A DNA stretch of 64,000 nucleotides from a virus. The DNA lies in IMG/VR virus record IMGVR_UViG_3300034988_000024. One strand, written 5' to 3'. Both the position numbers and the translations under genes were made by a program. Within the stretch, counting starts at the first letter, position 1, and every line of letters begins with the position of its first letter. This document shows positions 1-64,000 of the stretch, in pieces. The notes under the pieces are model-generated. The model made no database searches and was not told the origin of the DNA. It saw only the letters and a program-made list of their open reading frames with translations.

Positions 1-51
1 TGACGAGACGCTGCAAACGTCTAGTCGGCGGTTCGACTCCGCCAGGCGCCT
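1..51 (+). tRNA. 3' fragment of a tRNA cut by the window edge; anticodon loop CTGCAAA gives GCA (Cys), T-arm GGCGG-TTCGACT-CCGCC, discriminator U
   Basis: T-loop TTCGA motif, acceptor 3' strand AGGCGCC; U73 fits Cys identity. Confidence 0.45.
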
Positions 52-73
52 CCGCAACGCAAAGGAGAAGAGC

Positions 74-586
74 ATGTTCAAGGTCAATGGATTCAAGCTA
101 CAACACCGGATACGTGAGCTGGCGAACATGCGCGAAGTGTACAACCGCCAGTTCACCGAGGGGCGCTTCCGCTTCCCCGACGAAGAGAAGCGGACGCCGC
201 AAGAGGCGATGGCGCTTCTCGATGAGACGGAGCGCAAGATCGTCGAGCTTCAGCTCGCTCAGGCGCGGTTCAACACTGAGATCAAAGTCGAGGTCGACGG
301 TCAGTCGCTACCCCTGATGTTCGCCGTCAAGATGGTCGGCGCCCTGGGCCGCATGGAGAAGATGTGGCGCAACGCTTCGAAGGGGAACGAGAGCCGCTAC
401 AGCTACCGCGACTTCGAGACCGAGCGAGACAAAGACAAGGTCTACGCCGTTCCGGCGATGACCATGGACGCGTTCGCCGCAAAGGCTCGCGAGGCGGGCG
501 CCAGAGCGGCTCGGTACCGTGAGGCGATCGCCCTCGGTAACGCGACCTCGCTGGAGATGGATGTCGATCCAGGGCTCTTCGAGTAA
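74..586 (+). CDS. hypothetical protein (170 aa)
   Basis: ORF with strong SD AAGGAGA 7 nt upstream of ATG; no recognisable domain. Confidence 0.6.
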   Translation: MFKVNGFKLQHRIRELANMREVYNRQFTEGRFRFPDEEKRTPQEAMALLDETERKIVELQLAQARFNTEIKVEVDGQSLPLMFAVKMVGALGRMEKMWRNASKGNESRYSYRDFETERDKDKVYAVPAMTMDAFAAKAREAGARAARYREAIALGNATSLEMDVDPGLFE

Positions 587-778
587 TCGATCGGCCCTTT
601 ATCGAGTGCATGGGAAGACCAAACCATTTTTCGTTGAGAGACGGAGGTAGCGAATTTCACGCTGACGGTGGCCCCGCTTTGTCACCCAAAGAGGCCCTAC
701 TGCTTGGGGCGTCGTTTCAGTTGCGGGTACCCGCGCGTGAGGAATGCCATCTTAGTGCTCGTTTTCCCGTGCACATAT

Positions 779-851
779 GCCCCTGTGGTCCAACGGATAG
801 GGCACCGGCCTTCTAAGCCGGGTGGTGGGGGTTCGAATCCCTCCAGGGGTG
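779..851 (+). tRNA. tRNA-Arg (anticodon TCT)
   Basis: Cloverleaf: acceptor GCCCCTG/CAGGGGT, anticodon stem CCGGC/GCCGG, loop CTTCTAA, T-arm GGGGG-TTCGAAT-CCCTC. Confidence 0.75.
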
Positions 852-855
852 CTAT

Positions 856-929
856 GGACCCGTAGTTCAATTGGATAGAGCGCCTGGCTTCGGACCAGGA
901 TGTTGGGGGTTCGAGTCCCTCCGGGTCTG
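856..929 (+). tRNA. tRNA-Arg (anticodon TCG), tentative isotype
   Basis: Acceptor GGACCCG/CGGGTCT, D-loop AATTGGATA, anticodon stem CCTGG/CCAGG loop CTTCGGA, T-loop TTCGAGT. Confidence 0.65.
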
Positions 930-939
930 CTGAGTAATT

Positions 940-1011
940 GATCCCGTAGTGAAATGGATATCACGCAGCCCTGCGGAGGCTGAAATCCGAGTTCGAATCT
1001 CGGCGGGGTCG
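940..1011 (+). tRNA. tRNA-Arg (anticodon GCG), tentative
   Basis: Acceptor GATCCCG/CGGGGTC, D-stem GTGA/TCAC, anticodon stem CAGCC/GGCTG loop CTGCGGA, T-arm CCGAG-TTCGAAT-CTCGG. Confidence 0.6.
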
Positions 1012-1013
1012 CT

Positions 1014-1102
1014 TGCGGAGGGGAGACTATTGGCAGTCTCGCCAGTCTCATAAGCTGGTACCCTTAACCGGGTTGTGGGTTCGATTCCCATCTCCGCTAC
1101 CA
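1014..1102 (+). tRNA. type-II (long variable arm) tRNA with CAT anticodon, encoded CCA, A73; Leu-like body with Met/Ile-type anticodon
   Basis: D-stem AGAC/GTCT, anticodon stem CCAGT/GCTGG loop CTCATAA, 16-nt variable arm ACCC..GGGT, T-arm GTGGG-TTCGATT-CCCAT, 3' CTCCGCT-A-CCA. Confidence 0.5.
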
Positions 1103-1103
1103 A

Positions 1104-1174
1104 CCCAGTGACCTCGGGATGAGGAAGCGCGGCTCATATCCGCGTCTGCGAGAGTTCGATTCTCTCCGCTGGGA
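1104..1174 (+). tRNA. tRNA-Met/Ile2 (anticodon CAT), compact D-arm
   Basis: Acceptor CCCAGTG/CGCTGGG, anticodon stem CGCGG/CCGCG loop CTCATAT, T-arm GAGAG-TTCGATT-CTCTC. Confidence 0.55.
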
Positions 1175-1226
1175 CTGGCTCGTCACTGCCCCGACAGCCA
1201 ATCTCGGACGGCTTCAGCCGTCCACT

Positions 1227-1300
1227 CGGGCAGAGGGCTTGATGGTAAGCCGCCTGACTGGGGGTCAGGAGTAGTGCGGGTTCGACTCCCGCCTGCCCGA
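1227..1300 (+). tRNA. tRNA-Pro (anticodon GGG), tentative
   Basis: Acceptor CGGGCAG/CTGCCCG, D-stem GGCT/AGCC, anticodon stem CCTGA/TCAGG loop CTGGGGG, T-arm GCGGG-TTCGACT-CCCGC. Confidence 0.6.
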
Positions 1301-1325
1301 CCGGCCTTGGGCCTGGTCATATCAC

Positions 1326-2324
1326 ATGCAAGTTGTTAAGCTGCCCTTTCAGGAGGGTTTTCATGAAGTCATCGAGATGCAACAGTGGCTCGAAGCAGAG
1401 GACTACGACCTGCCGAAGTACGGTGTTGATGGGCACTACGGGGACGAAACCCAAAGCGCCCTGAACGACTTCGAGAAGGATCGAGGTCTCCCCCTGACTA
1501 TCAAGGGCGATCACGTCCACCAGGCGTCTCTGGATGCCATGGGTTGGGACTCTCCTGAAGATCCGGAAGTCCCTGCTCCGCCGCCGCAGACCATTACGGA
1601 GTTGAAGGTCTATGACCTTCGTGACACGCCGTGGATCACCGGCGACGACTTCACCCAACGCACCACAAAAAAGTTCAAGCGCGGAAGAGACGGCAAGCCC
1701 GTCGTCCGCGACCCATCGCAGGTGAACGGGATAACGATACATCAAACGGCTGTGCCCTACGGAGTGAAGCCGTATCAGATCAATGCAGCGGGCAAGTCGC
1801 TCGGCTACAACATGAAAAATCCTTCAGACGAAGAAAAGGAAGAGGCTGAGCGACTGGCTCTGGCTCGTCGAAGCCTCCAGGTCGCCTGCCATGTCATGGC
1901 CTTTAGACAAGGCTTTGTGTCGATTCCCAACGACATGCTGTGGTACGTGTATCATGGCAACGGCTGGAACTCGACGGAGCTTGGGATCGAGATCGATGGA
2001 CGCTTCCCAGGCGTCGAAGGCGGAAAGACCTGGAACGGCGGTCCCGCGACCGAGGTCACAGATACGCTGGTACGAGCTGCTTGTCTCGGCATCGAGATCC
2101 TGGTCATCGAAGGGCGCAAGGCAGGGATGCCGATTGAGTATATCCATGCTCATCGGCAGTCGTCGTCAACTCGGCGTGATGATCCCGGCGAAGAGCTGTG
2201 GAAGCGAGTGGTCCTCGATTTCGCAGTGCCCATTCTCGGCCTCAAGACCGAGCCTGCTCGCGCTATCGGAGACGGGCGTCCCGTCCCGAAGGAGTGGGAT
2301 CCGGATGGGGTCGGAAAGTGGTAA
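1326..2324 (+). CDS. endolysin: N-terminal peptidoglycan-binding domain plus C-terminal N-acetylmuramoyl-L-alanine amidase (amidase_2/PGRP-like)
   Basis: PG_binding_1-like LPKYGVDGHYGDETQSALNDFEKDRGL; amidase_2-like GITIHQTAV, HVMAFRQGF...WNSTELGIEIDG, IEYIHAHRQ. Confidence 0.8.
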   Translation: MQVVKLPFQEGFHEVIEMQQWLEAEDYDLPKYGVDGHYGDETQSALNDFEKDRGLPLTIKGDHVHQASLDAMGWDSPEDPEVPAPPPQTITELKVYDLRDTPWITGDDFTQRTTKKFKRGRDGKPVVRDPSQVNGITIHQTAVPYGVKPYQINAAGKSLGYNMKNPSDEEKEEAERLALARRSLQVACHVMAFRQGFVSIPNDMLWYVYHGNGWNSTELGIEIDGRFPGVEGGKTWNGGPATEVTDTLVRAACLGIEILVIEGRKAGMPIEYIHAHRQSSSTRRDDPGEELWKRVVLDFAVPILGLKTEPARAIGDGRPVPKEWDPDGVGKW

Positions 2325-2331
2325 GGTGTAG

Positions 2332-2571
2332 ATGTCGCTTTTCGTGCACGGCTGTGCTCACAAGACCACAGACGATCACTCATACATGACAGAAAACGGC
2401 CGCATCTGGATCTGCTCGAACTGCGGAGACAGGCGGAAGTGGGGTTCGAACTGGGGCTATTACGGCAACATCGAGTGCCGCCACTGTTGGACCGCTCGGA
2501 TCGATTTCGTTTATTGCTCGGACAAGTGCCTGAAAGAATATTTGGCGAAGCATCCAAATGCTGAAAAATAA
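2332..2571 (+). CDS. small Cys-rich (zinc-ribbon-like) hypothetical protein
   Basis: CxxC pairs (CSNCGD, CRHCW, CSDKC); directly follows endolysin. Confidence 0.4.
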   Translation: MSLFVHGCAHKTTDDHSYMTENGRIWICSNCGDRRKWGSNWGYYGNIECRHCWTARIDFVYCSDKCLKEYLAKHPNAEK

Positions 2572-2594
2572 GCAGGCTTTGCTATTATGGCGCC

Positions 2595-3098
2595 ATGGCT
2601 GAGAAGAAAAAGACCAAGGCAAAGAAAAAGACTGAGCCCGAAGAGCCCAAAGATGCTCCCATGCCAGACAAGGAGCCCGAGGGTAAGCCGTTGAGTGCTT
2701 ACAAGAAATTCGAGATGAAGAAGGTCGATGTCGTTCATCCTCCGGACGAGGAGTACGATAAGCAGATCGAAGACGCCGAGACGAAACTCCGGGAGATGAA
2801 CCTCAAGCATCCCGTCTGGCTTAAGGACAGGCATCCGATCGATCCGTCATGGCAAATAATGTTCCCCTCGAATCAGACCGGGGAGCAGTTGTCGATCATT
2901 ATTCAACAAAGAGCTGGTGGCTCCATGCCCCTGCTCGAAGCACCGAGTTTCTTGAAGCGCGGGGGGGTCAGGCTCCTCGATGCGCTTCTCGAATATGCGC
3001 CAGTCGCCCAGGAAGAGGCTGAGGCGGCGCTCAAAGCGGCTGAGGCCGAAAAGGAGCAAGAAGGGGATGATTCCGGTACCGGAGACTCATCAGGTTGA
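2595..3098 (+). CDS. hypothetical protein, Lys/Glu-rich N-terminus
   Basis: Clean ORF, no recognisable domain. Confidence 0.5.
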   Translation: MAEKKKTKAKKKTEPEEPKDAPMPDKEPEGKPLSAYKKFEMKKVDVVHPPDEEYDKQIEDAETKLREMNLKHPVWLKDRHPIDPSWQIMFPSNQTGEQLSIIIQQRAGGSMPLLEAPSFLKRGGVRLLDALLEYAPVAQEEAEAALKAAEAEKEQEGDDSGTGDSSG

Positions 3099-3438
3099 TC
3101 TCGTCTTTCCGGCTCGTGGCAGCAAATTCGCTCCTCCCTGGGATGAAATTCCAGAAAAGTTCAAGCGCAGACACCCGCTCAAAGAGTTTTTTCAGGGTGT
3201 TTTCTTTCAGCTCATCGACATCAAGACGGTGGAGATGATTCCGCGTGAGGGCGTTGAGGCGCAGCAGGCGTGGGACGCCCTGTGTGTCGTGCTCGGAAAT
3301 CGTGAGCTGCAGCAAGAGCACAAGGAGGCGGCGTTCGCCATGTTGTCCCACGAGTGGTTCGATATGATTGCCTGGACGGCGCGAGGTGGAGAAAAAAGGA
3401 CGTTTGCTGCAGAACGAGCGGAAAACGAAAGCGGATAG
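3067..3438 (+). CDS. hypothetical protein (start trimmed to internal ATG; overlaps upstream gene by 32 nt)
   Basis: ORF 2980-3438 in an alternative frame; likely start MIPVPETH. Confidence 0.3.
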   Translation: MIPVPETHQVDLVFPARGSKFAPPWDEIPEKFKRRHPLKEFFQGVFFQLIDIKTVEMIPREGVEAQQAWDALCVVLGNRELQQEHKEAAFAMLSHEWFDMIAWTARGGEKRTFAAERAENESG

Positions 3439-3447
3439 AAAATCAGC

Positions 3448-3948
3448 GTGGTAGGATCACGCATGCCCTTAATAAAGCGTGAAGACCTGCGGCAATGGGT
3501 CGAAGTTCACGTCGCCGGTGTATGTCTTCGCTCTGAAAATGGCGGCGAAACATTGGCTCTCATCGCCAAGAGGAATAAGGAACGCAACCTGTACCCAGGA
3601 AAGTGGGAGTGCTGTGGTGGCCAACTCCAAAGGGGCGAGAGCTTCATGGATGGAGCGAAGCGCCACTTTGAGCAGGAGATGGGCATCGAGGTTGTCCCGC
3701 TGAGCTTCTACCGCCTCTACGACATTCCCCTCCCGAATGGAAATGTCATCCCGGGCATCAGGTTTTTGTGCCTCTACGTGAGTGGCGAGGCCGATTCCGA
3801 GAACCATTCCGAGATACGCTGGGTAAAAAAGGACGAGATCGAATCCATGGACGATGATGTGTTCGTCCCAGGGATTCGTCAGACGATGCTCGTCTGGATG
3901 GACGGCCCTTTTCAGGCGCCGTTTGAAAACAAGAAAACACAAAAATAA
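3448..3948 (+). CDS. NUDIX hydrolase
   Basis: Nudix box GGQLQRGESFMDGAKRHFEQEMGIEV (Gx5Ex7REUxEExGU pattern). Confidence 0.75.
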   Translation: MVGSRMPLIKREDLRQWVEVHVAGVCLRSENGGETLALIAKRNKERNLYPGKWECCGGQLQRGESFMDGAKRHFEQEMGIEVVPLSFYRLYDIPLPNGNVIPGIRFLCLYVSGEADSENHSEIRWVKKDEIESMDDDVFVPGIRQTMLVWMDGPFQAPFENKKTQK

Positions 3949-3967
3949 TCCCCAGGACGAATTATAA

Positions 3968-4040
3968 GCCACCGTACCCCAACTGGCAGAGGACCGGCCT
4001 TAGGAGCCGGGAGCTGGGAGTTCGAATCTCCCCGGTGGCA
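3968..4040 (+). tRNA. tRNA-like gene, anticodon TAG (Leu-type) but with a short 5-nt variable loop; A73
   Basis: Acceptor GCCACCG/CGGTGGC, D-loop AACTGGCA, anticodon stem CCGGC/GCCGG loop CTTAGGA, T-arm GGGAG-TTCGAAT-CTCCC. Confidence 0.55.
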
Positions 4041-4054
4041 CCTTGAACGTGAAT

Positions 4055-4069
4055 ATAACATATGCTACC
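4055..4069 (+). promoter_or_regulatory. conserved palindromic motif ATAACATATGCTACC, about 45 nt upstream of the lipoprotein gene
   Basis: Member of the GTWRCATATGYTAC family recurring upstream of genes across the window. Confidence 0.5.
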
Positions 4070-4115
4070 TTCGTCAGAGTAAGCGGCTCACCCTGGAGCC
4101 AACGAAGGAGGATGC

Positions 4116-5165
4116 ATGAGGCCCCTTTTAGTGCTGCTACTTTCCTTGCTTTTTTCTGGTTGCGCTGAGGATCGGCGAATCTTTGAGGACCCTGATGGAG
4201 ATATCGATGGCGACGTGGTCACAGACGGCGATGCAGATGGCGACTCTGATGGCGACGGCGATAGCGACTCGGACTCCGATGGCGATGGCGATTCCGATGG
4301 CGATGGTGATGGCGACGGCGATGCGGATGGAGACGGAGACGGAGACGGGGACTGCGAAGAGCTGTGGTGTGTCGAGGAGTGGGTTACGCTCTACACTCGC
4401 GACTTGGCGTTCGAGGTTGGCTCGCCATCCCACCAGCCCGGGCACGAGGACGATGAAACGAGGCATCGGGTTTTTCTCACCTTCAACTTCGAGATTCAGA
4501 CGACCGAGGTGACGCAGTATCAGTTCGAGCGGCGGATGGGTTATGACCCGACAACGGAAGAGGGCTGTGACGGGAGCTGTCCCGTTGGCAGCGTCTCCTG
4601 GAACGAGGCGGCGGCTTACTGCAACGTCTTGTCCGATGAGGAGGGTGTCGAGCGTTGCTACAATTGCACCGGAACAGCACCCGACGTTTCTTGTAGCGTG
4701 AGTGCGACAATCGGCCGCATCGTCGACTGTGAGGGCTTCAGGCTTCCGACAGAGGCCGAATGGGAAGCGGCGGCACGCGGTGGAAATCATGAGCAGTCCA
4801 CCTATAACGGAACACTGACCGAAGAGCAGCTTGGGTGCGATAGTCCGAATGCTGTCTTGGACTCGATTGCGTGGTTCTGCGGGAACTCTGAACGAATGGT
4901 TCAGCCGGTAGCGCAGCTTGTCCCGAACGACTACGGTCTCTATGACATGCTCGGCAACCGTCTTGAGGCAGCCCACGACTGGTATGCCCCGTTCACTGCC
5001 GAAGACGTGACAGACCCAATGGGGCCTGAAACAGGCAGTCAAAGGGTGTACCGTGGCGGCTACGCCTGGGATGAAGGGCGTGGCTCAAGAGCTGCAAAGC
5101 GTTACCGACACGCCCAGGATTCCGACCGGAATCTCGGCTTCCGTCCAGCTCGGACGGCACCTTAG
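4116..5165 (+). CDS. secreted lipoprotein with (DGD)n acidic repeat and FGE-sulfatase (formylglycine-generating-enzyme-like) domain
   Basis: Lipobox LLLSLLFSGC; about 70 aa of DGD/DSD repeats; FGE-sulfatase signatures RLPTEAEWEAAARGG, GLYDMLGN, GFR; SD GAAGGAGG. Confidence 0.8.
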   Translation: MRPLLVLLLSLLFSGCAEDRRIFEDPDGDIDGDVVTDGDADGDSDGDGDSDSDSDGDGDSDGDGDGDGDADGDGDGDGDCEELWCVEEWVTLYTRDLAFEVGSPSHQPGHEDDETRHRVFLTFNFEIQTTEVTQYQFERRMGYDPTTEEGCDGSCPVGSVSWNEAAAYCNVLSDEEGVERCYNCTGTAPDVSCSVSATIGRIVDCEGFRLPTEAEWEAAARGGNHEQSTYNGTLTEEQLGCDSPNAVLDSIAWFCGNSERMVQPVAQLVPNDYGLYDMLGNRLEAAHDWYAPFTAEDVTDPMGPETGSQRVYRGGYAWDEGRGSRAAKRYRHAQDSDRNLGFRPARTAP

Positions 5166-5175
5166 ATCACAGACA

Positions 5176-5211
5176 TGTCACACTGCTCTTAATAGCTAAG
5201 GTCAGTGTGAC
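5176..5211 (+). terminator. hairpin (GTCACACTG/CAGTGTGAC, 9-bp stem) after the lipoprotein gene; weak U-tract
   Basis: Inverted repeat seen directly; T-run poor, so uncertain. Confidence 0.3.
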
Positions 5212-5215
5212 TTCG

Positions 5216-5287
5216 GCCCACGTACCCCAATTGGCAGAGGACCGGCCCGAGGCGCCGGAGGTGGGGGTTCGACTCCCCCCGTGGGCA
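5216..5287 (+). tRNA. tRNA-like gene, anticodon GAG (Leu-type), short variable loop, C33 in anticodon loop; A73
   Basis: Acceptor GCCCACG/CGTGGGC, same D-arm family as 3968, anticodon stem CCGGC/GCCGG loop CCGAGGC, T-arm GGGGG-TTCGACT-CCCCC. Confidence 0.5.
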
Positions 5288-5342
5288 CCGGGTTTATCTC
5301 GGGGTGAGGCGTGGCACGATGTATAATCATGCTGCGTCTTTG

Positions 5343-5429
5343 CGTGAGTGGTGAAATGGTAGACACGCCAGCCTCAGGAGCTGGTGGCCCTTAGAGGCCG
5401 TGGAGGTTCGACTCCTCTCTCACGCACCA
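5343..5429 (+). tRNA. tRNA-Leu (anticodon CAG), canonical type II with long variable arm and encoded CCA
   Basis: Acceptor GCGTGAG/CTCACGC, D-loop GTGAAATGGTAGAC, anticodon stem CCAGC/GCTGG loop CTCAGGA, variable arm TGGCCCTTAGAGGCCG. Confidence 0.75.
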
Positions 5430-5447
5430 GGGTAGAAAGATAGTGTT

Positions 5448-5648
5448 ATGACTTCGGAACGATACGAAAGGGCTGACGGTGAAGGCACGATCAAGCACGG
5501 CCCCTGTGAAAAGTGTGGGGCTCTGAAGTCGAAGGTGACTCACCGATTCGATCACTATGCAGACATGGTTTGCGAGAACGGTCATCACTGGGTGGCTGAC
5601 GTGAGGAGAGAAAATGTCACAAGTGAGTCAGTTTCTGGACACGCTTGA
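5448..5648 (+). CDS. small hypothetical protein (66 aa, CxxC...C)
   Basis: ORF right after tRNA; weak RBS. Confidence 0.3.
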   Translation: MTSERYERADGEGTIKHGPCEKCGALKSKVTHRFDHYADMVCENGHHWVADVRRENVTSESVSGHA

Positions 5649-5910
5649 ATTCGATCAGTGGTTGGATCGGTCCTTTGGCGATACGAGGTCAGTCAAGACC
5701 TGGCTGGCTTCGGGGCACTGCGCCCTAAAAGTACCGATCAATCAGCGCTGTTCTCGTTACGTCCCGGGCCATCGGGTCGCGGCGCTTGCAGCTTTCCTGC
5801 TTCCCTTTGCGACAGGATATTTCGCCTGGCGCCGCTCTGAAGGGAACGCAGGCTGGACAGCTCTCGGAGTCGCCTCTGGCTTCGTCGTCATCGAGGCCGC
5901 TCGTCGTTAG
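5614..5910 (+). CDS. hypothetical small membrane protein
   Basis: Hydrophobic C-terminal stretch AALAAFLLPFATGYFAW; overlaps the previous ORF. Confidence 0.35.
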   Translation: MSQVSQFLDTLEFDQWLDRSFGDTRSVKTWLASGHCALKVPINQRCSRYVPGHRVAALAAFLLPFATGYFAWRRSEGNAGWTALGVASGFVVIEAARR

Positions 5911-5924
5911 ATATATCGTGGTAT

Positions 5925-6007
5925 GCCGCTGTGGTGAAATGGTAGACACGCTTGGTTGAGGGCCAGGTGGGCGAAAGCCCGTGGAGGTTCGACTCCTCTC
6001 GGCGGCA
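5925..6007 (+). tRNA. tRNA-Leu (anticodon GAG), type II with long variable arm
   Basis: Acceptor GCCGCTG/CGGCGGC, anticodon stem CTTGG/CCAGG loop TTGAGGG, variable arm TGGGCGAAAGCCCG, T-arm GGAGG-TTCGACT-CCTCT. Confidence 0.7.
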
Positions 6008-6184
6008 CTAAATGTGGCGGGTGATCATTGTAATAATCCTGGGGATTATTGATAGTGGCTCAGACTACAGTTGTGAAGAGGCGTGTGGGGTGCTCGATGC
6101 TGAGCTGCTCAGGGTTGAGGGATGCTACTGCATCTGCAAGGACCCGCTGCATAAGTTCAGGGTGAGGATCCCAGATTGTCAGAT

Positions 6185-6260
6185 GCGCGTCTACCCTAAC
6201 TGGTAAAGGGACCAGGTTTAAACCCTGGGGATGAGGGTTCGACTCCCTCGGCGCGTACCA
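6185..6260 (+). tRNA. tRNA-like gene, anticodon TAA (Leu-UUR type) but short variable loop; encoded CCA, A73
   Basis: Acceptor GCGCGTC/GGCGCGT, D-loop AACTGGTAAA, anticodon stem CCAGG/CCTGG loop TTTAAAC, T-arm GAGGG-TTCGACT-CCCTC. Confidence 0.55.
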
Positions 6261-6277
6261 AGAAAAAGGGGTGAGGT

Positions 6278-6526
6278 ATGGCGACGAAGAGAGACGACTA
6301 CTACGACAAGACACCGCTGGAGGTGTTGGAGCAGGCCATGTGGCGACCGCACCTGGTATGCACTCGAAAGCTGCTCGGTCGTCATGGGACTCCTGGCGAG
6401 GTCATTGAGGGCTTGAGTGAACCCGCTCGAAAGAAGCTCAGGCAGCTCAAGAGCGACGACATCGCGAATATCCGTCCAGACATCGCAACGATGTTCGTTG
6501 GGACGGTTCCACAGCATTTGCTGTGA
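6278..6526 (+). CDS. hypothetical protein (82 aa)
   Basis: SD AAGGGGTGAGG upstream of ATG. Confidence 0.5.
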   Translation: MATKRDDYYDKTPLEVLEQAMWRPHLVCTRKLLGRHGTPGEVIEGLSEPARKKLRQLKSDDIANIRPDIATMFVGTVPQHLL

Positions 6527-6530
6527 TTTT

Positions 6531-6607
6531 GGCGCCGTAACCCAATTTGGCAGAGGTCCCGCCTCAAAAGCGGGCGGTTGGGGGTTCGATTCCCCCCGGC
6601 GCTACCA
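6531..6607 (+). tRNA. tRNA-like gene, anticodon CAA (Leu-type) but short variable loop; encoded CCA, A73
   Basis: Acceptor GGCGCCG/CGGCGCT, D-loop AATTTGGCA, anticodon stem CCCGC/GCGGG loop CTCAAAA, T-arm GGGGG-TTCGATT-CCCCC. Confidence 0.55.
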
Positions 6608-6608
6608 A

Positions 6609-6690
6609 TGGTAAACATAAACCCCTCTCATGTTTACCGAGCGGGGCCTGGTAAACATAAACCCTGTTTTGGTTTACGGAGAGGCGCCAC
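6609..6690. repeat. repeat array: GGTAAACATAAACCC as a direct repeat (x2), interleaved with inverted copies (ATGTTTACC, GGTTTACGG) at about 20-bp spacing
   Basis: Seen directly between the tRNA and the radical-SAM gene; operator- or iteron-like arrangement. Confidence 0.55.
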
Positions 6691-6717
6691 TGAAACAAAA
6701 AAGGGGAACGTTCGTAA

Positions 6718-7617
6718 ATGCAAGAAATTACACTAGAGCTGACAGCTCAGTGTCCTCATGACTGTCAACACTGTTCGTCAAAATCTGGCCCTGAGGAGCT
6801 TAAGCGGATCAGCCCAGAGACAGCCAAGCGGCTGATGGACGAGGCGGTCGCGCATGGCGCCAAGAGGATAAATTTCAGCGGCGGCGAGCCGTTGATGCAT
6901 ACGTTCTTTTGGGAGATAGCCAGCGAGGCAGCGAAGCGAGGATTTGAGATCCACGTTTATACGTCGGGAACCGTCCTGAGGGCTGGGCTGAAAGAGCCTC
7001 TCTCTCAGAGGCAGGCTGCGAAACTCAAGGAGCTTGGCGCTGTCGTGGCCTTCAATGTCCTGTCTGCTGACTACCGTGTTCACGACATGTTGACGAACTC
7101 GAAGGGGAGCTTCTGGCGTGCGGCGCAATCAGTCATTGTCTGTCGCGAGTCAGAGGTTACGGTCGACGTCAACTTTGTTCCCACGAAGTACAACGACAAT
7201 GAGTTGTGGGAGATGATACCCGCTGCAACCAAGGTCGGTGTTCGTCAGATCAATGTCCTTCGACTCGTCTCTCAGGGAAGGGCTATCGTTTCCAAGCTGG
7301 ATATGCCCAAGTGGGACATAGAGGCCTTCGCTCATCGAGCCTTGGCAGGGTATACGACGAAGGTGAACCTCGGGGCGCCCTTCAATCATGCTGTTCCTGT
7401 GAGGCAGCAGAAGAGCTGTTCTGCGATTGAAAAAATCGTTGTAACGCCTGAAGGTATCCTTCTCCCCTGCGAGGTATTCAAGGGGAAGAGGGGCGACTTC
7501 GAGGGTCCGATGACGATTCAAGAAGCGCTGGAGTCGAGACCGTTCAACAGGTTGCGGCTGTGGCACGAAGAAAACCCGAACCGCTGCCCGGTTCATCACG
7601 CGGATGACTGGCCATGA
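6718..7617 (+). CDS. radical SAM protein
   Basis: CxxxCxxC motif CPHDCQHC, SAM-binding-like FSGGEPL; Cys-containing C-terminus (possible auxiliary cluster). Confidence 0.75.
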   Translation: MQEITLELTAQCPHDCQHCSSKSGPEELKRISPETAKRLMDEAVAHGAKRINFSGGEPLMHTFFWEIASEAAKRGFEIHVYTSGTVLRAGLKEPLSQRQAAKLKELGAVVAFNVLSADYRVHDMLTNSKGSFWRAAQSVIVCRESEVTVDVNFVPTKYNDNELWEMIPAATKVGVRQINVLRLVSQGRAIVSKLDMPKWDIEAFAHRALAGYTTKVNLGAPFNHAVPVRQQKSCSAIEKIVVTPEGILLPCEVFKGKRGDFEGPMTIQEALESRPFNRLRLWHEENPNRCPVHHADDWP

Positions 7618-8207
7618 CGATTATTATCGGTGAAGTGACGCCCATCATCGATACGGGAATCCGTAAGGTCTGCAAGAAGCCCTACGCTGGACACCCGAAG
7701 GGGTGTCCGAACTGGAACAAGAAGGGCCGGTTCGATTGTCCTCCGAAAGCTCCTCCGCTTCACCGGGTCATTGACTTGGAAAAAACAGTATTTGCGGTGG
7801 TGAGCGCATTCGATATCGGTTCGCACGTCCTGAGGATGAAAAGTAAGCATCCGGACTGGACGGATCGGCAGCTCCGAAACGTCCTCTACTGGCAGGGGAC
7901 GGCGCGGAAGAAGCTCCGTGGCGGGATCGCTCAGCTCCTGTCAGAGCATTCGGACTTGGTGGTACTGACCTGTCCAGAAGCGTGTGGCCTGATGGTAACG
8001 AAGACTGTCGAGCCGCTTGGCGTGACGATGAGCTGGCCTCCTCTGGAGACAGTGCATCATGTCGCGCTTGCTGGAACGCCGCTGCCAACGCTTCGGGAAC
8101 GCTATCCTGAGTACTGCGAAGCCAAGGCAGTGATCTTCGGACCCGAAGCTGGAAAAGTGGCGACTATAGAGACGCCTCAACCTAAGCAGGGTCTATTATT
8201 TTCTTGA
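7614..8207 (+). CDS. hypothetical Cys-containing protein, translationally coupled (ATGA) to the radical-SAM gene
   Basis: CKKPYAGHPKGCPNWNKKGRFDCPP and CPEAC motifs. Confidence 0.5.
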   Translation: MTIIIGEVTPIIDTGIRKVCKKPYAGHPKGCPNWNKKGRFDCPPKAPPLHRVIDLEKTVFAVVSAFDIGSHVLRMKSKHPDWTDRQLRNVLYWQGTARKKLRGGIAQLLSEHSDLVVLTCPEACGLMVTKTVEPLGVTMSWPPLETVHHVALAGTPLPTLRERYPEYCEAKAVIFGPEAGKVATIETPQPKQGLLFS

Positions 8208-8229
8208 CGGAATCTGGGCGGAGGCGGCG

Positions 8230-8790
8230 ATGTTGGTGATCTTTCTCGACATGGATGGGGTGATGAACTCAGCCCGCTGGTTTGAAGAGTTTGAAAAGAA
8301 GAAAAAGCGGAACATCCGTTCTCCGAGTTCCAGGTGGCCTGACGATAGCATCGACCCTGCTGCTGTGAAGCGGCTGAATTGGATACTCGCTGAGACAGAT
8401 GCCAAGGTGGTGATCTCGTCATCTTGGCGACACGGATACAAGCTGGTGGACTTCCAAGAGATGATGAAGTCTGCTGGGGTCAGGGCTGACATTATCGACT
8501 TTACGCCAACGAAAGGCGGCTACAAGGTTCGTGGACAAGAGATTGATGCCTGGTTGTCAAAGAGAGACGACGTCGAGCGATTTGTTATCCTCGACGACGA
8601 CAACGACATGGAGCCTCACATGGAGCACCTCCTCAAGACGAGCTGGAAGGAGGGTCTTCTCGACTGGCACGTGCGGGTGGCGATACAGGTTTTGCGGGAT
8701 GGGACGTCAGTATCACAGGCAGTGTTTGATGAGCTTGGGAAGCCTGCGGACGACGTCTTTTATCCCGGAGAGATTCGCAAGGAAGGGTAA
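8230..8790 (+). CDS. HAD-superfamily phosphatase-like protein (RNA-repair-type HAD domain)
   Basis: HAD motif I FLDMDGV, downstream ISSSWR and ILDDD motifs; SD GGAGG. Confidence 0.7.
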   Translation: MLVIFLDMDGVMNSARWFEEFEKKKKRNIRSPSSRWPDDSIDPAAVKRLNWILAETDAKVVISSSWRHGYKLVDFQEMMKSAGVRADIIDFTPTKGGYKVRGQEIDAWLSKRDDVERFVILDDDNDMEPHMEHLLKTSWKEGLLDWHVRVAIQVLRDGTSVSQAVFDELGKPADDVFYPGEIRKEG

Positions 8791-8941
8791 ATACCTCAAA
8801 CTGAAGGGCATCGACGGCCGATGGGTCGACGGATGGAGAGTAGAGAGCGTCGGTGTCAGAATGCTATCCTCAGAAGCGTCCGAACGATCACAGGACTACA
8901 AGCACCAGAGGAATGCAAGCGACATTTGAGGGGAGGACGCC

Positions 8942-9472
8942 ATGACTGAAAAAGTGCTCGTTTTGGACCAGGGGTATCAACCCCATCGCATCGTGAGCTG
9001 GCAACGCGCCATCGTGATGATTTTTCGCCAGGTCGCAGAGGTCGTCGAAGAGTACGACGAGGACATTGCTTCGGCGACGTTCGTCATGAAGATGCCGGCT
9101 GTAGTGCGTTTGCTCAAGCGAATCACCAGGCGTCGCGCGGTGAAATTCAGCCGCATGAACGTGCTGCTCCGTGACGGGTGGAAGTGTCAGTATTGCGGTG
9201 AAAAGAAAAAGACCAAGCAGCTCAACTACGACCACGTTGTTCCGAAGTCGCAGGGCGGAAGAACCACCTGGGAGAACATCGTTACGAGCTGCTACGACTG
9301 CAACCACAAGAAGGCTGGCAGGACTCCGGAACAAGCGAGGATGCAGCTCCTCAAGAAGCCGGTTAAGCCGAAGAGCCTCCCGCTCGTGGCCTTCCACGTC
9401 GACGAGGCAGACTCGATTCCTGAAGCGTGGGCCAACTGGCTGTACTGGCATGGCAAGCTGGTCGAGGACTGA
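8942..9472 (+). CDS. HNH endonuclease
   Basis: CQYCG...LNYDHVVPKSQGG...WENIVTSCYDCNHKK (HNH with zinc-binding Cys pairs). Confidence 0.8.
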   Translation: MTEKVLVLDQGYQPHRIVSWQRAIVMIFRQVAEVVEEYDEDIASATFVMKMPAVVRLLKRITRRRAVKFSRMNVLLRDGWKCQYCGEKKKTKQLNYDHVVPKSQGGRTTWENIVTSCYDCNHKKAGRTPEQARMQLLKKPVKPKSLPLVAFHVDEADSIPEAWANWLYWHGKLVED

Positions 9473-9687
9473 TGAGTCACAGCGGTCACAACTACAACCG
9501 TCGTCGCCTCTATAGCTGGTCTCGCAACCTGAAGCTAAAGGGTCTCCGGGGCTCTGGTCCCGGGGGCGCCTGCTCTATCACAGACCGAAAAGTCATCAAG
9601 CGAACCACGTCGAAGTTCCATCGACGAGAGCACAGGATTTATATCGAAGAGGGCCTCGAAGACCTGGAAGCTGAAAGAACAGCATGA
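9472..9687 (+). CDS. small basic hypothetical protein; ATGA overlap with the HNH stop
   Basis: Arg/Lys-rich 71-aa ORF. Confidence 0.3.
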   Translation: MSHSGHNYNRRRLYSWSRNLKLKGLRGSGPGGACSITDRKVIKRTTSKFHRREHRIYIEEGLEDLEAERTA

Positions 9688-9712
9688 TATTCTTGGTCTG
9701 CTAGGAGGCCCG

Positions 9713-10189
9713 ATGTACGAATATGCCGGCAATCAACAGCTCGAAAATCTGCTCGCTCAGCGGATTGCGTGGCTGAGGGCGCTCCACATGTGGTTCCACG
9801 CAGCTCACCATGTCGTCCGGGGAACGTCTTTTTCCGGTGACCATGCGAAGCTCTACGACAAGATTTACACGTCGATTCAGGACGAGGTGGATGGGGCTGT
9901 CGAGAAGGGCATTGGCCTGACTGGAAATATGGAGCTTGCGAACCCCCAGTCGGTCGCTGCCGCAGCCTTGAAAATTCTCAAGGGAGGCCCCTCTCCCTCA
10001 GAGATGGACCCACAACAGCTCGCAGAAGCTGGAATGGCCCTGGAGCAGGCATATCTCTCATTCATCTCCGATATGTTCGAGGAGCTGGAAGAACAAGGCA
10101 TGCTCAGCCTCGGGCTCAACGATCAACTCGCCGCCTCGGCAAATACTCACGAGACCTTCGTATACCTTTTGGGCCAGCGAGCGCGGTAA
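9713..10189 (+). CDS. hypothetical protein (158 aa)
   Basis: SD AGGAGG upstream; first gene of a coupled four-gene run. Confidence 0.55.
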   Translation: MYEYAGNQQLENLLAQRIAWLRALHMWFHAAHHVVRGTSFSGDHAKLYDKIYTSIQDEVDGAVEKGIGLTGNMELANPQSVAAAALKILKGGPSPSEMDPQQLAEAGMALEQAYLSFISDMFEELEEQGMLSLGLNDQLAASANTHETFVYLLGQRAR

Positions 10190-10368
10190 TGGCCCGCTCC
10201 CGCTGCCATCGTCGACACCTCACTGAGCGGGCGAAGGCCCGCACACAACGCAAACTCAAAAGTCTCTGGTGGCTCTACGCTTCTGAGCCCACCCGCATGC
10301 GGAACATCCGGAGCCGAAAACCGGTGCCCCGCCGCATCAACAAGCGCACCTATCGGGAACGGTACTGA
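10189..10368 (+). CDS. very basic 59-aa peptide (MARSRCHRRHLTERAKARTQRK...), TAATG overlap with the upstream stop
   Basis: Not in the ORF track (under 60 aa); frame bridges two coupled genes. Confidence 0.35.
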   Translation: MARSRCHRRHLTERAKARTQRKLKSLWWLYASEPTRMRNIRSRKPVPRRINKRTYRERY

Positions 10369-10589
10369 TGCTCTGGTTGCCGAATCATCAACGCACAGAC
10401 CCAATACTGACTGCCTACTTCAGCGGCCTTCGCCGCGACTGCGAGACGGGAGAGTGGCAAGACATCGACGTTTCCTGCCCTGGCCTCGCTGAACCCTTCC
10501 GATCGAGCGCCAAGGCGATCCAGCAACGCGAGGTCGAGGAGGGTGCTCTTCTCTTTGGTCCTGACGGCAGTCCTATCGTCATGAGATGA
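10368..10589 (+). CDS. hypothetical protein (73 aa)
   Basis: TGATG coupling upstream, ATGA coupling downstream. Confidence 0.45.
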   Translation: MLWLPNHQRTDPILTAYFSGLRRDCETGEWQDIDVSCPGLAEPFRSSAKAIQQREVEEGALLFGPDGSPIVMR

Positions 10590-11071
10590 AGAAGAATAAA
10601 GCTAAGAAAAAGAAGGGCCGCAAGCGCAAGAGCAAGATCTCCGAAGCGGCGGCGCAGAAGGCCCGGAAGCGCCATTGGGATCATGGGACGCAACACATTC
10701 CCATCCATCCTGACGACCTCGAACCCAATGAGCCCCTGAGCTTTCAGCACAGTTGCAAGCCTCATACTCGGTGGCGCTGCCAGGAGTGCAGGTACGGGTT
10801 TGATGAGGAGCAAGGTATCTGGTGGGGGCCACCGAACTCGAAGACGAACTGTCCTCGGTGCCGCTCTACGCGCATTCAGCAGCAGGACGCCAAGTACCGC
10901 TGCCTCAACTGCGATGAGGAATTCTGGGACTTCCCCACGCCGACGAGCTGCCCGAACAAGCGCTGTCCTCGGATTGAAGGTAAAAAACATCCTGGAGATG
11001 AAAATGACCGCGGGACCTACGTGGTGTGGATCGACTATGAAGAGTGGGCTCGGCTACACGGGTTCACATAG
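10586..11071 (+). CDS. zinc-ribbon protein with Lys-rich N-terminus
   Basis: Several CxxC pairs (CQEC, CPRC, CLNC, CPNKRC). Confidence 0.55.
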   Translation: MKKNKAKKKKGRKRKSKISEAAAQKARKRHWDHGTQHIPIHPDDLEPNEPLSFQHSCKPHTRWRCQECRYGFDEEQGIWWGPPNSKTNCPRCRSTRIQQQDAKYRCLNCDEEFWDFPTPTSCPNKRCPRIEGKKHPGDENDRGTYVVWIDYEEWARLHGFT

Positions 11072-11899
11072 ATCGACTGTTGCAACGATTTCTTCGGTAG
11101 GTTTTGCTGTCATCGATTCGACGATGTCTGCGTCGAGCAGGCGCAGCGACCAGTGGGTCGGGACGTATTCGTCTTCGATGTCATAGTCCATGGTGATGCC
11201 GTCCAGCTCCTCGACGTCGCAGCCCAGTAGATCCTCTGCGGCCCATGTGCCTCCGGCGAATACGTCGACGTAGACGATGGAATCGTAGCCTTGGGACAAA
11301 GCAGCCCGCTGGACAGCCGGCGCGTCGACGAATATATAGGTGTCTGCTACCAGGTGCGCGGCTGTTTCGATCGTCGGCTCTTCATGCCACTCTTCTCGGG
11401 CTACCCATGAAATGAGTGTATCTGGAATCGAAAGGCTGAACGGTACGACGTCGTCGTCAATTTCTTCATAGTCTTCGTCAAGAACCTTGAACAAAAACTC
11501 GCCGCCCTTGGCCTTTCCAATGAGACGGTTGTGTAGGTAGTTGTAGATCTTGGTAACCTCTCCCTCGGAAATCCCGCCGACGTAGTCGTAGCGCAGCATC
11601 TTCAGGATATTCGAGAGCGAGTTGTAGCACCCTTCGCCGAGAATGAGCGGGTTGCGCAAACGGAGCTGCGCTGTGTGCACTGTTGAGGTCGGCAAGAACG
11701 CTGTTCTTGTTCGAGACCAAACGTCCCCAGGACGTGCGGACCATATGACAGCTACCGGGAGCGACGGCGTGAAGGAAAGACCTTTGCGAGCGCCTTTAAT
11801 GTCGCGGCGCTGTGTGCCGCGGTAGACGGTGTTCAGATTGATTCCGAGTTCGAGATCAAGGCGCATTGGTTTCGATGCATATGATAGCATAATCCTCAT
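11054..11899 (-). CDS. hypothetical protein
   Basis: ORF 11054-11911 begins with GTG; first ATG at 11899. Confidence 0.5.
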   Translation of the reverse strand: MRIMLSYASKPMRLDLELGINLNTVYRGTQRRDIKGARKGLSFTPSLPVAVIWSARPGDVWSRTRTAFLPTSTVHTAQLRLRNPLILGEGCYNSLSNILKMLRYDYVGGISEGEVTKIYNYLHNRLIGKAKGGEFLFKVLDEDYEEIDDDVVPFSLSIPDTLISWVAREEWHEEPTIETAAHLVADTYIFVDAPAVQRAALSQGYDSIVYVDVFAGGTWAAEDLLGCDVEELDGITMDYDIEDEYVPTHWSLRLLDADIVESMTAKPTEEIVATVDLCEPV

Positions 11900-11999
11900 G
11901 ACGGACGACACTAACGAGGAGGAGCGTCAAAGAGAGGCGGTCCTTAGATCGATCGTCTCGTATCCTGACGACGATCCCCTTGCCGAGCTGTCGTTTTGA

Positions 12000-13397
12000 T
12001 TACTTGAGATAGTCGTCTGGGCTCCAGTCGGAGCCGACAGTGGGGAGCCCGAGAGCCTGCTTGAAAACGCGAATGCAGTCGTTGGCGGTCATGTCTTTGT
12101 TGATGAGCCTGGCCTCTGTGACCTTGACCGCGGCGTCGCCGAGCCTCCTGTAGACCTCGCCGTCGGCGACCTCGTTCTCGTCGATGTAATCGGAGAGATA
12201 CTTCTTACTCTCCTCCCGAATGGCTTTGCGCCACTCTTCTGGGAGCGATGGGTCGATCTGCGAGCCGATCTCCATCAGTCCATCGTCGTCTGGGGTGACG
12301 ACCTCGACGAGTGTCTCGGCGAGAGCTTCGCGCACCTTCTCGACGGGCAGAGCGGAGCCGGTCGTGGATATGAGCTTCTTTGTGAGCTTCTCCGCGAACT
12401 CGTCGAGCATCCTGTCGGCTGGCTGCAGCCACCAAGCATCGTCCCATTCGCCGTCTGGCATCTTCATTCGGAAGACTTCTTTGTCTTCGTCGAAGTAGAG
12501 TGTTCCAGGTGCTGCATTCTCCGGTTGCTGACCGAGGTTGAGCTTGACGAGGTCCATTTCGCTGAGAGGGTTTTCTTTCTCGTGCTCCAGGTCGATTTCG
12601 GTGTACTCGGCGTTGTAGTCGTCAAATCCGTGCTTCTCTTTGAGCTGCTGGCGAATGAGCCTGCTCGCCTCTTCGTGGGAGAGCCCCCACCGCATTCCGG
12701 GTGGGTTCTCGTACTCAGCGCGACGAATGCGCTCCTCGTGCTCAGCGATTTCTTTGAGAGCCTCTTCCAGCTCTTCAGGCGAGAGGTCGTTCTCATAGAC
12801 GTAGGAGGAGTGACGGCCGTTTAGCTCGACGCGAACCTCTGCGTACTCCCTCCGGCGACCATGTTCGATGTCGCAGAACTGGTCGGCGATGTTGGAAGGG
12901 ACCTCCAGCATTGCGTGGATGCCCTGTCGTGGTGGAACCGCGATGGCTCTTCGGAGCATGAGCTTGCCCTTGAGTCCTTCGGGCTTCCCGTCTTCTGGCA
13001 GAAGAGTTTCGAGGGTCGCAGGGTCGGCCATGTACATCGCCGGCAAAACAGCGCAGGGCTTGTCGCCGACGCTGAGTGTTACAATGCCCCCTCGGATGAA
13101 GTCAGCGAGGAGCTTGTTGTCGGTGAACCGGGCGCTGATGGTCAGCTCTTTGATCTGCATCGTCGAGTCGCTGGGAAACATCCCAGGACAGGGCATGTTC
13201 GTGCGGGTCTCGTCTTCCTGGTCGGTCATGAAGAGCATGATCCGATTGTCACGCTGCCTGAAAGTGGTCTGTTTGGAGACATTCGGAGCTGCGAGTGGTG
13301 CCGTTGACTTGGTCCGAGAATCTGCGATCCAGGCATGGAAGAAAGAGCGGTCCTCGCGTCGCGTGAATGTTCGTCCTGGTCCTACGAGCTTGGGCAT
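12000..13397 (-). CDS. hypothetical protein (465 aa), paralog of the upstream gene in its N-terminal region
   Basis: Shared blocks WIADSR, LFMTD..RTNM, AIAVPPRQ with the 13407-14135 product; SD AGGAG. Confidence 0.6.
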   Translation of the reverse strand: MPKLVGPGRTFTRREDRSFFHAWIADSRTKSTAPLAAPNVSKQTTFRQRDNRIMLFMTDQEDETRTNMPCPGMFPSDSTMQIKELTISARFTDNKLLADFIRGGIVTLSVGDKPCAVLPAMYMADPATLETLLPEDGKPEGLKGKLMLRRAIAVPPRQGIHAMLEVPSNIADQFCDIEHGRRREYAEVRVELNGRHSSYVYENDLSPEELEEALKEIAEHEERIRRAEYENPPGMRWGLSHEEASRLIRQQLKEKHGFDDYNAEYTEIDLEHEKENPLSEMDLVKLNLGQQPENAAPGTLYFDEDKEVFRMKMPDGEWDDAWWLQPADRMLDEFAEKLTKKLISTTGSALPVEKVREALAETLVEVVTPDDDGLMEIGSQIDPSLPEEWRKAIREESKKYLSDYIDENEVADGEVYRRLGDAAVKVTEARLINKDMTANDCIRVFKQALGLPTVGSDWSPDDYLK

Positions 13398-13406
13398 GAC
13401 GTTCTC

Positions 13407-14135
13407 CTACTGGACCTCTCGGGTCATTGTGGCGTCGAGGAGTCCTGTGACCTCGGCGTAGCTGCTTTTGTCAGACGAGTTTTGCTCGATGCGGTTCATG
13501 GCACCGGTAAACTCCTCGTCGGACCTGATGAGCATGTGGAAGGTCTGACGGGGAGGGATGGCGATCGGGGAGCGTTTCTTCTCTGCAGAAACGACTCTGT
13601 CCGTTCCATCGTTGGCGAAGCCGCCATGGCGCTCGGGCTCAAAGAGCGTGATTCCGTGTCGGTAGACGGGGTATGGAACGCCGTCTCTGTCGGTCTCTAT
13701 TCCGGCTTCGGGATTGATCTTTTTTGCGTCGAAGCTTGCCGGAACATTGCTCATGAGTCGATCGCCGTCTTCGCCAATGACGAAGTGCAAGCTCACACCC
13801 TCGAAGAATTTGTTGTAGTTTGCCGGGTCGGTGAAGGAAGCGTGGAAGCCTACGCGCGAGATCATGCACGTCCTGTCGGCAACGAGCTGACCGCTCAGGC
13901 ACATGTTGGTCCTGAACTTGTCTCCCATGTCGGTCATGAATAGCTTGAGGCTCGGGCGAAACGTTGTTTGTTCAGAAATTCCGACTCCGTCTGGCCTTCT
14001 GTCAGCGATCCAGCCGCTGTAAAGGAGGTAGCCCAGACGCTCAATGACTCCGACGATTCGTGGCAATGCTTCCTCCTGGGGATGGAGAGGAGAATAACAC
14101 GTGCAACATCCTGAGGACAACTGAAAATATTGCAT
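13407..14135 (-). CDS. hypothetical protein (about 243 aa; start trimmed to MQYF), paralog of 12000-13397
   Basis: Paralog alignment sets the start; the longer ORF would overlap the divergent gene. Confidence 0.55.
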   Translation of the reverse strand: MQYFQLSSGCCTCYSPLHPQEEALPRIVGVIERLGYLLYSGWIADRRPDGVGISEQTTFRPSLKLFMTDMGDKFRTNMCLSGQLVADRTCMISRVGFHASFTDPANYNKFFEGVSLHFVIGEDGDRLMSNVPASFDAKKINPEAGIETDRDGVPYPVYRHGITLFEPERHGGFANDGTDRVVSAEKKRSPIAIPPRQTFHMLIRSDEEFTGAMNRIEQNSSDKSSYAEVTGLLDATMTREVQ

Positions 14136-14159
14136 GTGTTTGGTCGTCCGTTGTGGTAG

Positions 14160-14175
14160 GGTTGCATGTGTTATG
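14160..14175 (+). promoter_or_regulatory. motif variant GGTTGCATGTGTTATG overlapping the ATPase start; nearby CCTGAGGAC...AAAATATTGCA element shared with the 16800 region
   Basis: Divergent intergenic region between the paralog pair (-) and the ATPase/ParB pair (+). Confidence 0.45.
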
Positions 14176-14982
14176 TCTGTTGGTGCGCGCAAAGACAAAG
14201 TGAAAGCGATCACCGTTACGATCCCGGAGAGGGTGTACGGTGGAAAGGTGGCTGAAGGCGAGAAGGGGGTGGAAAACCCTATCAAACGGCTAAACTTCTT
14301 CAAGCGTAAGAAAAGGTTCAAAATCGAACCGGCAACGGTGATCACCGGGAACAACGGCATCGGAAAGACGACGCTCATCAATGCGCTCTGTGCAGGGCTC
14401 GGTCTCGACGACGAGTACTTTTCTCGTGAGTCGACAAGAAGCTCGTCTCATGGACATTTCGGAGTCGATCAGGCAGTGAGGACATTCGGACTACTGACTC
14501 TGCCTGAAGAATATGACAGTGTTTATCGGTTCGCCGGAGACGCGTCGCGAAGACGGGCACTCGCTCTCGATACGATGGAGGATCTGGCGATCACGATGGC
14601 GAAGGGGAGCCATGGCGAGATCAATTTGCACAAGTTCCACAGCATGGTGCTCAAACCGTCTCAGAAAGACCTGCTCGCGAACAAGTCGGTCGTCGTCGCA
14701 CTCGATGAGCCTGAGGCTGGTCTGAGCTTGGAAAACGTCTTCCGTTTCATGGGGCTGATCAAGAATGCTTGCGAAACGGCGTGTCAGCTTTCGCTGGTAG
14801 GTCATCGTCTTCTATTCATCGTCTCGACTCAGCACCCGCTCATCTGGCGTGCAGCGCTTGACGGGGCGGCGCTGTGGCTGGACCTTGGTGGATGGGAGAA
14901 AGAAAACCCCTTCAGCATGTTCGATGACCTCATCGGTTCCGAAGATGGCAAAGAAAGAATCAGACTCTATCACCTCACATGA
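14173..14982 (+). CDS. ABC-type/AAA_21-like ATPase
   Basis: Walker A GNNGIGKTT; Walker B/D-loop VVVALDEPEAGLS. Confidence 0.65.
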   Translation: MSVGARKDKVKAITVTIPERVYGGKVAEGEKGVENPIKRLNFFKRKKRFKIEPATVITGNNGIGKTTLINALCAGLGLDDEYFSRESTRSSSHGHFGVDQAVRTFGLLTLPEEYDSVYRFAGDASRRRALALDTMEDLAITMAKGSHGEINLHKFHSMVLKPSQKDLLANKSVVVALDEPEAGLSLENVFRFMGLIKNACETACQLSLVGHRLLFIVSTQHPLIWRAALDGAALWLDLGGWEKENPFSMFDDLIGSEDGKERIRLYHLT

Positions 14983-15409
14983 GGATTATGTAGACCACCT
15001 CCTGGTCGAGCGTCTCTGGGCAATGCTGGGGCCGGATTACGATCCCTGGGGTGTAGGGTTCAGGCTGGAGATGCTCGATGAGGTCAGAGGCGAGAACGAG
15101 GCGCCCTACATTGGCTGGGGTGAGGGGCCATGGAATGCTCGCCTTCACGCTGAGCGCATTCGTTACATCGCCGAGACGCCGTCCATCATGGAAGACCCCA
15201 TCGAGGTGGACAACAGGTGCGGGAACCAGAGCTTCTGCCCAGGCCCCGTCCTCGCGATCTATCCAGAGCCGATCATCACCGACGGAAACCACCGGTTCCT
15301 CGCCCATGTGTGGAAGAAGCTGAAGACGATCCCGGCGAGCTACGGAGGCCGGGTGGACTTGCTCGAATACCTGACGGGTGAATCCGAAGAGATGCCGGTC
15401 GACGACTAG
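14945..15409 (+). CDS. ParB-like nuclease domain protein
   Basis: ParB/Srx motif ITDGNHRFLAH; overlaps the ATPase gene by 38 nt (coupled). Confidence 0.6.
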   Translation: MAKKESDSITSHEDYVDHLLVERLWAMLGPDYDPWGVGFRLEMLDEVRGENEAPYIGWGEGPWNARLHAERIRYIAETPSIMEDPIEVDNRCGNQSFCPGPVLAIYPEPIITDGNHRFLAHVWKKLKTIPASYGGRVDLLEYLTGESEEMPVDD

Positions 15410-15714
15410 CCAGCCTGAACGTGGACGCGGTACGTCTGATTCATCTCCCTGACTTCAACGCTGGAGACGACGGGGTCAAACACCTCCATCGTCTCCTCTT
15501 TCATGCCGACGAGCTTGAGCTTTCCCTTGACGCCGCGGTCTTGGTTGTGGACAACGTACTCGATCTGTTCGAGTGAAGGAGCCGGGTCGACGTAGAAAAT
15601 GGCGCCTTGGGCAATGAGACCGCCGTTGGGCTGAAAGCTATCCTCGATGGCCTTGCGGAAGGATTCTGTTTGTGGTCTCGGGAAGACCAGGACAAGTTTT
15701 GTATCTGCGAACAT
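15406..15714 (-). CDS. hypothetical protein (102 aa)
   Basis: ORF ends just before the tRNA. Confidence 0.45.
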   Translation of the reverse strand: MFADTKLVLVFPRPQTESFRKAIEDSFQPNGGLIAQGAIFYVDPAPSLEQIEYVVHNQDRGVKGKLKLVGMKEETMEVFDPVVSSVEVREMNQTYRVHVQAG

Positions 15715-15715
15715 G

Positions 15716-24525: not shown

Positions 24526-24989
24526 GTTTGGCCACTGTCTCCCTGGTAGGAACGTCGTTTCCGGCGCCGCTGGGGAGGTCGTCCCCGCCCGCCGCTGCTT
24601 CTGTTGCGGTAGGGCGGTCTCTCCTGGCGCTCCTTGCGGGCCTCGCCATTGCTGGACTCGCTCTTCTCCTGATCCCGCTTGAAGGTGGCATTCCTGTCGC
24701 GAACCTCGTCGAATGCTTCGAGAAAATCGCTCCTGTAGTCGTGCACTATATCGAGCAGCTCTCTGAAGGCGCGGGTGGACAGTCGGATATAATGCTTGTC
24801 GATCTTGAGGGTGGCGTTGATTCGGAAGAAGCCTTCGTCGCCGCCGACAAATACGGGGCGCTCGATGGTGACCTCTACCAGCAGAGGCACACGGTTGATG
24901 TCACGCTCTACGCGGCACACGGTGCGAATTTTCCGCCAGTAGTCGATGTGGGGGCGGCTGGTTTGTGGCTGATTGTTTTGGTCGTTCAT
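24522..24989 (-). CDS. hypothetical protein with RGG/basic C-terminal tail (start trimmed to MNDQNN)
   Basis: SD AGGA before the internal ATG; the longer version would overlap the exonuclease gene. Confidence 0.5.
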   Translation of the reverse strand: MNDQNNQPQTSRPHIDYWRKIRTVCRVERDINRVPLLVEVTIERPVFVGGDEGFFRINATLKIDKHYIRLSTRAFRELLDIVHDYRSDFLEAFDEVRDRNATFKRDQEKSESSNGEARKERQERPPYRNRSSGGRGRPPQRRRKRRSYQGDSGQT

Positions 24990-25005
24990 TGGAATTCCTG
25001 TTGGT

Positions 25006-25833
25006 TTAGAACGGAATATCGGGATCGCTTTCCTCTTCTTTTTCCTCTCCGAATAGGGCTCCTTGTCCTTCTGGTTGCTTCTTCTCGAATTCAATCTCTA
25101 GTACAGACCAGTCGATCGATTCGATAAGTTTGGTGATCATGGCGTCGTTCTTGGCGAGCGCCTTGCTTTTGATGCTGTGTAGCAGGTTGTTGTGAGTAAC
25201 GGTGGCGATCTTTCCCATTACGTGCATGAGACGCAGAAGAACGTATGCTTCCTGTATGACATCGCATTGGCCGTAGGAATAGACCGTCTCCAGCTCACCC
25301 TTTTCGACCAGCTCGAAAACGTCGTCGCCGGCAACGTCGAACTTTCCAGGCAAGCCGATGAGCTGGGCGTAGTAGTCAAGCTTGGCTCGCCAAGATGCCC
25401 CGTGGCCAGTGAGCTTGTCAGAGAGGTCGATGTGTCGATTCCACTTGTAGCGGTAAGCAAAGTCGTCGTTGAAGTGCTCCGGGAAAGGGATTCCGTAGTG
25501 CATGGCGCGATACATGATGAGCGCCATATCGAAGTTGCGACCGTTGAAGGTGACCACAGAAGGCCGGTACTCGCGGATTTGCTCAATGAAATCTGTAATG
25601 GCCGAGCGTTCGTTGCCGGGGTCGCCGAAGGTGCCGATCCACTTGCACCTGTTGTACTCTTTGCTCAGCTCGATGAGAAGTCCAGCGTTGCACACAATTC
25701 GGTGGCATGGAATTGGGGGGAATGCCTTTGGGTCGTCCTCTGGTGGCGCCCAGTCTATGTCCTTGTTCGGAGCAGTCTCAAGGTCCATAACGAGGTAATA
25801 CATCGGTTCTCCTTCGGGCAGTGTTAGAGCCAT
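25006..25833 (-). CDS. 3'-5' exonuclease, DnaQ/PolB-exo-like (DEDD)
   Basis: Exo I YLVMDLETA, Exo II FNGRNFDMALIMYRA, Exo III YSYGQCDVIQEAYVLLRL. Confidence 0.7.
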   Translation of the reverse strand: MALTLPEGEPMYYLVMDLETAPNKDIDWAPPEDDPKAFPPIPCHRIVCNAGLLIELSKEYNRCKWIGTFGDPGNERSAITDFIEQIREYRPSVVTFNGRNFDMALIMYRAMHYGIPFPEHFNDDFAYRYKWNRHIDLSDKLTGHGASWRAKLDYYAQLIGLPGKFDVAGDDVFELVEKGELETVYSYGQCDVIQEAYVLLRLMHVMGKIATVTHNNLLHSIKSKALAKNDAMITKLIESIDWSVLEIEFEKKQPEGQGALFGEEKEEESDPDIPF

Positions 25834-26045
25834 GTCTCGACGATGACCGGATCGTCGCCAGGCATGCGGTCAAGATACACCTTGTCTTGCGGAATGAAGG
25901 CGCGAATTTCTTCAAGTGTTTTCGCGGTGTGAACGTCGTTTGTCGGTTTGTCGTTCAGCCATCGGCGCACGACATAGAGCCCCGGGTAGTCCAGGGGGTT
26001 GTAGTACACGGTGTAGATCTCTACTGCGTCATTGTGTGCAGTCAT
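25824..26045 (-). CDS. hypothetical protein (73 aa)
   Basis: ORF overlapping the exonuclease start by about 10 nt. Confidence 0.45.
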   Translation of the reverse strand: MTAHNDAVEIYTVYYNPLDYPGLYVVRRWLNDKPTNDVHTAKTLEEIRAFIPQDKVYLDRMPGDDPVIVETWL

Positions 26046-26277
26046 CGATCGACCTCAGTTGCAAGGCTTCTGTCTCCTCTCTCTCGTCGACGCTGAGAAG
26101 GAGGTCTCGAAGCTCTTCCAGTTCCAGAAGGAAAATGACACCTGGGTCGTCTCCTGCTCGAATAGCCGACAGGGCGCTGCTCAGTGTGGATCCGTAGCCG
26201 ACGGCGTCATCGCCTCGGAGAAAAAGACCGGGCCAGTCGTCGCCAAAGCGGATTGCTCCGGACTCAGGTCGCGACAT
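26029..26277 (-). CDS. hypothetical acidic protein (82 aa)
   Basis: ORF. Confidence 0.4.
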   Translation of the reverse strand: MSRPESGAIRFGDDWPGLFLRGDDAVGYGSTLSSALSAIRAGDDPGVIFLLELEELRDLLLSVDEREETEALQLRSIDDCTQ

Positions 26278-26722
26278 CCTCCGCCCCCTCTTCCTTCTTC
26301 ATGCCGCGACGGATGGCGTCAGCCATCTCAAAGGCAGCTCCTGCAATGTCGTTGAGGCTGGTGCGCTGAACGTCGTTCCAGCGCTCGATGGCACCGCGGT
26401 AGTCCTCTTCCTTGCTGATGGCGGCGATGATGCCTTTGCGATCCATGATGCCACCGACAACGGCTGTGTCGAGGCAGTCAGCGATCTTGGCTTTGTTCTC
26501 CGTTACGAAGTCGTCGACGATGCCTTTCTCCTTCATCCATTGCTCGATATAGTCATCACCGGCGAGCAAAAAGACTGGGAGAACATCTCTTCCTTCTTCG
26601 TCGGTGAGACCGAGCTTGCCTCTGCCAAGATAGAGAATGGCGGCGATGGCGACTTTTTCGTCGTCGTACTCGATGGTGATGGGGTCACTCGGGTTGCTGA
26701 TTTCGTAAATCATCAGAACCAT
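26264..26722 (-). CDS. hypothetical protein (start trimmed to MVLMIYE)
   Basis: ORF. Confidence 0.45.
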   Translation of the reverse strand: MVLMIYEISNPSDPITIEYDDEKVAIAAILYLGRGKLGLTDEEGRDVLPVFLLAGDDYIEQWMKEKGIVDDFVTENKAKIADCLDTAVVGGIMDRKGIIAAISKEEDYRGAIERWNDVQRTSLNDIAGAAFEMADAIRRGMKKEEGAEDVAT

Positions 26723-26844
26723 CCAAGTCGTCTGTGTATTTCGTTTACGATGAGTCCACCCACGATGGCTGGGACAAAAAGGCAACCTGGGAAGGAAAGC
26801 GCCCAGTTGCGGAGATCAAACCATCCTGACGGGGGCATTGGCAT

Positions 26845-27285
26845 TTAATCCTCTATTTTTTCTAGGCCCAGAGAGCACCTTAGGTGTCTGAGCCAGTAAA
26901 GCATTCCAATGATGGAACGCACTCGCATAACGGCTGGGTTGTTGACGAAAAAGTGTTCGAGAACCTCGTCATACTCGATAACGATGACCGGCTTGTTGTG
27001 GCTGATGGCGGCGCCCAGGTCGACGAAGGAGCCTCGTCCTCCCATTCCCTTGGCCATCAGGAGGATACAGACGTCAGCGGTAACAGCGCCTTCTATGGGC
27101 TTGACTGTAAGTTGTGCGAGCTTGTCGAAAGTGGCGTCTTCCTCTTCTTTGTTTTCTTCAACCCAGTCAAAGGTGATCGTGTAACCCTCCCTGCGCAGGG
27201 CACTCATGACCTGCTCAGCAAGGTCTTTTCTCTTAAGCGTCCCTATAACGTAGACGCGGAGGCTTTTGGGTTCGAGGCTGGGCAT
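26845..27285 (-). CDS. nucleoside 2-deoxyribosyltransferase-like (Rossmann/flavodoxin-like) protein, tentative
   Basis: RVYVIGTL...DWVE...VCILLMAKGMGGRGSFVDLGAAISHNKPVIVI pattern; low specificity. Confidence 0.35.
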   Translation of the reverse strand: MPSLEPKSLRVYVIGTLKRKDLAEQVMSALRREGYTITFDWVEENKEEEDATFDKLAQLTVKPIEGAVTADVCILLMAKGMGGRGSFVDLGAAISHNKPVIVIEYDEVLEHFFVNNPAVMRVRSIIGMLYWLRHLRCSLGLEKIED

Positions 27286-27586
27286 AAAATTGTCCTTGTG
27301 CGACCCACGTCTTCGTCGCGACGTCGTAGTGGGCCAGTGATCGGTCTTCGAGCCATGCAAGCATCTGCCTGGTAATGGATCTTCCGATGTTGTTAATTGC
27401 GGTCCACGCCTTCAGATCTTTCCAGGTGCGCGGATGGCGGAGATAGTTCCACAGGGGCTTAGACCATTCAGTCCATTTTGGACTGTCAGAGCGCGGCACC
27501 ACTTGTCCTTGCTTGAGAGGGACGAGCCGCCACTTCCTTGGCATCGGGCAAGTAGCACCCTCTTCTGTTATCAAAGGAGCTTGCAT
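27233..27586 (-). CDS. hypothetical protein (start trimmed)
   Basis: ORF; overlaps the downstream gene. Confidence 0.35.
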   Translation of the reverse strand: MQAPLITEEGATCPMPRKWRLVPLKQGQVVPRSDSPKWTEWSKPLWNYLRHPRTWKDLKAWTAINNIGRSITRQMLAWLEDRSLAHYDVATKTWVAQGQFYAQPRTQKPPRLRYRDA

Positions 27587-27603
27587 CGCGTAATTGTACT
27601 CGC

Positions 27604-28038
27604 TTAGTCCGTGGACTTCGACTGCTCGGCCCCCTTGGGGAGCGTCACGGAATCGTTCTTTATGGGCAGAGGGCCGGTCCACTTCCAGATGGGAACTCGG
27701 CGCCCGTGCGAGCCGCTTTTGATCATGCCGACCTCTTCCCAGCCCTTCTTGCGGAAGACGACTCCCATGAAGCGCGGGTCGACGTCATCGAGCTTCTCGG
27801 CCAGCTCGGGGAACTGGCGCATGAGCTGGAAGACTATAGTCGAGGTGACGGTTCCGTGCATGATGGCGTAGGCCTGAGCGAGCTTGAACGCCTCGGCGAC
27901 AAGCTCTCCTCGGTGCTCCTCAAGTTTTTCGAGAGCCTCGTCGCGCTCGATCTCCTCCTCGACGATGCGGTCCTGTTGCTCCGCTTCTGAGACCTTCGCC
28001 GGTCCATGTCCAAATAAGTCCATCTGGTCCTTTGGCAT
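27604..28038 (-). CDS. hypothetical protein (start trimmed to MPKDQMDLF; SD AAGGGGA)
   Basis: ORF. Confidence 0.45.
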   Translation of the reverse strand: MPKDQMDLFGHGPAKVSEAEQQDRIVEEEIERDEALEKLEEHRGELVAEAFKLAQAYAIMHGTVTSTIVFQLMRQFPELAEKLDDVDPRFMGVVFRKKGWEEVGMIKSGSHGRRVPIWKWTGPLPIKNDSVTLPKGAEQSKSTD

Positions 28039-28064
28039 AGGTGTCCCCTTCGGATTTGTGAGCG

Positions 28065-28331
28065 TCAGCCGTGCTTGTCTACTAACTTCGTCCCCAGGAC
28101 GTCGTCCAGGAAGCAACGACCAACGTGTGAGCCCAGCCACTGGATCACGGTTGCTGCCACCTCCGCGTCGCGGTCAGACACTTCGCCAGCAGGACGGTTG
28201 TTGTCTTTGGCGAGCAGGTAATCGAGGACGCCTCGGCCACCGTTGCGGCGTTGCCATTCGTCCGCGAATTTCTTTTCGAGAGGGTTGTCCCCGAACCTAT
28301 ACCTGTGGAGCCCCTTGTGTCTCGTCTCCAT
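28065..28331 (-). CDS. hypothetical protein (88 aa)
   Basis: ORF. Confidence 0.45.
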   Translation of the reverse strand: METRHKGLHRYRFGDNPLEKKFADEWQRRNGGRGVLDYLLAKDNNRPAGEVSDRDAEVAATVIQWLGSHVGRCFLDDVLGTKLVDKHG

Positions 28332-28629
28332 AGTTCTCCTCGGCGAATACTTGAGCCAATTCCTGGTGGTTTCCTGTGAACAGGTCTTGGTAGAGGCGCG
28401 TGAACCGGTAGTCGACGTATGCCTTCTGTGACACGCGCTTCATGATGTTGTGAGCCCGGAGCTTGGCTTCGCCCCGGTTAATTGCTTCTAGCGTCTCTTC
28501 CCTGAAGAGACGCCAAACGCGAGGGTTCTCTTTGTGGAACTTGGCGAAGGCTTCTTCAAGCTCTTGGCCGCTGAGCTGCTTGAGCTTACGCTCCCCAAAC
28601 TCGAATCCGATCTGTTCCTTGTCGTCCAT
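28297..28629 (-). CDS. hypothetical protein (110 aa)
   Basis: ORF. Confidence 0.45.
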   Translation of the reverse strand: MDDKEQIGFEFGERKLKQLSGQELEEAFAKFHKENPRVWRLFREETLEAINRGEAKLRAHNIMKRVSQKAYVDYRFTRLYQDLFTGNHQELAQVFAEENYGDETQGAPQV

Positions 28630-29573
28630 TACTTCTTTCGGCGTTCCGGCATAACGGCCGTAGGTCCCTCGAAAAGCTCTTTTGGCCAGACCTCAATGGC
28701 GTGCTGGCGAGAGCGATCGTAGCGGTTGGTGGCCCACCGGCCGTAGTTGGCGGTGCGCAGCTCTTTGATGAGCAGCTCTCCAAACACCGTTCCTTTCGGG
28801 TTCGCTTGGTCCGCTACCTTCTTTAGTCGCGTCATGGCCGGCGATGGCGCATTGACCTTGTAGTTCCACCACATGGCCATTGCGAGATCATTGATGGGGT
28901 TGTCAGGGAATGGGTTAGGGTTGTTGATCTCGCCGCGGTATGCCAGCTCCTCGACGGTCTGTCGATCCATCTTCCTGCTTCGGTGCCGCTGGCCGAACTT
29001 GATGAGCTGTTCGTGGCCGTACTTGATTTGGATGGGGATGGTCATGGGCATCGCGAAGAGTTGGTGGAAGGCGATTGCCCACTTCTTCGCTTGGTTCCAC
29101 TGCTTGCCGCGGGCCGGAACCTGTCCTCCCATTGGAGTGAAGGTGTCTCGAATGGTCTTGGTCGTAACAGCCTTGCCCGTCTCGATGATGCGGAGCACCC
29201 CGTCGTCGCCCAAGAACCAGCCTTCGTCCTCGAATGGAAGGTAATAGGGCACAGGAACAACGAAGTCGAGGCGTCGGAGCATCTTGAACAGCGTCCCCTG
29301 TTGCGACATCTGGCGCGGGTAGACTGCAACGAGCTGCTCCAGAGCGGCGGTGACGGCTGTTCCGTCGGCCATCATGACCGAGCCCGCCTTGCCTCCGCTC
29401 TCAACCATCGTCGTCAGCCAGAAGGCCCGGTCGAGGTGTGTATCGCCCATCGTGGGGATGGAATCGAAGGCGGGGACGGTTCCTCGGATGACGGGGCCTG
29501 AGTACTTTCCGATAGAGCGCCTCAAAACCTTGGGGACTGGCACATCGACTTCAGCAGGTGTGCGAAACGGCAT
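28629..29573 (-). CDS. hypothetical protein (start trimmed to MPFRTPAEV; SD GAGGGG)
   Basis: ORF; promoter motif about 95 nt upstream on its strand. Confidence 0.55.
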   Translation of the reverse strand: MPFRTPAEVDVPVPKVLRRSIGKYSGPVIRGTVPAFDSIPTMGDTHLDRAFWLTTMVESGGKAGSVMMADGTAVTAALEQLVAVYPRQMSQQGTLFKMLRRLDFVVPVPYYLPFEDEGWFLGDDGVLRIIETGKAVTTKTIRDTFTPMGGQVPARGKQWNQAKKWAIAFHQLFAMPMTIPIQIKYGHEQLIKFGQRHRSRKMDRQTVEELAYRGEINNPNPFPDNPINDLAMAMWWNYKVNAPSPAMTRLKKVADQANPKGTVFGELLIKELRTANYGRWATNRYDRSRQHAIEVWPKELFEGPTAVMPERRKK

Positions 29574-29669
29574 ATTCCCCTCAAAAAATCCCGAACGCCC
29601 AAGGGTCACGCAACGGTTGTGGATTTATGGGGATCCTCGTCCGACGCGCGACCCTGGGCATTCGAGCGT

Positions 29670-29683
29670 GTAGCATATGCTAC
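29670..29683 (-). promoter_or_regulatory. perfect palindrome GTAGCATATGCTAC with TTGACA 16-17 nt upstream on the minus strand
   Basis: Reverse complement reads CTTGACAGGTCAGAGTCGCTTGGGTAGCATATGCTAC. Confidence 0.55.
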
Positions 29684-29712
29684 CCAAGCGACTCTGACCT
29701 GTCAAGGTGGAA

Positions 29713-30570
29713 TCACCTGATATGTTTTGGGGTGGCCTTGAATTTTCGGACGAGGGAAGCGGGGCAGGCTCTGTTTATCTCGGGTATATCGACGCCCCAC
29801 TTCTGACGAAAGTACTCTCGGTAGAGGTCGGGAGGAAAAGCCGGTCGGCACTCGTTGATGTAGTCGGGAGTGTCGCACTCTCCCGCGCCGCTGCTGTAAC
29901 ATCCGGGGTCGGTGCAGAGGACGGACTTGAAACCTGCCTTGGTTGCCTGCCACATTAGGTCGAAGTTGTCCATTCCGTAGCGATAATGAGGGTCTGGGCG
30001 GCATTTCATAATCAGTTCGCGTTTGAATATGGTGCAGCCAACTTCAGTGACATCGCAAACGAACCATTCGGGTCCTTCGGGTATCCGTCGGTGGGCGTGG
30101 TGCCCAACGGCTTTGACCAGGCTTGGGGCTCCATTGCTGTCTTTGTTGGCCCACCAGAGAAAGGGGCGCATTCCGGGCGGGGCGAGCATGGCGTATCCGA
30201 CGTTGTGCTGGTTGGACACCTGCTCGCGCTCGAAGCAGCGCATCAGTGCGTCAAAGGCGCCCTCTTCGAAGGTGATGTCATCGTCGATCTTTGCCCAGAA
30301 GTCGAAACGCTCTTTTTCGAAGCGGGACAAGGTTATTTGGCAAGCGGGTGCAACGCCGACGTTTTCCTGAAGCTGTACGTAGGTGAGGTGTAGCTTCGGG
30401 AATTGCCTTGGATTCGGTGGACGTATCCACTGCCTTAGTGGCCCTTGAATGATCACTTCAACGTGATGCTGAAGCATCGACGCGTGATTGAGGCTGTCGA
30501 GAGTGTTAGTGAGGCACTTGCGTGTCCTCGCTGGGTGATGAAGGACCGTCGTCAGGATTCTTTGTTCCAT
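29713..30570 (-). CDS. putative glycosyltransferase-like protein
   Basis: DxD-like IDDDITFEEGAFD; otherwise uncharacterised. Confidence 0.4.
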   Translation of the reverse strand: MEQRILTTVLHHPARTRKCLTNTLDSLNHASMLQHHVEVIIQGPLRQWIRPPNPRQFPKLHLTYVQLQENVGVAPACQITLSRFEKERFDFWAKIDDDITFEEGAFDALMRCFEREQVSNQHNVGYAMLAPPGMRPFLWWANKDSNGAPSLVKAVGHHAHRRIPEGPEWFVCDVTEVGCTIFKRELIMKCRPDPHYRYGMDNFDLMWQATKAGFKSVLCTDPGCYSSGAGECDTPDYINECRPAFPPDLYREYFRQKWGVDIPEINRACPASLVRKFKATPKHIR

Positions 30571-30573
30571 GGG

Positions 30574-31104
30574 TCAGGCGTACTGTTTGTGCCAGTGAGG
30601 GGCCGCGTTCTCTGGAATTTCAACGCCGAAATAGAGTAGCCTCCGTTCATGCGAGTCTACGAGCTGTTCGTCGATGTTGTCCATTGTCCAGGAGTGCTGA
30701 CGCCAGAGACCATCTCTGCTCAGGGCGTAGCCGGTCATGATGCTGTAGCGATCCGGGTCTGTCTCCCAAACGCGAGCTGCGTTTCCATGGCAGTTCGAGG
30801 GCTCACCTGGGACAAGGAGCATACGATTCGGGGGTAACTCAACGAAAAAACCGTAGTTGGCGATCGCCTCGATGTCAGGCTCTCCACCGGGAGGAATGAG
30901 AACGTGGTGCCCCTTGGCGCGCAGAAGCACACCGATTAGCTTCTGGTGAAGTTTTCGCTGCTTGGGTCTCATCTGGTCAAGCTTTTCTTCGGTGTTTTTA
31001 TCGAGCCACCGAAGCCAATCGGCGAAGTTGGCGCGGCTGGTGTAGCCGCTGCCTCGAAACCAGCGGTCCTTGCCGCGCCCGAAGAAAAGATCAAGCAGCC
31101 CCAT
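30574..31104 (-). CDS. hypothetical protein (176 aa)
   Basis: ORF. Confidence 0.5.
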   Translation of the reverse strand: MGLLDLFFGRGKDRWFRGSGYTSRANFADWLRWLDKNTEEKLDQMRPKQRKLHQKLIGVLLRAKGHHVLIPPGGEPDIEAIANYGFFVELPPNRMLLVPGEPSNCHGNAARVWETDPDRYSIMTGYALSRDGLWRQHSWTMDNIDEQLVDSHERRLLYFGVEIPENAAPHWHKQYA

Positions 31105-31181
31105 GCGATCCTCCGTGAGAATTACTTTATCAGAGAATCAGTCATTCAGAATGTTGTTTGTTTTTGTGCCGATACTCCTTG

Positions 31182-31418
31182 TTAGCTTTTCTTCAACCAA
31201 CCCTCGATCTCTTCGATTCCATCAGCGATGGGGATCGCGGGGCTTTCTTTTAGACGGATTGCTGGAACCTTCTTGATGCCAAGGGGGTGTCGTCCGTCGG
31301 GGTGTACTTCTCCTATTACCGGCTCGAAATCGAAGGCGATGTTGGCCGTTTTTAAAAGCGCCTTCGCGCGAATAGTCCAATGATTACCCTCGTATCCATA
31401 AAGGATGTAGCGTGCCAT
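31182..31418 (-). CDS. thioredoxin/glutaredoxin-fold-like small protein lacking CxxC
   Basis: YILYGYEGNHWTIRAKALL resembles the start of a Grx fold; no Cys. Confidence 0.3.
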   Translation of the reverse strand: MARYILYGYEGNHWTIRAKALLKTANIAFDFEPVIGEVHPDGRHPLGIKKVPAIRLKESPAIPIADGIEEIEGWLKKS

Positions 31419-31475
31419 GCTATTAGTTTAACAGAAGAGAATGTAAAAAAGAGGGTGATTCGGGGTCTATTACCC

Positions 31476-32462
31476 TCAGCTCATCGCCCAGTCTGGAAGG
31501 AGCAATGGTTCCGAGGGGTTGGAATCGAGGTGCTCTTCAGGAGTGGCGCTCAGGAAGTCGTAGAGAACGAAACGATGCTTTGGAGGAAGCTTCTTTCCCC
31601 GCGAGACGATGCGCACGCCAACGTTGCGTCCCTCTAGGTCCGAGAGCAGAAGCCCCTTGTTCAGGCACTGGAGGATGAAGTCGCCGAGCTTCTTTGCCCC
31701 TGGCACAGAACGGAGGTTGGTGATGGCGTTGATGAGGTGCTGCTCTGTTTGCTGAAGCCGAGGAATTTCGTCCATGATTCTCTTGTAGGAGCAGCGCTCG
31801 GCCAGCTCGACGATGTCTTCGTTGTAGACCTTGGACCAGTACTCTACGGGGGCGAGAGCCTCTTTCAGCTCCCGGACATTTCCGGAAATGTCCGGAAAAA
31901 CCTCTTCTAGCTTCTCATCCTCAATCGGCAAAATGTCTTCGCGACCGATGATGAAGATTCTTTGCTCGTCCTCTGGGATATCCTCGTCGTCCTCATAGTT
32001 GCGCTCGATGATGAAGCGAGGGATGGAAATTCCTGGATGTTGGTAGAGATCTTTATCCATCGAGATAAAGCGCCAGGCGAGCACCTCAGGGACAGACTTC
32101 GTAATCTTGGCGACGTATCCCGAGTCATGCCCCATTGCGTGATAGACGCAGCCCTGGCCTCCGCAGGCGATAAAATCCTTTTTAACGTCGATGGCCTCGA
32201 AGGGTGCTGTTCGAATGTCGAGCCCTTTGGCTTTTTTCTTGAGCCTTTTGGCTTTTTTTTCTGTGAGATCACGGAGCCGGGATCCGATTTCCCAGTTTAT
32301 TTGCCCCCAGTCTTCCTTGATGCGGTCGTAGGTTGCATCGGAAAAAGGGAAATAATCTTCGTGGTCTTCGGGTGGTGGTAGTAGGGCTAATCTCATACCT
32401 GGATTCCTCACGCCTGTATCTTCGACGTAGGGGAAAGCAGGTTTCGGACCAAAAAATCCCAT
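31476..32462 (-). CDS. atypical protein-kinase-like protein
   Basis: Gly-rich loop and Lys IACGGQGCVYHAMGHDSGYVAKITK; catalytic-loop-like LLLSDLEGRNVGV; SD GGGAGG. Confidence 0.45.
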   Translation of the reverse strand: MGFFGPKPAFPYVEDTGVRNPGMRLALLPPPEDHEDYFPFSDATYDRIKEDWGQINWEIGSRLRDLTEKKAKRLKKKAKGLDIRTAPFEAIDVKKDFIACGGQGCVYHAMGHDSGYVAKITKSVPEVLAWRFISMDKDLYQHPGISIPRFIIERNYEDDEDIPEDEQRIFIIGREDILPIEDEKLEEVFPDISGNVRELKEALAPVEYWSKVYNEDIVELAERCSYKRIMDEIPRLQQTEQHLINAITNLRSVPGAKKLGDFILQCLNKGLLLSDLEGRNVGVRIVSRGKKLPPKHRFVLYDFLSATPEEHLDSNPSEPLLLPDWAMS

Positions 32463-32603
32463 GGCTACCTCCCGAAATCGATCTTCCAGTCACCTTTGCT
32501 GAAGGCGATCTCGTAAACGTGGCGGATGCGCTTTGTCGCGCGCTCTGCGCAGTAACGGATCAAGGTGAAAGTGCTCGCGATTATTGTCCCCATGGGTGCA
32601 CTT

Positions 32604-32619
32604 TATCATATGTGTTACG
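32604..32619 (+). promoter_or_regulatory. motif variant TATCATATGTGTTACG upstream of the 32639 gene
   Basis: Same family. Confidence 0.4.
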
Positions 32620-32638
32620 TTAATTCAGGGAGGGACGC

Positions 32639-32965
32639 ATGGACACTGAGGGAAGAAATACTGAGGAGCTACTCGAACAGCTCGAAGAAAAAGTAAAAAA
32701 ACTTTGCGATCCCGCAAAAACAAGCGCGGACCAGGCGGCGCGATCTGTCGTGAGGGCTTTGGCGAGCTACATGGGAGAAGGTGGCCGTCTTCCGCAAGCA
32801 CTCACGCTGAGCATCGGCGGCTGCCTTCTTCATCACCTGGACGTCGCCGAGGACAGCGCCGATGAGGACATCAAGAGGCTCTTCGAACTCTGTGATCAAG
32901 ATACCGCTGAGCTAGAGGCTGGAGAGACTGTCGATTACAGCGCCAATAGTCCTCAGGATGAATGA
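32639..32965 (+). CDS. hypothetical acidic protein (108 aa)
   Basis: SD AGGGAGGGA upstream. Confidence 0.5.
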   Translation: MDTEGRNTEELLEQLEEKVKKLCDPAKTSADQAARSVVRALASYMGEGGRLPQALTLSIGGCLLHHLDVAEDSADEDIKRLFELCDQDTAELEAGETVDYSANSPQDE

Positions 32966-32986
32966 AAACCAAGTGAATCCGGCCAC

Positions 32987-33024
32987 TTGACAACTGTTCA
33001 CTACCTGATAGCATGTGTTATACC
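32987..33024 (+). promoter_or_regulatory. TTGACA, 16 nt, then TAGCATGTGTTATACC; upstream of gene 33015
   Basis: Sequence seen directly. Confidence 0.5.
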
Positions 33025-33803
33025 AGGTGATCATGATGAACAAGCAAGTCACAGAGTACATTGACGGCATGGGAGACAGCGGGCTCGCAGATTTGACCCG
33101 ACTGTGGCGGGATCTCACCGATCGAGGAGGGGTCTCCTACTTCATCGCCTTCAGGGTTCCGCTGGCTGCCTCTGAGGAGGCTCACAGGAGCTTCAAGGCC
33201 CGATACGATCGTCCACCTACCTGGAAAGAGATCCGCGACGAGCACGGCGTAGGGCGCTACGAGCTGGTGCTCATGGGGGCGCCCCCGAGTGAGCGTGTCT
33301 TCGGTTGGAAGAGCTGGGTCCGCAAGGGCGTCTTTGTTGCATTCCCGTGGCTCGACAACAGCGGGCAGCTCGTCCCCCGGGGCAGAGCCTGCGCGGCCAT
33401 GTTCGACACGATTGATTTCGGAATGATCAAGCCCCCTGTTCCCGAGCCCCTTGGCACGCAGGAGCAGCCGGGTCTCTTCAACCCGAAGGACGTAGCACTC
33501 CCCAAGTACGTCGCGGGGAGCGATACGTCATTCATGGCTGCTGAGAACATCGCGCCCATGATCGGCAAGCTGCAGAAGCTCGTGCTCGACGTGGTGAAGA
33601 ACGAGGGCACTAACGGCGCCACCTGCGACGAGGTCGAGGTCGCCTTGGAGATGCCGCACCAGACGGCGAGCGCTCGGATCAACGAGCTGATGGAGGCTGA
33701 TGGTGAGCGTCCTCAGATGCTCTTCGATTCAGGCTCTCGACGCAAGACGCGCCACGGGCAGCTCGCCACCGTGTGGTTGCACCGCGACGTCGTTTTTGGA
33801 TAG
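33015..33803 (+). CDS. hypothetical protein with C-terminal winged-helix-like DNA-binding region
   Basis: C-terminal LQKLVLDVVKNEGTNGATCDEVEVALEMPHQTASARINELMEAD. Confidence 0.45.
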   Translation: MLYQVIMMNKQVTEYIDGMGDSGLADLTRLWRDLTDRGGVSYFIAFRVPLAASEEAHRSFKARYDRPPTWKEIRDEHGVGRYELVLMGAPPSERVFGWKSWVRKGVFVAFPWLDNSGQLVPRGRACAAMFDTIDFGMIKPPVPEPLGTQEQPGLFNPKDVALPKYVAGSDTSFMAAENIAPMIGKLQKLVLDVVKNEGTNGATCDEVEVALEMPHQTASARINELMEADGERPQMLFDSGSRRKTRHGQLATVWLHRDVVFG

Positions 33804-33814
33804 GAGTCCTCAAG

Positions 33815-34300
33815 ATGGCAAAGAAGAATGTCCCGAATAAGGACAAACACGCCTACACCCTTCTGTCCGGGAGACAGCTTTCACTTGGCTGGCTGGACGA
33901 GATGGACATGCAGTACCTGGAAGGGCTCGCAGAGAAAGCGAAGGCCGGTGAGGACTACTTCGAGCTGCTGAAGCTCGTCCGCGGCCACGGAGCATATCCC
34001 CGAGACGGAGGATCCCTGACTCCGGAGGTGGCGCAGTCGCTGGTATTTCAAGTGGCGACGGACATCGTCGAGCGTGCCGGTATCGAGCAGGGCCTGTCAA
34101 TTCATCCTCAGGATTTATTCGATATACCGCAGGAGACGCCGCTCGTCAGCATCGCCCAGGCCGCGGAGATTATCGGCTTCTCGAAGGCGGCGACTCATCA
34201 AGCCCTGATGAAGGGAAAGTTGAGGGGATGGCTTGTTGGGAATTACTGGGTGCTCGATCGATCCAGCGTCGAAAGATTCCGTGATGCGCGGGCTGCTTAG
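33815..34300 (+). CDS. HTH DNA-binding protein (excisionase/MerR-like HTH at the C-terminus)
   Basis: VSIAQAAEIIGFSKAATHQALMKGKLRGWLVGNYWVLDRSSVERF; SD TAGGAG. Confidence 0.55.
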   Translation: MAKKNVPNKDKHAYTLLSGRQLSLGWLDEMDMQYLEGLAEKAKAGEDYFELLKLVRGHGAYPRDGGSLTPEVAQSLVFQVATDIVERAGIEQGLSIHPQDLFDIPQETPLVSIAQAAEIIGFSKAATHQALMKGKLRGWLVGNYWVLDRSSVERFRDARAA

Positions 34301-34644
34301 TCCCGTCCACTTCCGACGAGGATCACCTGGTCGGCATTGATCTGCATCTTCTGCCGCTTGATGCCCTCGCTGTCCTCCCACTTCTTCGTTTCCATTCGTC
34401 CCGCGACGTAGATCGTTCGGCCGCGCTTGAGTAGGGTCGCCAGCGCCTTCGCTCTCTTCCCCCATATGATGACGTTGTGCCATTCCGCTTCGTCGGTCCA
34501 GTCCCCGTCGGCATTTCGTCGCCGCTCGTTGGTCGCGATCGAGAGGTTAAGGTAGGGAGTTCCTTTGCTCTTGGTCTCCCTGAGTTCGACCTCGCCACCG
34601 ATGTTGCCGAGAATCTCAGCTCGGTTCAGTCCTTCTTGCCCCAT
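34297..34644 (-). CDS. ssb: single-stranded DNA-binding protein (SSB)
   Basis: OB-fold SSB pattern LNRAEILGNIGGEVELRET...LSIATNE...WHNVIIWGKRAE...VAGRMETKKWEDSEGIKRQKMQINADQV. Confidence 0.75.
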   Translation of the reverse strand: MGQEGLNRAEILGNIGGEVELRETKSKGTPYLNLSIATNERRRNADGDWTDEAEWHNVIIWGKRAKALATLLKRGRTIYVAGRMETKKWEDSEGIKRQKMQINADQVILVGSGRD

Positions 34645-35470
34645 CTTCGTTGCCTTCCGTGAAAAGTGGGAGCCCCTCTGTGTCGTTCCCTGGGCTATGG
34701 GAAGAGGCCCCCTGGGATTTGCGGCCCTTGTGCTGCTCTTCTTTTTTGACCCGCCTTTTTCGCGGCTTCTTCTTTTTGACTTCAGGGGGTAGGTCCGACT
34801 TGCTGAGCAGCCTGTAAAGCATGTCGAACGACTCGTCGTTCATCGTCCAGTAGTGAGTCTGTTCAATGGTGCGGCAAAGCCATTCTCCGGGCCTTGCCTT
34901 GAGTCCCATGCCTGGCGTGTGACCGTAGGGTTCACCGCCTTCGGCTCGCTTGGCTTCAAGAAGGTGATTGGTCGATGCAATTCTATAGTAGACGCGCCAC
35001 TCAAACTCGTGCTCGGCGGCGAAGTCCGGATCGCGAGCCGCCTCTATCTTGGCCGGGTCGACGTAGAACATCCCAGGCGTGTAGTCTGCGTAGCGAACCG
35101 TGCGCTTCTGCTCGTAGATCTTCGTCTTCAGGGTGTCCTTGGTCTCAAGCCAGACGTAGGCGACGCCACTCTGTGGGGGACCGTCGAAGTGTGGCCTGAG
35201 GTTCTGTCGCTGGACCTGCTCGTCGTTGAACTCGATGAAGGCTCCGTAATCGCCGATAACAACTCGGACGTATCCGCGAGAGATAACGGTGTCCATTCTG
35301 TTTTTGATGAGGGTATGCGGTGTTCCAATGATTGGAATGCGGAGCTGCTCCTCGTAGTGCGCACGAACGAGCTTCGCCTCCTCCGGGTCAAGAGGAGCGT
35401 AGAAATTCGGCTGCCCCTTCCGCTTCTGGAGAGCGACTTTTTCGAGGACTTTTGAGAGCGTTGGGTCCAT
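34616..35470 (-). CDS. hypothetical protein with Lys-rich C-terminal tail (start trimmed to MDPTLSK)
   Basis: ORF; promoter motif with TTGACT -35 located directly upstream on its strand. Confidence 0.55.
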   Translation of the reverse strand: MDPTLSKVLEKVALQKRKGQPNFYAPLDPEEAKLVRAHYEEQLRIPIIGTPHTLIKNRMDTVISRGYVRVVIGDYGAFIEFNDEQVQRQNLRPHFDGPPQSGVAYVWLETKDTLKTKIYEQKRTVRYADYTPGMFYVDPAKIEAARDPDFAAEHEFEWRVYYRIASTNHLLEAKRAEGGEPYGHTPGMGLKARPGEWLCRTIEQTHYWTMNDESFDMLYRLLSKSDLPPEVKKKKPRKRRVKKEEQHKGRKSQGASSHSPGNDTEGLPLFTEGNEDGARRTEPS

Positions 35471-35477
35471 GGGCTCA

Positions 35478-35515
35478 GGGTTGCATATGTTACCCCCGAG
35501 AGGGGGGAAAGTCAA
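35478..35515 (-). promoter_or_regulatory. TTGACT, 17 nt, then TAACATATGCAACCC (minus-strand orientation), driving gene 34616-35470
   Basis: Reverse complement reads TTGACTTTCCCCCCTCTCGGGGGTAACATATGCAACCC. Confidence 0.55.
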
Positions 35516-36335
35516 CATCTGGGAGCACCAGCTCGGGCTCGAATCTGGCGAGGCGGCTCATCATCGCTCCGACGGCATGCGCGTTCGAGTCGACCATCGT
35601 GAAGATGCGCCCATTGCGCCCCGCGGCCTCACCGAATGTCCCACTGCCGGCGAAGAAGTCCAGAAGATGGTCTCCAGAGTTCGAGTGAACCTTCACTATC
35701 CGCTCGATGAGCCCGATGGGCTTCTGGGTCGGGTAGCCAGTCTTCTCCTTGCTGTTCGTCCCCACGATGGTGTGCCACCAGACGTCGCCTATGGGCTCGT
35801 CGCCGACTTCGAGACCTGGAGCTTTGAAAACGATCTTTTCGGCCTCTTCAATGTTGAAAACGTAGTCCTCAGGATTCTTGGCGTACCAGAGAATGGTGTC
35901 GTGCTTGGTAGGCCACTTATACTTCGATCGGCCACCGAAGTCGTAGGCCCAGATGATCTCTCCCATGAAGCAATCAGAGCCAAAGACCTGATCGAGGACG
36001 ACCTTGATGTAGTGGACCTCGCGATAATCCAGGTGGACGAACAGTGAACCATTCATCCTGAGGATTCTTCGAGCCTCGGCCAGGCGTGGCTCCATGAAGC
36101 CTATGAAGTCGGCAGAATAGTCGTCGTAGGAGCCCGAGTCCGCAAGCTTCTCGGTTCGGTATCGAGCGCCGCCAAAGCCCTGGCGGTTGCCTTCGTCGTC
36201 GCGAATGGTCCTGATGCGCTGCCGCCGCTGCCGCTTGCCCGTGTTGAAGGGCGGGTCGATGTAGATGAGGTCGTAGTGCTCGTCAGGCTCGTCGACCAGC
36301 CATGGAAGGTTGTTCCGGTGGATGACTCGGTTCAT
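35490..36335 (-). CDS. DNA methyltransferase (beta-class N6-adenine/N4-cytosine)
   Basis: Motif IV IYIDPPF precedes motif I FFAGSGT; start trimmed to MNRVIH. Confidence 0.75.
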   Translation of the reverse strand: MNRVIHRNNLPWLVDEPDEHYDLIYIDPPFNTGKRQRRQRIRTIRDDEGNRQGFGGARYRTEKLADSGSYDDYSADFIGFMEPRLAEARRILRMNGSLFVHLDYREVHYIKVVLDQVFGSDCFMGEIIWAYDFGGRSKYKWPTKHDTILWYAKNPEDYVFNIEEAEKIVFKAPGLEVGDEPIGDVWWHTIVGTNSKEKTGYPTQKPIGLIERIVKVHSNSGDHLLDFFAGSGTFGEAAGRNGRIFTMVDSNAHAVGAMMSRLARFEPELVLPDVDFPPSRG

Positions 36336-36685
36336 TGTATATCTTGGCAAAGCGGACAGGTTCGAGAGAGCCCATCGTGTTTGACTGGGAGCGTCCTGAA
36401 CCACTCGATGTCGAAGACGAGCCAGTAGATTTCATATCCCCAGTCAGGGCATTTTCCGATAAAAATTTCTGCCCTGTCGGTGACAGTTGTTCCGTCAGGG
36501 GCATAAACGTGCTGTGGCATGCCAGGGTGTTCGAGCGGTACTCTGTAGGTGAGCTTGAATCCCTCAATGTCAAAATAGACGAAACCGTCTAAAACTCGGC
36601 AGTTTGTTATGGTAGCTCGTTCGAGCTTTTCCTCAAGCCAGCACGGTCTCGATGTGGTACCCAGATTGATGGACTGATCAGGCAT
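36332..36685 (-). CDS. hypothetical protein (ATGA-coupled to the MTase)
   Basis: ORF, start trimmed to MPDQSIN. Confidence 0.45.
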   Translation of the reverse strand: MPDQSINLGTTSRPCWLEEKLERATITNCRVLDGFVYFDIEGFKLTYRVPLEHPGMPQHVYAPDGTTVTDRAEIFIGKCPDWGYEIYWLVFDIEWFRTLPVKHDGLSRTCPLCQDIQ

Positions 36686-37568
36686 CGGACCCCTCCTGCG
36701 CGAACGGCTTGCCGTTCTGTGCTGCCTCTCTGACGAGGTCCATTTCATCCATAGGCTGCTCTGGCTTCACCTGTGTCTTGGCGACCTCGATGTTCTTGAG
36801 CATCTCACCGTCGACAATTGCCATTGATGGAACCCAGCCTGAGCCCTTGACGAACTGCACGACAGCATCGCGGCTCGGTGGCTCTCTCTCCTCCGGGGGT
36901 TTTTGGTGCTCGAAGTAGTCTCCGCCTTCTACAAGGTATTCGACCAGCGCTTCCGCGGTCTCGAAAACAGGAGTGGTTGGCGATCCCTCGCTGACATGTT
37001 CCCAGACCTGCCATCCTTCGCCTTCAGGAGGCGGCGTTTCTTTCCATTCGTCGCAGTGCTTCTTGTGAGCGTCGTCTCGATATCTGCGACCTGTTCCGTC
37101 GCACACATGGCACTTCGTTTCGATGCCTGCCTTCTTTGCCCTGTGGCCGCATACGATCCACTGGTTGATTGAGTCATGGACCATTGGGCTCGTTCTGGAG
37201 GCTTCGTTGACGACCTCGGCCGGAGGGTAGTACTGCGATCCGTCCTCGTTGAGAATAGGCACCCACTTCCTCTGTTCGCGGTCCCACGTTGCCGAGAAGT
37301 GCCAAAGACGATGATTGTCGACGAGGAGATTGACCTCTTCCTGGGTAAGCTGATGCTGCGTTGCGGTGTCGTCCTTGGTAGTAGGGTTCCAGTGCCCCTC
37401 TGGATTCCCCCAGTACCACTCGTTCACCAGTGCCTTCATCTCCTTCGATTCTCCACTGCCACCGCAGTTAGGGCATTTTAGTGGCGGATCGGGATTGAGA
37501 AAGCCTCCCCACGTCTTGCCCATCGGCCACTTGAAGTCGATCGGAACTCTTTTGATTTCGCGTCCCAT
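36678..37568 (-). CDS. hypothetical protein with zinc-finger motifs
   Basis: CPNCGGSG and CHVCDGTG motifs. Confidence 0.5.
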   Translation of the reverse strand: MGREIKRVPIDFKWPMGKTWGGFLNPDPPLKCPNCGGSGESKEMKALVNEWYWGNPEGHWNPTTKDDTATQHQLTQEEVNLLVDNHRLWHFSATWDREQRKWVPILNEDGSQYYPPAEVVNEASRTSPMVHDSINQWIVCGHRAKKAGIETKCHVCDGTGRRYRDDAHKKHCDEWKETPPPEGEGWQVWEHVSEGSPTTPVFETAEALVEYLVEGGDYFEHQKPPEEREPPSRDAVVQFVKGSGWVPSMAIVDGEMLKNIEVAKTQVKPEQPMDEMDLVREAAQNGKPFAQEGSDA

Positions 37569-37577
37569 GCGGTCCCC

Positions 37578-37967
37578 TTAGTTGTCTTCGATGTTGTGAG
37601 AAACTTCGTATGCGGATGCGCCGCCTGCTGCCAATACGATAACGTAGGCTGTCCCATAACGAGGTTGCCGGCGCAGGATGATTTTGAGGTCAGGAACTCT
37701 ATCCACGATGAGCTTGACGGTCTCCCTCGGGATGATTCCACGGGCGATAGGGGTCATACCCTGCTCGCGGAGCTTCTGCCATTGCGCTTCGTTGTCAGGC
37801 ATCAGTGCGTCAGCGAGTGGTCGCCAGTCAGGGTCGTCTACCTCGATGGCGATAATGGCGAATTCTCTGATGGCCATCTTCTTGACGTTAATGGCTCGCC
37901 AGGCGAGTTGTGAAAGTCGGTCGATTTGCCCTTCAAAAAGCTCCTCGCGTCGTTCTTGTCCGGTCAT
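37578..37967 (-). CDS. hypothetical protein (129 aa)
   Basis: ORF. Confidence 0.45.
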   Translation of the reverse strand: MTGQERREELFEGQIDRLSQLAWRAINVKKMAIREFAIIAIEVDDPDWRPLADALMPDNEAQWQKLREQGMTPIARGIIPRETVKLIVDRVPDLKIILRRQPRYGTAYVIVLAAGGASAYEVSHNIEDN

Positions 37968-38320
37968 TGTTTTCGTGTTCTATCTATGTTCGGGATCGGG
38001 TTTTCAGGGCCGAATAGCTCCCTCGGTCCCGATCGGAATGGGTTGTTGGGCATGATGCAGTTGTCGGTCGGTCCAATGATGAAAAGGTTTTTCCCAAGCA
38101 CTCTCCACTGATAGAGAGCACACCAGTGTCGCTGATTCTGTTCATCCCATTGAAGATGCAGGCAGGGGAGGTCGGGGTACCAAGGCTCGTTCCGAAGGAC
38201 GTGTGACGCCATCGAAACGCTGCAGGGGCTATGGCAGCAGCAATATCCGCAGCCAACACACTTCTTGGTCGACCCGTATTTTTCCGAAGACGACATCAAA
38301 CCGGCCAGCTTTTCAAGCAT
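37964..38320 (-). CDS. Cys-rich hypothetical protein
   Basis: CVGCGYCCCHSPC cluster. Confidence 0.4.
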   Translation of the reverse strand: MLEKLAGLMSSSEKYGSTKKCVGCGYCCCHSPCSVSMASHVLRNEPWYPDLPCLHLQWDEQNQRHWCALYQWRVLGKNLFIIGPTDNCIMPNNPFRSGPRELFGPENPIPNIDRTRKQ

Positions 38321-38360
38321 TTTGACCTCCGATGTCAGTATAACCCCAAGCCCGCTTTTC

Positions 38361-38996
38361 TTAGCGGCTCCTCAGCTCGTCGTTAAGAATCGCCAGGCAT
38401 TCGGGGCAGAGGGTGCTGGAATGAACGCCGATCCGAGTGAGCTTGCGCCAGTCCTCCTTCATCACCCGCATCTGAGTGCAGAGGACGTGAGCGGATTCTT
38501 CGTCCTTGTTTCCGGTGAGCGCGTGGGCCACCACGTTCCTTTCGCCGATGTGCTTTTTTTCTCGGTACCAAGCCCGGTCTTGGAAGCCAACCGTCCTTTT
38601 TCTCTCGGCTTCCAGGGCGCGCAGATGGGAGAGGGTGTCGCGCTCCTTGTTGGTCAGCTCGCCGCGCTCCAGAAATTCTTCAAGCCAAATCGGAAAGCCG
38701 TTTCGGAGGCACATATATTCCAGGGCCTCTCGGAAAATCAGGGCTTCGTCCACTTGTGGATTCGTCCTGAGGACTTCTATGATTCGCATGGCGTCGGTAT
38801 CGAAAGCCGTTCGAGTGCTTTCGCTTGTTTCATCAAACGGTGTTTCTGTAAATTCCTCCCAAAACTTGACGTCGCGGGCTTCGAGCGAGCCGTCGCCGGT
38901 CGTTGGGTGCTTGAGTAGTTGGGAGAGAATGTTGCCCACGACTCCGGTCGCGACGCCGTGGACTATTTGAGACAATTGCTTTCTAAGATTCTCCAT
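38361..38996 (-). CDS. hypothetical protein (211 aa)
   Basis: ORF; C-terminal CPEC. Confidence 0.5.
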   Translation of the reverse strand: MENLRKQLSQIVHGVATGVVGNILSQLLKHPTTGDGSLEARDVKFWEEFTETPFDETSESTRTAFDTDAMRIIEVLRTNPQVDEALIFREALEYMCLRNGFPIWLEEFLERGELTNKERDTLSHLRALEAERKRTVGFQDRAWYREKKHIGERNVVAHALTGNKDEESAHVLCTQMRVMKEDWRKLTRIGVHSSTLCPECLAILNDELRSR

Positions 38997-39399
38997 CCTT
39001 TATCACCTGTTCCGCCTGTGCGATGTATTCCTTGGCCGCTTTGGTGTACTCGTCCCTGCTCTTGCCTTCGCGAGCGAGCTTGCCGATGAGCTTGTGCATG
39101 TTCCCGATGATGTCGTCGGGGAGCGTCTCGACCTTGGCGCCGAGAATCGGGTGCTCAATGCCGAGTTCTCTCCAGATTCCGGCCGTCTTCTTCTCCCTGA
39201 CGGCTTCGAGGGCGAGGGTGTTGCCGATGTTGAATTTGACCAGCTCGTCGAGGGTCATGCCGTACTCGGTCAGGGGGTGTCGTCCGAGCCACGCGCGGTA
39301 GTCGTCGTGAAGCTGCGTCGCCTGCTCCTTGTTTTCGACGCTCGCGACCAGAATTTGAAGGCTGGCGGTTGCGAAATGTTCGGGCTTTTCGTAGGCCAT
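38983..39399 (-). CDS. hypothetical protein, paralog A
   Basis: Shares MAYE..RLHDDY..ELVKF.IG..IWR.LGIEHPILG blocks with 39464-39889. Confidence 0.5.
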   Translation of the reverse strand: MAYEKPEHFATASLQILVASVENKEQATQLHDDYRAWLGRHPLTEYGMTLDELVKFNIGNTLALEAVREKKTAGIWRELGIEHPILGAKVETLPDDIIGNMHKLIGKLAREGKSRDEYTKAAKEYIAQAEQVIKDGES

Positions 39400-39463
39400 T
39401 GTGTTCTCCTTATCCTGCTGTCACGACCATAACCCGTGGGGCGTGTGCTTTTCCATAATTAAC

Positions 39464-39889
39464 CTACTCCTGCGACTTCATTGCGTCCTTGACGAAGTCG
39501 AACTCGGACATCTCTTGATGGACGACGTCGCGAGCGGCTTCGATGGCTTTTCTGAAGCCGAGTCCTTTTTTCGTGGCTTCTGAAAACGCCATCCCGGACT
39601 TCATGATGACTGTCGGCGGGACCTCGTAGAGCTTGTCGCCCAGGATGGGGTGCTCGATGCCCATCTTTCGCCAGATCTCGATCTGCTTGGGACCGGCACC
39701 GTAGCCCAGCGCGTAGCCGATGTGGAACTTGACCAGCTCGGGAGCTGTCAGCTCGTGCTCCAGTGTTTGAGTTCCGACGAAATAGAAGTAGTCGTCATGG
39801 AGACGCTGAGCCTCCTCGGCGGTGTGAACTTTGAGGACCAGGCTGTTGATCTCTCCGTCTTTGAATTCCTTGCGTGATTCGTAGGCCAT
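39464..39889 (-). CDS. hypothetical protein, paralog B (start trimmed to MAYESRKEF)
   Basis: Paralog alignment. Confidence 0.5.
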   Translation of the reverse strand: MAYESRKEFKDGEINSLVLKVHTAEEAQRLHDDYFYFVGTQTLEHELTAPELVKFHIGYALGYGAGPKQIEIWRKMGIEHPILGDKLYEVPPTVIMKSGMAFSEATKKGLGFRKAIEAARDVVHQEMSEFDFVKDAMKSQE

Positions 39890-39890
39890 G

Positions 39891-40847
39891 TCAGTCTCCG
39901 AGTATCTCGTTTCTGTTGTCGATGGGGATAAACCCATCAAGCTGTTGTTCCTTGATTTGGATGAACACGTCGTAGGCGCTCTGCTTCGTCTTGTAGACGT
40001 CTAGGGGGAGGTTAGCGATCCAGAAGACCTGCTCGGCTGTCAGCGTGAGGTGGTAGGGTTCGAAGTCGAGGGGGTCGCGCTCCATTATATCGGGATCGAG
40101 GGGGTCGCGCAGGTGTGCGCCCACGTCCTCAAGATCCATGACGACTTCTTCCATCCACTCGAACTCATATGTCTTCTCGGCGTCCTCGTCGAAATCTGGC
40201 CATGGGTTACGTTGGGCTATCATACCGAGGAGTTTGTTGCCTCCGCGGTCGTATTCGCCGGAGTTCTCTCCAATCCAGATGTAGGGCTCCTTGGCCTCGA
40301 AGCTCCAGCGCGTTGGATCCATGATGCGGCCGTCGGGGAGAAGTATCCATCCGTGCCGAATGAAAGGGTGCTCGCTACGAGCTGCCCAATAGCCGTCTTC
40401 TGAAGCTCCGCCAAGGAAGTGTCCGTACACAGCCTCTCCCTCAACGAGTCCTTTTTCTACGATCTGGCAGGCGACGCCATAGCAGTTGCCCTCCCATTTT
40501 TCGATGGGCCAGTCGATGGCCTTTTCGACCTCTTCGATAGTCAATTGCATGTTTTGCTCTTTTCTGCGCAGGCATGCTGTGTAATGACCCTGGCCTCCGC
40601 TTAGATCGAACATCTCCCATTCACCTTCGAATTCTGCCATCTGCTCCTCGAACCCCTTGGTGATGTTGTCGTTGGAAACGCTCCACGTGTAGAACGCCAT
40701 CTCCACCGGGACTCCACTCAGGATGTAGATAGTGCCATACCAATCGTTGTTTGGTCCTTTGTAGCTGAAATCTTTTGTGCTGACGTCTTCGGGGAGCGCT
40801 GCGGCTTCCTTGCCATAGATCATCTCTCTGTACTTCTGGTAGCTCAT
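39891..40847 (-). CDS. hypothetical protein (start trimmed to MSYQKY; ATGA-coupled to the radical-SAM gene)
   Basis: The Arg-rich N-terminal extension in the ORF track is a frame overlap with the upstream gene. Confidence 0.5.
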   Translation of the reverse strand: MSYQKYREMIYGKEAAALPEDVSTKDFSYKGPNNDWYGTIYILSGVPVEMAFYTWSVSNDNITKGFEEQMAEFEGEWEMFDLSGGQGHYTACLRRKEQNMQLTIEEVEKAIDWPIEKWEGNCYGVACQIVEKGLVEGEAVYGHFLGGASEDGYWAARSEHPFIRHGWILLPDGRIMDPTRWSFEAKEPYIWIGENSGEYDRGGNKLLGMIAQRNPWPDFDEDAEKTYEFEWMEEVVMDLEDVGAHLRDPLDPDIMERDPLDFEPYHLTLTAEQVFWIANLPLDVYKTKQSAYDVFIQIKEQQLDGFIPIDNRNEILGD

Positions 40848-41788
40848 TGCTTTGCATCTCCGGGCCATGGTTTGAGTTCGCGCTGTATTTCCTCTTCGTC
40901 CCAATCCTTCCACGTCCCTTTTGCGCGCGTCCGAGCATCGGCACCTTGTTGTTCGTTGGCTTTTAAATAACCTTCGACGACGAAGTAGAGGTCGCTGAAG
41001 GTTCCGTCGGTGAAGTAGTTGTAGCTGTTGACGGTCGTCTTGACGGTTCTCCAAAAGACGACGTCCATGCCGTAGATGTCGAAGACGTCGGCATCTCCCC
41101 AAAGCTGCGCCTTGATCGGAAAGATCTGCCTGACCTGCGTGTAGACCTCCTCGTAGGCGATCATGTCAGGGATCAACTCCTCGACGCGCGTGTCCGTCGA
41201 GACGCGGCGCACCTGGACATAGCGAACGTTTGGGAACCGCTTGATGTAGCGGAGCAGCTCCCAGAACTCGAATCGATTGCAGCGGTTTAGCACGATCGAG
41301 ATGCGGGGGTGCTCGGTGTTGGGGATGATGGTCTCCCACTCGGGGTGCTTGCGGCGTCCCATGATCATCCGTAGCGTCGTCGTGCGCAGCGAATGGATGG
41401 AGTAGCCGACGCTGCAGTTGCACCGGTTGATGGTGTCGAGTAGCCCTGGGGCCTCGTAGCCATTCGTGCGCAGGCCGACGCGGAAACCGCGGCCTTGGAG
41501 GTGAGCGATCAGCTCGTCGACGTACTGGTAGAGCAACGAATCAGTGTTTTGACCGGTGACGTAGACCTTCTGGATGCCGTCGGCCTTGCAGCGGTCCAGG
41601 AAGGGCTCGAAGTTCGCCCACTCCTCGAAGTGCGTCTTGCGCTGGTCGTGCGGGGCGAGCTGGTCGCGAATGTCTTCGCCCAAGCAGAAGTAACACCGGA
41701 CGTTGCAGCGCCCGAGGAGGTTGATGTTCGCGAACGTGGGGGCTTCGCGGTCTCGCTGCTTGTCGGTGTTGATTAGGAGGTTGGTCAT
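40844..41788 (-). CDS. radical SAM protein (second copy)
   Basis: CxxxCxxC motif CNVRCYFC. Confidence 0.65.
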   Translation of the reverse strand: MTNLLINTDKQRDREAPTFANINLLGRCNVRCYFCLGEDIRDQLAPHDQRKTHFEEWANFEPFLDRCKADGIQKVYVTGQNTDSLLYQYVDELIAHLQGRGFRVGLRTNGYEAPGLLDTINRCNCSVGYSIHSLRTTTLRMIMGRRKHPEWETIIPNTEHPRISIVLNRCNRFEFWELLRYIKRFPNVRYVQVRRVSTDTRVEELIPDMIAYEEVYTQVRQIFPIKAQLWGDADVFDIYGMDVVFWRTVKTTVNSYNYFTDGTFSDLYFVVEGYLKANEQQGADARTRAKGTWKDWDEEEIQRELKPWPGDAKQ

Positions 41789-41964
41789 TCGTGTTCTCTG
41801 CTCGATGTGATGTTGTGAAGCTCGTTGAATCCAAACACGTACTTGTGTCCACCTCGGGCCATGACCAGTGCGTCCGCGTCGTTGTTGAGCGAGTCGAGGA
41901 TCTCTACGTCGCCAACGACCTCATGCCATGCCCACATGGCTTCAGGGTCTCGCCACTCGATCAT
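41785..41964 (-). CDS. small hypothetical protein
   Basis: ORF 41785-41985; internal ATG at 41964 is ATGA-coupled to the upstream small gene. Confidence 0.35.
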   Translation of the reverse strand: MIEWRDPEAMWAWHEVVGDVEILDSLNNDADALVMARGGHKYVFGFNELHNITSSREHE

Positions 41965-42128
41965 GGCTCGTCCTTGGGCGGGCAAGTGAACTCCTCGTCA
42001 GAGATCTCTTCGAGTACCCAGCGGAGCGCTTCTTCAACGCCCTCCTCGTAAGTCATGCCGCCGTACTTCGTCGACCCAGCGGGAGGTAGTCGGTCGAGCA
42101 CTTCTTCAATTTCGTCTGCAGCTCTCAT
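41961..42128 (-). CDS. small hypothetical protein (55 aa, MRAADEIEEVLDRL...)
   Basis: Not in the track (under 60 aa); ATG lies 9 nt downstream of the promoter motif. Confidence 0.35.
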   Translation of the reverse strand: MRAADEIEEVLDRLPPAGSTKYGGMTYEEGVEEALRWVLEEISDEEFTCPPKDEP

Positions 42129-42137
42129 GGTCAAAAA

Positions 42138-42151
42138 GTAGCATATGCAAC
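42138..42151 (-). promoter_or_regulatory. motif GTAGCATATGCAAC (minus orientation GTTGCATATGCTAC), 9 nt from the ATG
   Basis: Sequence seen directly. Confidence 0.5.
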
Positions 42152-42206
42152 ATTGATTGGGAAGCCTTTTTTCTGAGTAATACGAAAGCTTTGTGCGTCT
42201 TGAGGA

Positions 42207-42491
42207 CTATTTATTAGACGGAATGACAGTGACCACCGGAATAAACACCGGCTTGTGAGGAAACGAAGCCGATCCCAGCCGAAACACTTTTTTCCAGTGC
42301 GGATTTTCAGTGACAGTGAGCGTTGTCTCTTGCGGCTGATCGCCGTCTTTCGGCGCAAGAGCCATTTGGATAGTGTGACCCTTCGCCGGGAGCGCCACAA
42401 AGCGTTCGTCGACCTCTTTTGGCCAGTGGCGACGACCCTTTTCGATTCGGATGATACAAGGGATACGGTGGTTCATTGAAAATTGCTCCAT
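42207..42491 (-). CDS. hypothetical protein (94 aa)
   Basis: ORF. Confidence 0.4.
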   Translation of the reverse strand: MEQFSMNHRIPCIIRIEKGRRHWPKEVDERFVALPAKGHTIQMALAPKDGDQPQETTLTVTENPHWKKVFRLGSASFPHKPVFIPVVTVIPSNK

Positions 42492-42830
42492 GGGGCTGAA
42501 ATCAAGCCGATCGCCGATTTTATCAAGGTGAGAGGCCCTTTGGGGGCACTATGTTTTTATTGCAGAATCACCTTGACCGTTTTTTTACCCATCTTGGGGA
42601 CGCCGGCCGAGCTTAGTGGCGATCGATCGTTTCCAACCGTTCACTGGAAATTTTTATTGCGTAAGGATTCCGATAAGTTGTGAGTCAGCTTGATTTCGGT
42701 TTTATGCCAAAGAGCGCCTAAGTGCCCGAAATCACACGATTCTGTACCCATGATAATCTAGCTTTTCGGGGGTACAGATCGATTTGGGAGATCTGCACCC
42801 TCGATCGATCAGTCAAGCGGATTCATGTTG
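42492..42830. other. about 340-nt noncoding, repeat-rich, lower-GC region: TGGGGGCACT x2 direct plus inverted copies AGTGCCC and GGGGGCAT, TTTTTATTGC x2, and a 9-bp-stem hairpin TCTGTACCC/GGGTACAGA
   Basis: Seen directly; candidate origin, regulatory hub or small RNA locus. Confidence 0.4.
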
Positions 42831-43187
42831 TTGAGATCATTGGGGGCACTGCGCTCTCAGCTTGACATTCTTACGCAAGTACTCACAATGCCCCCTCGTG
42901 AGCGATCCGGGGTAGTGATCGCCAGAGGTGACGATATGATGGGTCAGAGGGGGGCAGCAAGAGAGCTTGAGCCCCAGGAGAGCTGCATTACGCCGCAACC
43001 GGTGGCTGTTACGCCGCAAGAGGCAATTTCTGAACACTTGTCAGTGCATCAGTGCCCTTACTGCCTGAGCAAGCGGACGAATATGGCGATTTGTGGGTGG
43101 ACACACCGCATCATGCAGTGCGATGTCTGCGAACGACAGTGGCTAATCGATCGAAAGGGCGACGTCGTCGCTTTCGACAACGGTTGA
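42825..43187 (+). CDS. zinc-ribbon hypothetical protein
   Basis: CPYC...CGW...CDVC. Confidence 0.4.
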   Translation: MLLRSLGALRSQLDILTQVLTMPPRERSGVVIARGDDMMGQRGAARELEPQESCITPQPVAVTPQEAISEHLSVHQCPYCLSKRTNMAICGWTHRIMQCDVCERQWLIDRKGDVVAFDNG

Positions 43188-43188
43188 G

Positions 43189-43833
43189 CTACGCCGAGAC
43201 ACGTTTCTTGAAGGCATCCAGCGAGATAGCTTGCAGGTTCTTCACCTTATCCCGCAGCTCCTGAGCGTTTTCGCCGCCGAATCTCTCGTAGGTGGCAAGG
43301 AATTCCTCCCAGGTCGGCTTGATGGACTTCACGTACTTGCGTGTTCGCCGGATTTGCGCGTCGCCCCACGGAGCGAAGCCCTGTCCCATGCCGAGCTGAC
43401 GGCATAGGTGCCAGTCCGTCGCCGTCTGGAAGGCAAATCGGTCGAACAGAAGCATCTCCCAGTCCATCGTGTGGAAGATGAACGCGAAGAAGTCACACTT
43501 CGCGCGCCTGTTGATGCCGAATCCCTGATACCACTCGTCCCCGTGCAGCCATTTGATCCAGATGTCGATGTAAATGCATTTAAAGATGTTGGATCGAAAC
43601 TTCTCTTCTATTCGGTGAAGCCCTTCGTCGGCAATAACGATCTTGTCGACGAGCTGTTGTTGGTGCTTGTTGTACTCGCCGTCGTCGCTGACCTGGTGAT
43701 GAGTGACTCGACCGAGGAGGTGCGGATGCTTTTTGTAGCCTTCGAGGACTCGTGGGTCCATTGAAAGCTGGCGGGTGCTGTCGATTCGTTCCTTGACGTC
43801 GTGATACGTTGCGGTTTTGCGGCCTCGGCTCAT
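43189..43833 (-). CDS. hypothetical protein (start trimmed to MSRGRK; SD GGAGGG)
   Basis: ORF. Confidence 0.5.
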   Translation of the reverse strand: MSRGRKTATYHDVKERIDSTRQLSMDPRVLEGYKKHPHLLGRVTHHQVSDDGEYNKHQQQLVDKIVIADEGLHRIEEKFRSNIFKCIYIDIWIKWLHGDEWYQGFGINRRAKCDFFAFIFHTMDWEMLLFDRFAFQTATDWHLCRQLGMGQGFAPWGDAQIRRTRKYVKSIKPTWEEFLATYERFGGENAQELRDKVKNLQAISLDAFKKRVSA

Positions 43834-44007
43834 GGTTCCCTCCATTTCTAGCCGTTGCCACACCCTCCTTCGAAAGTTTGGGGTGTTGGTTTGCGTCGGT
43901 GCAAGCGCGAGTCGCGCTTTTTGTTAAAAATGTGTGTCTTATTATTACACGCCCTCTCGGGATCACTTCGGAGCTGCGGTGAGAACGCTTTTTCATGCTT
44001 GCCCGAG

Positions 44008-44460
44008 CTACGGCCTGTATAGATTCCCGAGACGACACAGCGGACAGCGGACTTCTTTCTCCCAACCGACCTTCGTAGCGTCCTCAGGATCGAGCAGGTC
44101 GTTGCCGAGCCAGTCCATTTCATCGAATTCGGCCTGAGAGAAGGCGGCGCCACACTGGTTGCACTGAAAATCAGGGTTTGGGTTGGTTGAGTCGATCGCT
44201 TTGAGGCAAGGATCGCAGTGAGCTTTCCCAGTTTCACGGTAATCGGCGCCCATGTCGGTGCCGCACCGAAGGCATTTCGTCCAGACATGAGCGTCGTCGG
44301 GCTCGTTCATCCAGCCTTCGCCTCGACCGACCAAGACTTCGGTGAAAAAACGGGTGGTGAGCAGCGGCGACGGGCAGTTTGCTGCGTAGAAGAGCGCTCG
44401 ACGCAGGTAGGCGTTCTCTTCGCGGGCCTCGTCGAGTTGTATCAGTAGCTCACTGGACAT
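44008..44460 (-). CDS. zinc-ribbon hypothetical protein
   Basis: Several CxxC pairs (CLRCG, CDPC, CNQCG, CPLC). Confidence 0.45.
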   Translation of the reverse strand: MSSELLIQLDEAREENAYLRRALFYAANCPSPLLTTRFFTEVLVGRGEGWMNEPDDAHVWTKCLRCGTDMGADYRETGKAHCDPCLKAIDSTNPNPDFQCNQCGAAFSQAEFDEMDWLGNDLLDPEDATKVGWEKEVRCPLCRLGNLYRP

Positions 44461-44475
44461 CGAACACGATCCTTT

Positions 44476-45225
44476 CTACTCGAAGTACACCCAGACAAGG
44501 GGCCGATTCCAGATTTCGACCTCCTTACGGTCCTTCACGCCCTGCTCAGTGTCCCTGAACAGCTCGAAATACCGTTTCGCGTAGTCGAAGGTCGTCAGGT
44601 AGAGCTTTTTGTTGCCGTAGGCGAATGGGACGAGGCGTGAGTATGGATCCGCACAGTAGATATGAGCCGCTTCGGTGACTCCTGGCCATTTCGGATTGAG
44701 AAAATCGTCTAGGATGGCAACGCCACCCCACCGCATCGATTGCTCAGCGAGCTTCAAGTCGTTCAGGGCGTGCGTTTTGGTGTGTCCGCCGTCGATGCTG
44801 AGCAGACGCAATCCCGCGTGAAGGCGACATCGGTTAAAGATAATGCTTCCAATGTATTCGGATGTCACAGACAGACTGTCGTTTTGAATCAGGTGGAGGA
44901 ATTTCAGTTGGGGATCGTCTTTCAGTATCTCTCGGGCTGTTTCAGTGAAGCGACCAGCCGATGCACATCCTGATTTGTCGATATTGCGTTCCTGTTTATC
45001 GAACACGTCGATGGCGAACGAGTGCTCACCGACGTTAAAAGACTTCGCGAGGAGCGCTAGCGCGAAAAAAAACTGACCCTCATGTACGCCAATTTCGCCG
45101 ACGTGGCCGAAAATGCTGTGCTCACGTTGATAATCGTGGATGAGCTTGAGCGCAGTGAATGCCCCCTGTTCATTCCATCCGTCGATGTTAAACCAGTGCT
45201 CTCGAACGTAGGTGTCGAAATCCAT
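44476..45225 (-). CDS. class I SAM-dependent methyltransferase (TylF/CmcI/Methyltransf_24-like)
   Basis: Motif I GHVGEIGVHEGQFF; start trimmed to MDFDTY; ATGA-coupled to the pyrF-like gene. Confidence 0.6.
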   Translation of the reverse strand: MDFDTYVREHWFNIDGWNEQGAFTALKLIHDYQREHSIFGHVGEIGVHEGQFFFALALLAKSFNVGEHSFAIDVFDKQERNIDKSGCASAGRFTETAREILKDDPQLKFLHLIQNDSLSVTSEYIGSIIFNRCRLHAGLRLLSIDGGHTKTHALNDLKLAEQSMRWGGVAILDDFLNPKWPGVTEAAHIYCADPYSRLVPFAYGNKKLYLTTFDYAKRYFELFRDTEQGVKDRKEVEIWNRPLVWVYFE

Positions 45226-46004
45226 TAGAAATCTCTCTGTTCTATCGCACCCTTGATTTGAGCCACGATCATGTCCGCCGCTTCTTCTGGATTGTCGGCA
45301 TCTCGGATCGGTCGACCGACGACGATATAGTCGGAGCCCTTCATTATGGCCTCGAACGGTGTCGCCTTGCGTTTCTGGTCGTCTTTTTTGGATCCTTCGG
45401 GCCGAATACCCGGTGTGACGACCATCGGGCGCACCCAGCTCCCCAAAACGTCGGTATGTTCGAATACGTCGCTCCTGATGTCTGGAACTTCGAGTGGCGA
45501 AGCGACGATCGCGTCGCAGTTGTAGTGTGTGGCAACGCGAGCACGGGCGAGAACGCACTCCCGAGCCGTCTCGAAGTTGTCGACAGCTCGAACATCCTCA
45601 TCGCTCATGCTCGTCAGGGCTGTCACGGCGAAGATATGGATGTCTCCGGCAGCTCCAACGGCTGCTTTAAGCATCGAGGGACCGCCAGCGCAGTGCACGG
45701 TGATCGCTCGGACGCCGTGCTGAGGGTCCTGGAACTGCTTTATCGTCCTGGAGACGGTCGCAGGGATGTCGTGGAGCTTGAGATCGAGCATGATCCGCGG
45801 CGTTCCATGTCCGAGGACGTTCATGATGGACGTCAGGCCCTTTCGTCCGATGGCCGAGTTCAATTCGAGGCCAACCTTGAACAGGCCGACCTCGTTTCTG
45901 AGTGTGCCGCAGAGGTTCAGAGCGTCGCTGAGAGTCGGAACATCGAGCGCGAAGATGAGGCGGTCCTTAGGTGTGAGCTTCGGAGCCGGTTTGTTCGTCG
46001 GCAT
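45225..46004 (-). CDS. pyrF: orotidine-5'-phosphate decarboxylase (OMPdecase family)
   Basis: DRLIFALDV, LDLKLHDIP, DIHIFAVTALTS, IVVGRPI signatures; SD GGGAGGA. Confidence 0.7.
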   Translation of the reverse strand: MPTNKPAPKLTPKDRLIFALDVPTLSDALNLCGTLRNEVGLFKVGLELNSAIGRKGLTSIMNVLGHGTPRIMLDLKLHDIPATVSRTIKQFQDPQHGVRAITVHCAGGPSMLKAAVGAAGDIHIFAVTALTSMSDEDVRAVDNFETARECVLARARVATHYNCDAIVASPLEVPDIRSDVFEHTDVLGSWVRPMVVTPGIRPEGSKKDDQKRKATPFEAIMKGSDYIVVGRPIRDADNPEEAADMIVAQIKGAIEQRDF

Positions 46005-46179
46005 TGAGAATTTCCTCCCTAAATGTGTTGAGCTGTGTACGAAAACACTCTTCCGGAGTGTCTCCATCTCGCGGAATGTGCCAAAAAGCGGGGTAGCCGG
46101 TGTGGTTCCAGATGATGTAGTTCAGCTCGTCGTCCGAGAGAGCTGGAAAAACCTCGCGGGCGATATCCAAAGCGCTCAT
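45967..46179 (-). CDS. hypothetical protein (70 aa)
   Basis: ORF. Confidence 0.35.
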   Translation of the reverse strand: MSALDIAREVFPALSDDELNYIIWNHTGYPAFWHIPRDGDTPEECFRTQLNTFREEILNADEQTGSEAHT

Positions 46180-46556
46180 GATCCCTCCTGCTCCCCCCTG
46201 GTCTCTTCCCAGTACTTCTTGGACTTCGCGATGACCTCGGCTCGCTCTTGTTCGGTCATGTCGTAAGGACTCGGGAAGTCCGGATGGACGCCAGTGTCGA
46301 GTCGTTCGCCCATGGGGCCGACGACGAGCGCTTCTTCAGCGAGCCGTATTGCGCTTTCTTTGGGATATTTGTCTGGGTCTTTGAGGATGAAAAGAATCCG
46401 GCGCAGCGCCTCGCGGTACGTCTGTCTTTCCTGCCATGCTTTTCCGCACGTCTCGCAGTATTTCGCTTCGTATCCGTCATGAGGACGCCCGCATGCGAAA
46501 CATTCGTGCATCGGGTCTGTGTCCTCGTCTTTAATCTCTTCGATCTCGTCGCTCAT
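46176..46556 (-). CDS. hypothetical protein with CxxC...CxxC (start trimmed to MSDEIEE)
   Basis: ORF. Confidence 0.45.
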   Translation of the reverse strand: MSDEIEEIKDEDTDPMHECFACGRPHDGYEAKYCETCGKAWQERQTYREALRRILFILKDPDKYPKESAIRLAEEALVVGPMGERLDTGVHPDFPSPYDMTEQERAEVIAKSKKYWEETRGEQEGS

Positions 46557-46563
46557 GGTGTCC

Positions 46564-46821
46564 TCAGTTGTTCGGGTTCTTCTCCGCCTCCTGCTTGATC
46601 TCGTATTCCTCGAAGGGTTCGGTCTTGACACCGAATTCTCGTAGGTGCTTGACCAACTGGTCGCACTTTTCTTTGAGCATCTGCGCAGCCGGCTCGGTGA
46701 TGGGGTTATCTGACATTTCGTAGATGCGGATTTTTGCGAGGCCCCACACGATCTGAGCCATGCATGTTACCACCATGGTGATCCCCTCGTTGAATTCGCT
46801 CTGAGTCATCCGCTTCTTCAT
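46564..46821 (-). CDS. hypothetical protein (85 aa)
   Basis: ORF. Confidence 0.4.
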   Translation of the reverse strand: MKKRMTQSEFNEGITMVVTCMAQIVWGLAKIRIYEMSDNPITEPAAQMLKEKCDQLVKHLREFGVKTEPFEEYEIKQEAEKNPNN

Positions 46822-47342
46822 TTCATCGCAGCAAGAATATCATCCTCATCGTCGTCTTCGGTACGAATTTCCGTTGGGATACGTGCCCATAGCGCGACGT
46901 TCTCCAATTCATCGAGCGGCGTCGGCCCGCTGATCCAATTCGGGAAGACTACGAACTGTTTTCCGGCGCGGTCGTGGTAAATGACGGCGACACGAGCATC
47001 GGTCGGGTCCCCGCCGTGGTGCCCCTCTTCCCAAATGACGTAGTAGCCGCCGTTTCCGCCCGGTTTCTTTGAGGACCAGCTCAATTCTTCGGGATCGACC
47101 TCGGGGAGGGGCAGACGAGTCGCTGGTGAGTCGCAGGGCGTCGTCCCGTGAGGGTTGACGTCGATCCGGAGGAGCTTCGAGCACTCGCACTGGGTGACGA
47201 ACGGCGAATAATTGACGCCGCACCCTGGGCACGTCCATCCCTTGAGCTGTTCTGCTTGCTTGGCGCAGCAGGTTCGGCAGAAAATACCGTTTACGGGGTC
47301 TCCCGTCGTTAGCTCATTCCCGCAACCAAGACATAAACCCAT
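46818..47342 (-). CDS. zinc-ribbon hypothetical protein
   Basis: CLGCG, CRTCC, CPGCG, CEC. Confidence 0.45.
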   Translation of the reverse strand: MGLCLGCGNELTTGDPVNGIFCRTCCAKQAEQLKGWTCPGCGVNYSPFVTQCECSKLLRIDVNPHGTTPCDSPATRLPLPEVDPEELSWSSKKPGGNGGYYVIWEEGHHGGDPTDARVAVIYHDRAGKQFVVFPNWISGPTPLDELENVALWARIPTEIRTEDDDEDDILAAMK

Positions 47343-47358
47343 CTCGGGCTCCTTTCTA

Positions 47359-47676
47359 TCAAGCCGCCTTTACCTTTTTTGTCGCGCGGCCGACGAGTAG
47401 CAGGTCTTCACGGTCAAGTGAGCAGACAGGGTGAGCACTGTTCGTCCGAAGGATGAAAAGTGAGTAGTGGTCGGGGTCATTTTTTCCGAGAGGACCACGG
47501 ATGGTGAACCATTCACGTTTCATGAGGACAGCATGGGCAGTCTGTGTGCGCTCCAGCTTGTCCTTTGTGCGCTCCAGCTCCTTTTCCTTTTCAGCGAGCA
47601 GTTCCTGGACCCATTTCGGTTGCTTTGTGATGTCGTGAGTCATACCAGACCTCTCAGTAACTCTTCTGGGAAACAT
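47359..47676 (-). CDS. hypothetical protein (105 aa)
   Basis: ORF. Confidence 0.4.
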   Translation of the reverse strand: MFPRRVTERSGMTHDITKQPKWVQELLAEKEKELERTKDKLERTQTAHAVLMKREWFTIRGPLGKNDPDHYSLFILRTNSAHPVCSLDREDLLLVGRATKKVKAA

Positions 47677-47879
47677 TGTTTCGCTTCCTCGGCGAGTCGC
47701 GCTCGCTCGGGAAGGTGCTCGGAAACGCAGTGGGTGATCGAAAGCCAGCAGACGATCTCCTGGCGGCTCATTTCGATGGCGATGAGCGGCCTCAGCTCGT
47801 TATTGATGGCATCCCAATCGTTGGCCCAGCAAAGATTATCGATGCGCTCGTAGATCTTGTCCCACTCGGCGTCGGTCAT
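47640..47879 (-). CDS. hypothetical protein (79 aa)
   Basis: ORF. Confidence 0.35.
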   Translation of the reverse strand: MTDAEWDKIYERIDNLCWANDWDAINNELRPLIAIEMSRQEIVCWLSITHCVSEHLPERARLAEEAKQCFPEELLRGLV

Positions 47880-48274
47880 TACTTCGCTCTCGTCGTCTTC
47901 ATCAGGTTCTCGAAGATGTCAGCGGCGAGGAAGTTCGGGAACGTCTCTTCCTCGTTTTCTTCGTGGTAGTAGCCGCCGCAGGACTCGATCAGCTCGCGAA
48001 CCCATCCGTCTACAGGACGTTTTTCGTCCCCGTGGGGTTCCAGCCACAGATCCAGGACAGTTTCCCGTGCCCATTCCCAGAAGGTTTGGGTGAACTCCGC
48101 CTCGAAAAAGCCGGTCTCGCGAGGACCGTCCGTGATCTTGAGCCAGCCCTTACGTTCGAGAGCCCTCGCTGACGGCAAATCTTCGCCAGGGCAGTCGAAT
48201 CCGCTGTCCATCTTTCCTTGCGAGTCGTGGAGCAGCTCTTTGAGCAGCTTTTTCTGTAGTTCGGTGAGTTTCAT
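47879..48274 (-). CDS. hypothetical protein (131 aa)
   Basis: ORF. Confidence 0.45.
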   Translation of the reverse strand: MKLTELQKKLLKELLHDSQGKMDSGFDCPGEDLPSARALERKGWLKITDGPRETGFFEAEFTQTFWEWARETVLDLWLEPHGDEKRPVDGWVRELIESCGGYYHEENEEETFPNFLAADIFENLMKTTRAK

Positions 48275-51200
48275 CAGCTCGCCTTTGGAATAATGAAGTT
48301 GGTGCCACTGACCTGAGTATCGACCGTCATGACGGTTGCGGTCGAAGCGGTGGAGTTAGTGTCGAGATTGATAGTAACGAACTGAGCCCGGTCCACGATA
48401 ACGTACTGGACCTTGCGCGCGTCGGCGTAGGCCTTCGGCGGGAAGTCATTGGGCATCGGAACGACCTGCGAGGCGCGGCGCCAGCGCGTTGGGCACTTGA
48501 TCCGCATCCCGCTGCCGCACCGGACCTCTTTGATCGGTATCTTGCCGTCGACTTTCAGCATCTCCAGACCGACTTGCTCGTAGAGTCTGATGAATGTCTC
48601 GATCCGATCAGACTGACCGGGCTTGTCCTTGGACTCGATAGAGTCGAAGACGATGATGTCTTTCTTTCGCCACGTCCAGGACTGCGCGACGATGTTGTTC
48701 TCCTCGTCCTCGATGATGTAGATGGCGCCGTCAGGGCTCTTCGCTCCGTGCCAAGCACACTGCTTGGCGACGCCCATCGGATGCTGACAGCATCCCGAGT
48801 GAATTCCGGCAAACACGCCTCTGGGATCGTTCCGGGAGAGCATACGCATCGTCAGGTTCTCGTGAACGACGGCGACGTCGGGGATGGTGGTCTCCACCTC
48901 CTTTGCGTCTAGCCACTCCTGTTCCATTTCGGGGTAGCGGTCCTCGGGGACGCCGGCCTTTCCCGCCTCGACGGCGAACTCCATGCTCTGAGCGTCCTTG
49001 TAGCGCTTGCGAGCGATGGTTTCGAGGAGGAGCTTGACTGGATATTCCTTCTCGTCAGCGTCGAGGTCGTTCCATCTCCTCGCAATCGTCTCCAGGTGTT
49101 CTACGCTGGCGGTGTAGTGCTCTCTCAGGTACTTTGCGAGCCCTGGCGATTTCTGAGGGGGAAGCCAGTGCGTCGCGTCGTGGAGCGTGAGCGCGGGTTC
49201 TCGCTGGTGACACATGCGGCGGATCCAGCCATGCCAATCCTCACCGAATATGATCGACATCGCGACGCCCGCGTGGCCCATGTCCATCTCAAAATTCTGC
49301 CGGATGCCGCGCTTCTTGCGAACTTTCTCCCTGTAGTCAGCAAGCGACGTGGTTTCCAGTTCCTTCTTGTTCCTGCGAAGGTTTTTCCTCATGCGTCTCA
49401 GCGCGCTCTTGACCCGGTCTCGCATAACGATGTCGCGGAACTTTGGCTCCTTCTGCCTTGCAATCTCTTCTTCGAGTTCTCTCAACTCTCTCTCGTGTGT
49501 CGCGATCCCCTCTTCTATATTTCGAACTCTGTTGCGAGCCATATCTTGAAGATGGCTCGCGTGTTCGTCGATATACCGATCGTAGAACTCATCAGTATTG
49601 AGGCGCTTCATGACTCGGATGAGCAGCCCAAGGTCGAGGTCACAAATCGCGTCTGTGGGGATCTGAGCAATGGCCGGGTTGTCGGGGAGGCGACCGAAGA
49701 TCATCTGCCAGGCGTACCCATTGGCGGGTGCGAAGCGTTTGATGAACTCGACATCCGGTAGCGAGAGGAGCGTATCCAGCCAGTTCCAGTTCAAACGCTC
49801 CTTCGGATTTCTATGGCTATGGTTGGGAGCGTACTCTCCTCTAAGATGGTGCCCCGGATTCCGCAGAACAAGCCCACGGCTATAACGCCTGGTTGTGATG
49901 CCATAGTGGCGGCGTCGAGCAACGTATCTCCATTGGCCACGAGGACGAAAGCGCCTGAATCCTCTGCGCGTCCCTCCTCGTGGAACCTGAATAGTTCGAT
50001 GTCTGCCTCCAGGGAGCGCAAGGCGCCTTGTGGTTGTTTCCTTTGGCTGTTTTTTCTTCTTGCCACGCTCGGGAGGACAGTGCTTGGGTGCGTAGTGTTG
50101 AAATATCCAACGCAGGCGCCACTCCTGGTCACGACTCGCTTCGTGGAGGTGCCGAAAGATTCTTTTTTGGTCGCGCAGCGAGTAGTGATGAACACGCTCG
50201 ATCCAGATGAGTGACCAAATCAGCCCTGGAGATCGGTAGCGGTCTGGGATGCCTTTGAGCATCCGGATAGCTCGGCGAATGCTCGCCGGACCCCGGCGCT
50301 CATATTCGCACTGGATTAGGTAGTAAATTTTCCTCCGAGCGGTCTTGTTGAGAGTGTTCGCAGACGGCATTCCTAGAGCGAGCCACAGCTCAAAAGCCAT
50401 CGTGCGCTGAGATCCCTTGGCGTCGCCGCGTCGGTAGTAATTCTTCGCGTCCCTGATGCCAGAGTTGACGATCATGTAGAAGCGAAGAAATCGGTTGAAC
50501 AGCTTCTTGCCACTTACCCAGTCCTCGGGACGAATTCTCCTCCAGCCAGCTTTGAGCAAATGGAGAATCGCCTTGTCTCGTCGGATAACAGCCTTCTCGC
50601 GGTCTTTGAAAATCTGCTTGAAGGCGTTCAGCGCCTTCTCTGGATACTCGCTCTCGGGCTTGTTGGGGTCATAGACGTAGGTCTTCGATCGGCGCAGCTT
50701 CGTGCGAGCACCCCGTATCATTCGCCCGCTGCGCAATCTTCTGAACATAGAACGTCGCCGACCCTTGGGAAAATGCCACCAGCGCGCCGGCCTCCACTTC
50801 GGTTCGGGGAGATCCATGACGTCTGGGGCGATCGCCAGACACGCCTCGACGTACTCGTCGAGCGTCTGTCCATTGGGCGGCGCCTCCAGGTCGCTCAGGT
50901 AGGTGGGGTGCTGTTTTCCGCTGATGAGCGGAATGCCGCCATCCGGATGTGTCGACCAGAGCTTGCGCGGGAGATTCGCGGGGTCCCAGGCTGTACGGTT
51001 GTCCTCTGGTTCTTCTTTCTCCTCAGTAGGAGCGAAATACATTTCGTAGGAGTGCATCGCCTCGCCGTGCTGCTCGTATCGGTGGTCCTCGATGAGCCGC
51101 ATGTTGAGGTAGAACTCCAGCTCGTCCTGAAGTTCTTTGAACCGCTTGTAGCTCGTGGATTCGCGCATGTCGCCGCGGAGCCGAACGATGCCCATCGAAA

Positions 51201-51570
51201 TCAGCTCATTGTAGATAGCGATCCAGTCCATTTTTGGGGAGCCGGGGAGCTTCGCGCGATCCCAGACGTATCCGCGCCCATGCCCGTGGTTGGCAACGAG
51301 CATGTACCAGCTCTCGCCGTCGCTCAGGACGATCAGCTTTTCAGGAGGGACGCCGCAGTAGTGCCGTGCGACGTCATCCCAGTCTTCGCACCACTGCATG
51401 TGGTGGAAGTGCTCTGGGTAAGCGGCGCGTTCAATCTCCAGCATGCGCTGAAGAGAGATAGGGCGAGTATCGTTCATTCCCCCAACCTTAGAATGCATCA
51501 GCGATGTGCCACATGATGGCTTCTCTGATACGGACAACGCGCCCATCGGCGCAGCGAACTTTCCAGACAA
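48274..51570 (-). CDS. large hypothetical protein (1098 aa), very basic central region
   Basis: Long uninterrupted ORF; no Walker A or polymerase motif recognised. Confidence 0.65.
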   Translation of the reverse strand: MSGKFAAPMGALSVSEKPSCGTSLMHSKVGGMNDTRPISLQRMLEIERAAYPEHFHHMQWCEDWDDVARHYCGVPPEKLIVLSDGESWYMLVANHGHGRGYVWDRAKLPGSPKMDWIAIYNELISMGIVRLRGDMRESTSYKRFKELQDELEFYLNMRLIEDHRYEQHGEAMHSYEMYFAPTEEKEEPEDNRTAWDPANLPRKLWSTHPDGGIPLISGKQHPTYLSDLEAPPNGQTLDEYVEACLAIAPDVMDLPEPKWRPARWWHFPKGRRRSMFRRLRSGRMIRGARTKLRRSKTYVYDPNKPESEYPEKALNAFKQIFKDREKAVIRRDKAILHLLKAGWRRIRPEDWVSGKKLFNRFLRFYMIVNSGIRDAKNYYRRGDAKGSQRTMAFELWLALGMPSANTLNKTARRKIYYLIQCEYERRGPASIRRAIRMLKGIPDRYRSPGLIWSLIWIERVHHYSLRDQKRIFRHLHEASRDQEWRLRWIFQHYAPKHCPPERGKKKKQPKETTTRRLALPGGRHRTIQVPRGGTRRGFRRFRPRGQWRYVARRRHYGITTRRYSRGLVLRNPGHHLRGEYAPNHSHRNPKERLNWNWLDTLLSLPDVEFIKRFAPANGYAWQMIFGRLPDNPAIAQIPTDAICDLDLGLLIRVMKRLNTDEFYDRYIDEHASHLQDMARNRVRNIEEGIATHERELRELEEEIARQKEPKFRDIVMRDRVKSALRRMRKNLRRNKKELETTSLADYREKVRKKRGIRQNFEMDMGHAGVAMSIIFGEDWHGWIRRMCHQREPALTLHDATHWLPPQKSPGLAKYLREHYTASVEHLETIARRWNDLDADEKEYPVKLLLETIARKRYKDAQSMEFAVEAGKAGVPEDRYPEMEQEWLDAKEVETTIPDVAVVHENLTMRMLSRNDPRGVFAGIHSGCCQHPMGVAKQCAWHGAKSPDGAIYIIEDEENNIVAQSWTWRKKDIIVFDSIESKDKPGQSDRIETFIRLYEQVGLEMLKVDGKIPIKEVRCGSGMRIKCPTRWRRASQVVPMPNDFPPKAYADARKVQYVIVDRAQFVTINLDTNSTASTATVMTVDTQVSGTNFIIPKAS

Positions 51571-51633
51571 CGTGCTGCCAGCGCGGAGGAGGAGGGCCAG
51601 CAGGCGACCTCAAACTTGCTTTCCAACATAAAA

Positions 51634-51918
51634 TCAAGTCCTGGTGTTGCTGATGTTCCCGTAGTCCCATGGTGGCACGTCCTCTCCACGCCGGTGCATT
51701 TCGACCCTGCGACGAATCTCGTCGGCCATCTCCTTGGAGATGTTGCCACTCCGTTCGCCCTCGTCTGCGGCTTGAAGCGCGATGCACTGAGCGCAGATCT
51801 TGGTGCCGTCTCCGCGGTCCATCATGTTCTCGTCGATGTCTCCGCACTCGATGCAGGCAACTCCGAACGTCTTGAACAGCGTCATCAGCGCTTGCCTCTG
51901 CTCCCTCTCACCTTCCAC
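51634..51918 (-). CDS. small zinc-binding hypothetical protein
   Basis: CIECG...CAQC. Confidence 0.4.
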   Translation of the reverse strand: MEGEREQRQALMTLFKTFGVACIECGDIDENMMDRGDGTKICAQCIALQAADEGERSGNISKEMADEIRRRVEMHRRGEDVPPWDYGNISNTRT

Positions 51919-51930
51919 CGTCAGCTCCCT

Positions 51931-52149
51931 TCAGTCCTCTTCGTCTGATCCGTCCTCGGCGACGTAGTAGTTGTTCTCGTTCCAGGGGCACTGGTCTTTG
52001 AGCATGGCCATGCAACGGCGCACCGACCGCCCCGTCGTTCCGAAAGACGTGACCTCATGTCCGCAGCGCCCGCAGATGACGCGGACGCCTTCAACAGGCC
52101 CGTGGGCGCCTTCTAAGTCTTCGTAGTTGACCTCGCACTCGACTTTCAT
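51931..52149 (-). CDS. small zinc-ribbon hypothetical protein
   Basis: CGRCG...C...C. Confidence 0.4.
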   Translation of the reverse strand: MKVECEVNYEDLEGAHGPVEGVRVICGRCGHEVTSFGTTGRSVRRCMAMLKDQCPWNENNYYVAEDGSDEED

Positions 52150-52172
52150 GAGAAATCTCCTTCTCCTGCGGC

Positions 52173-52361
52173 CTACTGTGGAAGCTCCACCTCGAAATAC
52201 TTTTTACAGTGCGGGCACTTGTAGCCCTGGATATCGCCAGCAGGCCAGCCGTTCTTTTGCTCACCAACCTCATAGGCGTCCGGGTGCGCCCATTGCCCCT
52301 CGTGTTCTGGGTTATCACGATCGTATGGCCGTTCCTTGGTGCAAATTCGTCGTTCAGACAT
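52173..52361 (-). CDS. small hypothetical protein (CPHC)
   Basis: ORF. Confidence 0.35.
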   Translation of the reverse strand: MSERRICTKERPYDRDNPEHEGQWAHPDAYEVGEQKNGWPAGDIQGYKCPHCKKYFEVELPQ

Positions 52362-52895
52362 TCAGCCCTCCTGCGCCACCTGAGCAGCGATCGCCTGAAA
52401 GCGACGGTTGACCTCGGCCTTGACCGTCGCCTCGAAGGCGTCGTCGATGTTTTTCTTGACCGCCTTTTGAATCTCTTCGAGGAGCCTTAGGCGGGTCTTT
52501 TCGATGAGAGAAGTCCACTCCTCGCGGATTTCGGCCTTGACCGTCCTGAGGATGTCCTTCATCAGCGACTCCGCCTCCTCCTTGATGAGCTGCTTGAGCT
52601 TCTGGCACGTCGGATGCCGCTCGTCGAGGATGTACTGGTCGCGGCTGTTCCAGTGTGTCGACTTTTTCACCTTGATGGGGATTTGCGCCTGAAACTCCGC
52701 CTGGACGGCTTCCTTGATCTCGTCGAGCTTCGGCTGGAATGCCTGTGCGTTGACGAGTTTCTTCAGGTGCTTCTTCGCGAACGTCTGGACGATGCATTCG
52801 CGAATCTTGATTTCGGCCTCGTTGTCGCCACCGATGAGGCGCTCCAGCCCGGCGAGGTCCAGTAGGATACGTGTCATGGGTCTCATTCCCTTCAT
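52362..52895 (-). CDS. hypothetical Lys/Glu-rich helical protein
   Basis: ORF. Confidence 0.45.
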   Translation of the reverse strand: MKGMRPMTRILLDLAGLERLIGGDNEAEIKIRECIVQTFAKKHLKKLVNAQAFQPKLDEIKEAVQAEFQAQIPIKVKKSTHWNSRDQYILDERHPTCQKLKQLIKEEAESLMKDILRTVKAEIREEWTSLIEKTRLRLLEEIQKAVKKNIDDAFEATVKAEVNRRFQAIAAQVAQEG

Positions 52896-53014
52896 GCGAT
52901 AGTTCTGTCTCCAAGTTCTCGTGGTCCATCTGTTCGATGACCTCGGTGGAGCGCGCGACTTTGCATTTTTCAGGGAATGTGTTGGCCATGGTTCGAGTCT
53001 TTACGTAAATGGTT

Positions 53015-53728
53015 TCATCTCTTACTTCTTATTGTGTTCAGCTTCTCGACGGTGGTACCGGTTGCTTCCGCATAGCAGGCGAGGCAGAGCGGCAAGTCCT
53101 TGCCTCGCGTCTTAACGTAGGCGACCTCGGTGGCGAGCCCGTGCGACTCATCGATAGCGCAGAAGTGCCAATCATCCTGTCTGACCTTTACTTCGATGTC
53201 ATCTTTGAGGCAGCCGGCGAATGGTGTCGTGTCGTATTTTCCGGCGCGAAGAAGCTGTTTCACGATCAGGTCTTCCAGCTCTTCGCCCTCGCGAACGTGA
53301 GCCATCCTGAATGAGACATTGATCTGGACAAAGCCGTGAATGACGCGACTGCCAGTCAGGTCGCTGAGTGCTTCCTGGCGCGCTTTCTCCTTCTTGCGCA
53401 GCTCCTCGATGTCAACCTCCTCTACTTTCTTGGCGTTCTTGAGGAGTCGTTTGGTACGCGTCTCATCTGCGTACCAACATTCTTGGCCGTAGATGATGAG
53501 GCCGTCCTTTTCGAGGCAAAACTTTTCCTGTCGGCTTTCGCTCTTGGCCCTCGTGGATCGACCGAGGTTGACATTGCTGCCATCGAACTCACCGGCGACG
53601 GCAAGGCGTTCGATGGCAGCCTCGGAAAGCTCTTGGTCCCCGTGAAACCGAGCATATCCGAGAAAGCGCGCGATCTCTGAGTTGTAACTGAAGAATATAC
53701 CGACTCGTTTGTCGCGTTTGAGTTTCAT
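53015..53728 (-). CDS. hypothetical protein (start trimmed to MKLKRDK)
   Basis: ORF. Confidence 0.45.
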   Translation of the reverse strand: MKLKRDKRVGIFFSYNSEIARFLGYARFHGDQELSEAAIERLAVAGEFDGSNVNLGRSTRAKSESRQEKFCLEKDGLIIYGQECWYADETRTKRLLKNAKKVEEVDIEELRKKEKARQEALSDLTGSRVIHGFVQINVSFRMAHVREGEELEDLIVKQLLRAGKYDTTPFAGCLKDDIEVKVRQDDWHFCAIDESHGLATEVAYVKTRGKDLPLCLACYAEATGTTVEKLNTIRSKR

Positions 53729-53729
53729 C

Positions 53730-54056
53730 TCACACCTCTCTCTTATCGCGCCACCGCTTGTACTCGTCGTTGTGCTGAGTCCCGCTCTTAACTGCACCGC
53801 AATGGAAACAGCGCAGTTCGAATTTCTGCGAGTCGCCGTCATCCACGAATGAGTCGACGTACTCGTAGTCGTGGCGTCCAAGCTTGCAGAGCATCTCGTC
53901 GAACTCAACGCGTATCGATGTCTGCTGCTCTTCGGTTAGCCCTTCCCATTTCAGATGGGAGAGCGGCCAGCCGTCAGAAGACATCATCGTGGGCCGGATC
54001 TTCGCCATAAGCTTGGACCAGAACGTGATCATATCGCCGTAGAACAGGGCCATCAC
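53730..54056 (-). CDS. hypothetical protein (108 aa)
   Basis: ORF. Confidence 0.4.
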   Translation of the reverse strand: MMALFYGDMITFWSKLMAKIRPTMMSSDGWPLSHLKWEGLTEEQQTSIRVEFDEMLCKLGRHDYEYVDSFVDDGDSQKFELRCFHCGAVKSGTQHNDEYKRWRDKREV

Positions 54057-54598
54057 TCTTCTCCGATGAACGACTTCAGCGCCTTGACGTACCAGACGCC
54101 CTCGATGTCTTCGTCGGCGATCTGAGTAAGCTGGTCCTCACTCTCGATCGGTGACCACCAGGACTCAGCTCCCATGACGATACGGCGAAGCTCAGGGACG
54201 ACGATCGCCGGGTTGTAGTGCGTCGGCGATGCAGTCAACACTCCACTCTCGGCGTGAAACGTTATTCCGACACCGAGGGGAAGGTCGCCGACGAGGATGC
54301 CGACGTAGGTCTTCTCCTCATTACAAGGCTTGACCTGGACGAGCCTCGGCGGAAAGTCTCGGCCCATCCCGTCTTCCCAGTTGATGCCGTGGACCTCGAT
54401 CGGGTACTCGAAGGTACCCCAGGGTTCCTCGGCGCACATCTCGGCGAGGACGTCGGCACAGACCTTCTCGTCGTCTGGCGCTTCGAGGCTCGCGCGATAG
54501 ATCTCGCGCCTCTGCTCTTCGAGGCTCTTTATCTGGGCGGCGATGGCTTCCAACCGCTCCTTCGGGGTCAGCTTCAACGTGTCGGGGTCAGACATCAT
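54053..54598 (-). CDS. hypothetical protein (start trimmed to MMSDPD; SD AGAGAGG)
   Basis: ORF. Confidence 0.45.
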   Translation of the reverse strand: MMSDPDTLKLTPKERLEAIAAQIKSLEEQRREIYRASLEAPDDEKVCADVLAEMCAEEPWGTFEYPIEVHGINWEDGMGRDFPPRLVQVKPCNEEKTYVGILVGDLPLGVGITFHAESGVLTASPTHYNPAIVVPELRRIVMGAESWWSPIESEDQLTQIADEDIEGVWYVKALKSFIGEE

Positions 54599-54762
54599 TC
54601 GCCTCTCTTGGGGGCTAACAGGGCATTGTTCTGGAAAAAGTGGTAGTGCACAGTGGCCGAATTGTGGCGCCGGGTGCATGCAGTGCCCCGTGCCGTGTTC
54701 GAACCACGGGCATATCCCAGCAGGTTCCGCCTTTCCCATGAAGAACCCCTGACTAGACGCTC

Positions 54763-56562
54763 TTACTCGTCGGCCTCGGCCGCAACCTTCTGGTCGCTGG
54801 ATCGCTTGACGGTGATCTCGACCTTGTCTCCGTCCTGAAGACCATCGAGTTGTCCCGCGATGGACTCGCTGAGCGACTGGGCGCTGGACTTTTCCGCCAT
54901 CTCCGGGGTGTCCTCCTGCGCGAACTGCGAGGCGAGGTCAGTCATCGAATCCATCGATGCGATCTCACCGAAGACCGGGAGGAACAGGTCGAGCAGCTCG
55001 TCGCCTGAGTCCTTGGCTTCACCGGTGATGGCTCGGAGGCAGGTGCGCTGCACGAGGTCTGCCTTTGGCACCTTGTCGGAGAAGGCGCTCGACATAAAGT
55101 GGACGAGCGCTGGGATCATGAGTTGCTCGACCTTCTGACCCACCGCTGTCTCAGCGCCTGGGATGTGTTGACCGAGCTTGCTGTGGAAGACGCTGACCAC
55201 TTTCTTGCTCAGGCGTTGTGAGCCCGATATCTTGAGCCCCTCCTGGAAGGCGCTGACGACGCCGGTGCCGGTTTCGAGCGCTGCGTTCTTGATTCTCTCT
55301 GCCATGGTCATCCTCTCTGGATTCGTGGCAGCCTCACGCGCTGCCAACTCTTTCATTCTTTGAGCTTCGAGCTGGTACTGCACCAGCGCGTCGAGCCCGT
55401 GGTAGATATCACCCATTTGGCTGTTCAATTGGCTAATGTTTCCGCCGACATTATTTATCGCTTCGAGAAGCTCTCGGGCGCGCTGCTCGTCCTCCATTCT
55501 CCTTTGGGCGAGCTGCCACTGGTCTGGCTGATAGGGCATCTGCTCTCGGGTCATGCGCAGCTCGCTTGCCACGCTCTCAATGGCTTGAAGAAGCACTGGG
55601 TCCGTCGGTGTCGAGACGAGCTGCGTCTCTGGCTCTGCAATGAGGCCCTGCGCTTCCTGCTCGTCGAGGTTCTTTGCCTGGGCGAGCTGGTTAGTTATTT
55701 CCCAGAGCGTCCTATCGACGTCATTATTGAGAACCGCTTCATTGGTTCTCCATGTTGATACGCCAACGCTCCATTGGAAGCCCTGAATATACTCCTGCCA
55801 CCGATTTTCGAGCGAGATGCTGGAGATGGTGTTGTCGATATCGATGAAGTGTCGCAGAAGCTGTTGCTTGGTAAAGAATGGACGTCTCGCGTCGTTGTGA
55901 TCTTCCAGTTCTGCTGTCGAAAGGAAGCGGTGCAGACCTTCGAGAAATTCGACTCTTGAAATCTTTCGCGAGAAGGGCATCTTATTTTCGTCCTCCTCCT
56001 TTTTTGCGTCGGTGAGGAGTAGCGGATCTCCGGAAATCTTGACCCGCATGCTGTCGAGAAAAACGTTTCGGCCTGTACCTTTCGGTGAAGGCCCTCGAAC
56101 GGTGACGTCGTACACGCCGCCGCCGTGGTGCTTCTTGATGAAGTCAGCGTCGATGGGGTGGTCATAGGTCGCAAGAAACCCAGCAACCTGCTGGCCCTTC
56201 CATGTCTGGGGCTGACATCGCTTGACCTGTATCCCAGTGAAGTCCCTGTGAGCCTTCAGCATGTCACCAATAGTCACGATCTTTGGCGGTCCTCCAGGTC
56301 GGAAAGACGACTTTTGAGCCACTCGCGGCGCGCTTCTTTGGGAGGCGAGGTCTCGGTCGAGTAGCGACAGGTCAGTTGGCTGCTTCACGGAAAGGTCGTT
56401 GTCCCAGTGGCGCAGATAGACGGAGTCACGCGTCCTTGGGACCTCTGGTGAGGTTTCCAGGCGCTGCCAGGTGGCGTCACGCGATGCGCCTACGTCGTCG
56501 GACTGAGGGCCGAAGACGCCGTCGTCATCGTCGTCGCCGAATATCCCGTCTTGGCGACCCAT
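54763..56562 (-). CDS. large hypothetical protein (about 599 aa; start trimmed to MGRQDGIF), coiled-coil-rich C-terminal half
   Basis: ORF; a partial promoter-motif copy (AATATGTAAC) lies just upstream. Confidence 0.55.
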   Translation of the reverse strand: MGRQDGIFGDDDDDGVFGPQSDDVGASRDATWQRLETSPEVPRTRDSVYLRHWDNDLSVKQPTDLSLLDRDLASQRSAPRVAQKSSFRPGGPPKIVTIGDMLKAHRDFTGIQVKRCQPQTWKGQQVAGFLATYDHPIDADFIKKHHGGGVYDVTVRGPSPKGTGRNVFLDSMRVKISGDPLLLTDAKKEEDENKMPFSRKISRVEFLEGLHRFLSTAELEDHNDARRPFFTKQQLLRHFIDIDNTISSISLENRWQEYIQGFQWSVGVSTWRTNEAVLNNDVDRTLWEITNQLAQAKNLDEQEAQGLIAEPETQLVSTPTDPVLLQAIESVASELRMTREQMPYQPDQWQLAQRRMEDEQRARELLEAINNVGGNISQLNSQMGDIYHGLDALVQYQLEAQRMKELAAREAATNPERMTMAERIKNAALETGTGVVSAFQEGLKISGSQRLSKKVVSVFHSKLGQHIPGAETAVGQKVEQLMIPALVHFMSSAFSDKVPKADLVQRTCLRAITGEAKDSGDELLDLFLPVFGEIASMDSMTDLASQFAQEDTPEMAEKSSAQSLSESIAGQLDGLQDGDKVEITVKRSSDQKVAAEADE

Positions 56563-56721
56563 GGTCGTTACATATTCCCTCGATGGCAGAGAAGACGAGC
56601 AGAGGCCATACCTGTCGAATGGATCGGAGATTAGTCCATCGATCCAAAAGACGATATGCTCGTCCCGTCCTGTGCACTCCCTGCCATCCACATTGACACC
56701 TGAGCCATTATATGGAAGAAA

Positions 56722-56739
56722 GGTAGCATATGCAACATC
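56722..56739 (+). promoter_or_regulatory. motif GGTAGCATATGCAACATC, 22 nt upstream of gene 56762
   Basis: Same family. Confidence 0.5.
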
Positions 56740-56761
56740 ATAAAAGGGGGCTCCGGAAAAA

Positions 56762-57073
56762 ATGAAAGCAACCCACGTCAAGCAGGACATCACACCGAGC
56801 GATCTCCATCTATCTCACGGCATGAAAGTCACCATCGACCGCATCATCGCCAAGACGCATGGTGTCCATCTGGTCATCTATTTCTGGGACGGCCGCATGT
56901 GCGTCTTCGAGACGACGAGCGAAGAGCTGAGCCAGATGGGGTTCTACAACGCTGAAGGTGTCGAGGTGTCGAAGGGGTTGGTTGAGAGTGCCTACTCTAT
57001 GGCAATGGCTCAGAGAACCTTCGATCGGCACGCCGAGACGTTCAAGAAGCTGACAGGGCAGATCGAGGGCTGA
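56762..57073 (+). CDS. hypothetical protein (103 aa)
   Basis: ORF with an upstream promoter motif. Confidence 0.5.
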   Translation: MKATHVKQDITPSDLHLSHGMKVTIDRIIAKTHGVHLVIYFWDGRMCVFETTSEELSQMGFYNAEGVEVSKGLVESAYSMAMAQRTFDRHAETFKKLTGQIEG

Positions 57074-57296
57074 AAATACTCTGCTCGAACGCCTCCTTCA
57101 GCTCCTGATCGAGCTTGCAGTACTCACACAGATAGATTCTTGATCCGCTCTCAGGGTGAGTGGCCGGGTACAGCTCTTCGCGCATCAGGCAAGTAAAGCA
57201 CCGGCCCTCGATGCGGAGGTTGCGGATCATGTCGCGACCGTAGCTCGCTCTGTGGGCGGCGAGGATTTTCTCACTAGCTTTCGAGGACATCGGCAA
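57042..57296 (-). CDS. small hypothetical protein (CxxC...CxxC)
   Basis: ORF. Confidence 0.35.
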   Translation of the reverse strand: MPMSSKASEKILAAHRASYGRDMIRNLRIEGRCFTCLMREELYPATHPESGSRIYLCEYCKLDQELKEAFEQSIFSPRSALSAS

Positions 57297-57810
57297 GGGC
57301 TCTTAGGGCTTCTGCTGGAGTCGACCCGATGCAGCGACGCGCGGGATCCAACTCGGCGCAGGTGCCGCCGCCCTCGTCTTCGGGCAGCGTAATGAGACGG
57401 ACGAAGTCGTCCGGAACGATGTTTTCTTCGTCACCAGCCGGAACGTAACCAGCGGCGTTTTCAATATCAGCCTGGAGCGTCTCCAGGTGAGCCAACGTCT
57501 TCCGGAGCGCTGCCCTGAGCCCCTCACCGATCATTCGGCAGAGTTTGATGGTCTCGACCCTGGTCGGCATTTCTCCCAGCGAGACCTGGTCGACGAGCCC
57601 GTCTGGGAGTCCGACGGCGATCTTCATTCCGAGGTGCATACCCTCGTAGCGGTACAGCTCGGCGAGCTGTTTCAAGCTCATGTCATCCGGAACCGTCGCC
57701 TGGATGACCCGCTGAATCCGCTTGATTTGAATCGAGGGCTTCTCTGCCGATTTCTTTTTTCGACGAGACGGTACCCTGTGAGTGACTCGTCCCCTTTTAC
57801 CCTTCCCCAT
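57274..57810 (-). CDS. hypothetical protein with basic N-terminus
   Basis: ORF. Confidence 0.45.
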   Translation of the reverse strand: MGKGKRGRVTHRVPSRRKKKSAEKPSIQIKRIQRVIQATVPDDMSLKQLAELYRYEGMHLGMKIAVGLPDGLVDQVSLGEMPTRVETIKLCRMIGEGLRAALRKTLAHLETLQADIENAAGYVPAGDEENIVPDDFVRLITLPEDEGGGTCAELDPARRCIGSTPAEALRALADVLES

Positions 57811-58024
57811 CGGTGCTCCTGTCGGGTGCGCTGAACTGGACGTCGATCATACCGACCTCGATGGCGGAAAACAAAGCACGCTGAAGGTGACGGATGTCGT
57901 TCTTGACGGCGAGAAGCTGCATCTCTTTCCAGTTGAGTGTCTTGCTCTGTTCCCGAAGAAGCCCTGCGAGCTTCATCGCTTCGAGTAGGTGTGGCCGTCC
58001 TCCTGGTGGGGCGATTGCGGCCAT
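57797..58024 (-). CDS. small hypothetical protein
   Basis: ORF. Confidence 0.35.
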   Translation of the reverse strand: MAAIAPPGGRPHLLEAMKLAGLLREQSKTLNWKEMQLLAVKNDIRHLQRALFSAIEVGMIDVQFSAPDRSTDGEG

Positions 58025-58311
58025 TAGACGAACTCGGAGTCTTTACGAGCCTGCATTTCCAGGTCGATCACCGTCGCTAGGACTGGAGCAATCGCTGTAT
58101 CCAGCCCGCAATGCCCCTTCAGGATCGTCATCATCTTGAGCGCGTCACCGATGAGCGTCTTTTCATTGGGCGTAGTGATCTGCCATTGGCCGGTCGGTAA
58201 GAACTTGATTCCCATTCGACGCTGTTTCTGGTGAATGATCAGGAACTCGCCAGGAGCGGTCCTCTCGATTTCAACGCCTGACTGGATAATGTCGGCTTTG
58301 AGATTGCTCAC
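58024..58311 (-). CDS. small hypothetical protein
   Basis: ORF. Confidence 0.35.
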   Translation of the reverse strand: MSNLKADIIQSGVEIERTAPGEFLIIHQKQRRMGIKFLPTGQWQITTPNEKTLIGDALKMMTILKGHCGLDTAIAPVLATVIDLEMQARKDSEFV

Positions 58312-58320
58312 GTTCTCCTC

Positions 58321-58800
58321 CTACAGGTCGTAGACAACGGTGCGGACGCCCTTGCCTACTAAGGTGGTGTTGATGATGGGCTCGATTTCGTCCCATGTGC
58401 CGCCAGCGAGTCCGCAGCCTATCCGGGGCATGTGAACCGACGCCCCGAGGCTTTTCGCGTGCTCGCAAACCTTATCCAAGCACTCGGCGAGTGCTCGGTA
58501 TCGAATACGGCGTTTTCCTCGGCCGACGCCGTGCTGTGCGATCATGTTTGCGACAGTGATCGTCGCCGATATGTTGACGAACTGCGTCTGCCCCAGCTCA
58601 AAGGGGATGTCGCGAGACTCAACACCCCGTCGCCAGCGCCGGTAGAACATCTCCGGATGCAGCCACCGGCCCGAAAGCGCGCCGGTGAACCCGGCGCCCC
58701 AGCCGCCGATGTCGTTGCAAATGTGGGCGATGATGATCTGCTCGTGCTCACCCTGCTTTGGGTTCTTGACGAGATCCCTCTTGACGTACTCAACTGGCAT
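58321..58800 (-). CDS. macro-domain protein (ADP-ribose binding or processing)
   Basis: IIIAHICNDIGGWGAGFTGALS and HMPRIGCGLAGGTWDEI match macro-domain motifs; SD AAGGGGGGAG; start trimmed to MPVEYVK. Confidence 0.65.
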   Translation of the reverse strand: MPVEYVKRDLVKNPKQGEHEQIIIAHICNDIGGWGAGFTGALSGRWLHPEMFYRRWRRGVESRDIPFELGQTQFVNISATITVANMIAQHGVGRGKRRIRYRALAECLDKVCEHAKSLGASVHMPRIGCGLAGGTWDEIEPIINTTLVGKGVRTVVYDL

Positions 58801-58813
58801 GTTTCTCCCCCCT

Positions 58814-59158
58814 TCAGCTTTCTCCGATAACCTTGTCGCCGATGATAGTTCCCCTCCAGCCATCTTCCGGATCGGACTCCTCGATGGCCTTGAGCAGCTC
58901 CGTCTTGGAGACGATGGGGCCGAAGTCGACGGTAAAGGTCATCGGCATGGCAGGTTCGAGATTTTCGACGATCATCGAAGCCGTGTGGCTGTGAACGGTC
59001 TCAGCCAGGATGAAGGGATTGAGCCCCACCTCCGCCATTTCCTTGAGCAGCTCCTTATAGAACGTCTCTACCGCGGCGGACACGGCCTTCTGTTCGATGA
59101 GGCAAGCAAGTTCATGCGGCGTCACTGGTCGCCGCCTTTCTTGCGTCGTACAGCTCAA
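58814..59158 (-). CDS. hypothetical protein
   Basis: ORF; start uncertain. Confidence 0.35.
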   Translation of the reverse strand: MSCTTQERRRPVTPHELACLIEQKAVSAAVETFYKELLKEMAEVGLNPFILAETVHSHTASMIVENLEPAMPMTFTVDFGPIVSKTELLKAIEESDPEDGWRGTIIGDKVIGES

Positions 59159-59807
59159 CGAATTTTCGGAGAGCGGCCCTGGCGTAGTAGAGGCGCGGAG
59201 CCGGCACGATGCCGATGTCGGAGATTAGCTCGCTCTCGTCACCAACGTCAGCTTCACAGAGGTCGTCGTACAGCGTGTTCTTGACGAAGTACCAGTCTTC
59301 CCACCCCTGCTGCATGGCTTCGAGAGCGTTGCGCCACGCAGCAAGCTCCTTGTCCTCTTTCAGAGCTTCCGCGATGTTGCCTGCCTCGTCTGTGATCTCG
59401 CTGGTGCGTTCCTTGACTCGCTCTTGCAGCTCCCAGATCGCGACCTCGTCGTCGAAGGTGTTGTTGACGCCGGCTACGCCACTCGTGTCCATGCCGATGT
59501 TGCACTTCTCCTGGGCGTATTGGTCTGGGGCTTTGGCGATCCAGCGCGCGGCAGCGATGGGGTCGTCCTCTCCCTTCGGCGGGTGGTAGACCTTGAAGAG
59601 GCAGGTATCGCCGTCGCCGTGGACCAAGATGCCACCGGTAACGATGATGATCTCGGTCCAGTGAAAGCCTTCCCAGCCCTTGGCTGTTTTTCGCTGGATG
59701 AGCCAGCGGCGGTCGCCTTCTCGTTTTATTCGGTGATCCTTGTAGGCGTCGAGAGCGAGCGCCTCCAGTTGTTCCTTGTACTTTTTCAGAGCGTTTTCAG
59801 TGGTCAT
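59112..59807 (-). CDS. hypothetical protein (231 aa)
   Basis: ORF. Confidence 0.5.
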   Translation of the reverse strand: MTTENALKKYKEQLEALALDAYKDHRIKREGDRRWLIQRKTAKGWEGFHWTEIIIVTGGILVHGDGDTCLFKVYHPPKGEDDPIAAARWIAKAPDQYAQEKCNIGMDTSGVAGVNNTFDDEVAIWELQERVKERTSEITDEAGNIAEALKEDKELAAWRNALEAMQQGWEDWYFVKNTLYDDLCEADVGDESELISDIGIVPAPRLYYARAALRKFVELYDARKAATSDAA

Positions 59808-59851
59808 GTAGGCCCCTAGTGATAAACAATTGCTTTCGGTTGCGCCCGTAA

Positions 59852-59867
59852 AGTAACATATGCTACC
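59852..59867 (+). promoter_or_regulatory. motif AGTAACATATGCTACC, 17 nt upstream of gene 59885
   Basis: Same family. Confidence 0.5.
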
Positions 59868-59884
59868 TTGGGTGTCCAGGGAAA

Positions 59885-60472
59885 ATGGAGGCAGCGTTGA
59901 CGGATTCAGTAACGACCTTTGGCTACGAAAAACTCTTTGCGGGACAGCGCGCTCAGCACGCCTTCGCGCTTTACCATCAGCTCAGTGTGCTCTTGCACGA
60001 GAACAGGCAGATTCGGTCGATCGTCGAGCTTGGAACGTCTATGGGTGCAATGTCGATCTATCTCGGTCTGTGGGCCGTGAGGCTCGGCATTCCGATGCAC
60101 ACCTTCGACCAGGATTCTTTTCCCTTTAACAAGGAGCACAACATCGACGACGGGGCGAAGCCCATCTACGATGCGCTCGGGATACAGACGCACTGGACTG
60201 ACATTTTTTCTGACATTGGCAAGCCTCAGGTGATCGAGGCACTGGGAACCGAACCGGCCTACCTCTACTGTGACAACGGCTCTAAGAAATGGGAGTTCTA
60301 CACGTTCGTTCCGCTGATGGCCCCGGGGAGCGTCGTGAGCGTGCATGACTGGCCGGGAGAGGTGGGGCCAGCGGATATAGAAAAGGCCGTCGAGGATCAC
60401 GACCTGAATTTGGAGTCCTGGAACGCCGATAACTGGCAGCCGTTGGCGCTGGCAACCTGGATCGTCCGCTGA
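59885..60472 (+). CDS. class I SAM-dependent methyltransferase-like protein (Methyltransf_24/CmcI-like)
   Basis: Motif I IVELGTSMGAMSIYL. Confidence 0.5.
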   Translation: MEAALTDSVTTFGYEKLFAGQRAQHAFALYHQLSVLLHENRQIRSIVELGTSMGAMSIYLGLWAVRLGIPMHTFDQDSFPFNKEHNIDDGAKPIYDALGIQTHWTDIFSDIGKPQVIEALGTEPAYLYCDNGSKKWEFYTFVPLMAPGSVVSVHDWPGEVGPADIEKAVEDHDLNLESWNADNWQPLALATWIVR

Positions 60473-61051
60473 CTACCACTCGTCCCGGCGAATCTCCGTC
60501 CTCTGGAAGCCGACCAGCCTGAGACCGAGCGCGAAGCGCGCATTCGTATCCTTGAGCATCTCACCGAGAGCATTGGCCAGGACGAAGTTGGTACGGCAGT
60601 CGAAGTCGATGTCGACGACGAGCGGCTGTCTCGGAGGAACCGGGACCGGCTGACCCATGTGAACCGCGGTGCCTCCGCACCCCTGGTCAACCTGGCCGAG
60701 CATGACGGGCATCCTGTAGGTGTCGCCGATGATGACCGTGAACTTGACGTGGGTAGTGAGTCCTAGGTGCTTCGAGCTGATGAGGTAGGGGACGAGCTGG
60801 TGAATGCGGAGCGAATCCTCAGCGACGGTGTATGGGGTCCCTTCAAGCTGGTTGAAGCGCACGCTTTGGCTTTCGAGCATCTCGGGGAGATTGTCTGGGA
60901 AGAGGACGCGTTCGAAGCGCTTCTGCAGGCGAATGGTGCGGATGCCGATCTCGGCGACGCCGACCCAGGGTAGCTCGATGATGCGCTTGATGTTCGGAGG
61001 ATGCTCTTCTTTGTAATGACGCTCTCCGTTGATTTCGGTGATGCTCCTCAT
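60473..61051 (-). CDS. hypothetical protein; weak resemblance to the dCTP deaminase/dUTPase fold
   Basis: LISSKHLGLTTHVKFTVIIGDTYRMPVMLGQVDQGCGG loosely resembles the Dcd central region; low confidence. Confidence 0.4.
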   Translation of the reverse strand: MRSITEINGERHYKEEHPPNIKRIIELPWVGVAEIGIRTIRLQKRFERVLFPDNLPEMLESQSVRFNQLEGTPYTVAEDSLRIHQLVPYLISSKHLGLTTHVKFTVIIGDTYRMPVMLGQVDQGCGGTAVHMGQPVPVPPRQPLVVDIDFDCRTNFVLANALGEMLKDTNARFALGLRLVGFQRTEIRRDEW

Positions 61052-61137
61052 GCCCCCTTCTCCTTCTGCCCGCGTAAGTACTCCATGATCTCCTGAATGA
61101 AGCTGTGTGATGATTCAAGTTCTTTTCGTATCATCGG

Positions 61138-61776
61138 CTAGCCTTCCTGTTTTTTCATGGAGTCGTCTGCGGGGTCTGAGGGCAAAGACCGGGGCTCCGA
61201 AACCTGTTTCTCCTCGATGACATCACCGAGCAGTTTGACCTCGACAGATGCAAACCGATTGACGGGACTTGTAACGCGCTCAATTGAATGGAAGACTTCG
61301 AGCGCCGCGTTGTCGAGCGTCATCACGATCCAAACTCTTGTCTCGTTGTCGATAACGGCAGGGTCCATCGTCCACAGGTTGCAGATTCGCTCTCCGTGGT
61401 CACCGATCTCCCACCGCCCCATGCGCTTGTCGAGGATAATGCCTCCTGGGAAGTAGATCTGCCGGTTCGCTTTCTTCCAAGTGGCCCGGAGAGGGTTTGG
61501 TTCCCTTGAGGTATAGAGCGCGACGGTGAGTCCGCGGACGAGCGTGAGTATTTGCTCTGGGTTCCAGAGCTTGATGATGATCCGCAGCCCGTTGACTATT
61601 GCGTAGCGGTCGGAGCTGAAGTTCTCGAACATGTGCGGGTTGTCGTCCGAGCCGCAAACGATCCGCATCTCGTTATCGGCGCGGGTGATTTCGGTGTGGC
61701 CGTACTCGCCGAGGGCGCCGTCGACGACGTGTGAGCTGCGCAGGGTTAGCTCGTGGTTCTTTCGCTCTGTGAACAT
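61138..61776 (-). CDS. hypothetical protein (212 aa)
   Basis: ORF. Confidence 0.45.
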   Translation of the reverse strand: MFTERKNHELTLRSSHVVDGALGEYGHTEITRADNEMRIVCGSDDNPHMFENFSSDRYAIVNGLRIIIKLWNPEQILTLVRGLTVALYTSREPNPLRATWKKANRQIYFPGGIILDKRMGRWEIGDHGERICNLWTMDPAVIDNETRVWIVMTLDNAALEVFHSIERVTSPVNRFASVEVKLLGDVIEEKQVSEPRSLPSDPADDSMKKQEG

Positions 61777-61785
61777 CTGGACCTC

Positions 61786-62415
61786 CTAGAAATAGCTCGG
61801 TCGCCTTCGGTTTCGTCGCCGCTGGGATTCGAGGAGATCCCGGCACCATGAGAGCTGTTCTTCGCATCGCCGGCCAAAGCGCCTGTGGAGCTTCGACATC
61901 TCCTTCAGGTTGTCTGTGCACAGATCGTCCCAGATGTCGTGGTAGACAAGGTCCCAGTGAGCGCCCTTGGGCGGCTTCCAGGTAAACGCATCGCCGTGGA
62001 TGATCTCCAAGCGGTCTGCGTAGCGCTCCTGCCAGTGCTGGCCGACGAGCGCGATGACGTCCTCTTCCTTCTCGACAACGGTGACGTTGCTTGCTCCGTA
62101 GATGAAGCAGCCGTTCAGGACGCAGCCGAGCCCGAGCCCATGGATGAGCACCGAGGGCTCTTGTGAATCTCGAACCTTTTTCAGGATAGCCCACAGGTCG
62201 TTAAGCTCAGCCGGCGTGTCGGTCATGATGGGGTTGTCGCCCCGAAGCAGGCGAGTGTAGGTGTAGCCGGGCAGGATTTGACGAGCGGGGTCCCGCATGT
62301 TCTGGAGCTGGAAGTGGATGTCGTTCGGATCCGGTGTCCACCTATCGACCGTCCATTTTCCGACGGTGCCTTCCGGGACGTCGACCTGAAGGTCTTTCCA
62401 CGTTCTGAAAGTCAT
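61786..62415 (-). CDS. SAM-dependent methyltransferase-like protein
   Basis: Gly-rich motif I VLIHGLGLGCVLNG, IIHGDAF. Confidence 0.45.
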   Translation of the reverse strand: MTFRTWKDLQVDVPEGTVGKWTVDRWTPDPNDIHFQLQNMRDPARQILPGYTYTRLLRGDNPIMTDTPAELNDLWAILKKVRDSQEPSVLIHGLGLGCVLNGCFIYGASNVTVVEKEEDVIALVGQHWQERYADRLEIIHGDAFTWKPPKGAHWDLVYHDIWDDLCTDNLKEMSKLHRRFGRRCEEQLSWCRDLLESQRRRNRRRPSYF

Positions 62416-62903
62416 TATTCCAATTCTCCAGCGTCGCGAAGGATCTGCTCCAGCTCGCGCCGCGATTCTGGGTGCAAAACAATCTTTTCACGCTGCTTGG
62501 CGTACCAGGCATTGATCGTAGCGAAGCCCTGGGCTTTGCCGGCGCCTCGCCAATCGGCGATCATCTCAAGAAGAAACTCTCTGGGCATCTTGAGCGTCTT
62601 AACCGGCCCGTCGTCTTGCTGGAGCAACCAATACTGCCAGTGGTGAGGGTTGCGGTGGATGTGACGGAGCCATGCCTCGTCGAACGCCTCCTCGGTACCC
62701 GGCTGGTGGAAGTATCCCTCATCGTTCTTCTTGCCGTAGAAGAAGTCTTGATATGGAATCCACTCATCGGGCAGGAACTTCGAGGCGTCGTGGACAAGCC
62801 CTCGGCGAATGAGCCCCATCTTCGCGCACTCGACGAAGACGAACCATTTGTGCTTGGCGATGTACTTGGCGTACTGCGCCGTCTTTTTCAGCAGTGTGAT
62901 CAT
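62415..62903 (-). CDS. conserved phage protein of unknown function (start trimmed to MITLLKK)
   Basis: KHKWFVFVECAKMGLIRRGLVHDASKF block; the Arg-rich N-terminal extension in the track is a frame overlap. Confidence 0.5.
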   Translation of the reverse strand: MITLLKKTAQYAKYIAKHKWFVFVECAKMGLIRRGLVHDASKFLPDEWIPYQDFFYGKKNDEGYFHQPGTEEAFDEAWLRHIHRNPHHWQYWLLQQDDGPVKTLKMPREFLLEMIADWRGAGKAQGFATINAWYAKQREKIVLHPESRRELEQILRDAGELE

Positions 62904-62920
62904 TCTGCCCCTGGATCCTT

Positions 62921-63202
62921 CTATTCGTCCCCAGGACGACTTTCTCCGTTGAAGCTCATCTCCACAGGCACCTCTCTCTCCTCGCTCACGTTGACGATGA
63001 AGCGCTGAGATGCCTTCGACGGAGCGCTCCCGGTGGTGCCGTAGTCGATGGTCTCGCACTCAAGCGAGTCCACATAGAACACCCTGGGGTCCTTGGTGAA
63101 GGTGACCTTGGTTCCGATCGGCATCGGAATGAAGGGCATCGAAAACTTCTTCTCTTCGGTCTCACCCTTGGAAGTCTTGATGATGAAGGTAACGGGGTGC
63201 AT
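62921..63202 (-). CDS. hypothetical protein (93 aa)
   Basis: ORF. Confidence 0.4.
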   Translation of the reverse strand: MHPVTFIIKTSKGETEEKKFSMPFIPMPIGTKVTFTKDPRVFYVDSLECETIDYGTTGSAPSKASQRFIVNVSEEREVPVEMSFNGESRPGDE

Positions 63203-63203
63203 G

Positions 63204-63398
63204 TCAGTCTCCTTTTGATTTTTGTGTTTTTGTACTGCGGAGTGTCAGGGCGGCGACCGCTGCGATGAGGATCACCATATTGTACGGTTCGGGCGTCGGA
63301 TAAGAGGCCAGAGCGAGGATGATGGCCAAAAAGAGGCGAAATCCTGCCGGGAGCCAAGCAATCGCCGTGTCCTGTACATCGTAGACCCACTGTCTCAC
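63204..63398 (-). CDS. small membrane protein
   Basis: Two hydrophobic segments. Confidence 0.35.
   Translation of the reverse strand: MRQWVYDVQDTAIAWLPAGFRLFLAIILALASYPTPEPYNMVILIAAVAALTLRSTKTQKSKGD

Positions 63399-64000: not shown

Follow-up and report, generated by a model that had tools for sequence, protein, structure and literature searches.

The window, i.e. the entire 64 000-nucleotide stretch of viral DNA analysed here (IMG/VR record IMGVR_UViG_3300034988_000024), contains four tRNA-Leu genes of type I, which were called by both ARAGORN and Rfam. All are on the plus strand, each is 74–77 nt long, and their anticodons are UAG (positions 3968–4042), GAG (5216–5289), UAA (6185–6260) and CAA (6531–6607). 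The scores with the Rfam tRNA model, RF00005, were 61.2, 59.1, 61.4 and 55.2 bits, respectively (E values of approximately 1e–9 to 1e–10). All four clear the 29-bit gathering score, and the anticodon lies inside a 7-nt loop in every case. Also on the plus strand are two canonical type-II genes called by ARAGORN, tRNA-Leu(CAG) (5342–5429; Rfam score 56.0 bits) and a second tRNA-Leu(GAG) (5925–6008; 48.5 bits), whose variable arms measure 13–15 nt in the Rfam alignment. A preliminary description of this DNA had reported four genes with leucine anticodons and short variable loops beside long-arm CAG and GAG genes, and the two programs agree with it. As individually delimited, the short-arm genes extend to 4040 (UAG), 5287 (GAG), 6257 (UAA) and 6604 (CAA), and the type-II genes to 5426 (CAG) and 6007 (GAG). 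It is apparent that the four short-arm genes in the window are real.

Structure and setting of the genes

In the Rfam alignment, the leucine triplets occupy positions 34–36, in 7-nt loops on perfect 5-bp anticodon stems. The acceptor and T stems of the four genes are perfect as well, the discriminator is A73 throughout, and position 37 is G in the CUN readers and A in the UUR readers. The alignment thus confirms the discriminator, the anticodon stems and loops, and the pattern at position 37 given in the preliminary description; the covariance models neither shift the anticodon register nor mark the genes as pseudo-tRNAs. The variable loops are 5 nt long in the UAG (GAGCU) and CAA (CGGUU) genes and 4 nt long in the GAG (AGGU) and UAA (GGAU) genes, and none of the four has the stem-loop arm of more than 10 nt that is found in canonical type-II tRNALeu. 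The D-arm said to be shared by all four is exact, as TACCCCAAYTGGCAGAGG, in the UAG and GAG genes only; the UAA and CAA genes have variants of it, TACCCTAACTGGTAAAGG and TAACCCAATTTGGCAGAGG, respectively.

Three further details are not in the preliminary description. The GAG gene at 5216 has C33 in place of U33; a G1–U72 pair and an encoded CCA (6258–6260 and 6605–6607, respectively) are found in the UAA and CAA genes; and the UAG and GAG genes are 1 nt short of the family consensus (see below) in the D-arm/position-26 region. The end pair of the UAG gene is G1–C72, and the D-stem of the UAA gene is a full 4 bp. The GAG gene at 5216 is the nearest paralogue of the UAG gene, with 82% identity and the anticodon stem CCGGC/GCCGG in both. 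Single-sequence MFE folding produced a clean cloverleaf for the UAA gene; the D-arm was missing from the MFE folds of three of the four genes, and the z-scores (–0.7 to –1.9) were not significant. A promoter and terminator scan revealed no enrichment.

The type-II CAG gene has the same D-loop motif as the short-arm genes (AAAUGGUAGA), and the type-II GAG gene at 5925 is redundant with the type-I GAG gene at 5216. Together, the short-arm and the two long-arm genes comprise a full set for all six leucine codons. The leucine codons most used by the phage are CTC and CTT (58%), which are served by GAG; TTA accounts for only 1%. A UAA-suppressor tRNA and further odd tRNAs are also present in the window.

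A widespread family of type-I tRNALeu

The four genes belong to a coherent and widespread family of type-I tRNALeu. The D-arm signature of the family reads U8 A9 N10 C11 C12 C13, A14 A15 Y Y G18 G19 Y A G, A22 G23 G24 N25. The UAG and GAG genes match it exactly but for one nucleotide missing at 25/26, while the UAA gene deviates in having U13 and A21 and the CAA gene in having A10 and an extra loop U. The signature GTACCCNAAYTGGYARAGG matched tRNAs at 4 viral and 53 bacterial loci, and every motif-bearing tRNA (59/59) has a short arm and a leucine anticodon, with CAA, UAG, UAA, GAG, CAG and AAG all represented. As these six anticodons fall in two codon boxes that are not connected, leucine is the sole thing that they share. 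When up to three mismatches were allowed, the motif was present in 82 Leu tRNAs versus 3 non-Leu tRNAs, among 490 tRNAs. A likeness of the D-arm to that of tRNAGln or tRNATyr was considered and dropped, as the motif is exclusive to leucine anticodons. Approximately half of the matches to the 19-nt motif in bacterial genome contigs were chance matches outside tRNAs, as the information content of the motif predicts. The exact 26-nt D-arm/anticodon-stem pattern had no match in the viral contigs, and the pattern with the GGA variant of the window matched three metagenome-contig loci, none of them with a tRNA, which were regarded as chance matches.

An alignment of 60 family sequences from outside the window had 98.8% of its cells paired and compensatory changes at 18 of 20 pairs, a level of covariation that was reached by none of 500 shuffles. 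A covariance model (R1) was built from family members without the window sequences. In the window, it scored the UAG, CAA, GAG and UAA genes at 77.7, 72.9, 71.1 and 69.8 bits, respectively, the next best tRNA at 56.7 bits and the type-II Leu genes at 38–40 bits. The window genes are approximately 64–82% identical to any family member. Among 90 family sequences, 74 have variable loops of 5 nt and 14 have loops of 6 nt; the remaining 2, with 4-nt loops, are the GAG and UAA genes of the window. Homologues elsewhere, in which the preliminary description had allowed that a long arm might be found, are therefore short-looped too. C33 recurs in the family: it is present in 9 of the 20 GAG and 4 of the 18 UAG genes, and the taxa that carry it are unrelated. 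Long arms are kept by the Ser (20/21) and Tyr (12/13) tRNAs of the same arrays.

Family members annotated as tRNA-Leu are present in at least 111 GenBank phages. Bxz1-like mycobacteriophages are among the carriers, as are a FelixO1-like coliphage and phages of Pseudomonas and Streptomyces; partial, candidate matches came from phages of Salmonella, Shigella and Erwinia that are related to the coliphage. R1 detected three members in Mycobacterium phage Cali (82, 66 and 64 bits), three in Escherichia phage mistaenkt, a FelixO1-like member of the Ounavirinae on E. coli K-12 (79, 73 and 69 bits), and members in Pseudomonas phage PPSC2 (80 bits) and Streptomyces phage Francob (71 bits). These genes, at 64–82 bits, have the same D-arm/D-loop signature, A73 and short loop as those of the window, and the arrays of the cultured phages each hold several leucine anticodons, often adjacent. 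The window genes differ from them in having GGA for GGGA at the close of the D-arm in two cases and 4-nt variable loops in two. No long-arm Leu tRNA was found in the examined stretch of mistaenkt, and no family member was found in E. coli genomes. T5 was checked as a classical case, and its tRNALeu has a long arm.

Phage tRNA arrays and bacterial tRNA-array islands disseminate the family; in the Actinomycetota it is chromosomal, and its members there are solitary, ordinary genes. Mycobacterium mucogenicum and M. phocaicum have a tRNALeu(TAG) with a short loop in horizontally acquired tRNA clusters (Behra et al. 2019, PMC6582537). The cluster concerned is dense, mobile and thought to be phage-derived, and has HNH endonuclease genes; an HNH gene is also situated near the tRNA array of the window. 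The mycobacterial short-loop gene differs in lying in a bacterial chromosome, and is mentioned only in passing in that report (PMC6582537). A close parallel is the type-I tRNALeu(CAA) of Streptomyces coelicolor (PMC6614811), which likewise has a leucine anticodon, A73, U8:A14 and a 5-nt loop, beside long-arm isoacceptors in an organism with a single LeuRS. Its loop, ACAGC, is nearly that of actinobacterial family members (ACAGU), and it probably belongs to the same sequence family. The S. coelicolor gene is chromosomal, represents one isoacceptor and is apparently essential, in contrast to the four anticodons and two 4-nt loops on the phage. The tRNALeu of animal mitochondria is also of type I, with its identity conferred by A73 and A14 and no long arm (PMC9976931), but it is degenerate, AT-rich and served by a dedicated synthetase.

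Leucine identity determinants

The identity elements known for E. coli LeuRS are A73, A14, A15–U48, G18G19/A20a and the D/T-loop pairs (Giege & Eriani 2023, PMC9976931); U8:A14, U54:A58, G18:U55 and G19:C56 are counted in this set. Armless minimal variants of tRNALeu are still charged, the arm and the anticodon being dispensable for this enzyme (PMC9976931). The type-I tRNALeu(CAA) of S. coelicolor is leucylated by its own LeuRS and also by human mitochondrial LeuRS, and its gene could not be deleted from the genome (Fan 2019, PMC6614811). The premise of the preliminary description, that bacterial LeuRS requires the long arm, was therefore wrong, and short-arm Leu tRNAs present no paradox. On the other hand, E. 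coli LeuRS did not charge the S. coelicolor tRNA in vitro, a permissive LSD domain being needed (PMC6614811), which indicates that charging depends on the host. In the Streptomyces system, only slight activity was left once the 5-nt variable loop had been cut back to 4 nt (PMC6614811).

In terms of sequence presence only, every known determinant for E. coli LeuRS is to be found in the four window genes, all of which have U8, A14, A15, GG with the following YA, U48 and a UUCGAnU T-loop. A73, present in all four, occurs in 88 of the 90 family sequences, as does U48, and A14A15 in all 90. In the UAG and GAG genes, G18G19 could be displaced by the 1-nt shortening. The D-loop AA(N1–3)GGYAGA was observed in 92 of 102 type-I Leu tRNAs, 10 of 12 type-II Leu tRNAs and approximately 4% of other tRNAs. 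As the family loci were chosen by the D-arm motif, the balance between type-I and type-II genes among them does not represent that in the population at large.

Function of the short-arm genes

These results make it probable, with good confidence, that the four genes encode working leucine isoacceptors and are members of the known type-I family. The parts of tRNALeu read by LeuRS are kept in the family, namely A73, U8:A14, the A15–U48 Levitt pair and U54/U55/C56/A58 in the T-loop, as is the leucine-type D-loop, AAYUGGYAG(A), with its G18G19. Only the long arm is missing, a part for which the bacterial LeuRS studied has no need, and the host LeuRS would thus be expected to charge the four tRNAs with leucine. 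With the two long-arm genes, the phage would gain a complete set for the six codons, presumably to its benefit. The retention of arms by Ser and Tyr tRNAs in the same arrays fits with the arm being dispensable only for LeuRS. The 4-nt loops of the GAG and UAA genes, and the C33 and shortened D region of the former, count against functional isoacceptors. Among the roles raised in the preliminary description, that of extra leucine isoacceptors is favoured, though not specifically for rare A/U-ending codons, as CTC and CTT predominate in the phage and TTA is scarce.

A selective reason might be added to this explanation, without replacing it, if leucine-accepting armless tRNAs escaped nucleases or toxins that recognize or cut type-II tRNALeu at its long arm or at other features specific to the host, in which case leucine decoding would outlast destruction of the host tRNA pool. 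This is unlikely, but a number of observations are in keeping with it. Codon supply alone does not explain a set in which a UAA reader is carried for a codon used at 1%, the arm has been lost only in the Leu tRNAs of these arrays, and a coliphage carries three family members as against none in E. coli genomes. Cleavage of type-II tRNAs in the variable loop is known from defence systems: according to three reports, Septu (PMC13096335) and the PtuAB of Retron-Eco7 (PMC12673091) act on tRNATyr, and both the variable and the anticodon loops are cut by VapC52 (PMC13273310). However, a bacterial nuclease aimed at the tRNALeu arm was not found in the literature searched, two long-arm Leu tRNAs, which would be vulnerable, are still present in the window, and no defence or anti-defence gene linked to the tRNAs was found there. 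The chromosomal members in the Actinomycetota imply, moreover, that a short arm needs no defence context. Nothing points to the role of decoys for anticodon nucleases that was suggested in the preliminary description.

It is distinctly improbable that one or more of the four genes, above all the GAG gene, is decaying or non-charged, i.e. a pseudogene, a decoy or a source of tRNA fragments. Elongator tRNAs almost universally have U33, and the GAG gene combines C33 with a 4-nt loop and a shortened D region while duplicating the type-II GAG gene at 5925; 4-nt loops are unique to the window among the family sequences, and in the Streptomyces system the corresponding deletion all but eliminated charging. 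Against decay are the perfect stems, the scores of 55–61 bits with Rfam and 70–78 bits with the family model, the recurrence of C33 elsewhere in the family, by which it is no private defect, and the identity of the sequence in two independent assemblies. Least credible, and very improbable indeed, is the attachment of another amino acid, whether as codon reassignment or as deliberate mistranslation, by a phage-adapted or non-cognate synthetase. There are precedents in the yeast mitochondrial tRNAThr(UAG) and the Ashbya mitochondrial tRNAAla(UAG), which read CUN (PMC7609411), and the UAA-suppressor and odd tRNAs of the window might be cited in favour. The marks of such precedents (G3:U70, an 8-nt anticodon loop, G73 and a long arm) are nevertheless missing: the 3–70 pairs are C–G, C–G, G–C and C–G, the discriminator is A, the loops are 7 nt and there is no long arm, whereas all of the LeuRS determinants are present. 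One tRNA body over six leucine anticodons could be served only by an anticodon-blind enzyme (Ala, Ser or Leu), and only leucine marks are present. No large ORF in the window had a Pfam match to a synthetase family, and with the standard code the ORFs read as long and uninterrupted. A different amino acid, as entertained in the preliminary description, thus receives no support here.

Viewed as leucine isoacceptors, the window genes are an ordinary finding, as the family is annotated in many cultured phages and its probable Streptomyces member is biochemically leucine-accepting. They should be annotated as tRNA-Leu (UAG, GAG, UAA and CAA), as standard pipelines do for their relatives. The wider pattern, in which one short-arm lineage extends across phages of very different hosts and mobile arrays while Ser and Tyr arms are kept, raises a modest question and was not discovered here. 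Immunity directed at tRNAs or their arms involves tRNATyr in the cases of Septu and Retron-Eco7, and type-II tRNAs in that of the Schlafens of mammals. There is a slim chance that short-arm tRNALeu is a general anti-defence device, so far unrecognized, in which case leucine would stand alone among the type-II families in keeping its synthetase once the arm is shed. In the sole enzymology, E. coli LeuRS rejects one type-I tRNALeu, yet a phage of E. coli K-12 carries three. Type-I tRNALeu may be usable only in hosts with a permissive LeuRS, and hence may be a determinant of host range. Knowledge of the acceptance range of LeuRS, and of the protection that arm loss affords from tRNA-cleaving defences, would clarify the purpose of phage tRNA arrays.

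As regards the phage itself, the window was matched in an exact-protein look-up by two contigs only, each at 100% identity. No protein or DNA relatives were detectable among cultured phages, tblastn searches of GenBank phages with two large proteins of the window giving no match, and relatives of the downstream radical-SAM protein were not found in the viral contigs. The best named homologues of an FGE-family gene are from Myxococcota, Deltaproteobacteria and Lentisphaeria MAGs, at approximately 47–50% identity, and provide a weak hint as to the host.

Short-arm leucine tRNA genes and their family

Of the 13 tRNA genes that ARAGORN identified in the window, six, between 3968 and 6607, are leucine tRNAs. 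Four of the six are short (74–77 nt), with anticodons UAG (3968), GAG (5216), UAA (6185) and CAA (6531); the other two, CAG (5342) and GAG (5925), have the canonical long variable arm. The short genes score 55–61 bits with the Rfam tRNA model (gathering score 29), the alignment to which keeps the same triplets at positions 34–36, in 7-nt loops on perfect 5-bp stems. Their variable loops are 4–5 nt long, and A73 is present in all four. It is apparent that ARAGORN and Rfam agree on the anticodons, loops and A73 of the preliminary description, made from the sequence alone. That description did not mention that base 33 of the GAG gene is C (C33), that the UAA and CAA genes have G1-U72 and encode CCA, or that the UAG and GAG genes are one nucleotide short at the D-stem/position-26 junction.

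IMG/VR and a set of bacterial genomes, one for each species, were searched with a degenerate form of the D-arm common to the four genes (GTACCCNAAYTGGYARAGG). As the pattern specifies 15 bases and 596 Gb were scanned, chance matches were expected, and approximately half of the genome matches were of this type, in non-tRNA DNA. Those within tRNAs were all in short-arm tRNAs with a leucine anticodon (59 of 59), as in the window, and all six leucine anticodons were represented. One viral contig, L001, carries four family genes consecutively (UAA, UAG, CAA, GAG), with no long-arm leucine tRNA among its 25 tRNAs. The fetched loci contain 490 tRNAs in all; when up to three mismatches are allowed, the motif is present in 82 leucine versus three non-leucine tRNAs. 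The loci were picked by the D-arm motif and the anticodon was no part of that choice, so this association constitutes real evidence.

In an alignment of 60 members from outside the window, 98.8% of cells were paired and 18 of 20 pairs displayed compensatory changes, a level approached by none of 500 shuffles and by no slid register. The covariance model built from that alignment gave the four genes 77.7, 72.9, 71.1 and 69.8 bits, whereas the other tRNAs in the window reached at most 56.7 bits, and its long-arm leucine genes 38–40 bits. The four genes are thus members of the family. They are also the most divergent members seen, with 64–82% identity to one another and at most about 81% to any other member, and two of them (GAG and UAA) have 4-nt variable loops, found in none of the rest of the 90 family sequences.

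Relatives in phages and bacteria

One actinobacterial member, used as a blastn query, matched 295 phage records in GenBank, with at least 80% of the tRNA covered in 111; the majority of the matched tRNAs are annotated as tRNA-Leu. Four cultured phages were scored with the family model. Single members were recognised in Streptomyces phage Francob (71 bits) and Pseudomonas phage PPSC2 (80 bits), and three each in the Bxz1-like Mycobacterium phage Cali, where they are adjacent (82, 66 and 64 bits), and in Escherichia phage mistaenkt (79, 73 and 69 bits). The latter is FelixO1-like and was grown on E. coli K-12; both of its serine tRNAs are long-armed. Phage T5 differs, in that its tRNALeu is long-armed, and no family member was found in E. 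coli genomes. A short-variable-loop tRNALeu(TAG) was noted by Behra et al. in a mycobacterial tRNA cluster of horizontal origin (PMC6582537). This kind of tRNALeu is therefore known and routinely annotated, although little discussed, and the four genes are newly added members of a widespread family.

Family members occur in three genomic contexts: on phage contigs, on the chromosomes of Actinomycetota, where the gene stands alone (Klenkia, Kribbella, Catenulispora, Frankiaceae, Acidimicrobiales and Iamia), and in dense tRNA arrays (Planctomycetota, Armatimonadota, Alphaproteobacteria MAGs, Omnitrophota, Polyangiaceae and Acetatifactor). The tRNA arrays of two IMG/VR phage contigs with type-I leucine tRNAs include a tmRNA (L003, 7067–7455; L005, 1084–1472). 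The alphaproteobacterial MAG arrays contain type-II tRNAs with Lys (CUU), Asn (GUU) and Ile (UAU) anticodons (L014, 1834–1917; L044, 4423–4510, 5117–5212 and 6826–6910; equivalents in L115 and L125). Those with Ile(UAU) have a leucine-type D-loop, and these tRNAs are possibly mistranslating or otherwise non-canonical.

Leucine identity and alternative readings

The preliminary description, accurate in its observation, was interpreted on the wrong premise that bacterial LeuRS requires the long arm. The E. coli LeuRS identity set consists of A73, A14, A15-U48, G18G19 with A20a, and D/T-loop pairs (Giege & Eriani 2023, PMC9976931); the anticodon and long arm are explicitly unnecessary, and a minimal tRNALeu devoid of the long arm and anticodon arm is still charged (PMC9976931). 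Of the 90 family sequences, 88 have A73, 88 have U48 and all have A14A15. The D-loop AA(N1–3)GGYAGA was found in 92 of 102 short-arm and 10 of 12 long-arm leucine tRNAs and in approximately 4% of other tRNAs; the long-arm leucine genes of the window have the D-arm layout of the short ones. We infer from these elements that the four genes are charged with leucine. Reassignment to a different amino acid, as had been suggested, finds no support, the marks of the other anticodon-blind identities (G3:U70, G73 with a long arm, an enlarged anticodon loop) being absent.

A natural type-I tRNALeu(CAA) of S. coelicolor, the variable loop of which (ACAGC) resembles the ACAGU of actinobacterial family members, is charged with leucine by the single LeuRS of that organism as well as by the human mitochondrial enzyme, and its deletion was not achievable (Fan et al., PMC6614811). 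E. coli LeuRS failed on the Streptomyces tRNA, charging being conferred by a specific LSD domain, and shortening of the variable loop from 5 to 4 nt nearly abolished activity (PMC6614811), a caveat for the GAG and UAA genes of the window.

Decay of one or two of the four copies is a remote possibility. U33 is near-universal in tRNAs, and the window GAG gene (5216–5287) has C33, at 5248. This base recurs, however, in unrelated taxa, in nine of 20 GAG, four of 18 UAG and one UAA gene of the family (besides the window, in L014, L019, L023, L037, L050, L059, L064, L067, L089, L091, L102 and L104), and is thus a lineage trait rather than a lesion. C33 is also seen in one long-arm tRNALeu(GAG), from a Polyangiaceae array (L108, 3173). 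An attractive, if improbable, reading of the missing arm would be a role in counter-defence: defence systems cutting type-II variable loops have been reported, and within these arrays the arm is lost only in leucine tRNAs, but the window phage still carries two long-arm leucine genes.

Leucine codons in 35 large ORFs of the window are CTC (42%), CTG (25%), CTT (16%), TTG (9%), CTA (6.5%) and TTA (1%). The majority are served by the two GAG genes, contrary to the proposal that the short tRNAs supply rare A/U-ending codons. Since the six genes cover all leucine codons, including one almost unused, a self-sufficient leucine decoding set fits better than such a top-up. The UAG and GAG genes, which match throughout the anticodon stem and lack the same D-arm nucleotide, look like recent paralogues separated by an anticodon switch, which would be cheap where the synthetase ignores the anticodon.

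The window and its other tRNA genes

The window (G+C approximately 57%) appears to be a segment of a large uncultured phage. Encoded in it are an endolysin-like protein (PG_binding_1 and Amidase_2), DNA methyltransferases, an HNH endonuclease (about 8942–9472) and NUDIX and radical-SAM proteins, the latter two interspersed in the tRNA array region; many ORFs lack a family match. Stretches of 100% identity were found in two Logan assemblies from different sequencing runs, and no DNA or protein relative among GenBank phages. No synthetase family was matched by the 20 largest ORFs, those scanned, or by any ORF >465 aa. An FGE-sulfatase (SUMF1-like) gene (4116–5165, +) lies inside the tRNA cluster; the N-terminus of its product resembles that of a lipoprotein, and the linker is a long Asp-Gly repeat. 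Its best named homologues, from Myxococcota, Deltaproteobacteria and Lentisphaeria MAGs (47–50% identity), may weakly hint at the host, as the sole pointer to it. A 984-aa ORF (18141–21095, +) matches major vault protein domains (MVP_shoulder, E value 6e–15; Vault_3; Vault_4), a family unexpected in a phage-like contig.

A UAA-suppressor tRNA (anticodon UUA; 15719–15792, −; Rfam 55.7 bits) has A8 in place of U8 and an encoded CCA, and is situated directly downstream of a PTH2-family peptidyl-tRNA hydrolase gene (15814–16143, −). The window does not seem to be recoded, as TAA still terminates 10 of the 35 large ORFs.

The leucine genes sit within a larger array that includes a truncated tRNA at the window edge (1–51) and, at 779–1302 (+), three Arg (UCU, UCG, GCG), two CAU and one Pro(GGG) tRNA. 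One CAU tRNA (1014–1102, +; 89 nt, ARAGORN), below the Rfam gathering score, combines a long variable arm with a D-stem of 5 bp and mismatched U1/U72. Its anticodon arm is almost the same as that of a tRNA(CAU) in the L018 array (5107–5190; CGCCAGTCTCATAANCTGG) and differs from that of a second long-arm CAU tRNA (L089, 5191–5276). The neighbouring CAU tRNA, at 1104–1175, is likewise atypical.

Follow-up and report, generated by a model that had tools for sequence, protein, structure and literature searches.

Genes and repeated motif in the window

The 64,000-nt stretch of DNA analysed here, referred to below as the window, comes from an uncultured jumbo (giant) phage, whose relatives are found on contigs of 250 to 290 kb. 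Its genes include one for a vault-like protein whose nearest cellular homologues are mostly from Polyangia, and a 14-base palindrome (box) recurs between them (Table 1), with 11 strong and 3 weak sites against approximately 0 to 0.4 expected. In particular, GTWRCATATGYTAC occurs exactly six times (18073, 29670, 35480, 42138, 56723, and 59853), compared to 0.00 in shuffled sequences, and a search allowing up to two mismatches returns 10 sites, the new ones being 4055, 14161, 16780, and 16860 (18 matches with both strands counted versus 0.41 expected). A PWM scan added a further box at 33008 (ATAGCATGTGTTAT) and weaker ones at 14094, 21273, and 32605. Most boxes of the window feature one mismatch per half-site (TAAC or TTGC; GTTA or GCAA). 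The repetition of a near-palindrome upstream of genes, pointed out in an earlier note, is thus confirmed, and the coordinates listed there are correct to within 1 to 2 nt; the strong copies are present, while a "partial copy" at 56565 and the variant at 32604 turned out to be weak.

Every box falls in intergenic DNA, which makes up 5.9 kb (9.2%) of the window (P ~4e-12 for the 11 strong boxes), and all five divergent intergenic regions contain one. The proposal that the motif is always intergenic holds to this extent, but box 35480 shares bases with the stop codon of the gene upstream, and box 14161 with a start codon. Start codons, placed earlier 9 to 60 nt from the motif, are in fact found anywhere between overlapping it (ATG at motif position 13) and 96 nt away. 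As for the idea that each copy shares the orientation of its downstream gene, orientation is mostly undefined, since the motif is a palindrome, and the CATGTG variant alone is oriented.

Table 1. Box sites of the window and the promoters and genes around them
Coordinates	Strand	Element	Context
4055..4068	+	Box ATAACATATGCTAC; no good -35	Directly after tRNA-Leu (3968-4042); 47 nt upstream of FGE-sulfatase-like gene 4116-5165
14094..14107	-	Weak box GTTGCACGTGTTAT	Divergent region 14067-14172; upstream of minus-strand gene 13407-14066
14161..14174	+	Box GTTGCATGTGTTAT	Gene 14173-14982 (AAA_23 ATPase), ATG at motif position 13; leaderless candidate
16780..16793		Box GTAACATGTGTTAT	Divergent region 16554-16885; 7 nt upstream of minus-strand promoter TTGACA(16772-16767)-N17-CATGAT
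16852..16885	+	Promoter with box in spacer, TTGACA(16852-16857)-gg-GTTGCATATGTGAT(16860-16873)-TAAATC-6 nt-ATG(16886)	Gene 16886-18022
18055..18086	+	Promoter TTGACA-N18-TATGTT; box GTAGCATATGTTAC 18073-18086, 12 nt past -35	Drives major-vault-protein-like gene 18141-21095
21273..21301	+	Weak box ATGACATGTGCAAT, also the -35 of ATGACA-N17-TATCAT	Just after strong terminator-like hairpin (21226-21257); upstream of glycosyltransferase operon
29670..29705	-	Promoter TTGACA(29705-29700)-N17-TAGCAT; perfect box GTAGCATATGCTAC 29670-29683	Gene 28629-29573
32605..32618		Degenerate variant (T)ATCATATGTGTTAC	45-nt divergent region 32594-32638
32987..33021	+	Promoter TTGACA-N16-TAGCAT; box ATAGCATGTGTTAT 33008-33021	Operon 33033-34300 (256-aa winged-helix protein and 161-aa protein)
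35480..35515	-	Promoter TTGACT(35515-35510)-N17-TAACAT; box 35480-35493, GTAACATATGCAAC on minus strand	ATG 9 nt downstream; gene 34616-35470, then SSB
42138..42151	-	Box GTTGCATATGCTAC; no recognisable -35	9 nt upstream of ATG of gene 41961-42128, first of radical-SAM operon
56723..56736		Box	Divergent region 56563-56761; plus strand, 25 nt upstream of gene 56762-57073; minus strand, overlaps -35 position of TATAAT hexamer upstream of gene 54763-56562
59853..59866		Single box	77-nt divergent region 59808-59884 between genes 59112-59807 (-) and 59885-60472 (+)

Promoter anatomy of the box sites

In the usual layout, TTGACn is followed after 15 to 17 nt by [G/A]TAGCAT[A/G]TG[C/T][T/A]A[C/T], with TAGCAT in the place of the -10. 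A TTGACA hexamer (at most one mismatch) is located 15 to 17 nt upstream in 17 of the 33 boxes of the window, its flanks, and the relatives, versus 0.91 in shuffles (maximum, 5). Moreover, the box sites rank as the window's best sigma-70 matches, and TTGACA is rarer than expected in the window as a whole (14 copies versus 27.7), with 6 of the 14 adjoining a box. The TTGACA/TTGACT hexamers reported previously do exist (16852, 18055, 29700-29705 on the minus strand, 32987, and 35510-35515 on the minus strand), and the suggestion that the motif is a promoter element is borne out by its position at the core of sigma-70-type promoters, where its own TAGCAT or TATGYT serves as the -10. The "extended -10" geometry (TGn and a hexamer downstream of the motif) is discarded, as it would put the -35 at 23 to 27 nt.

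With the -35 at 15 to 17 nt, at least seven start codons begin at motif position 13, 15, or 16; in the 12-nt register the start codon is at motif position 20 (L016), and in the 2- to 6-nt register it comes 5 to 6 nt past a downstream hexamer. Whichever the register, transcription is predicted from the -35/-10 pair to start at the ATG. Since TAGCAT corresponds to the -10 and the start codon often occupies motif positions 13 to 16, leaderless mRNAs are predicted.

The position of the palindrome with respect to the -35 varies: it lies 2, 6, 12, or 15 to 17 nt downstream, or upstream of it, while T2, A3, C5, A6, T7, T9, G10, and A13 are invariant across registers. This variation suggests an operator laid over sigma-70-type promoters rather than a new promoter class, and the earlier reading of the motif as a palindromic operator is consistent with both the dyad symmetry and the variable register. 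Thus, both earlier readings, promoter element and operator, have substance and are partly supported.

A different possibility is that the motif is a promoter only, that is, a conserved block of -10, discriminator, and start site read either by the housekeeping sigma of the host or by a phage sigma or RNA polymerase (RNAP), with no repressor and with a symmetry that is incidental or due to bidirectional firing. The strong -35 association and the leaderless geometry agree with it, as do the oriented sites, which vary less in the left half (TAGCAT) than in the right (in the 16 boxes with a -35 at standard distance, position 7 is T in 16 of 16 and position 8 is G in 13 of 16), and the single boxes 59853 and 32605, each serving two divergent genes. 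We nevertheless consider it quite improbable: sigma-70 has no need of T9, G10, A13, and the mirrored R/Y and W pairs of the right half, the box is found in four or more registers with respect to the -35, among them inside the spacer and on the upstream side of the -35, and more distant relatives manage with plain, box-less TTGACn-N17-TAnnnT promoters. Furthermore, no sigma or RNAP gene was found among the Pfam assignments for ~80 kb of the phage, and the element-encoded factor for RNAP proposed earlier finds no evidence.

Conservation in related phages and search for a regulator

Five or six related phages keep the box at orthologous promoters while the flanks diverge. The arrangement of the vault-gene promoter recurs at the orthologous loci L014 and L015 (~70% amino acid identity), orthologues of site 29670..29705 are present in L024, L025, L027, and L028 (35 to 70% amino acid identity, 250- to 290-kb contigs), and the -35 and box of the promoter at 32987..33021 are invariant in five phages. 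A further relative, L026, shows zero boxes in 20.8 kb, including upstream of its orthologue of the 256-aa-protein gene.

It is possible, if rather unlikely, that the palindrome is bound as an operator by a dimeric regulator encoded by the phage, such as a temporal-class repressor shutting off early promoters, either unrelated to the manganese regulator MntR or a captured MntR paralogue; the host match described below would then be a coincidence or a trace of the origin of the system. The dyad symmetry and the floating register suit such a regulator, and the 256-aa protein encoded downstream of a conserved box gives a weak C-terminal MarR_2 winged-helix match (E 0.012), while the orthologue of its neighbouring gene gives a weak HTH_17 match. 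However, the box-less L026 (20.8 kb) has retained the recognition helix of the 256-aa protein (PHQTASARINEL) with essentially no change. In addition, tblastn detected no DtxR-family homologue in ~80 kb of the phage and the retrieved sequence of its relatives, no phage-encoded MntR was found in ~160 kb of the phage family, and none of the best 120 MntR homologues lies on a contig sized like the phage contigs. The sequence covered, ~80 kb of the phage and ~83 kb of four box-bearing jumbo relatives (~96 kb with the short loci L014 to L016), is a minor part of each 250- to 290-kb genome, and the remainder could encode such a regulator.

Identity with manganese-uptake promoters of candidate hosts

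A scan of bacterial genomes returned at least 12 Planctomycetota among the 120 matches listed, and further taxa may carry the site as well. Among these matches, at least seven Phycisphaerae loci present the perfect GTAGCATATGCTAC with TTGAC 15 to 16 nt upstream, usually with a second dyad, TGTAGCCATTGCTACA, 4 nt after it. The identical TTGAC-N16-GTAGCATATGCTAC is present in at least eight Phycisphaerae MAGs, at Mn-uptake loci. In particular, the site lies between a divergent mntR gene and a ZnuA-family/ABC ATPase/ABC-3 permease operon (L065, L068, L093, L097, and L140), directly before ZnuA (L109), or before an outer-membrane-protein-like gene (L091 and L107). The adjacent regulator contains the Pfam domains Fe_dep_repress and Fe_dep_repr_C and scores 160.3 bits (cut-off, 153) against the NCBIfam equivalog NF008273, "manganese-binding transcriptional regulator MntR." By sequence, the Phycisphaerae mnt promoters likewise leave little or no leader, the ATG being at motif position 15 or 17. 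Since the same 14-mer, with the same -35 spacing, occurs at MntR-controlled Mn-uptake promoters of Phycisphaerae genomes, the motif is not "element-specific," as had been proposed.

The 14/14 identity, together with the -35 spacing of the host operator, is hard to ascribe to chance, which argues against a regulator of the phage's own, and the second host dyad, which repeats the half-sites around another centre, cannot be a -10, which is difficult to reconcile with a promoter-only motif. On the other hand, the generic TAGC-N4-GCTA shows no enrichment in the window when its centre differs (13 versus 10.3 expected), and therefore the AT(A/G)T centre is constrained too, which MntR recognition alone does not explain. 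The half-site mismatches of most window boxes, given above, also speak against an MntR operator. The constraint on the centre, and the outermost bases of the host 16-mer (T...A around the 14-mer), which are not conserved in the phage boxes, would fit a phage-encoded regulator.

We regard as highly improbable, and disfavour, a CRP/FNR-family site of the NtcA type (GTA-N8-TAC) for a host global activator, as in cyanophages. GTAGCATATGCTAC does match GTA-N8-TAC exactly, but in NtcA-activated promoters the site is centred near -41.5 and replaces the -35, whereas the box overlaps the -10 and start site, with TTGACA upstream. Moreover, its inner 8 bases are conserved as strongly as the outer ones, and the genomic matches listed are at Planctomycetota mntR/Mn-transporter loci and not in cyanobacteria. 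Cyanophage genomes, with 1 to 16 NtcA sites each, provide the precedent (PMC3037559).

On balance, we lean towards the boxes being composite regulatory elements, that is, host-RNAP promoters with an embedded MntR operator. The left half of the 14-mer would act as the -10 (TAGCAT, or TATGYT in a second register) of a sigma-70-type promoter, read by host RNAP together with the TTGACA -35, and transcripts would begin around the last bases of the motif and so be leaderless or have very short leaders. The half-sites (G/A)TAGC and GCTA(C/T) would form an MntR-type (DtxR family) operator with the core TAGC-N4-GCTA, probably bound by the host's own MntR; a dimer of this manganese-sensing repressor on the box would mask both the -10 and the start site, thereby blocking RNAP. 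Judging from the box motif alone, the host may be a Phycisphaerae-type planctomycete, although the vault-like protein, with its mainly Polyangia homologues, does not point to this group.

Because the box is identical to the Planctomycetota MntR site, much of the phage gene expression is apparently tied to a host metal sensor. As to the physiological outcome of this putative manganese coupling, at least 11 to 14 promoters in 64 kb, along with orthologous promoters of related jumbo phages, would respond to host Mn2+ status, and the numerous copies of the box could titrate the repressor. If so, a lytic phage with a repressor operator on most of its recognisable promoters would seem to defeat itself when the cells are Mn replete.

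Comparison with known systems

Dispersed phage operators include the C1 operators of P1, the conserved inverted repeats of phiC31, and the stoperators of cluster A mycobacteriophages. Like these, the boxes form a set of a dozen or more near-identical short sites genome-wide, at or near promoters; unlike them, they have a counterpart in a host regulon, whereas the known sets, which are not known to have one, are read by a phage-encoded repressor, of which none was found here in the sequence covered. Cyanophages carry sites for host regulators of environmental status, NtcA (PMC3037559) and PhoB, the latter as pho boxes (PMC10976474), at several promoters, as predicted for the phage boxes; however, NtcA and PhoB activate transcription from sites upstream of the core promoter, whereas the phage boxes would be sites for a repressor-type metal sensor fused with the -10, with Mn as the signal and Planctomycetota as the apparent host.

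Among DtxR-family systems, the corynephage tox operator overlaps the tox promoter and is under the control of host DtxR (PMC5784534, PMC9693595). It is thus a phage-borne promoter with an operator for a metal-dependent repressor of the host, as predicted for the phage box, but it serves one cargo (toxin) gene of a temperate phage, whereas the boxes are found at many promoters (of housekeeping, replication-type, and unknown genes) of a jumbo phage, with family-wide conservation. The tro operator of Treponema, recognized by TroR (DtxR family), overlaps the promoter in one species and is 10 bp away in the other (PMC2628430). It is likewise a dyad at the sigma-70-like promoter of a ZnuA-family/ABC-3 operon, and its differing position matches the floating register of the phage box, although its sequence is another and its context is chromosomal and single copy.

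The enterobacterial MntR consensus, AACATAGCnnnnGCTATGTT (PMC1698941), shares its dyad core TAGC-N4-GCTA with the phage box; in the candidate hosts, the motif is likewise at Mn-uptake promoters, beside an mntR gene assigned to the MntR equivalog, and overlaps the core promoter, where a repressor would be expected to bind. The outer bases differ (CA/TG in enterics, TG/CA in Phycisphaerae, unconserved in the phage), and the phage sites have AT(A/G)T as a fixed 4-bp centre and occur approximately once per 5 kb instead of a few per genome.

Distribution of the box in the window

The repeated 14-bp near-palindrome (core TAGC-N4-GCTA; here, the box) occurs as exact GTWRCATATGYTAC at six window sites (18073, 29670, 35480, 42138, 56723, and 59853), against 0.00 expected from dinucleotide-preserving shuffles. 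When two mismatches were allowed, the sites at 4055, 14161, 16780, and 16860 were added, and 18 matches were counted on both strands versus 0.41 expected. A palindrome-symmetrised weight matrix also recovered a box at 33008, together with weaker copies at 14094, 21273, and 32605, bringing the total to 11 strong and 3 weak boxes in 64 kb; in the flanks, taken from contigs near-identical to the window, it found one further strong box (67246) and two weak ones. The coordinates proposed in the earlier note proved correct within 1 to 2 nt, and its copies at 32604 and 56565 are present but weak.

On a gene map compiled from our own predictions and those of JGI for a near-identical contig, intergenic DNA amounts to 5.9 kb (9.2%) and holds every box (P ~4e-12 for the 11 strong sites). 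Divergent intergenic regions necessarily harbour promoters, and each of the five in the window has a box (14067 to 14172, 16554 to 16885, 32594 to 32638, 56563 to 56761, and 59808 to 59884). The excess of exact copies, the wholly intergenic placement, and the occupation of every divergent region bear out the recurrence upstream of genes described in the earlier note. The hexamer TTGACA is rarer in the window than expected (14 versus 27.7), and 6 of the 14 copies lie no more than 30 nt from a box. A restriction or methylation target was rejected, since CATATG is neither avoided nor enriched outside the boxes (16 versus 13.9 expected).

A second over-represented 12-mer, GTCCTSAGGATG, with the palindromic core TCCTSAGGA, gives 14 matches versus 0.92 expected and is also found in the flanks and in four loci of phage relatives (L014, L024, L027, and L028). 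It lies in both coding and intergenic DNA, some copies encoding a C-terminal ...SP(Q/E)DE; those at 16808, 18006, and 32949 are 26 to 37 nt upstream of the -35 of a box promoter.

Promoter architecture

For the analysis of promoter anatomy, we catalogued 33 boxes from the window, the flanks, and seven fetched loci of phage relatives (L014, L015, L016, L024, L025, L027, and L028). A TTGACA-like hexamer (at most one mismatch) is located 15 to 17 nt upstream of 17 of them, compared to 0.91 in shuffles (maximum, 5). In particular, perfect TTGACA or TTGACT stands beside six window boxes, and a good -35 is absent at the boxes at 4055, 42138, and 59853. The dominant layout, deduced from 16 oriented sites, is cTTGACn, 15 to 17 nt, and [G/A]TAGCAT[A/G]TG[C/T][T/A]A[C/T], which, read as TTGACA-N16-18-TAGCAT, is by its sequence a good sigma-70-type promoter, with a -35 near TTGACA and a 16- to 18-bp spacer to a TAnnnT -10. 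Consistently, the top-scoring sites of a consensus promoter scan include TTGACA-17-TAGCAT, TTGACA-16-TAGCAT, TTGACT-17-TAACAT, and TTGACA-18-TATGTT.

In at least seven sites of this standard register, the downstream start codon is found at box position 13, 15, or 16, and in L016, where the box follows the -35 by 12 nt, the ATG is at position 20, which is where the start is predicted. Sigma-70-type promoters initiate transcription 6 to 8 nt after the -10; the start codons (positions 13 to 16 in the standard register and 20 in the 12-nt register) thus coincide with the predicted +1, and leaderless mRNAs are predicted. At other standard-register sites, the leader measures 9 to 96 nt and in some cases includes a strong Shine-Dalgarno sequence.

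The box also occupies other positions relative to the -35 (see the table), and the existence of several registers indicates that RNA polymerase is positioned by the -35 and -10 hexamers, with the palindrome free to shift inside the region that the enzyme covers. Positions T2, A3, C5, A6, T7, T9, G10, and A13 are invariant in the oriented sites, and the right half of the box, which has no role in sigma-70 recognition, mirrors the left half. As far as can be read from the promoters, a sliding, mirrored box is the behaviour of the operator of a dimeric protein laid over ordinary promoters. Both halves of the alternative formulated in the earlier note, promoter or operator, were therefore partly right: the former for the sigma-70-type -35/-10 geometry, the latter for the palindrome that slides across registers. 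An extended -10, with a hexamer following TRTGnTAY, was discarded, as it would place the -35 at 23 to 27 nt.

Box registers and other located features of the window and of the fetched loci (window coordinates unless a locus is named)
Feature	Position	Remarks
Box 12 nt after -35	vault-protein gene in window, L014, and L015; also L016	-10 = TATGYT (box positions 7-12)
Box inside spacer	16860	TTGACA-gg-box-TAAATC-6 nt-ATG
Box inside spacer, second case	L027 13911	
Box just upstream of or over -35	16780, 56723	minus strand
Box just upstream of or over -35	L024 13020, L028 13042	
GTCCTSAGGATG copies	7827, 14107 (minus strand), 16808, 32949, 52543	plus 9 with one mismatch
Array of 12 tRNA genes	779-6607	three Arg, two Met, one Pro, six Leu
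Two tandem hairpin-forming units	6608-6717	GGTAAACATAAACCC...GTTTACC; between last tRNA-Leu and radical-SAM gene
Separate tRNA	15716-15792 (minus strand)	anticodon UUA; predicted ochre suppressor
Vault-like protein, 984 aa	18141-21095	major-vault-protein shoulder and repeat domains
Boxless TTGACG-N18-TAAGAT site	21105	upstream of the 21226-21257 hairpin
Strong terminator-like hairpin	21226-21257	3' of vault-like gene; 12 pairs (8 G-C), then T-run
Weak box promoter	21273	directly after the hairpin
Adjacent paralogues	38983-39399, 39464-39889	37% amino-acid identity; tandem duplication
Stretch without called gene on main strand	42492-43188	697 nt
Possible plus-strand ORF	42825-43187	CxxC...CxxC zinc-ribbon-like motif
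TTGACA-N16-CACAAT promoter-like site	42862	
IS605-type TnpB (OrfB_IS605/Cas12f-like) gene	L024 2633-3976	adjoins degenerate box
Cluster of six ankyrin-repeat genes	L025 12288-19242	
Duplicated ~90-bp block with perfect GTAGCATATGCTAC	L085 2330-2520, 3540-3760	copies 1.2 kb apart

Candidate readers encoded by the phage

In a promoter for a phage RNAP or sigma factor (T7-like, phiKZ/AR9 non-virion RNAP, or T4 gp55 type), the element would be asymmetric, would keep a constant spacing to the start site, and would need no host -35. The box departs from this type: it is palindromic, tightly associated with TTGACA, and found in at least four registers. Late promoters of the phiKZ/AR9 type, which read AACA...TATG, were dropped in view of the TTGACA association and the symmetry. 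Neither a phage RNAP nor a sigma factor was found among the Pfam-annotated gene calls over ~80 kb. Of the two factors that the earlier note had suggested looking for, a sigma factor and a DNA-binding regulator, the latter has one candidate, a 256-aa winged-helix protein with a weak MarR_2 match.

This protein is the sole candidate seen for a regulator encoded by the phage itself, whose operator the box would be, as the repeated, almost identical copies close to promoters could suggest. However, it keeps its recognition helix in a relative whose locus is boxless (L026), which weakens its case as the reader of the box.

Phage family and conservation of the box

The window (G+C, ~57%) matches JGI metagenome contigs (113 and 124 kb) at 99 to 100% identity, as it does several Logan contigs. 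Its recognisable genes encode an amidase, a DNA polymerase exonuclease, SSB, DNA methyltransferases, NUDIX, and radical SAM enzymes, and the majority of its proteins match no family. With the large ORFs (1056, 845, 599, 465, and 378 aa) as queries, Pfam, PHROGs, and PDB sequences returned nothing useful, and no virion genes were found. Thirteen tRNA genes are present, and TAA is still in use as the stop codon of 23 of the 101 called genes, so that recoding is not evident.

No related cultured phage was found by megablast of 13 kb or tblastn of the 256-aa protein, and a protein scan of IMG/VR gave no relatives; a pattern scan of IMG/VR gave 28 single matches on unrelated contigs, approximately at chance level. 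Homologues of the 256-aa protein (33033 to 33803), with 52 to 76% identity, are located on contigs of 252 to 292 kb, and in the pieces of these contigs that were fetched there is synteny to the window, with 35 to 70% amino-acid identity. We therefore read the window as part of a putative uncultured jumbo-phage family.

Among relatives, four orthologous promoters retain the box together with its -35 between diverging flanks; they belong to the vault-like gene, to the 314-aa gene (28629 to 29573), to the 256-aa gene, and to the 284-aa gene (34616 to 35470). Upstream of the 256-aa gene, where the columns of an alignment of five phages average 55% identity, TTGACA, a portion of the spacer, and TAGCATGTG..A do not vary. 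Plain TTGAnn-N17-TAnnnT promoters are found in the boxless distant relatives L021 and L022 (vault protein, 61 and 55% identity, respectively) and in boxless L026 (256-aa protein, 56% identity; 67% G+C). Taken together, the sequence comparisons show a predicted family of sigma-70-type phage promoters with the -10 inside a 14-bp dyad, and a dyad conserved beyond what a promoter needs.

Homologues of the vault-like protein at 45 to 53% identity occur in Polyangia (Myxococcota), Planctomycetes, and other bacteria, and also in huge-phage metagenome records; tblastn with this protein returned only huge-phage metagenome records, at 26 to 31% identity.

Correspondence with a predicted MntR operator of Phycisphaerae

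The pattern TTGACN{15,17}RTAGCATRTGYWAY, scanned over one genome per prokaryotic species, matched at least 120 stretches. The matches listed are mostly scattered singletons; 12 belong to Planctomycetota (mostly Phycisphaerae), and perfect GTAGCATATGCTAC occurs at 7 Phycisphaerae loci among them. The box is present at manganese-uptake loci at no fewer than eight orthologous chromosomal positions of Phycisphaerae MAGs. In five (L065, L068, L093, L097, and L140), it is located between a divergent regulator gene and an operon encoding a ZnuA-family protein, an ABC ATPase, and an ABC-3 permease; in L109, it is directly 5' of ZnuA; in L091 and L107, it is 5' of an outer-membrane-protein-like gene, with the regulator gene nearby in L091. 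The promoters of these candidate hosts share the layout of the phage promoters (TTGAC-N16-TAGCAT, ATG at position 15 or 17), which does away with the attribute "element-specific" given to the motif in the earlier note. Moreover, in six of the eight loci a second dyad with equal half-sites and a different centre (TGTAGCCATTGCTACA) follows 4 nt after the first; it is degenerate in L107 and absent in L109. If the box were a pure promoter element, this second host dyad, the mirrored right half, and the several registers would all be left unexplained.

Pfam assigns the products of the host operon to ZnuA (E value, 8.7e-71), ABC_tran, and ABC-3 and the regulator to Fe_dep_repress and Fe_dep_repr_C (E values, 6.8e-11 and 3e-11, respectively). 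The regulator also passes the NCBIfam equivalog NF008273 for E. coli-type MntR, the manganese-sensing repressor of the DtxR family (160.3 bits versus a cut-off of 153), and its closest homologues, among the best 120, are annotated as MntR of Phycisphaerales. The sequences thus show that the phage dyad is identical to the predicted operator/promoter of the manganese-uptake operon beside mntR in Phycisphaerae.

The enterobacterial MntR consensus is AACATAGCnnnnGCTATGTT (PMC1698941), and its core, TAGC-N4-GCTA, is the core of the phage box. This core is perfect at 29670. Both half-sites together have no more than one mismatch at 18073, 33008, 42138, 56723, 59853, and 4055; the other boxes have two or more, as at 14161, 16780, and 35480, with one in each half-site, and at 16860, with three. 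The outer MntR positions (enteric AACA/TGTT; Phycisphaerae TG...CA) are not kept in the phage boxes: out of 16 sites, the 14-mer is preceded by T in 1 and followed by A in 8.

An NtcA-type site of the CRP/FNR family would agree with the GTA-N8-TAC shape of the box. Such a site is expected to be centred at about -41.5, with the -10 ~22 nt downstream, whereas the box overlaps the -10/start site and has its own -35 upstream; the taxa of the matches do not fit either. A literature search with the exact box string returned mainly papers on EBNA1 of Epstein-Barr virus (consensus binding site, GGGTAGCATATGCTACCC). The resemblance is an unrelated coincidence, but it shows that a dimeric protein would find a good target in the box sequence.

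The duplicated ~90-bp block is located in a Gemmatimonadota MAG (L085; JAJCZW010000090), on a contig that is unrelated and has genes for unknown proteins. Of the two copies of the block, just the second is directly preceded by a TTGAC -35. The block may represent either a promoter cassette that is mobile or a different element with the same operator.

Proposed mechanism

Returning to MntR as the reader of the box, the mechanism that we regard as most likely is that an Mn2+-loaded MntR dimer would sit on the phage boxes and thereby cover the -10 and the start site. The MntR involved would be the host's own, since no DtxR/MntR-family gene was found in ~80 kb of this phage or in the fetched loci of its relatives, boxless ones included, and none of the best 120 MntR homologues is on a phage-sized contig. 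A search with Rfam returned tRNAs only and no manganese riboswitch. The host would be a Phycisphaerae-type planctomycete. One outcome could be a phage transcription that depends on the manganese status of the host; another, given a box roughly every 5 kb in each of the genome copies, could be the titration of MntR and the de-repression of host manganese import.

As a whole, we advance tentatively, as a possible rather than a probable explanation, that in this jumbo-phage family, apparently infecting Phycisphaerae, the main promoter class read by the host RNAP consists of copies of the host manganese-uptake promoter with its MntR operator. MntR-Mn2+ would gate early/middle genes, and/or hundreds to thousands of phage operators would act as a sponge, stripping MntR from the chromosome and forcing manganese import.

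Some observations fit MntR as the reader of the box poorly. The phage does not conserve the bases of the host 16-mer that flank the 14-mer, and most window boxes have a mismatch per half-site. The AT(A/G)T centre is under constraint also at boxes that do not serve as the -10, and no enrichment is seen for TAGC-N4-GCTA when its centre is a different one (13 versus 10.3 expected). Furthermore, it is a paradox that a phage should have a repressor site on most of its recognisable promoters. As for the host, we infer Phycisphaerae from the motif itself, on which the assignment depends, and the nearest cellular homologues of the vault-like protein are mostly from Polyangia.

If the explanation is true, infection would be gated by, or would manipulate, the manganese homeostasis of the host. 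It would also point to a specific host group, Phycisphaerae, for a phage family without a cultured member, on the basis of regulatory-site mimicry and not of CRISPR spacers or tRNAs; to our knowledge, almost no phages of Planctomycetota are known.

Comparison with known systems

Dispersed near-identical sites at or near promoters, like those formed by the box, are also a feature of the operators of phage-encoded repressors (P1 C1, phiC31 CIR, and stoperators). Our literature search on MntR and phage promoters returned nothing relevant. Sites of other host regulators have been described in phages, namely, a DtxR site at the corynephage tox gene (PMC5784534, PMC9693595), NtcA sites in cyanophages (PMC3037559), and PhoB boxes in phage promoters (PMC10976474). 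Different from DtxR and diphtheria toxin, where a single cargo gene is concerned, the box is found at many promoters, a large share of those of this lytic-type phage, and is conserved across a jumbo-phage family; different from NtcA and PhoB in cyanophages, which are activators, it would be the site of a repressor-type metal sensor fused with the -10. The regulatory logic, if the proposed explanation is true, would thus be unlike the known borrowing of host nutrient regulators. Host-regulator sites in phage promoters are known as such; what appears to be new is a putative repressor-type metal-sensor operator fused with the -10, at many promoters, in a family of jumbo phages with Planctomycetota as their apparent hosts.
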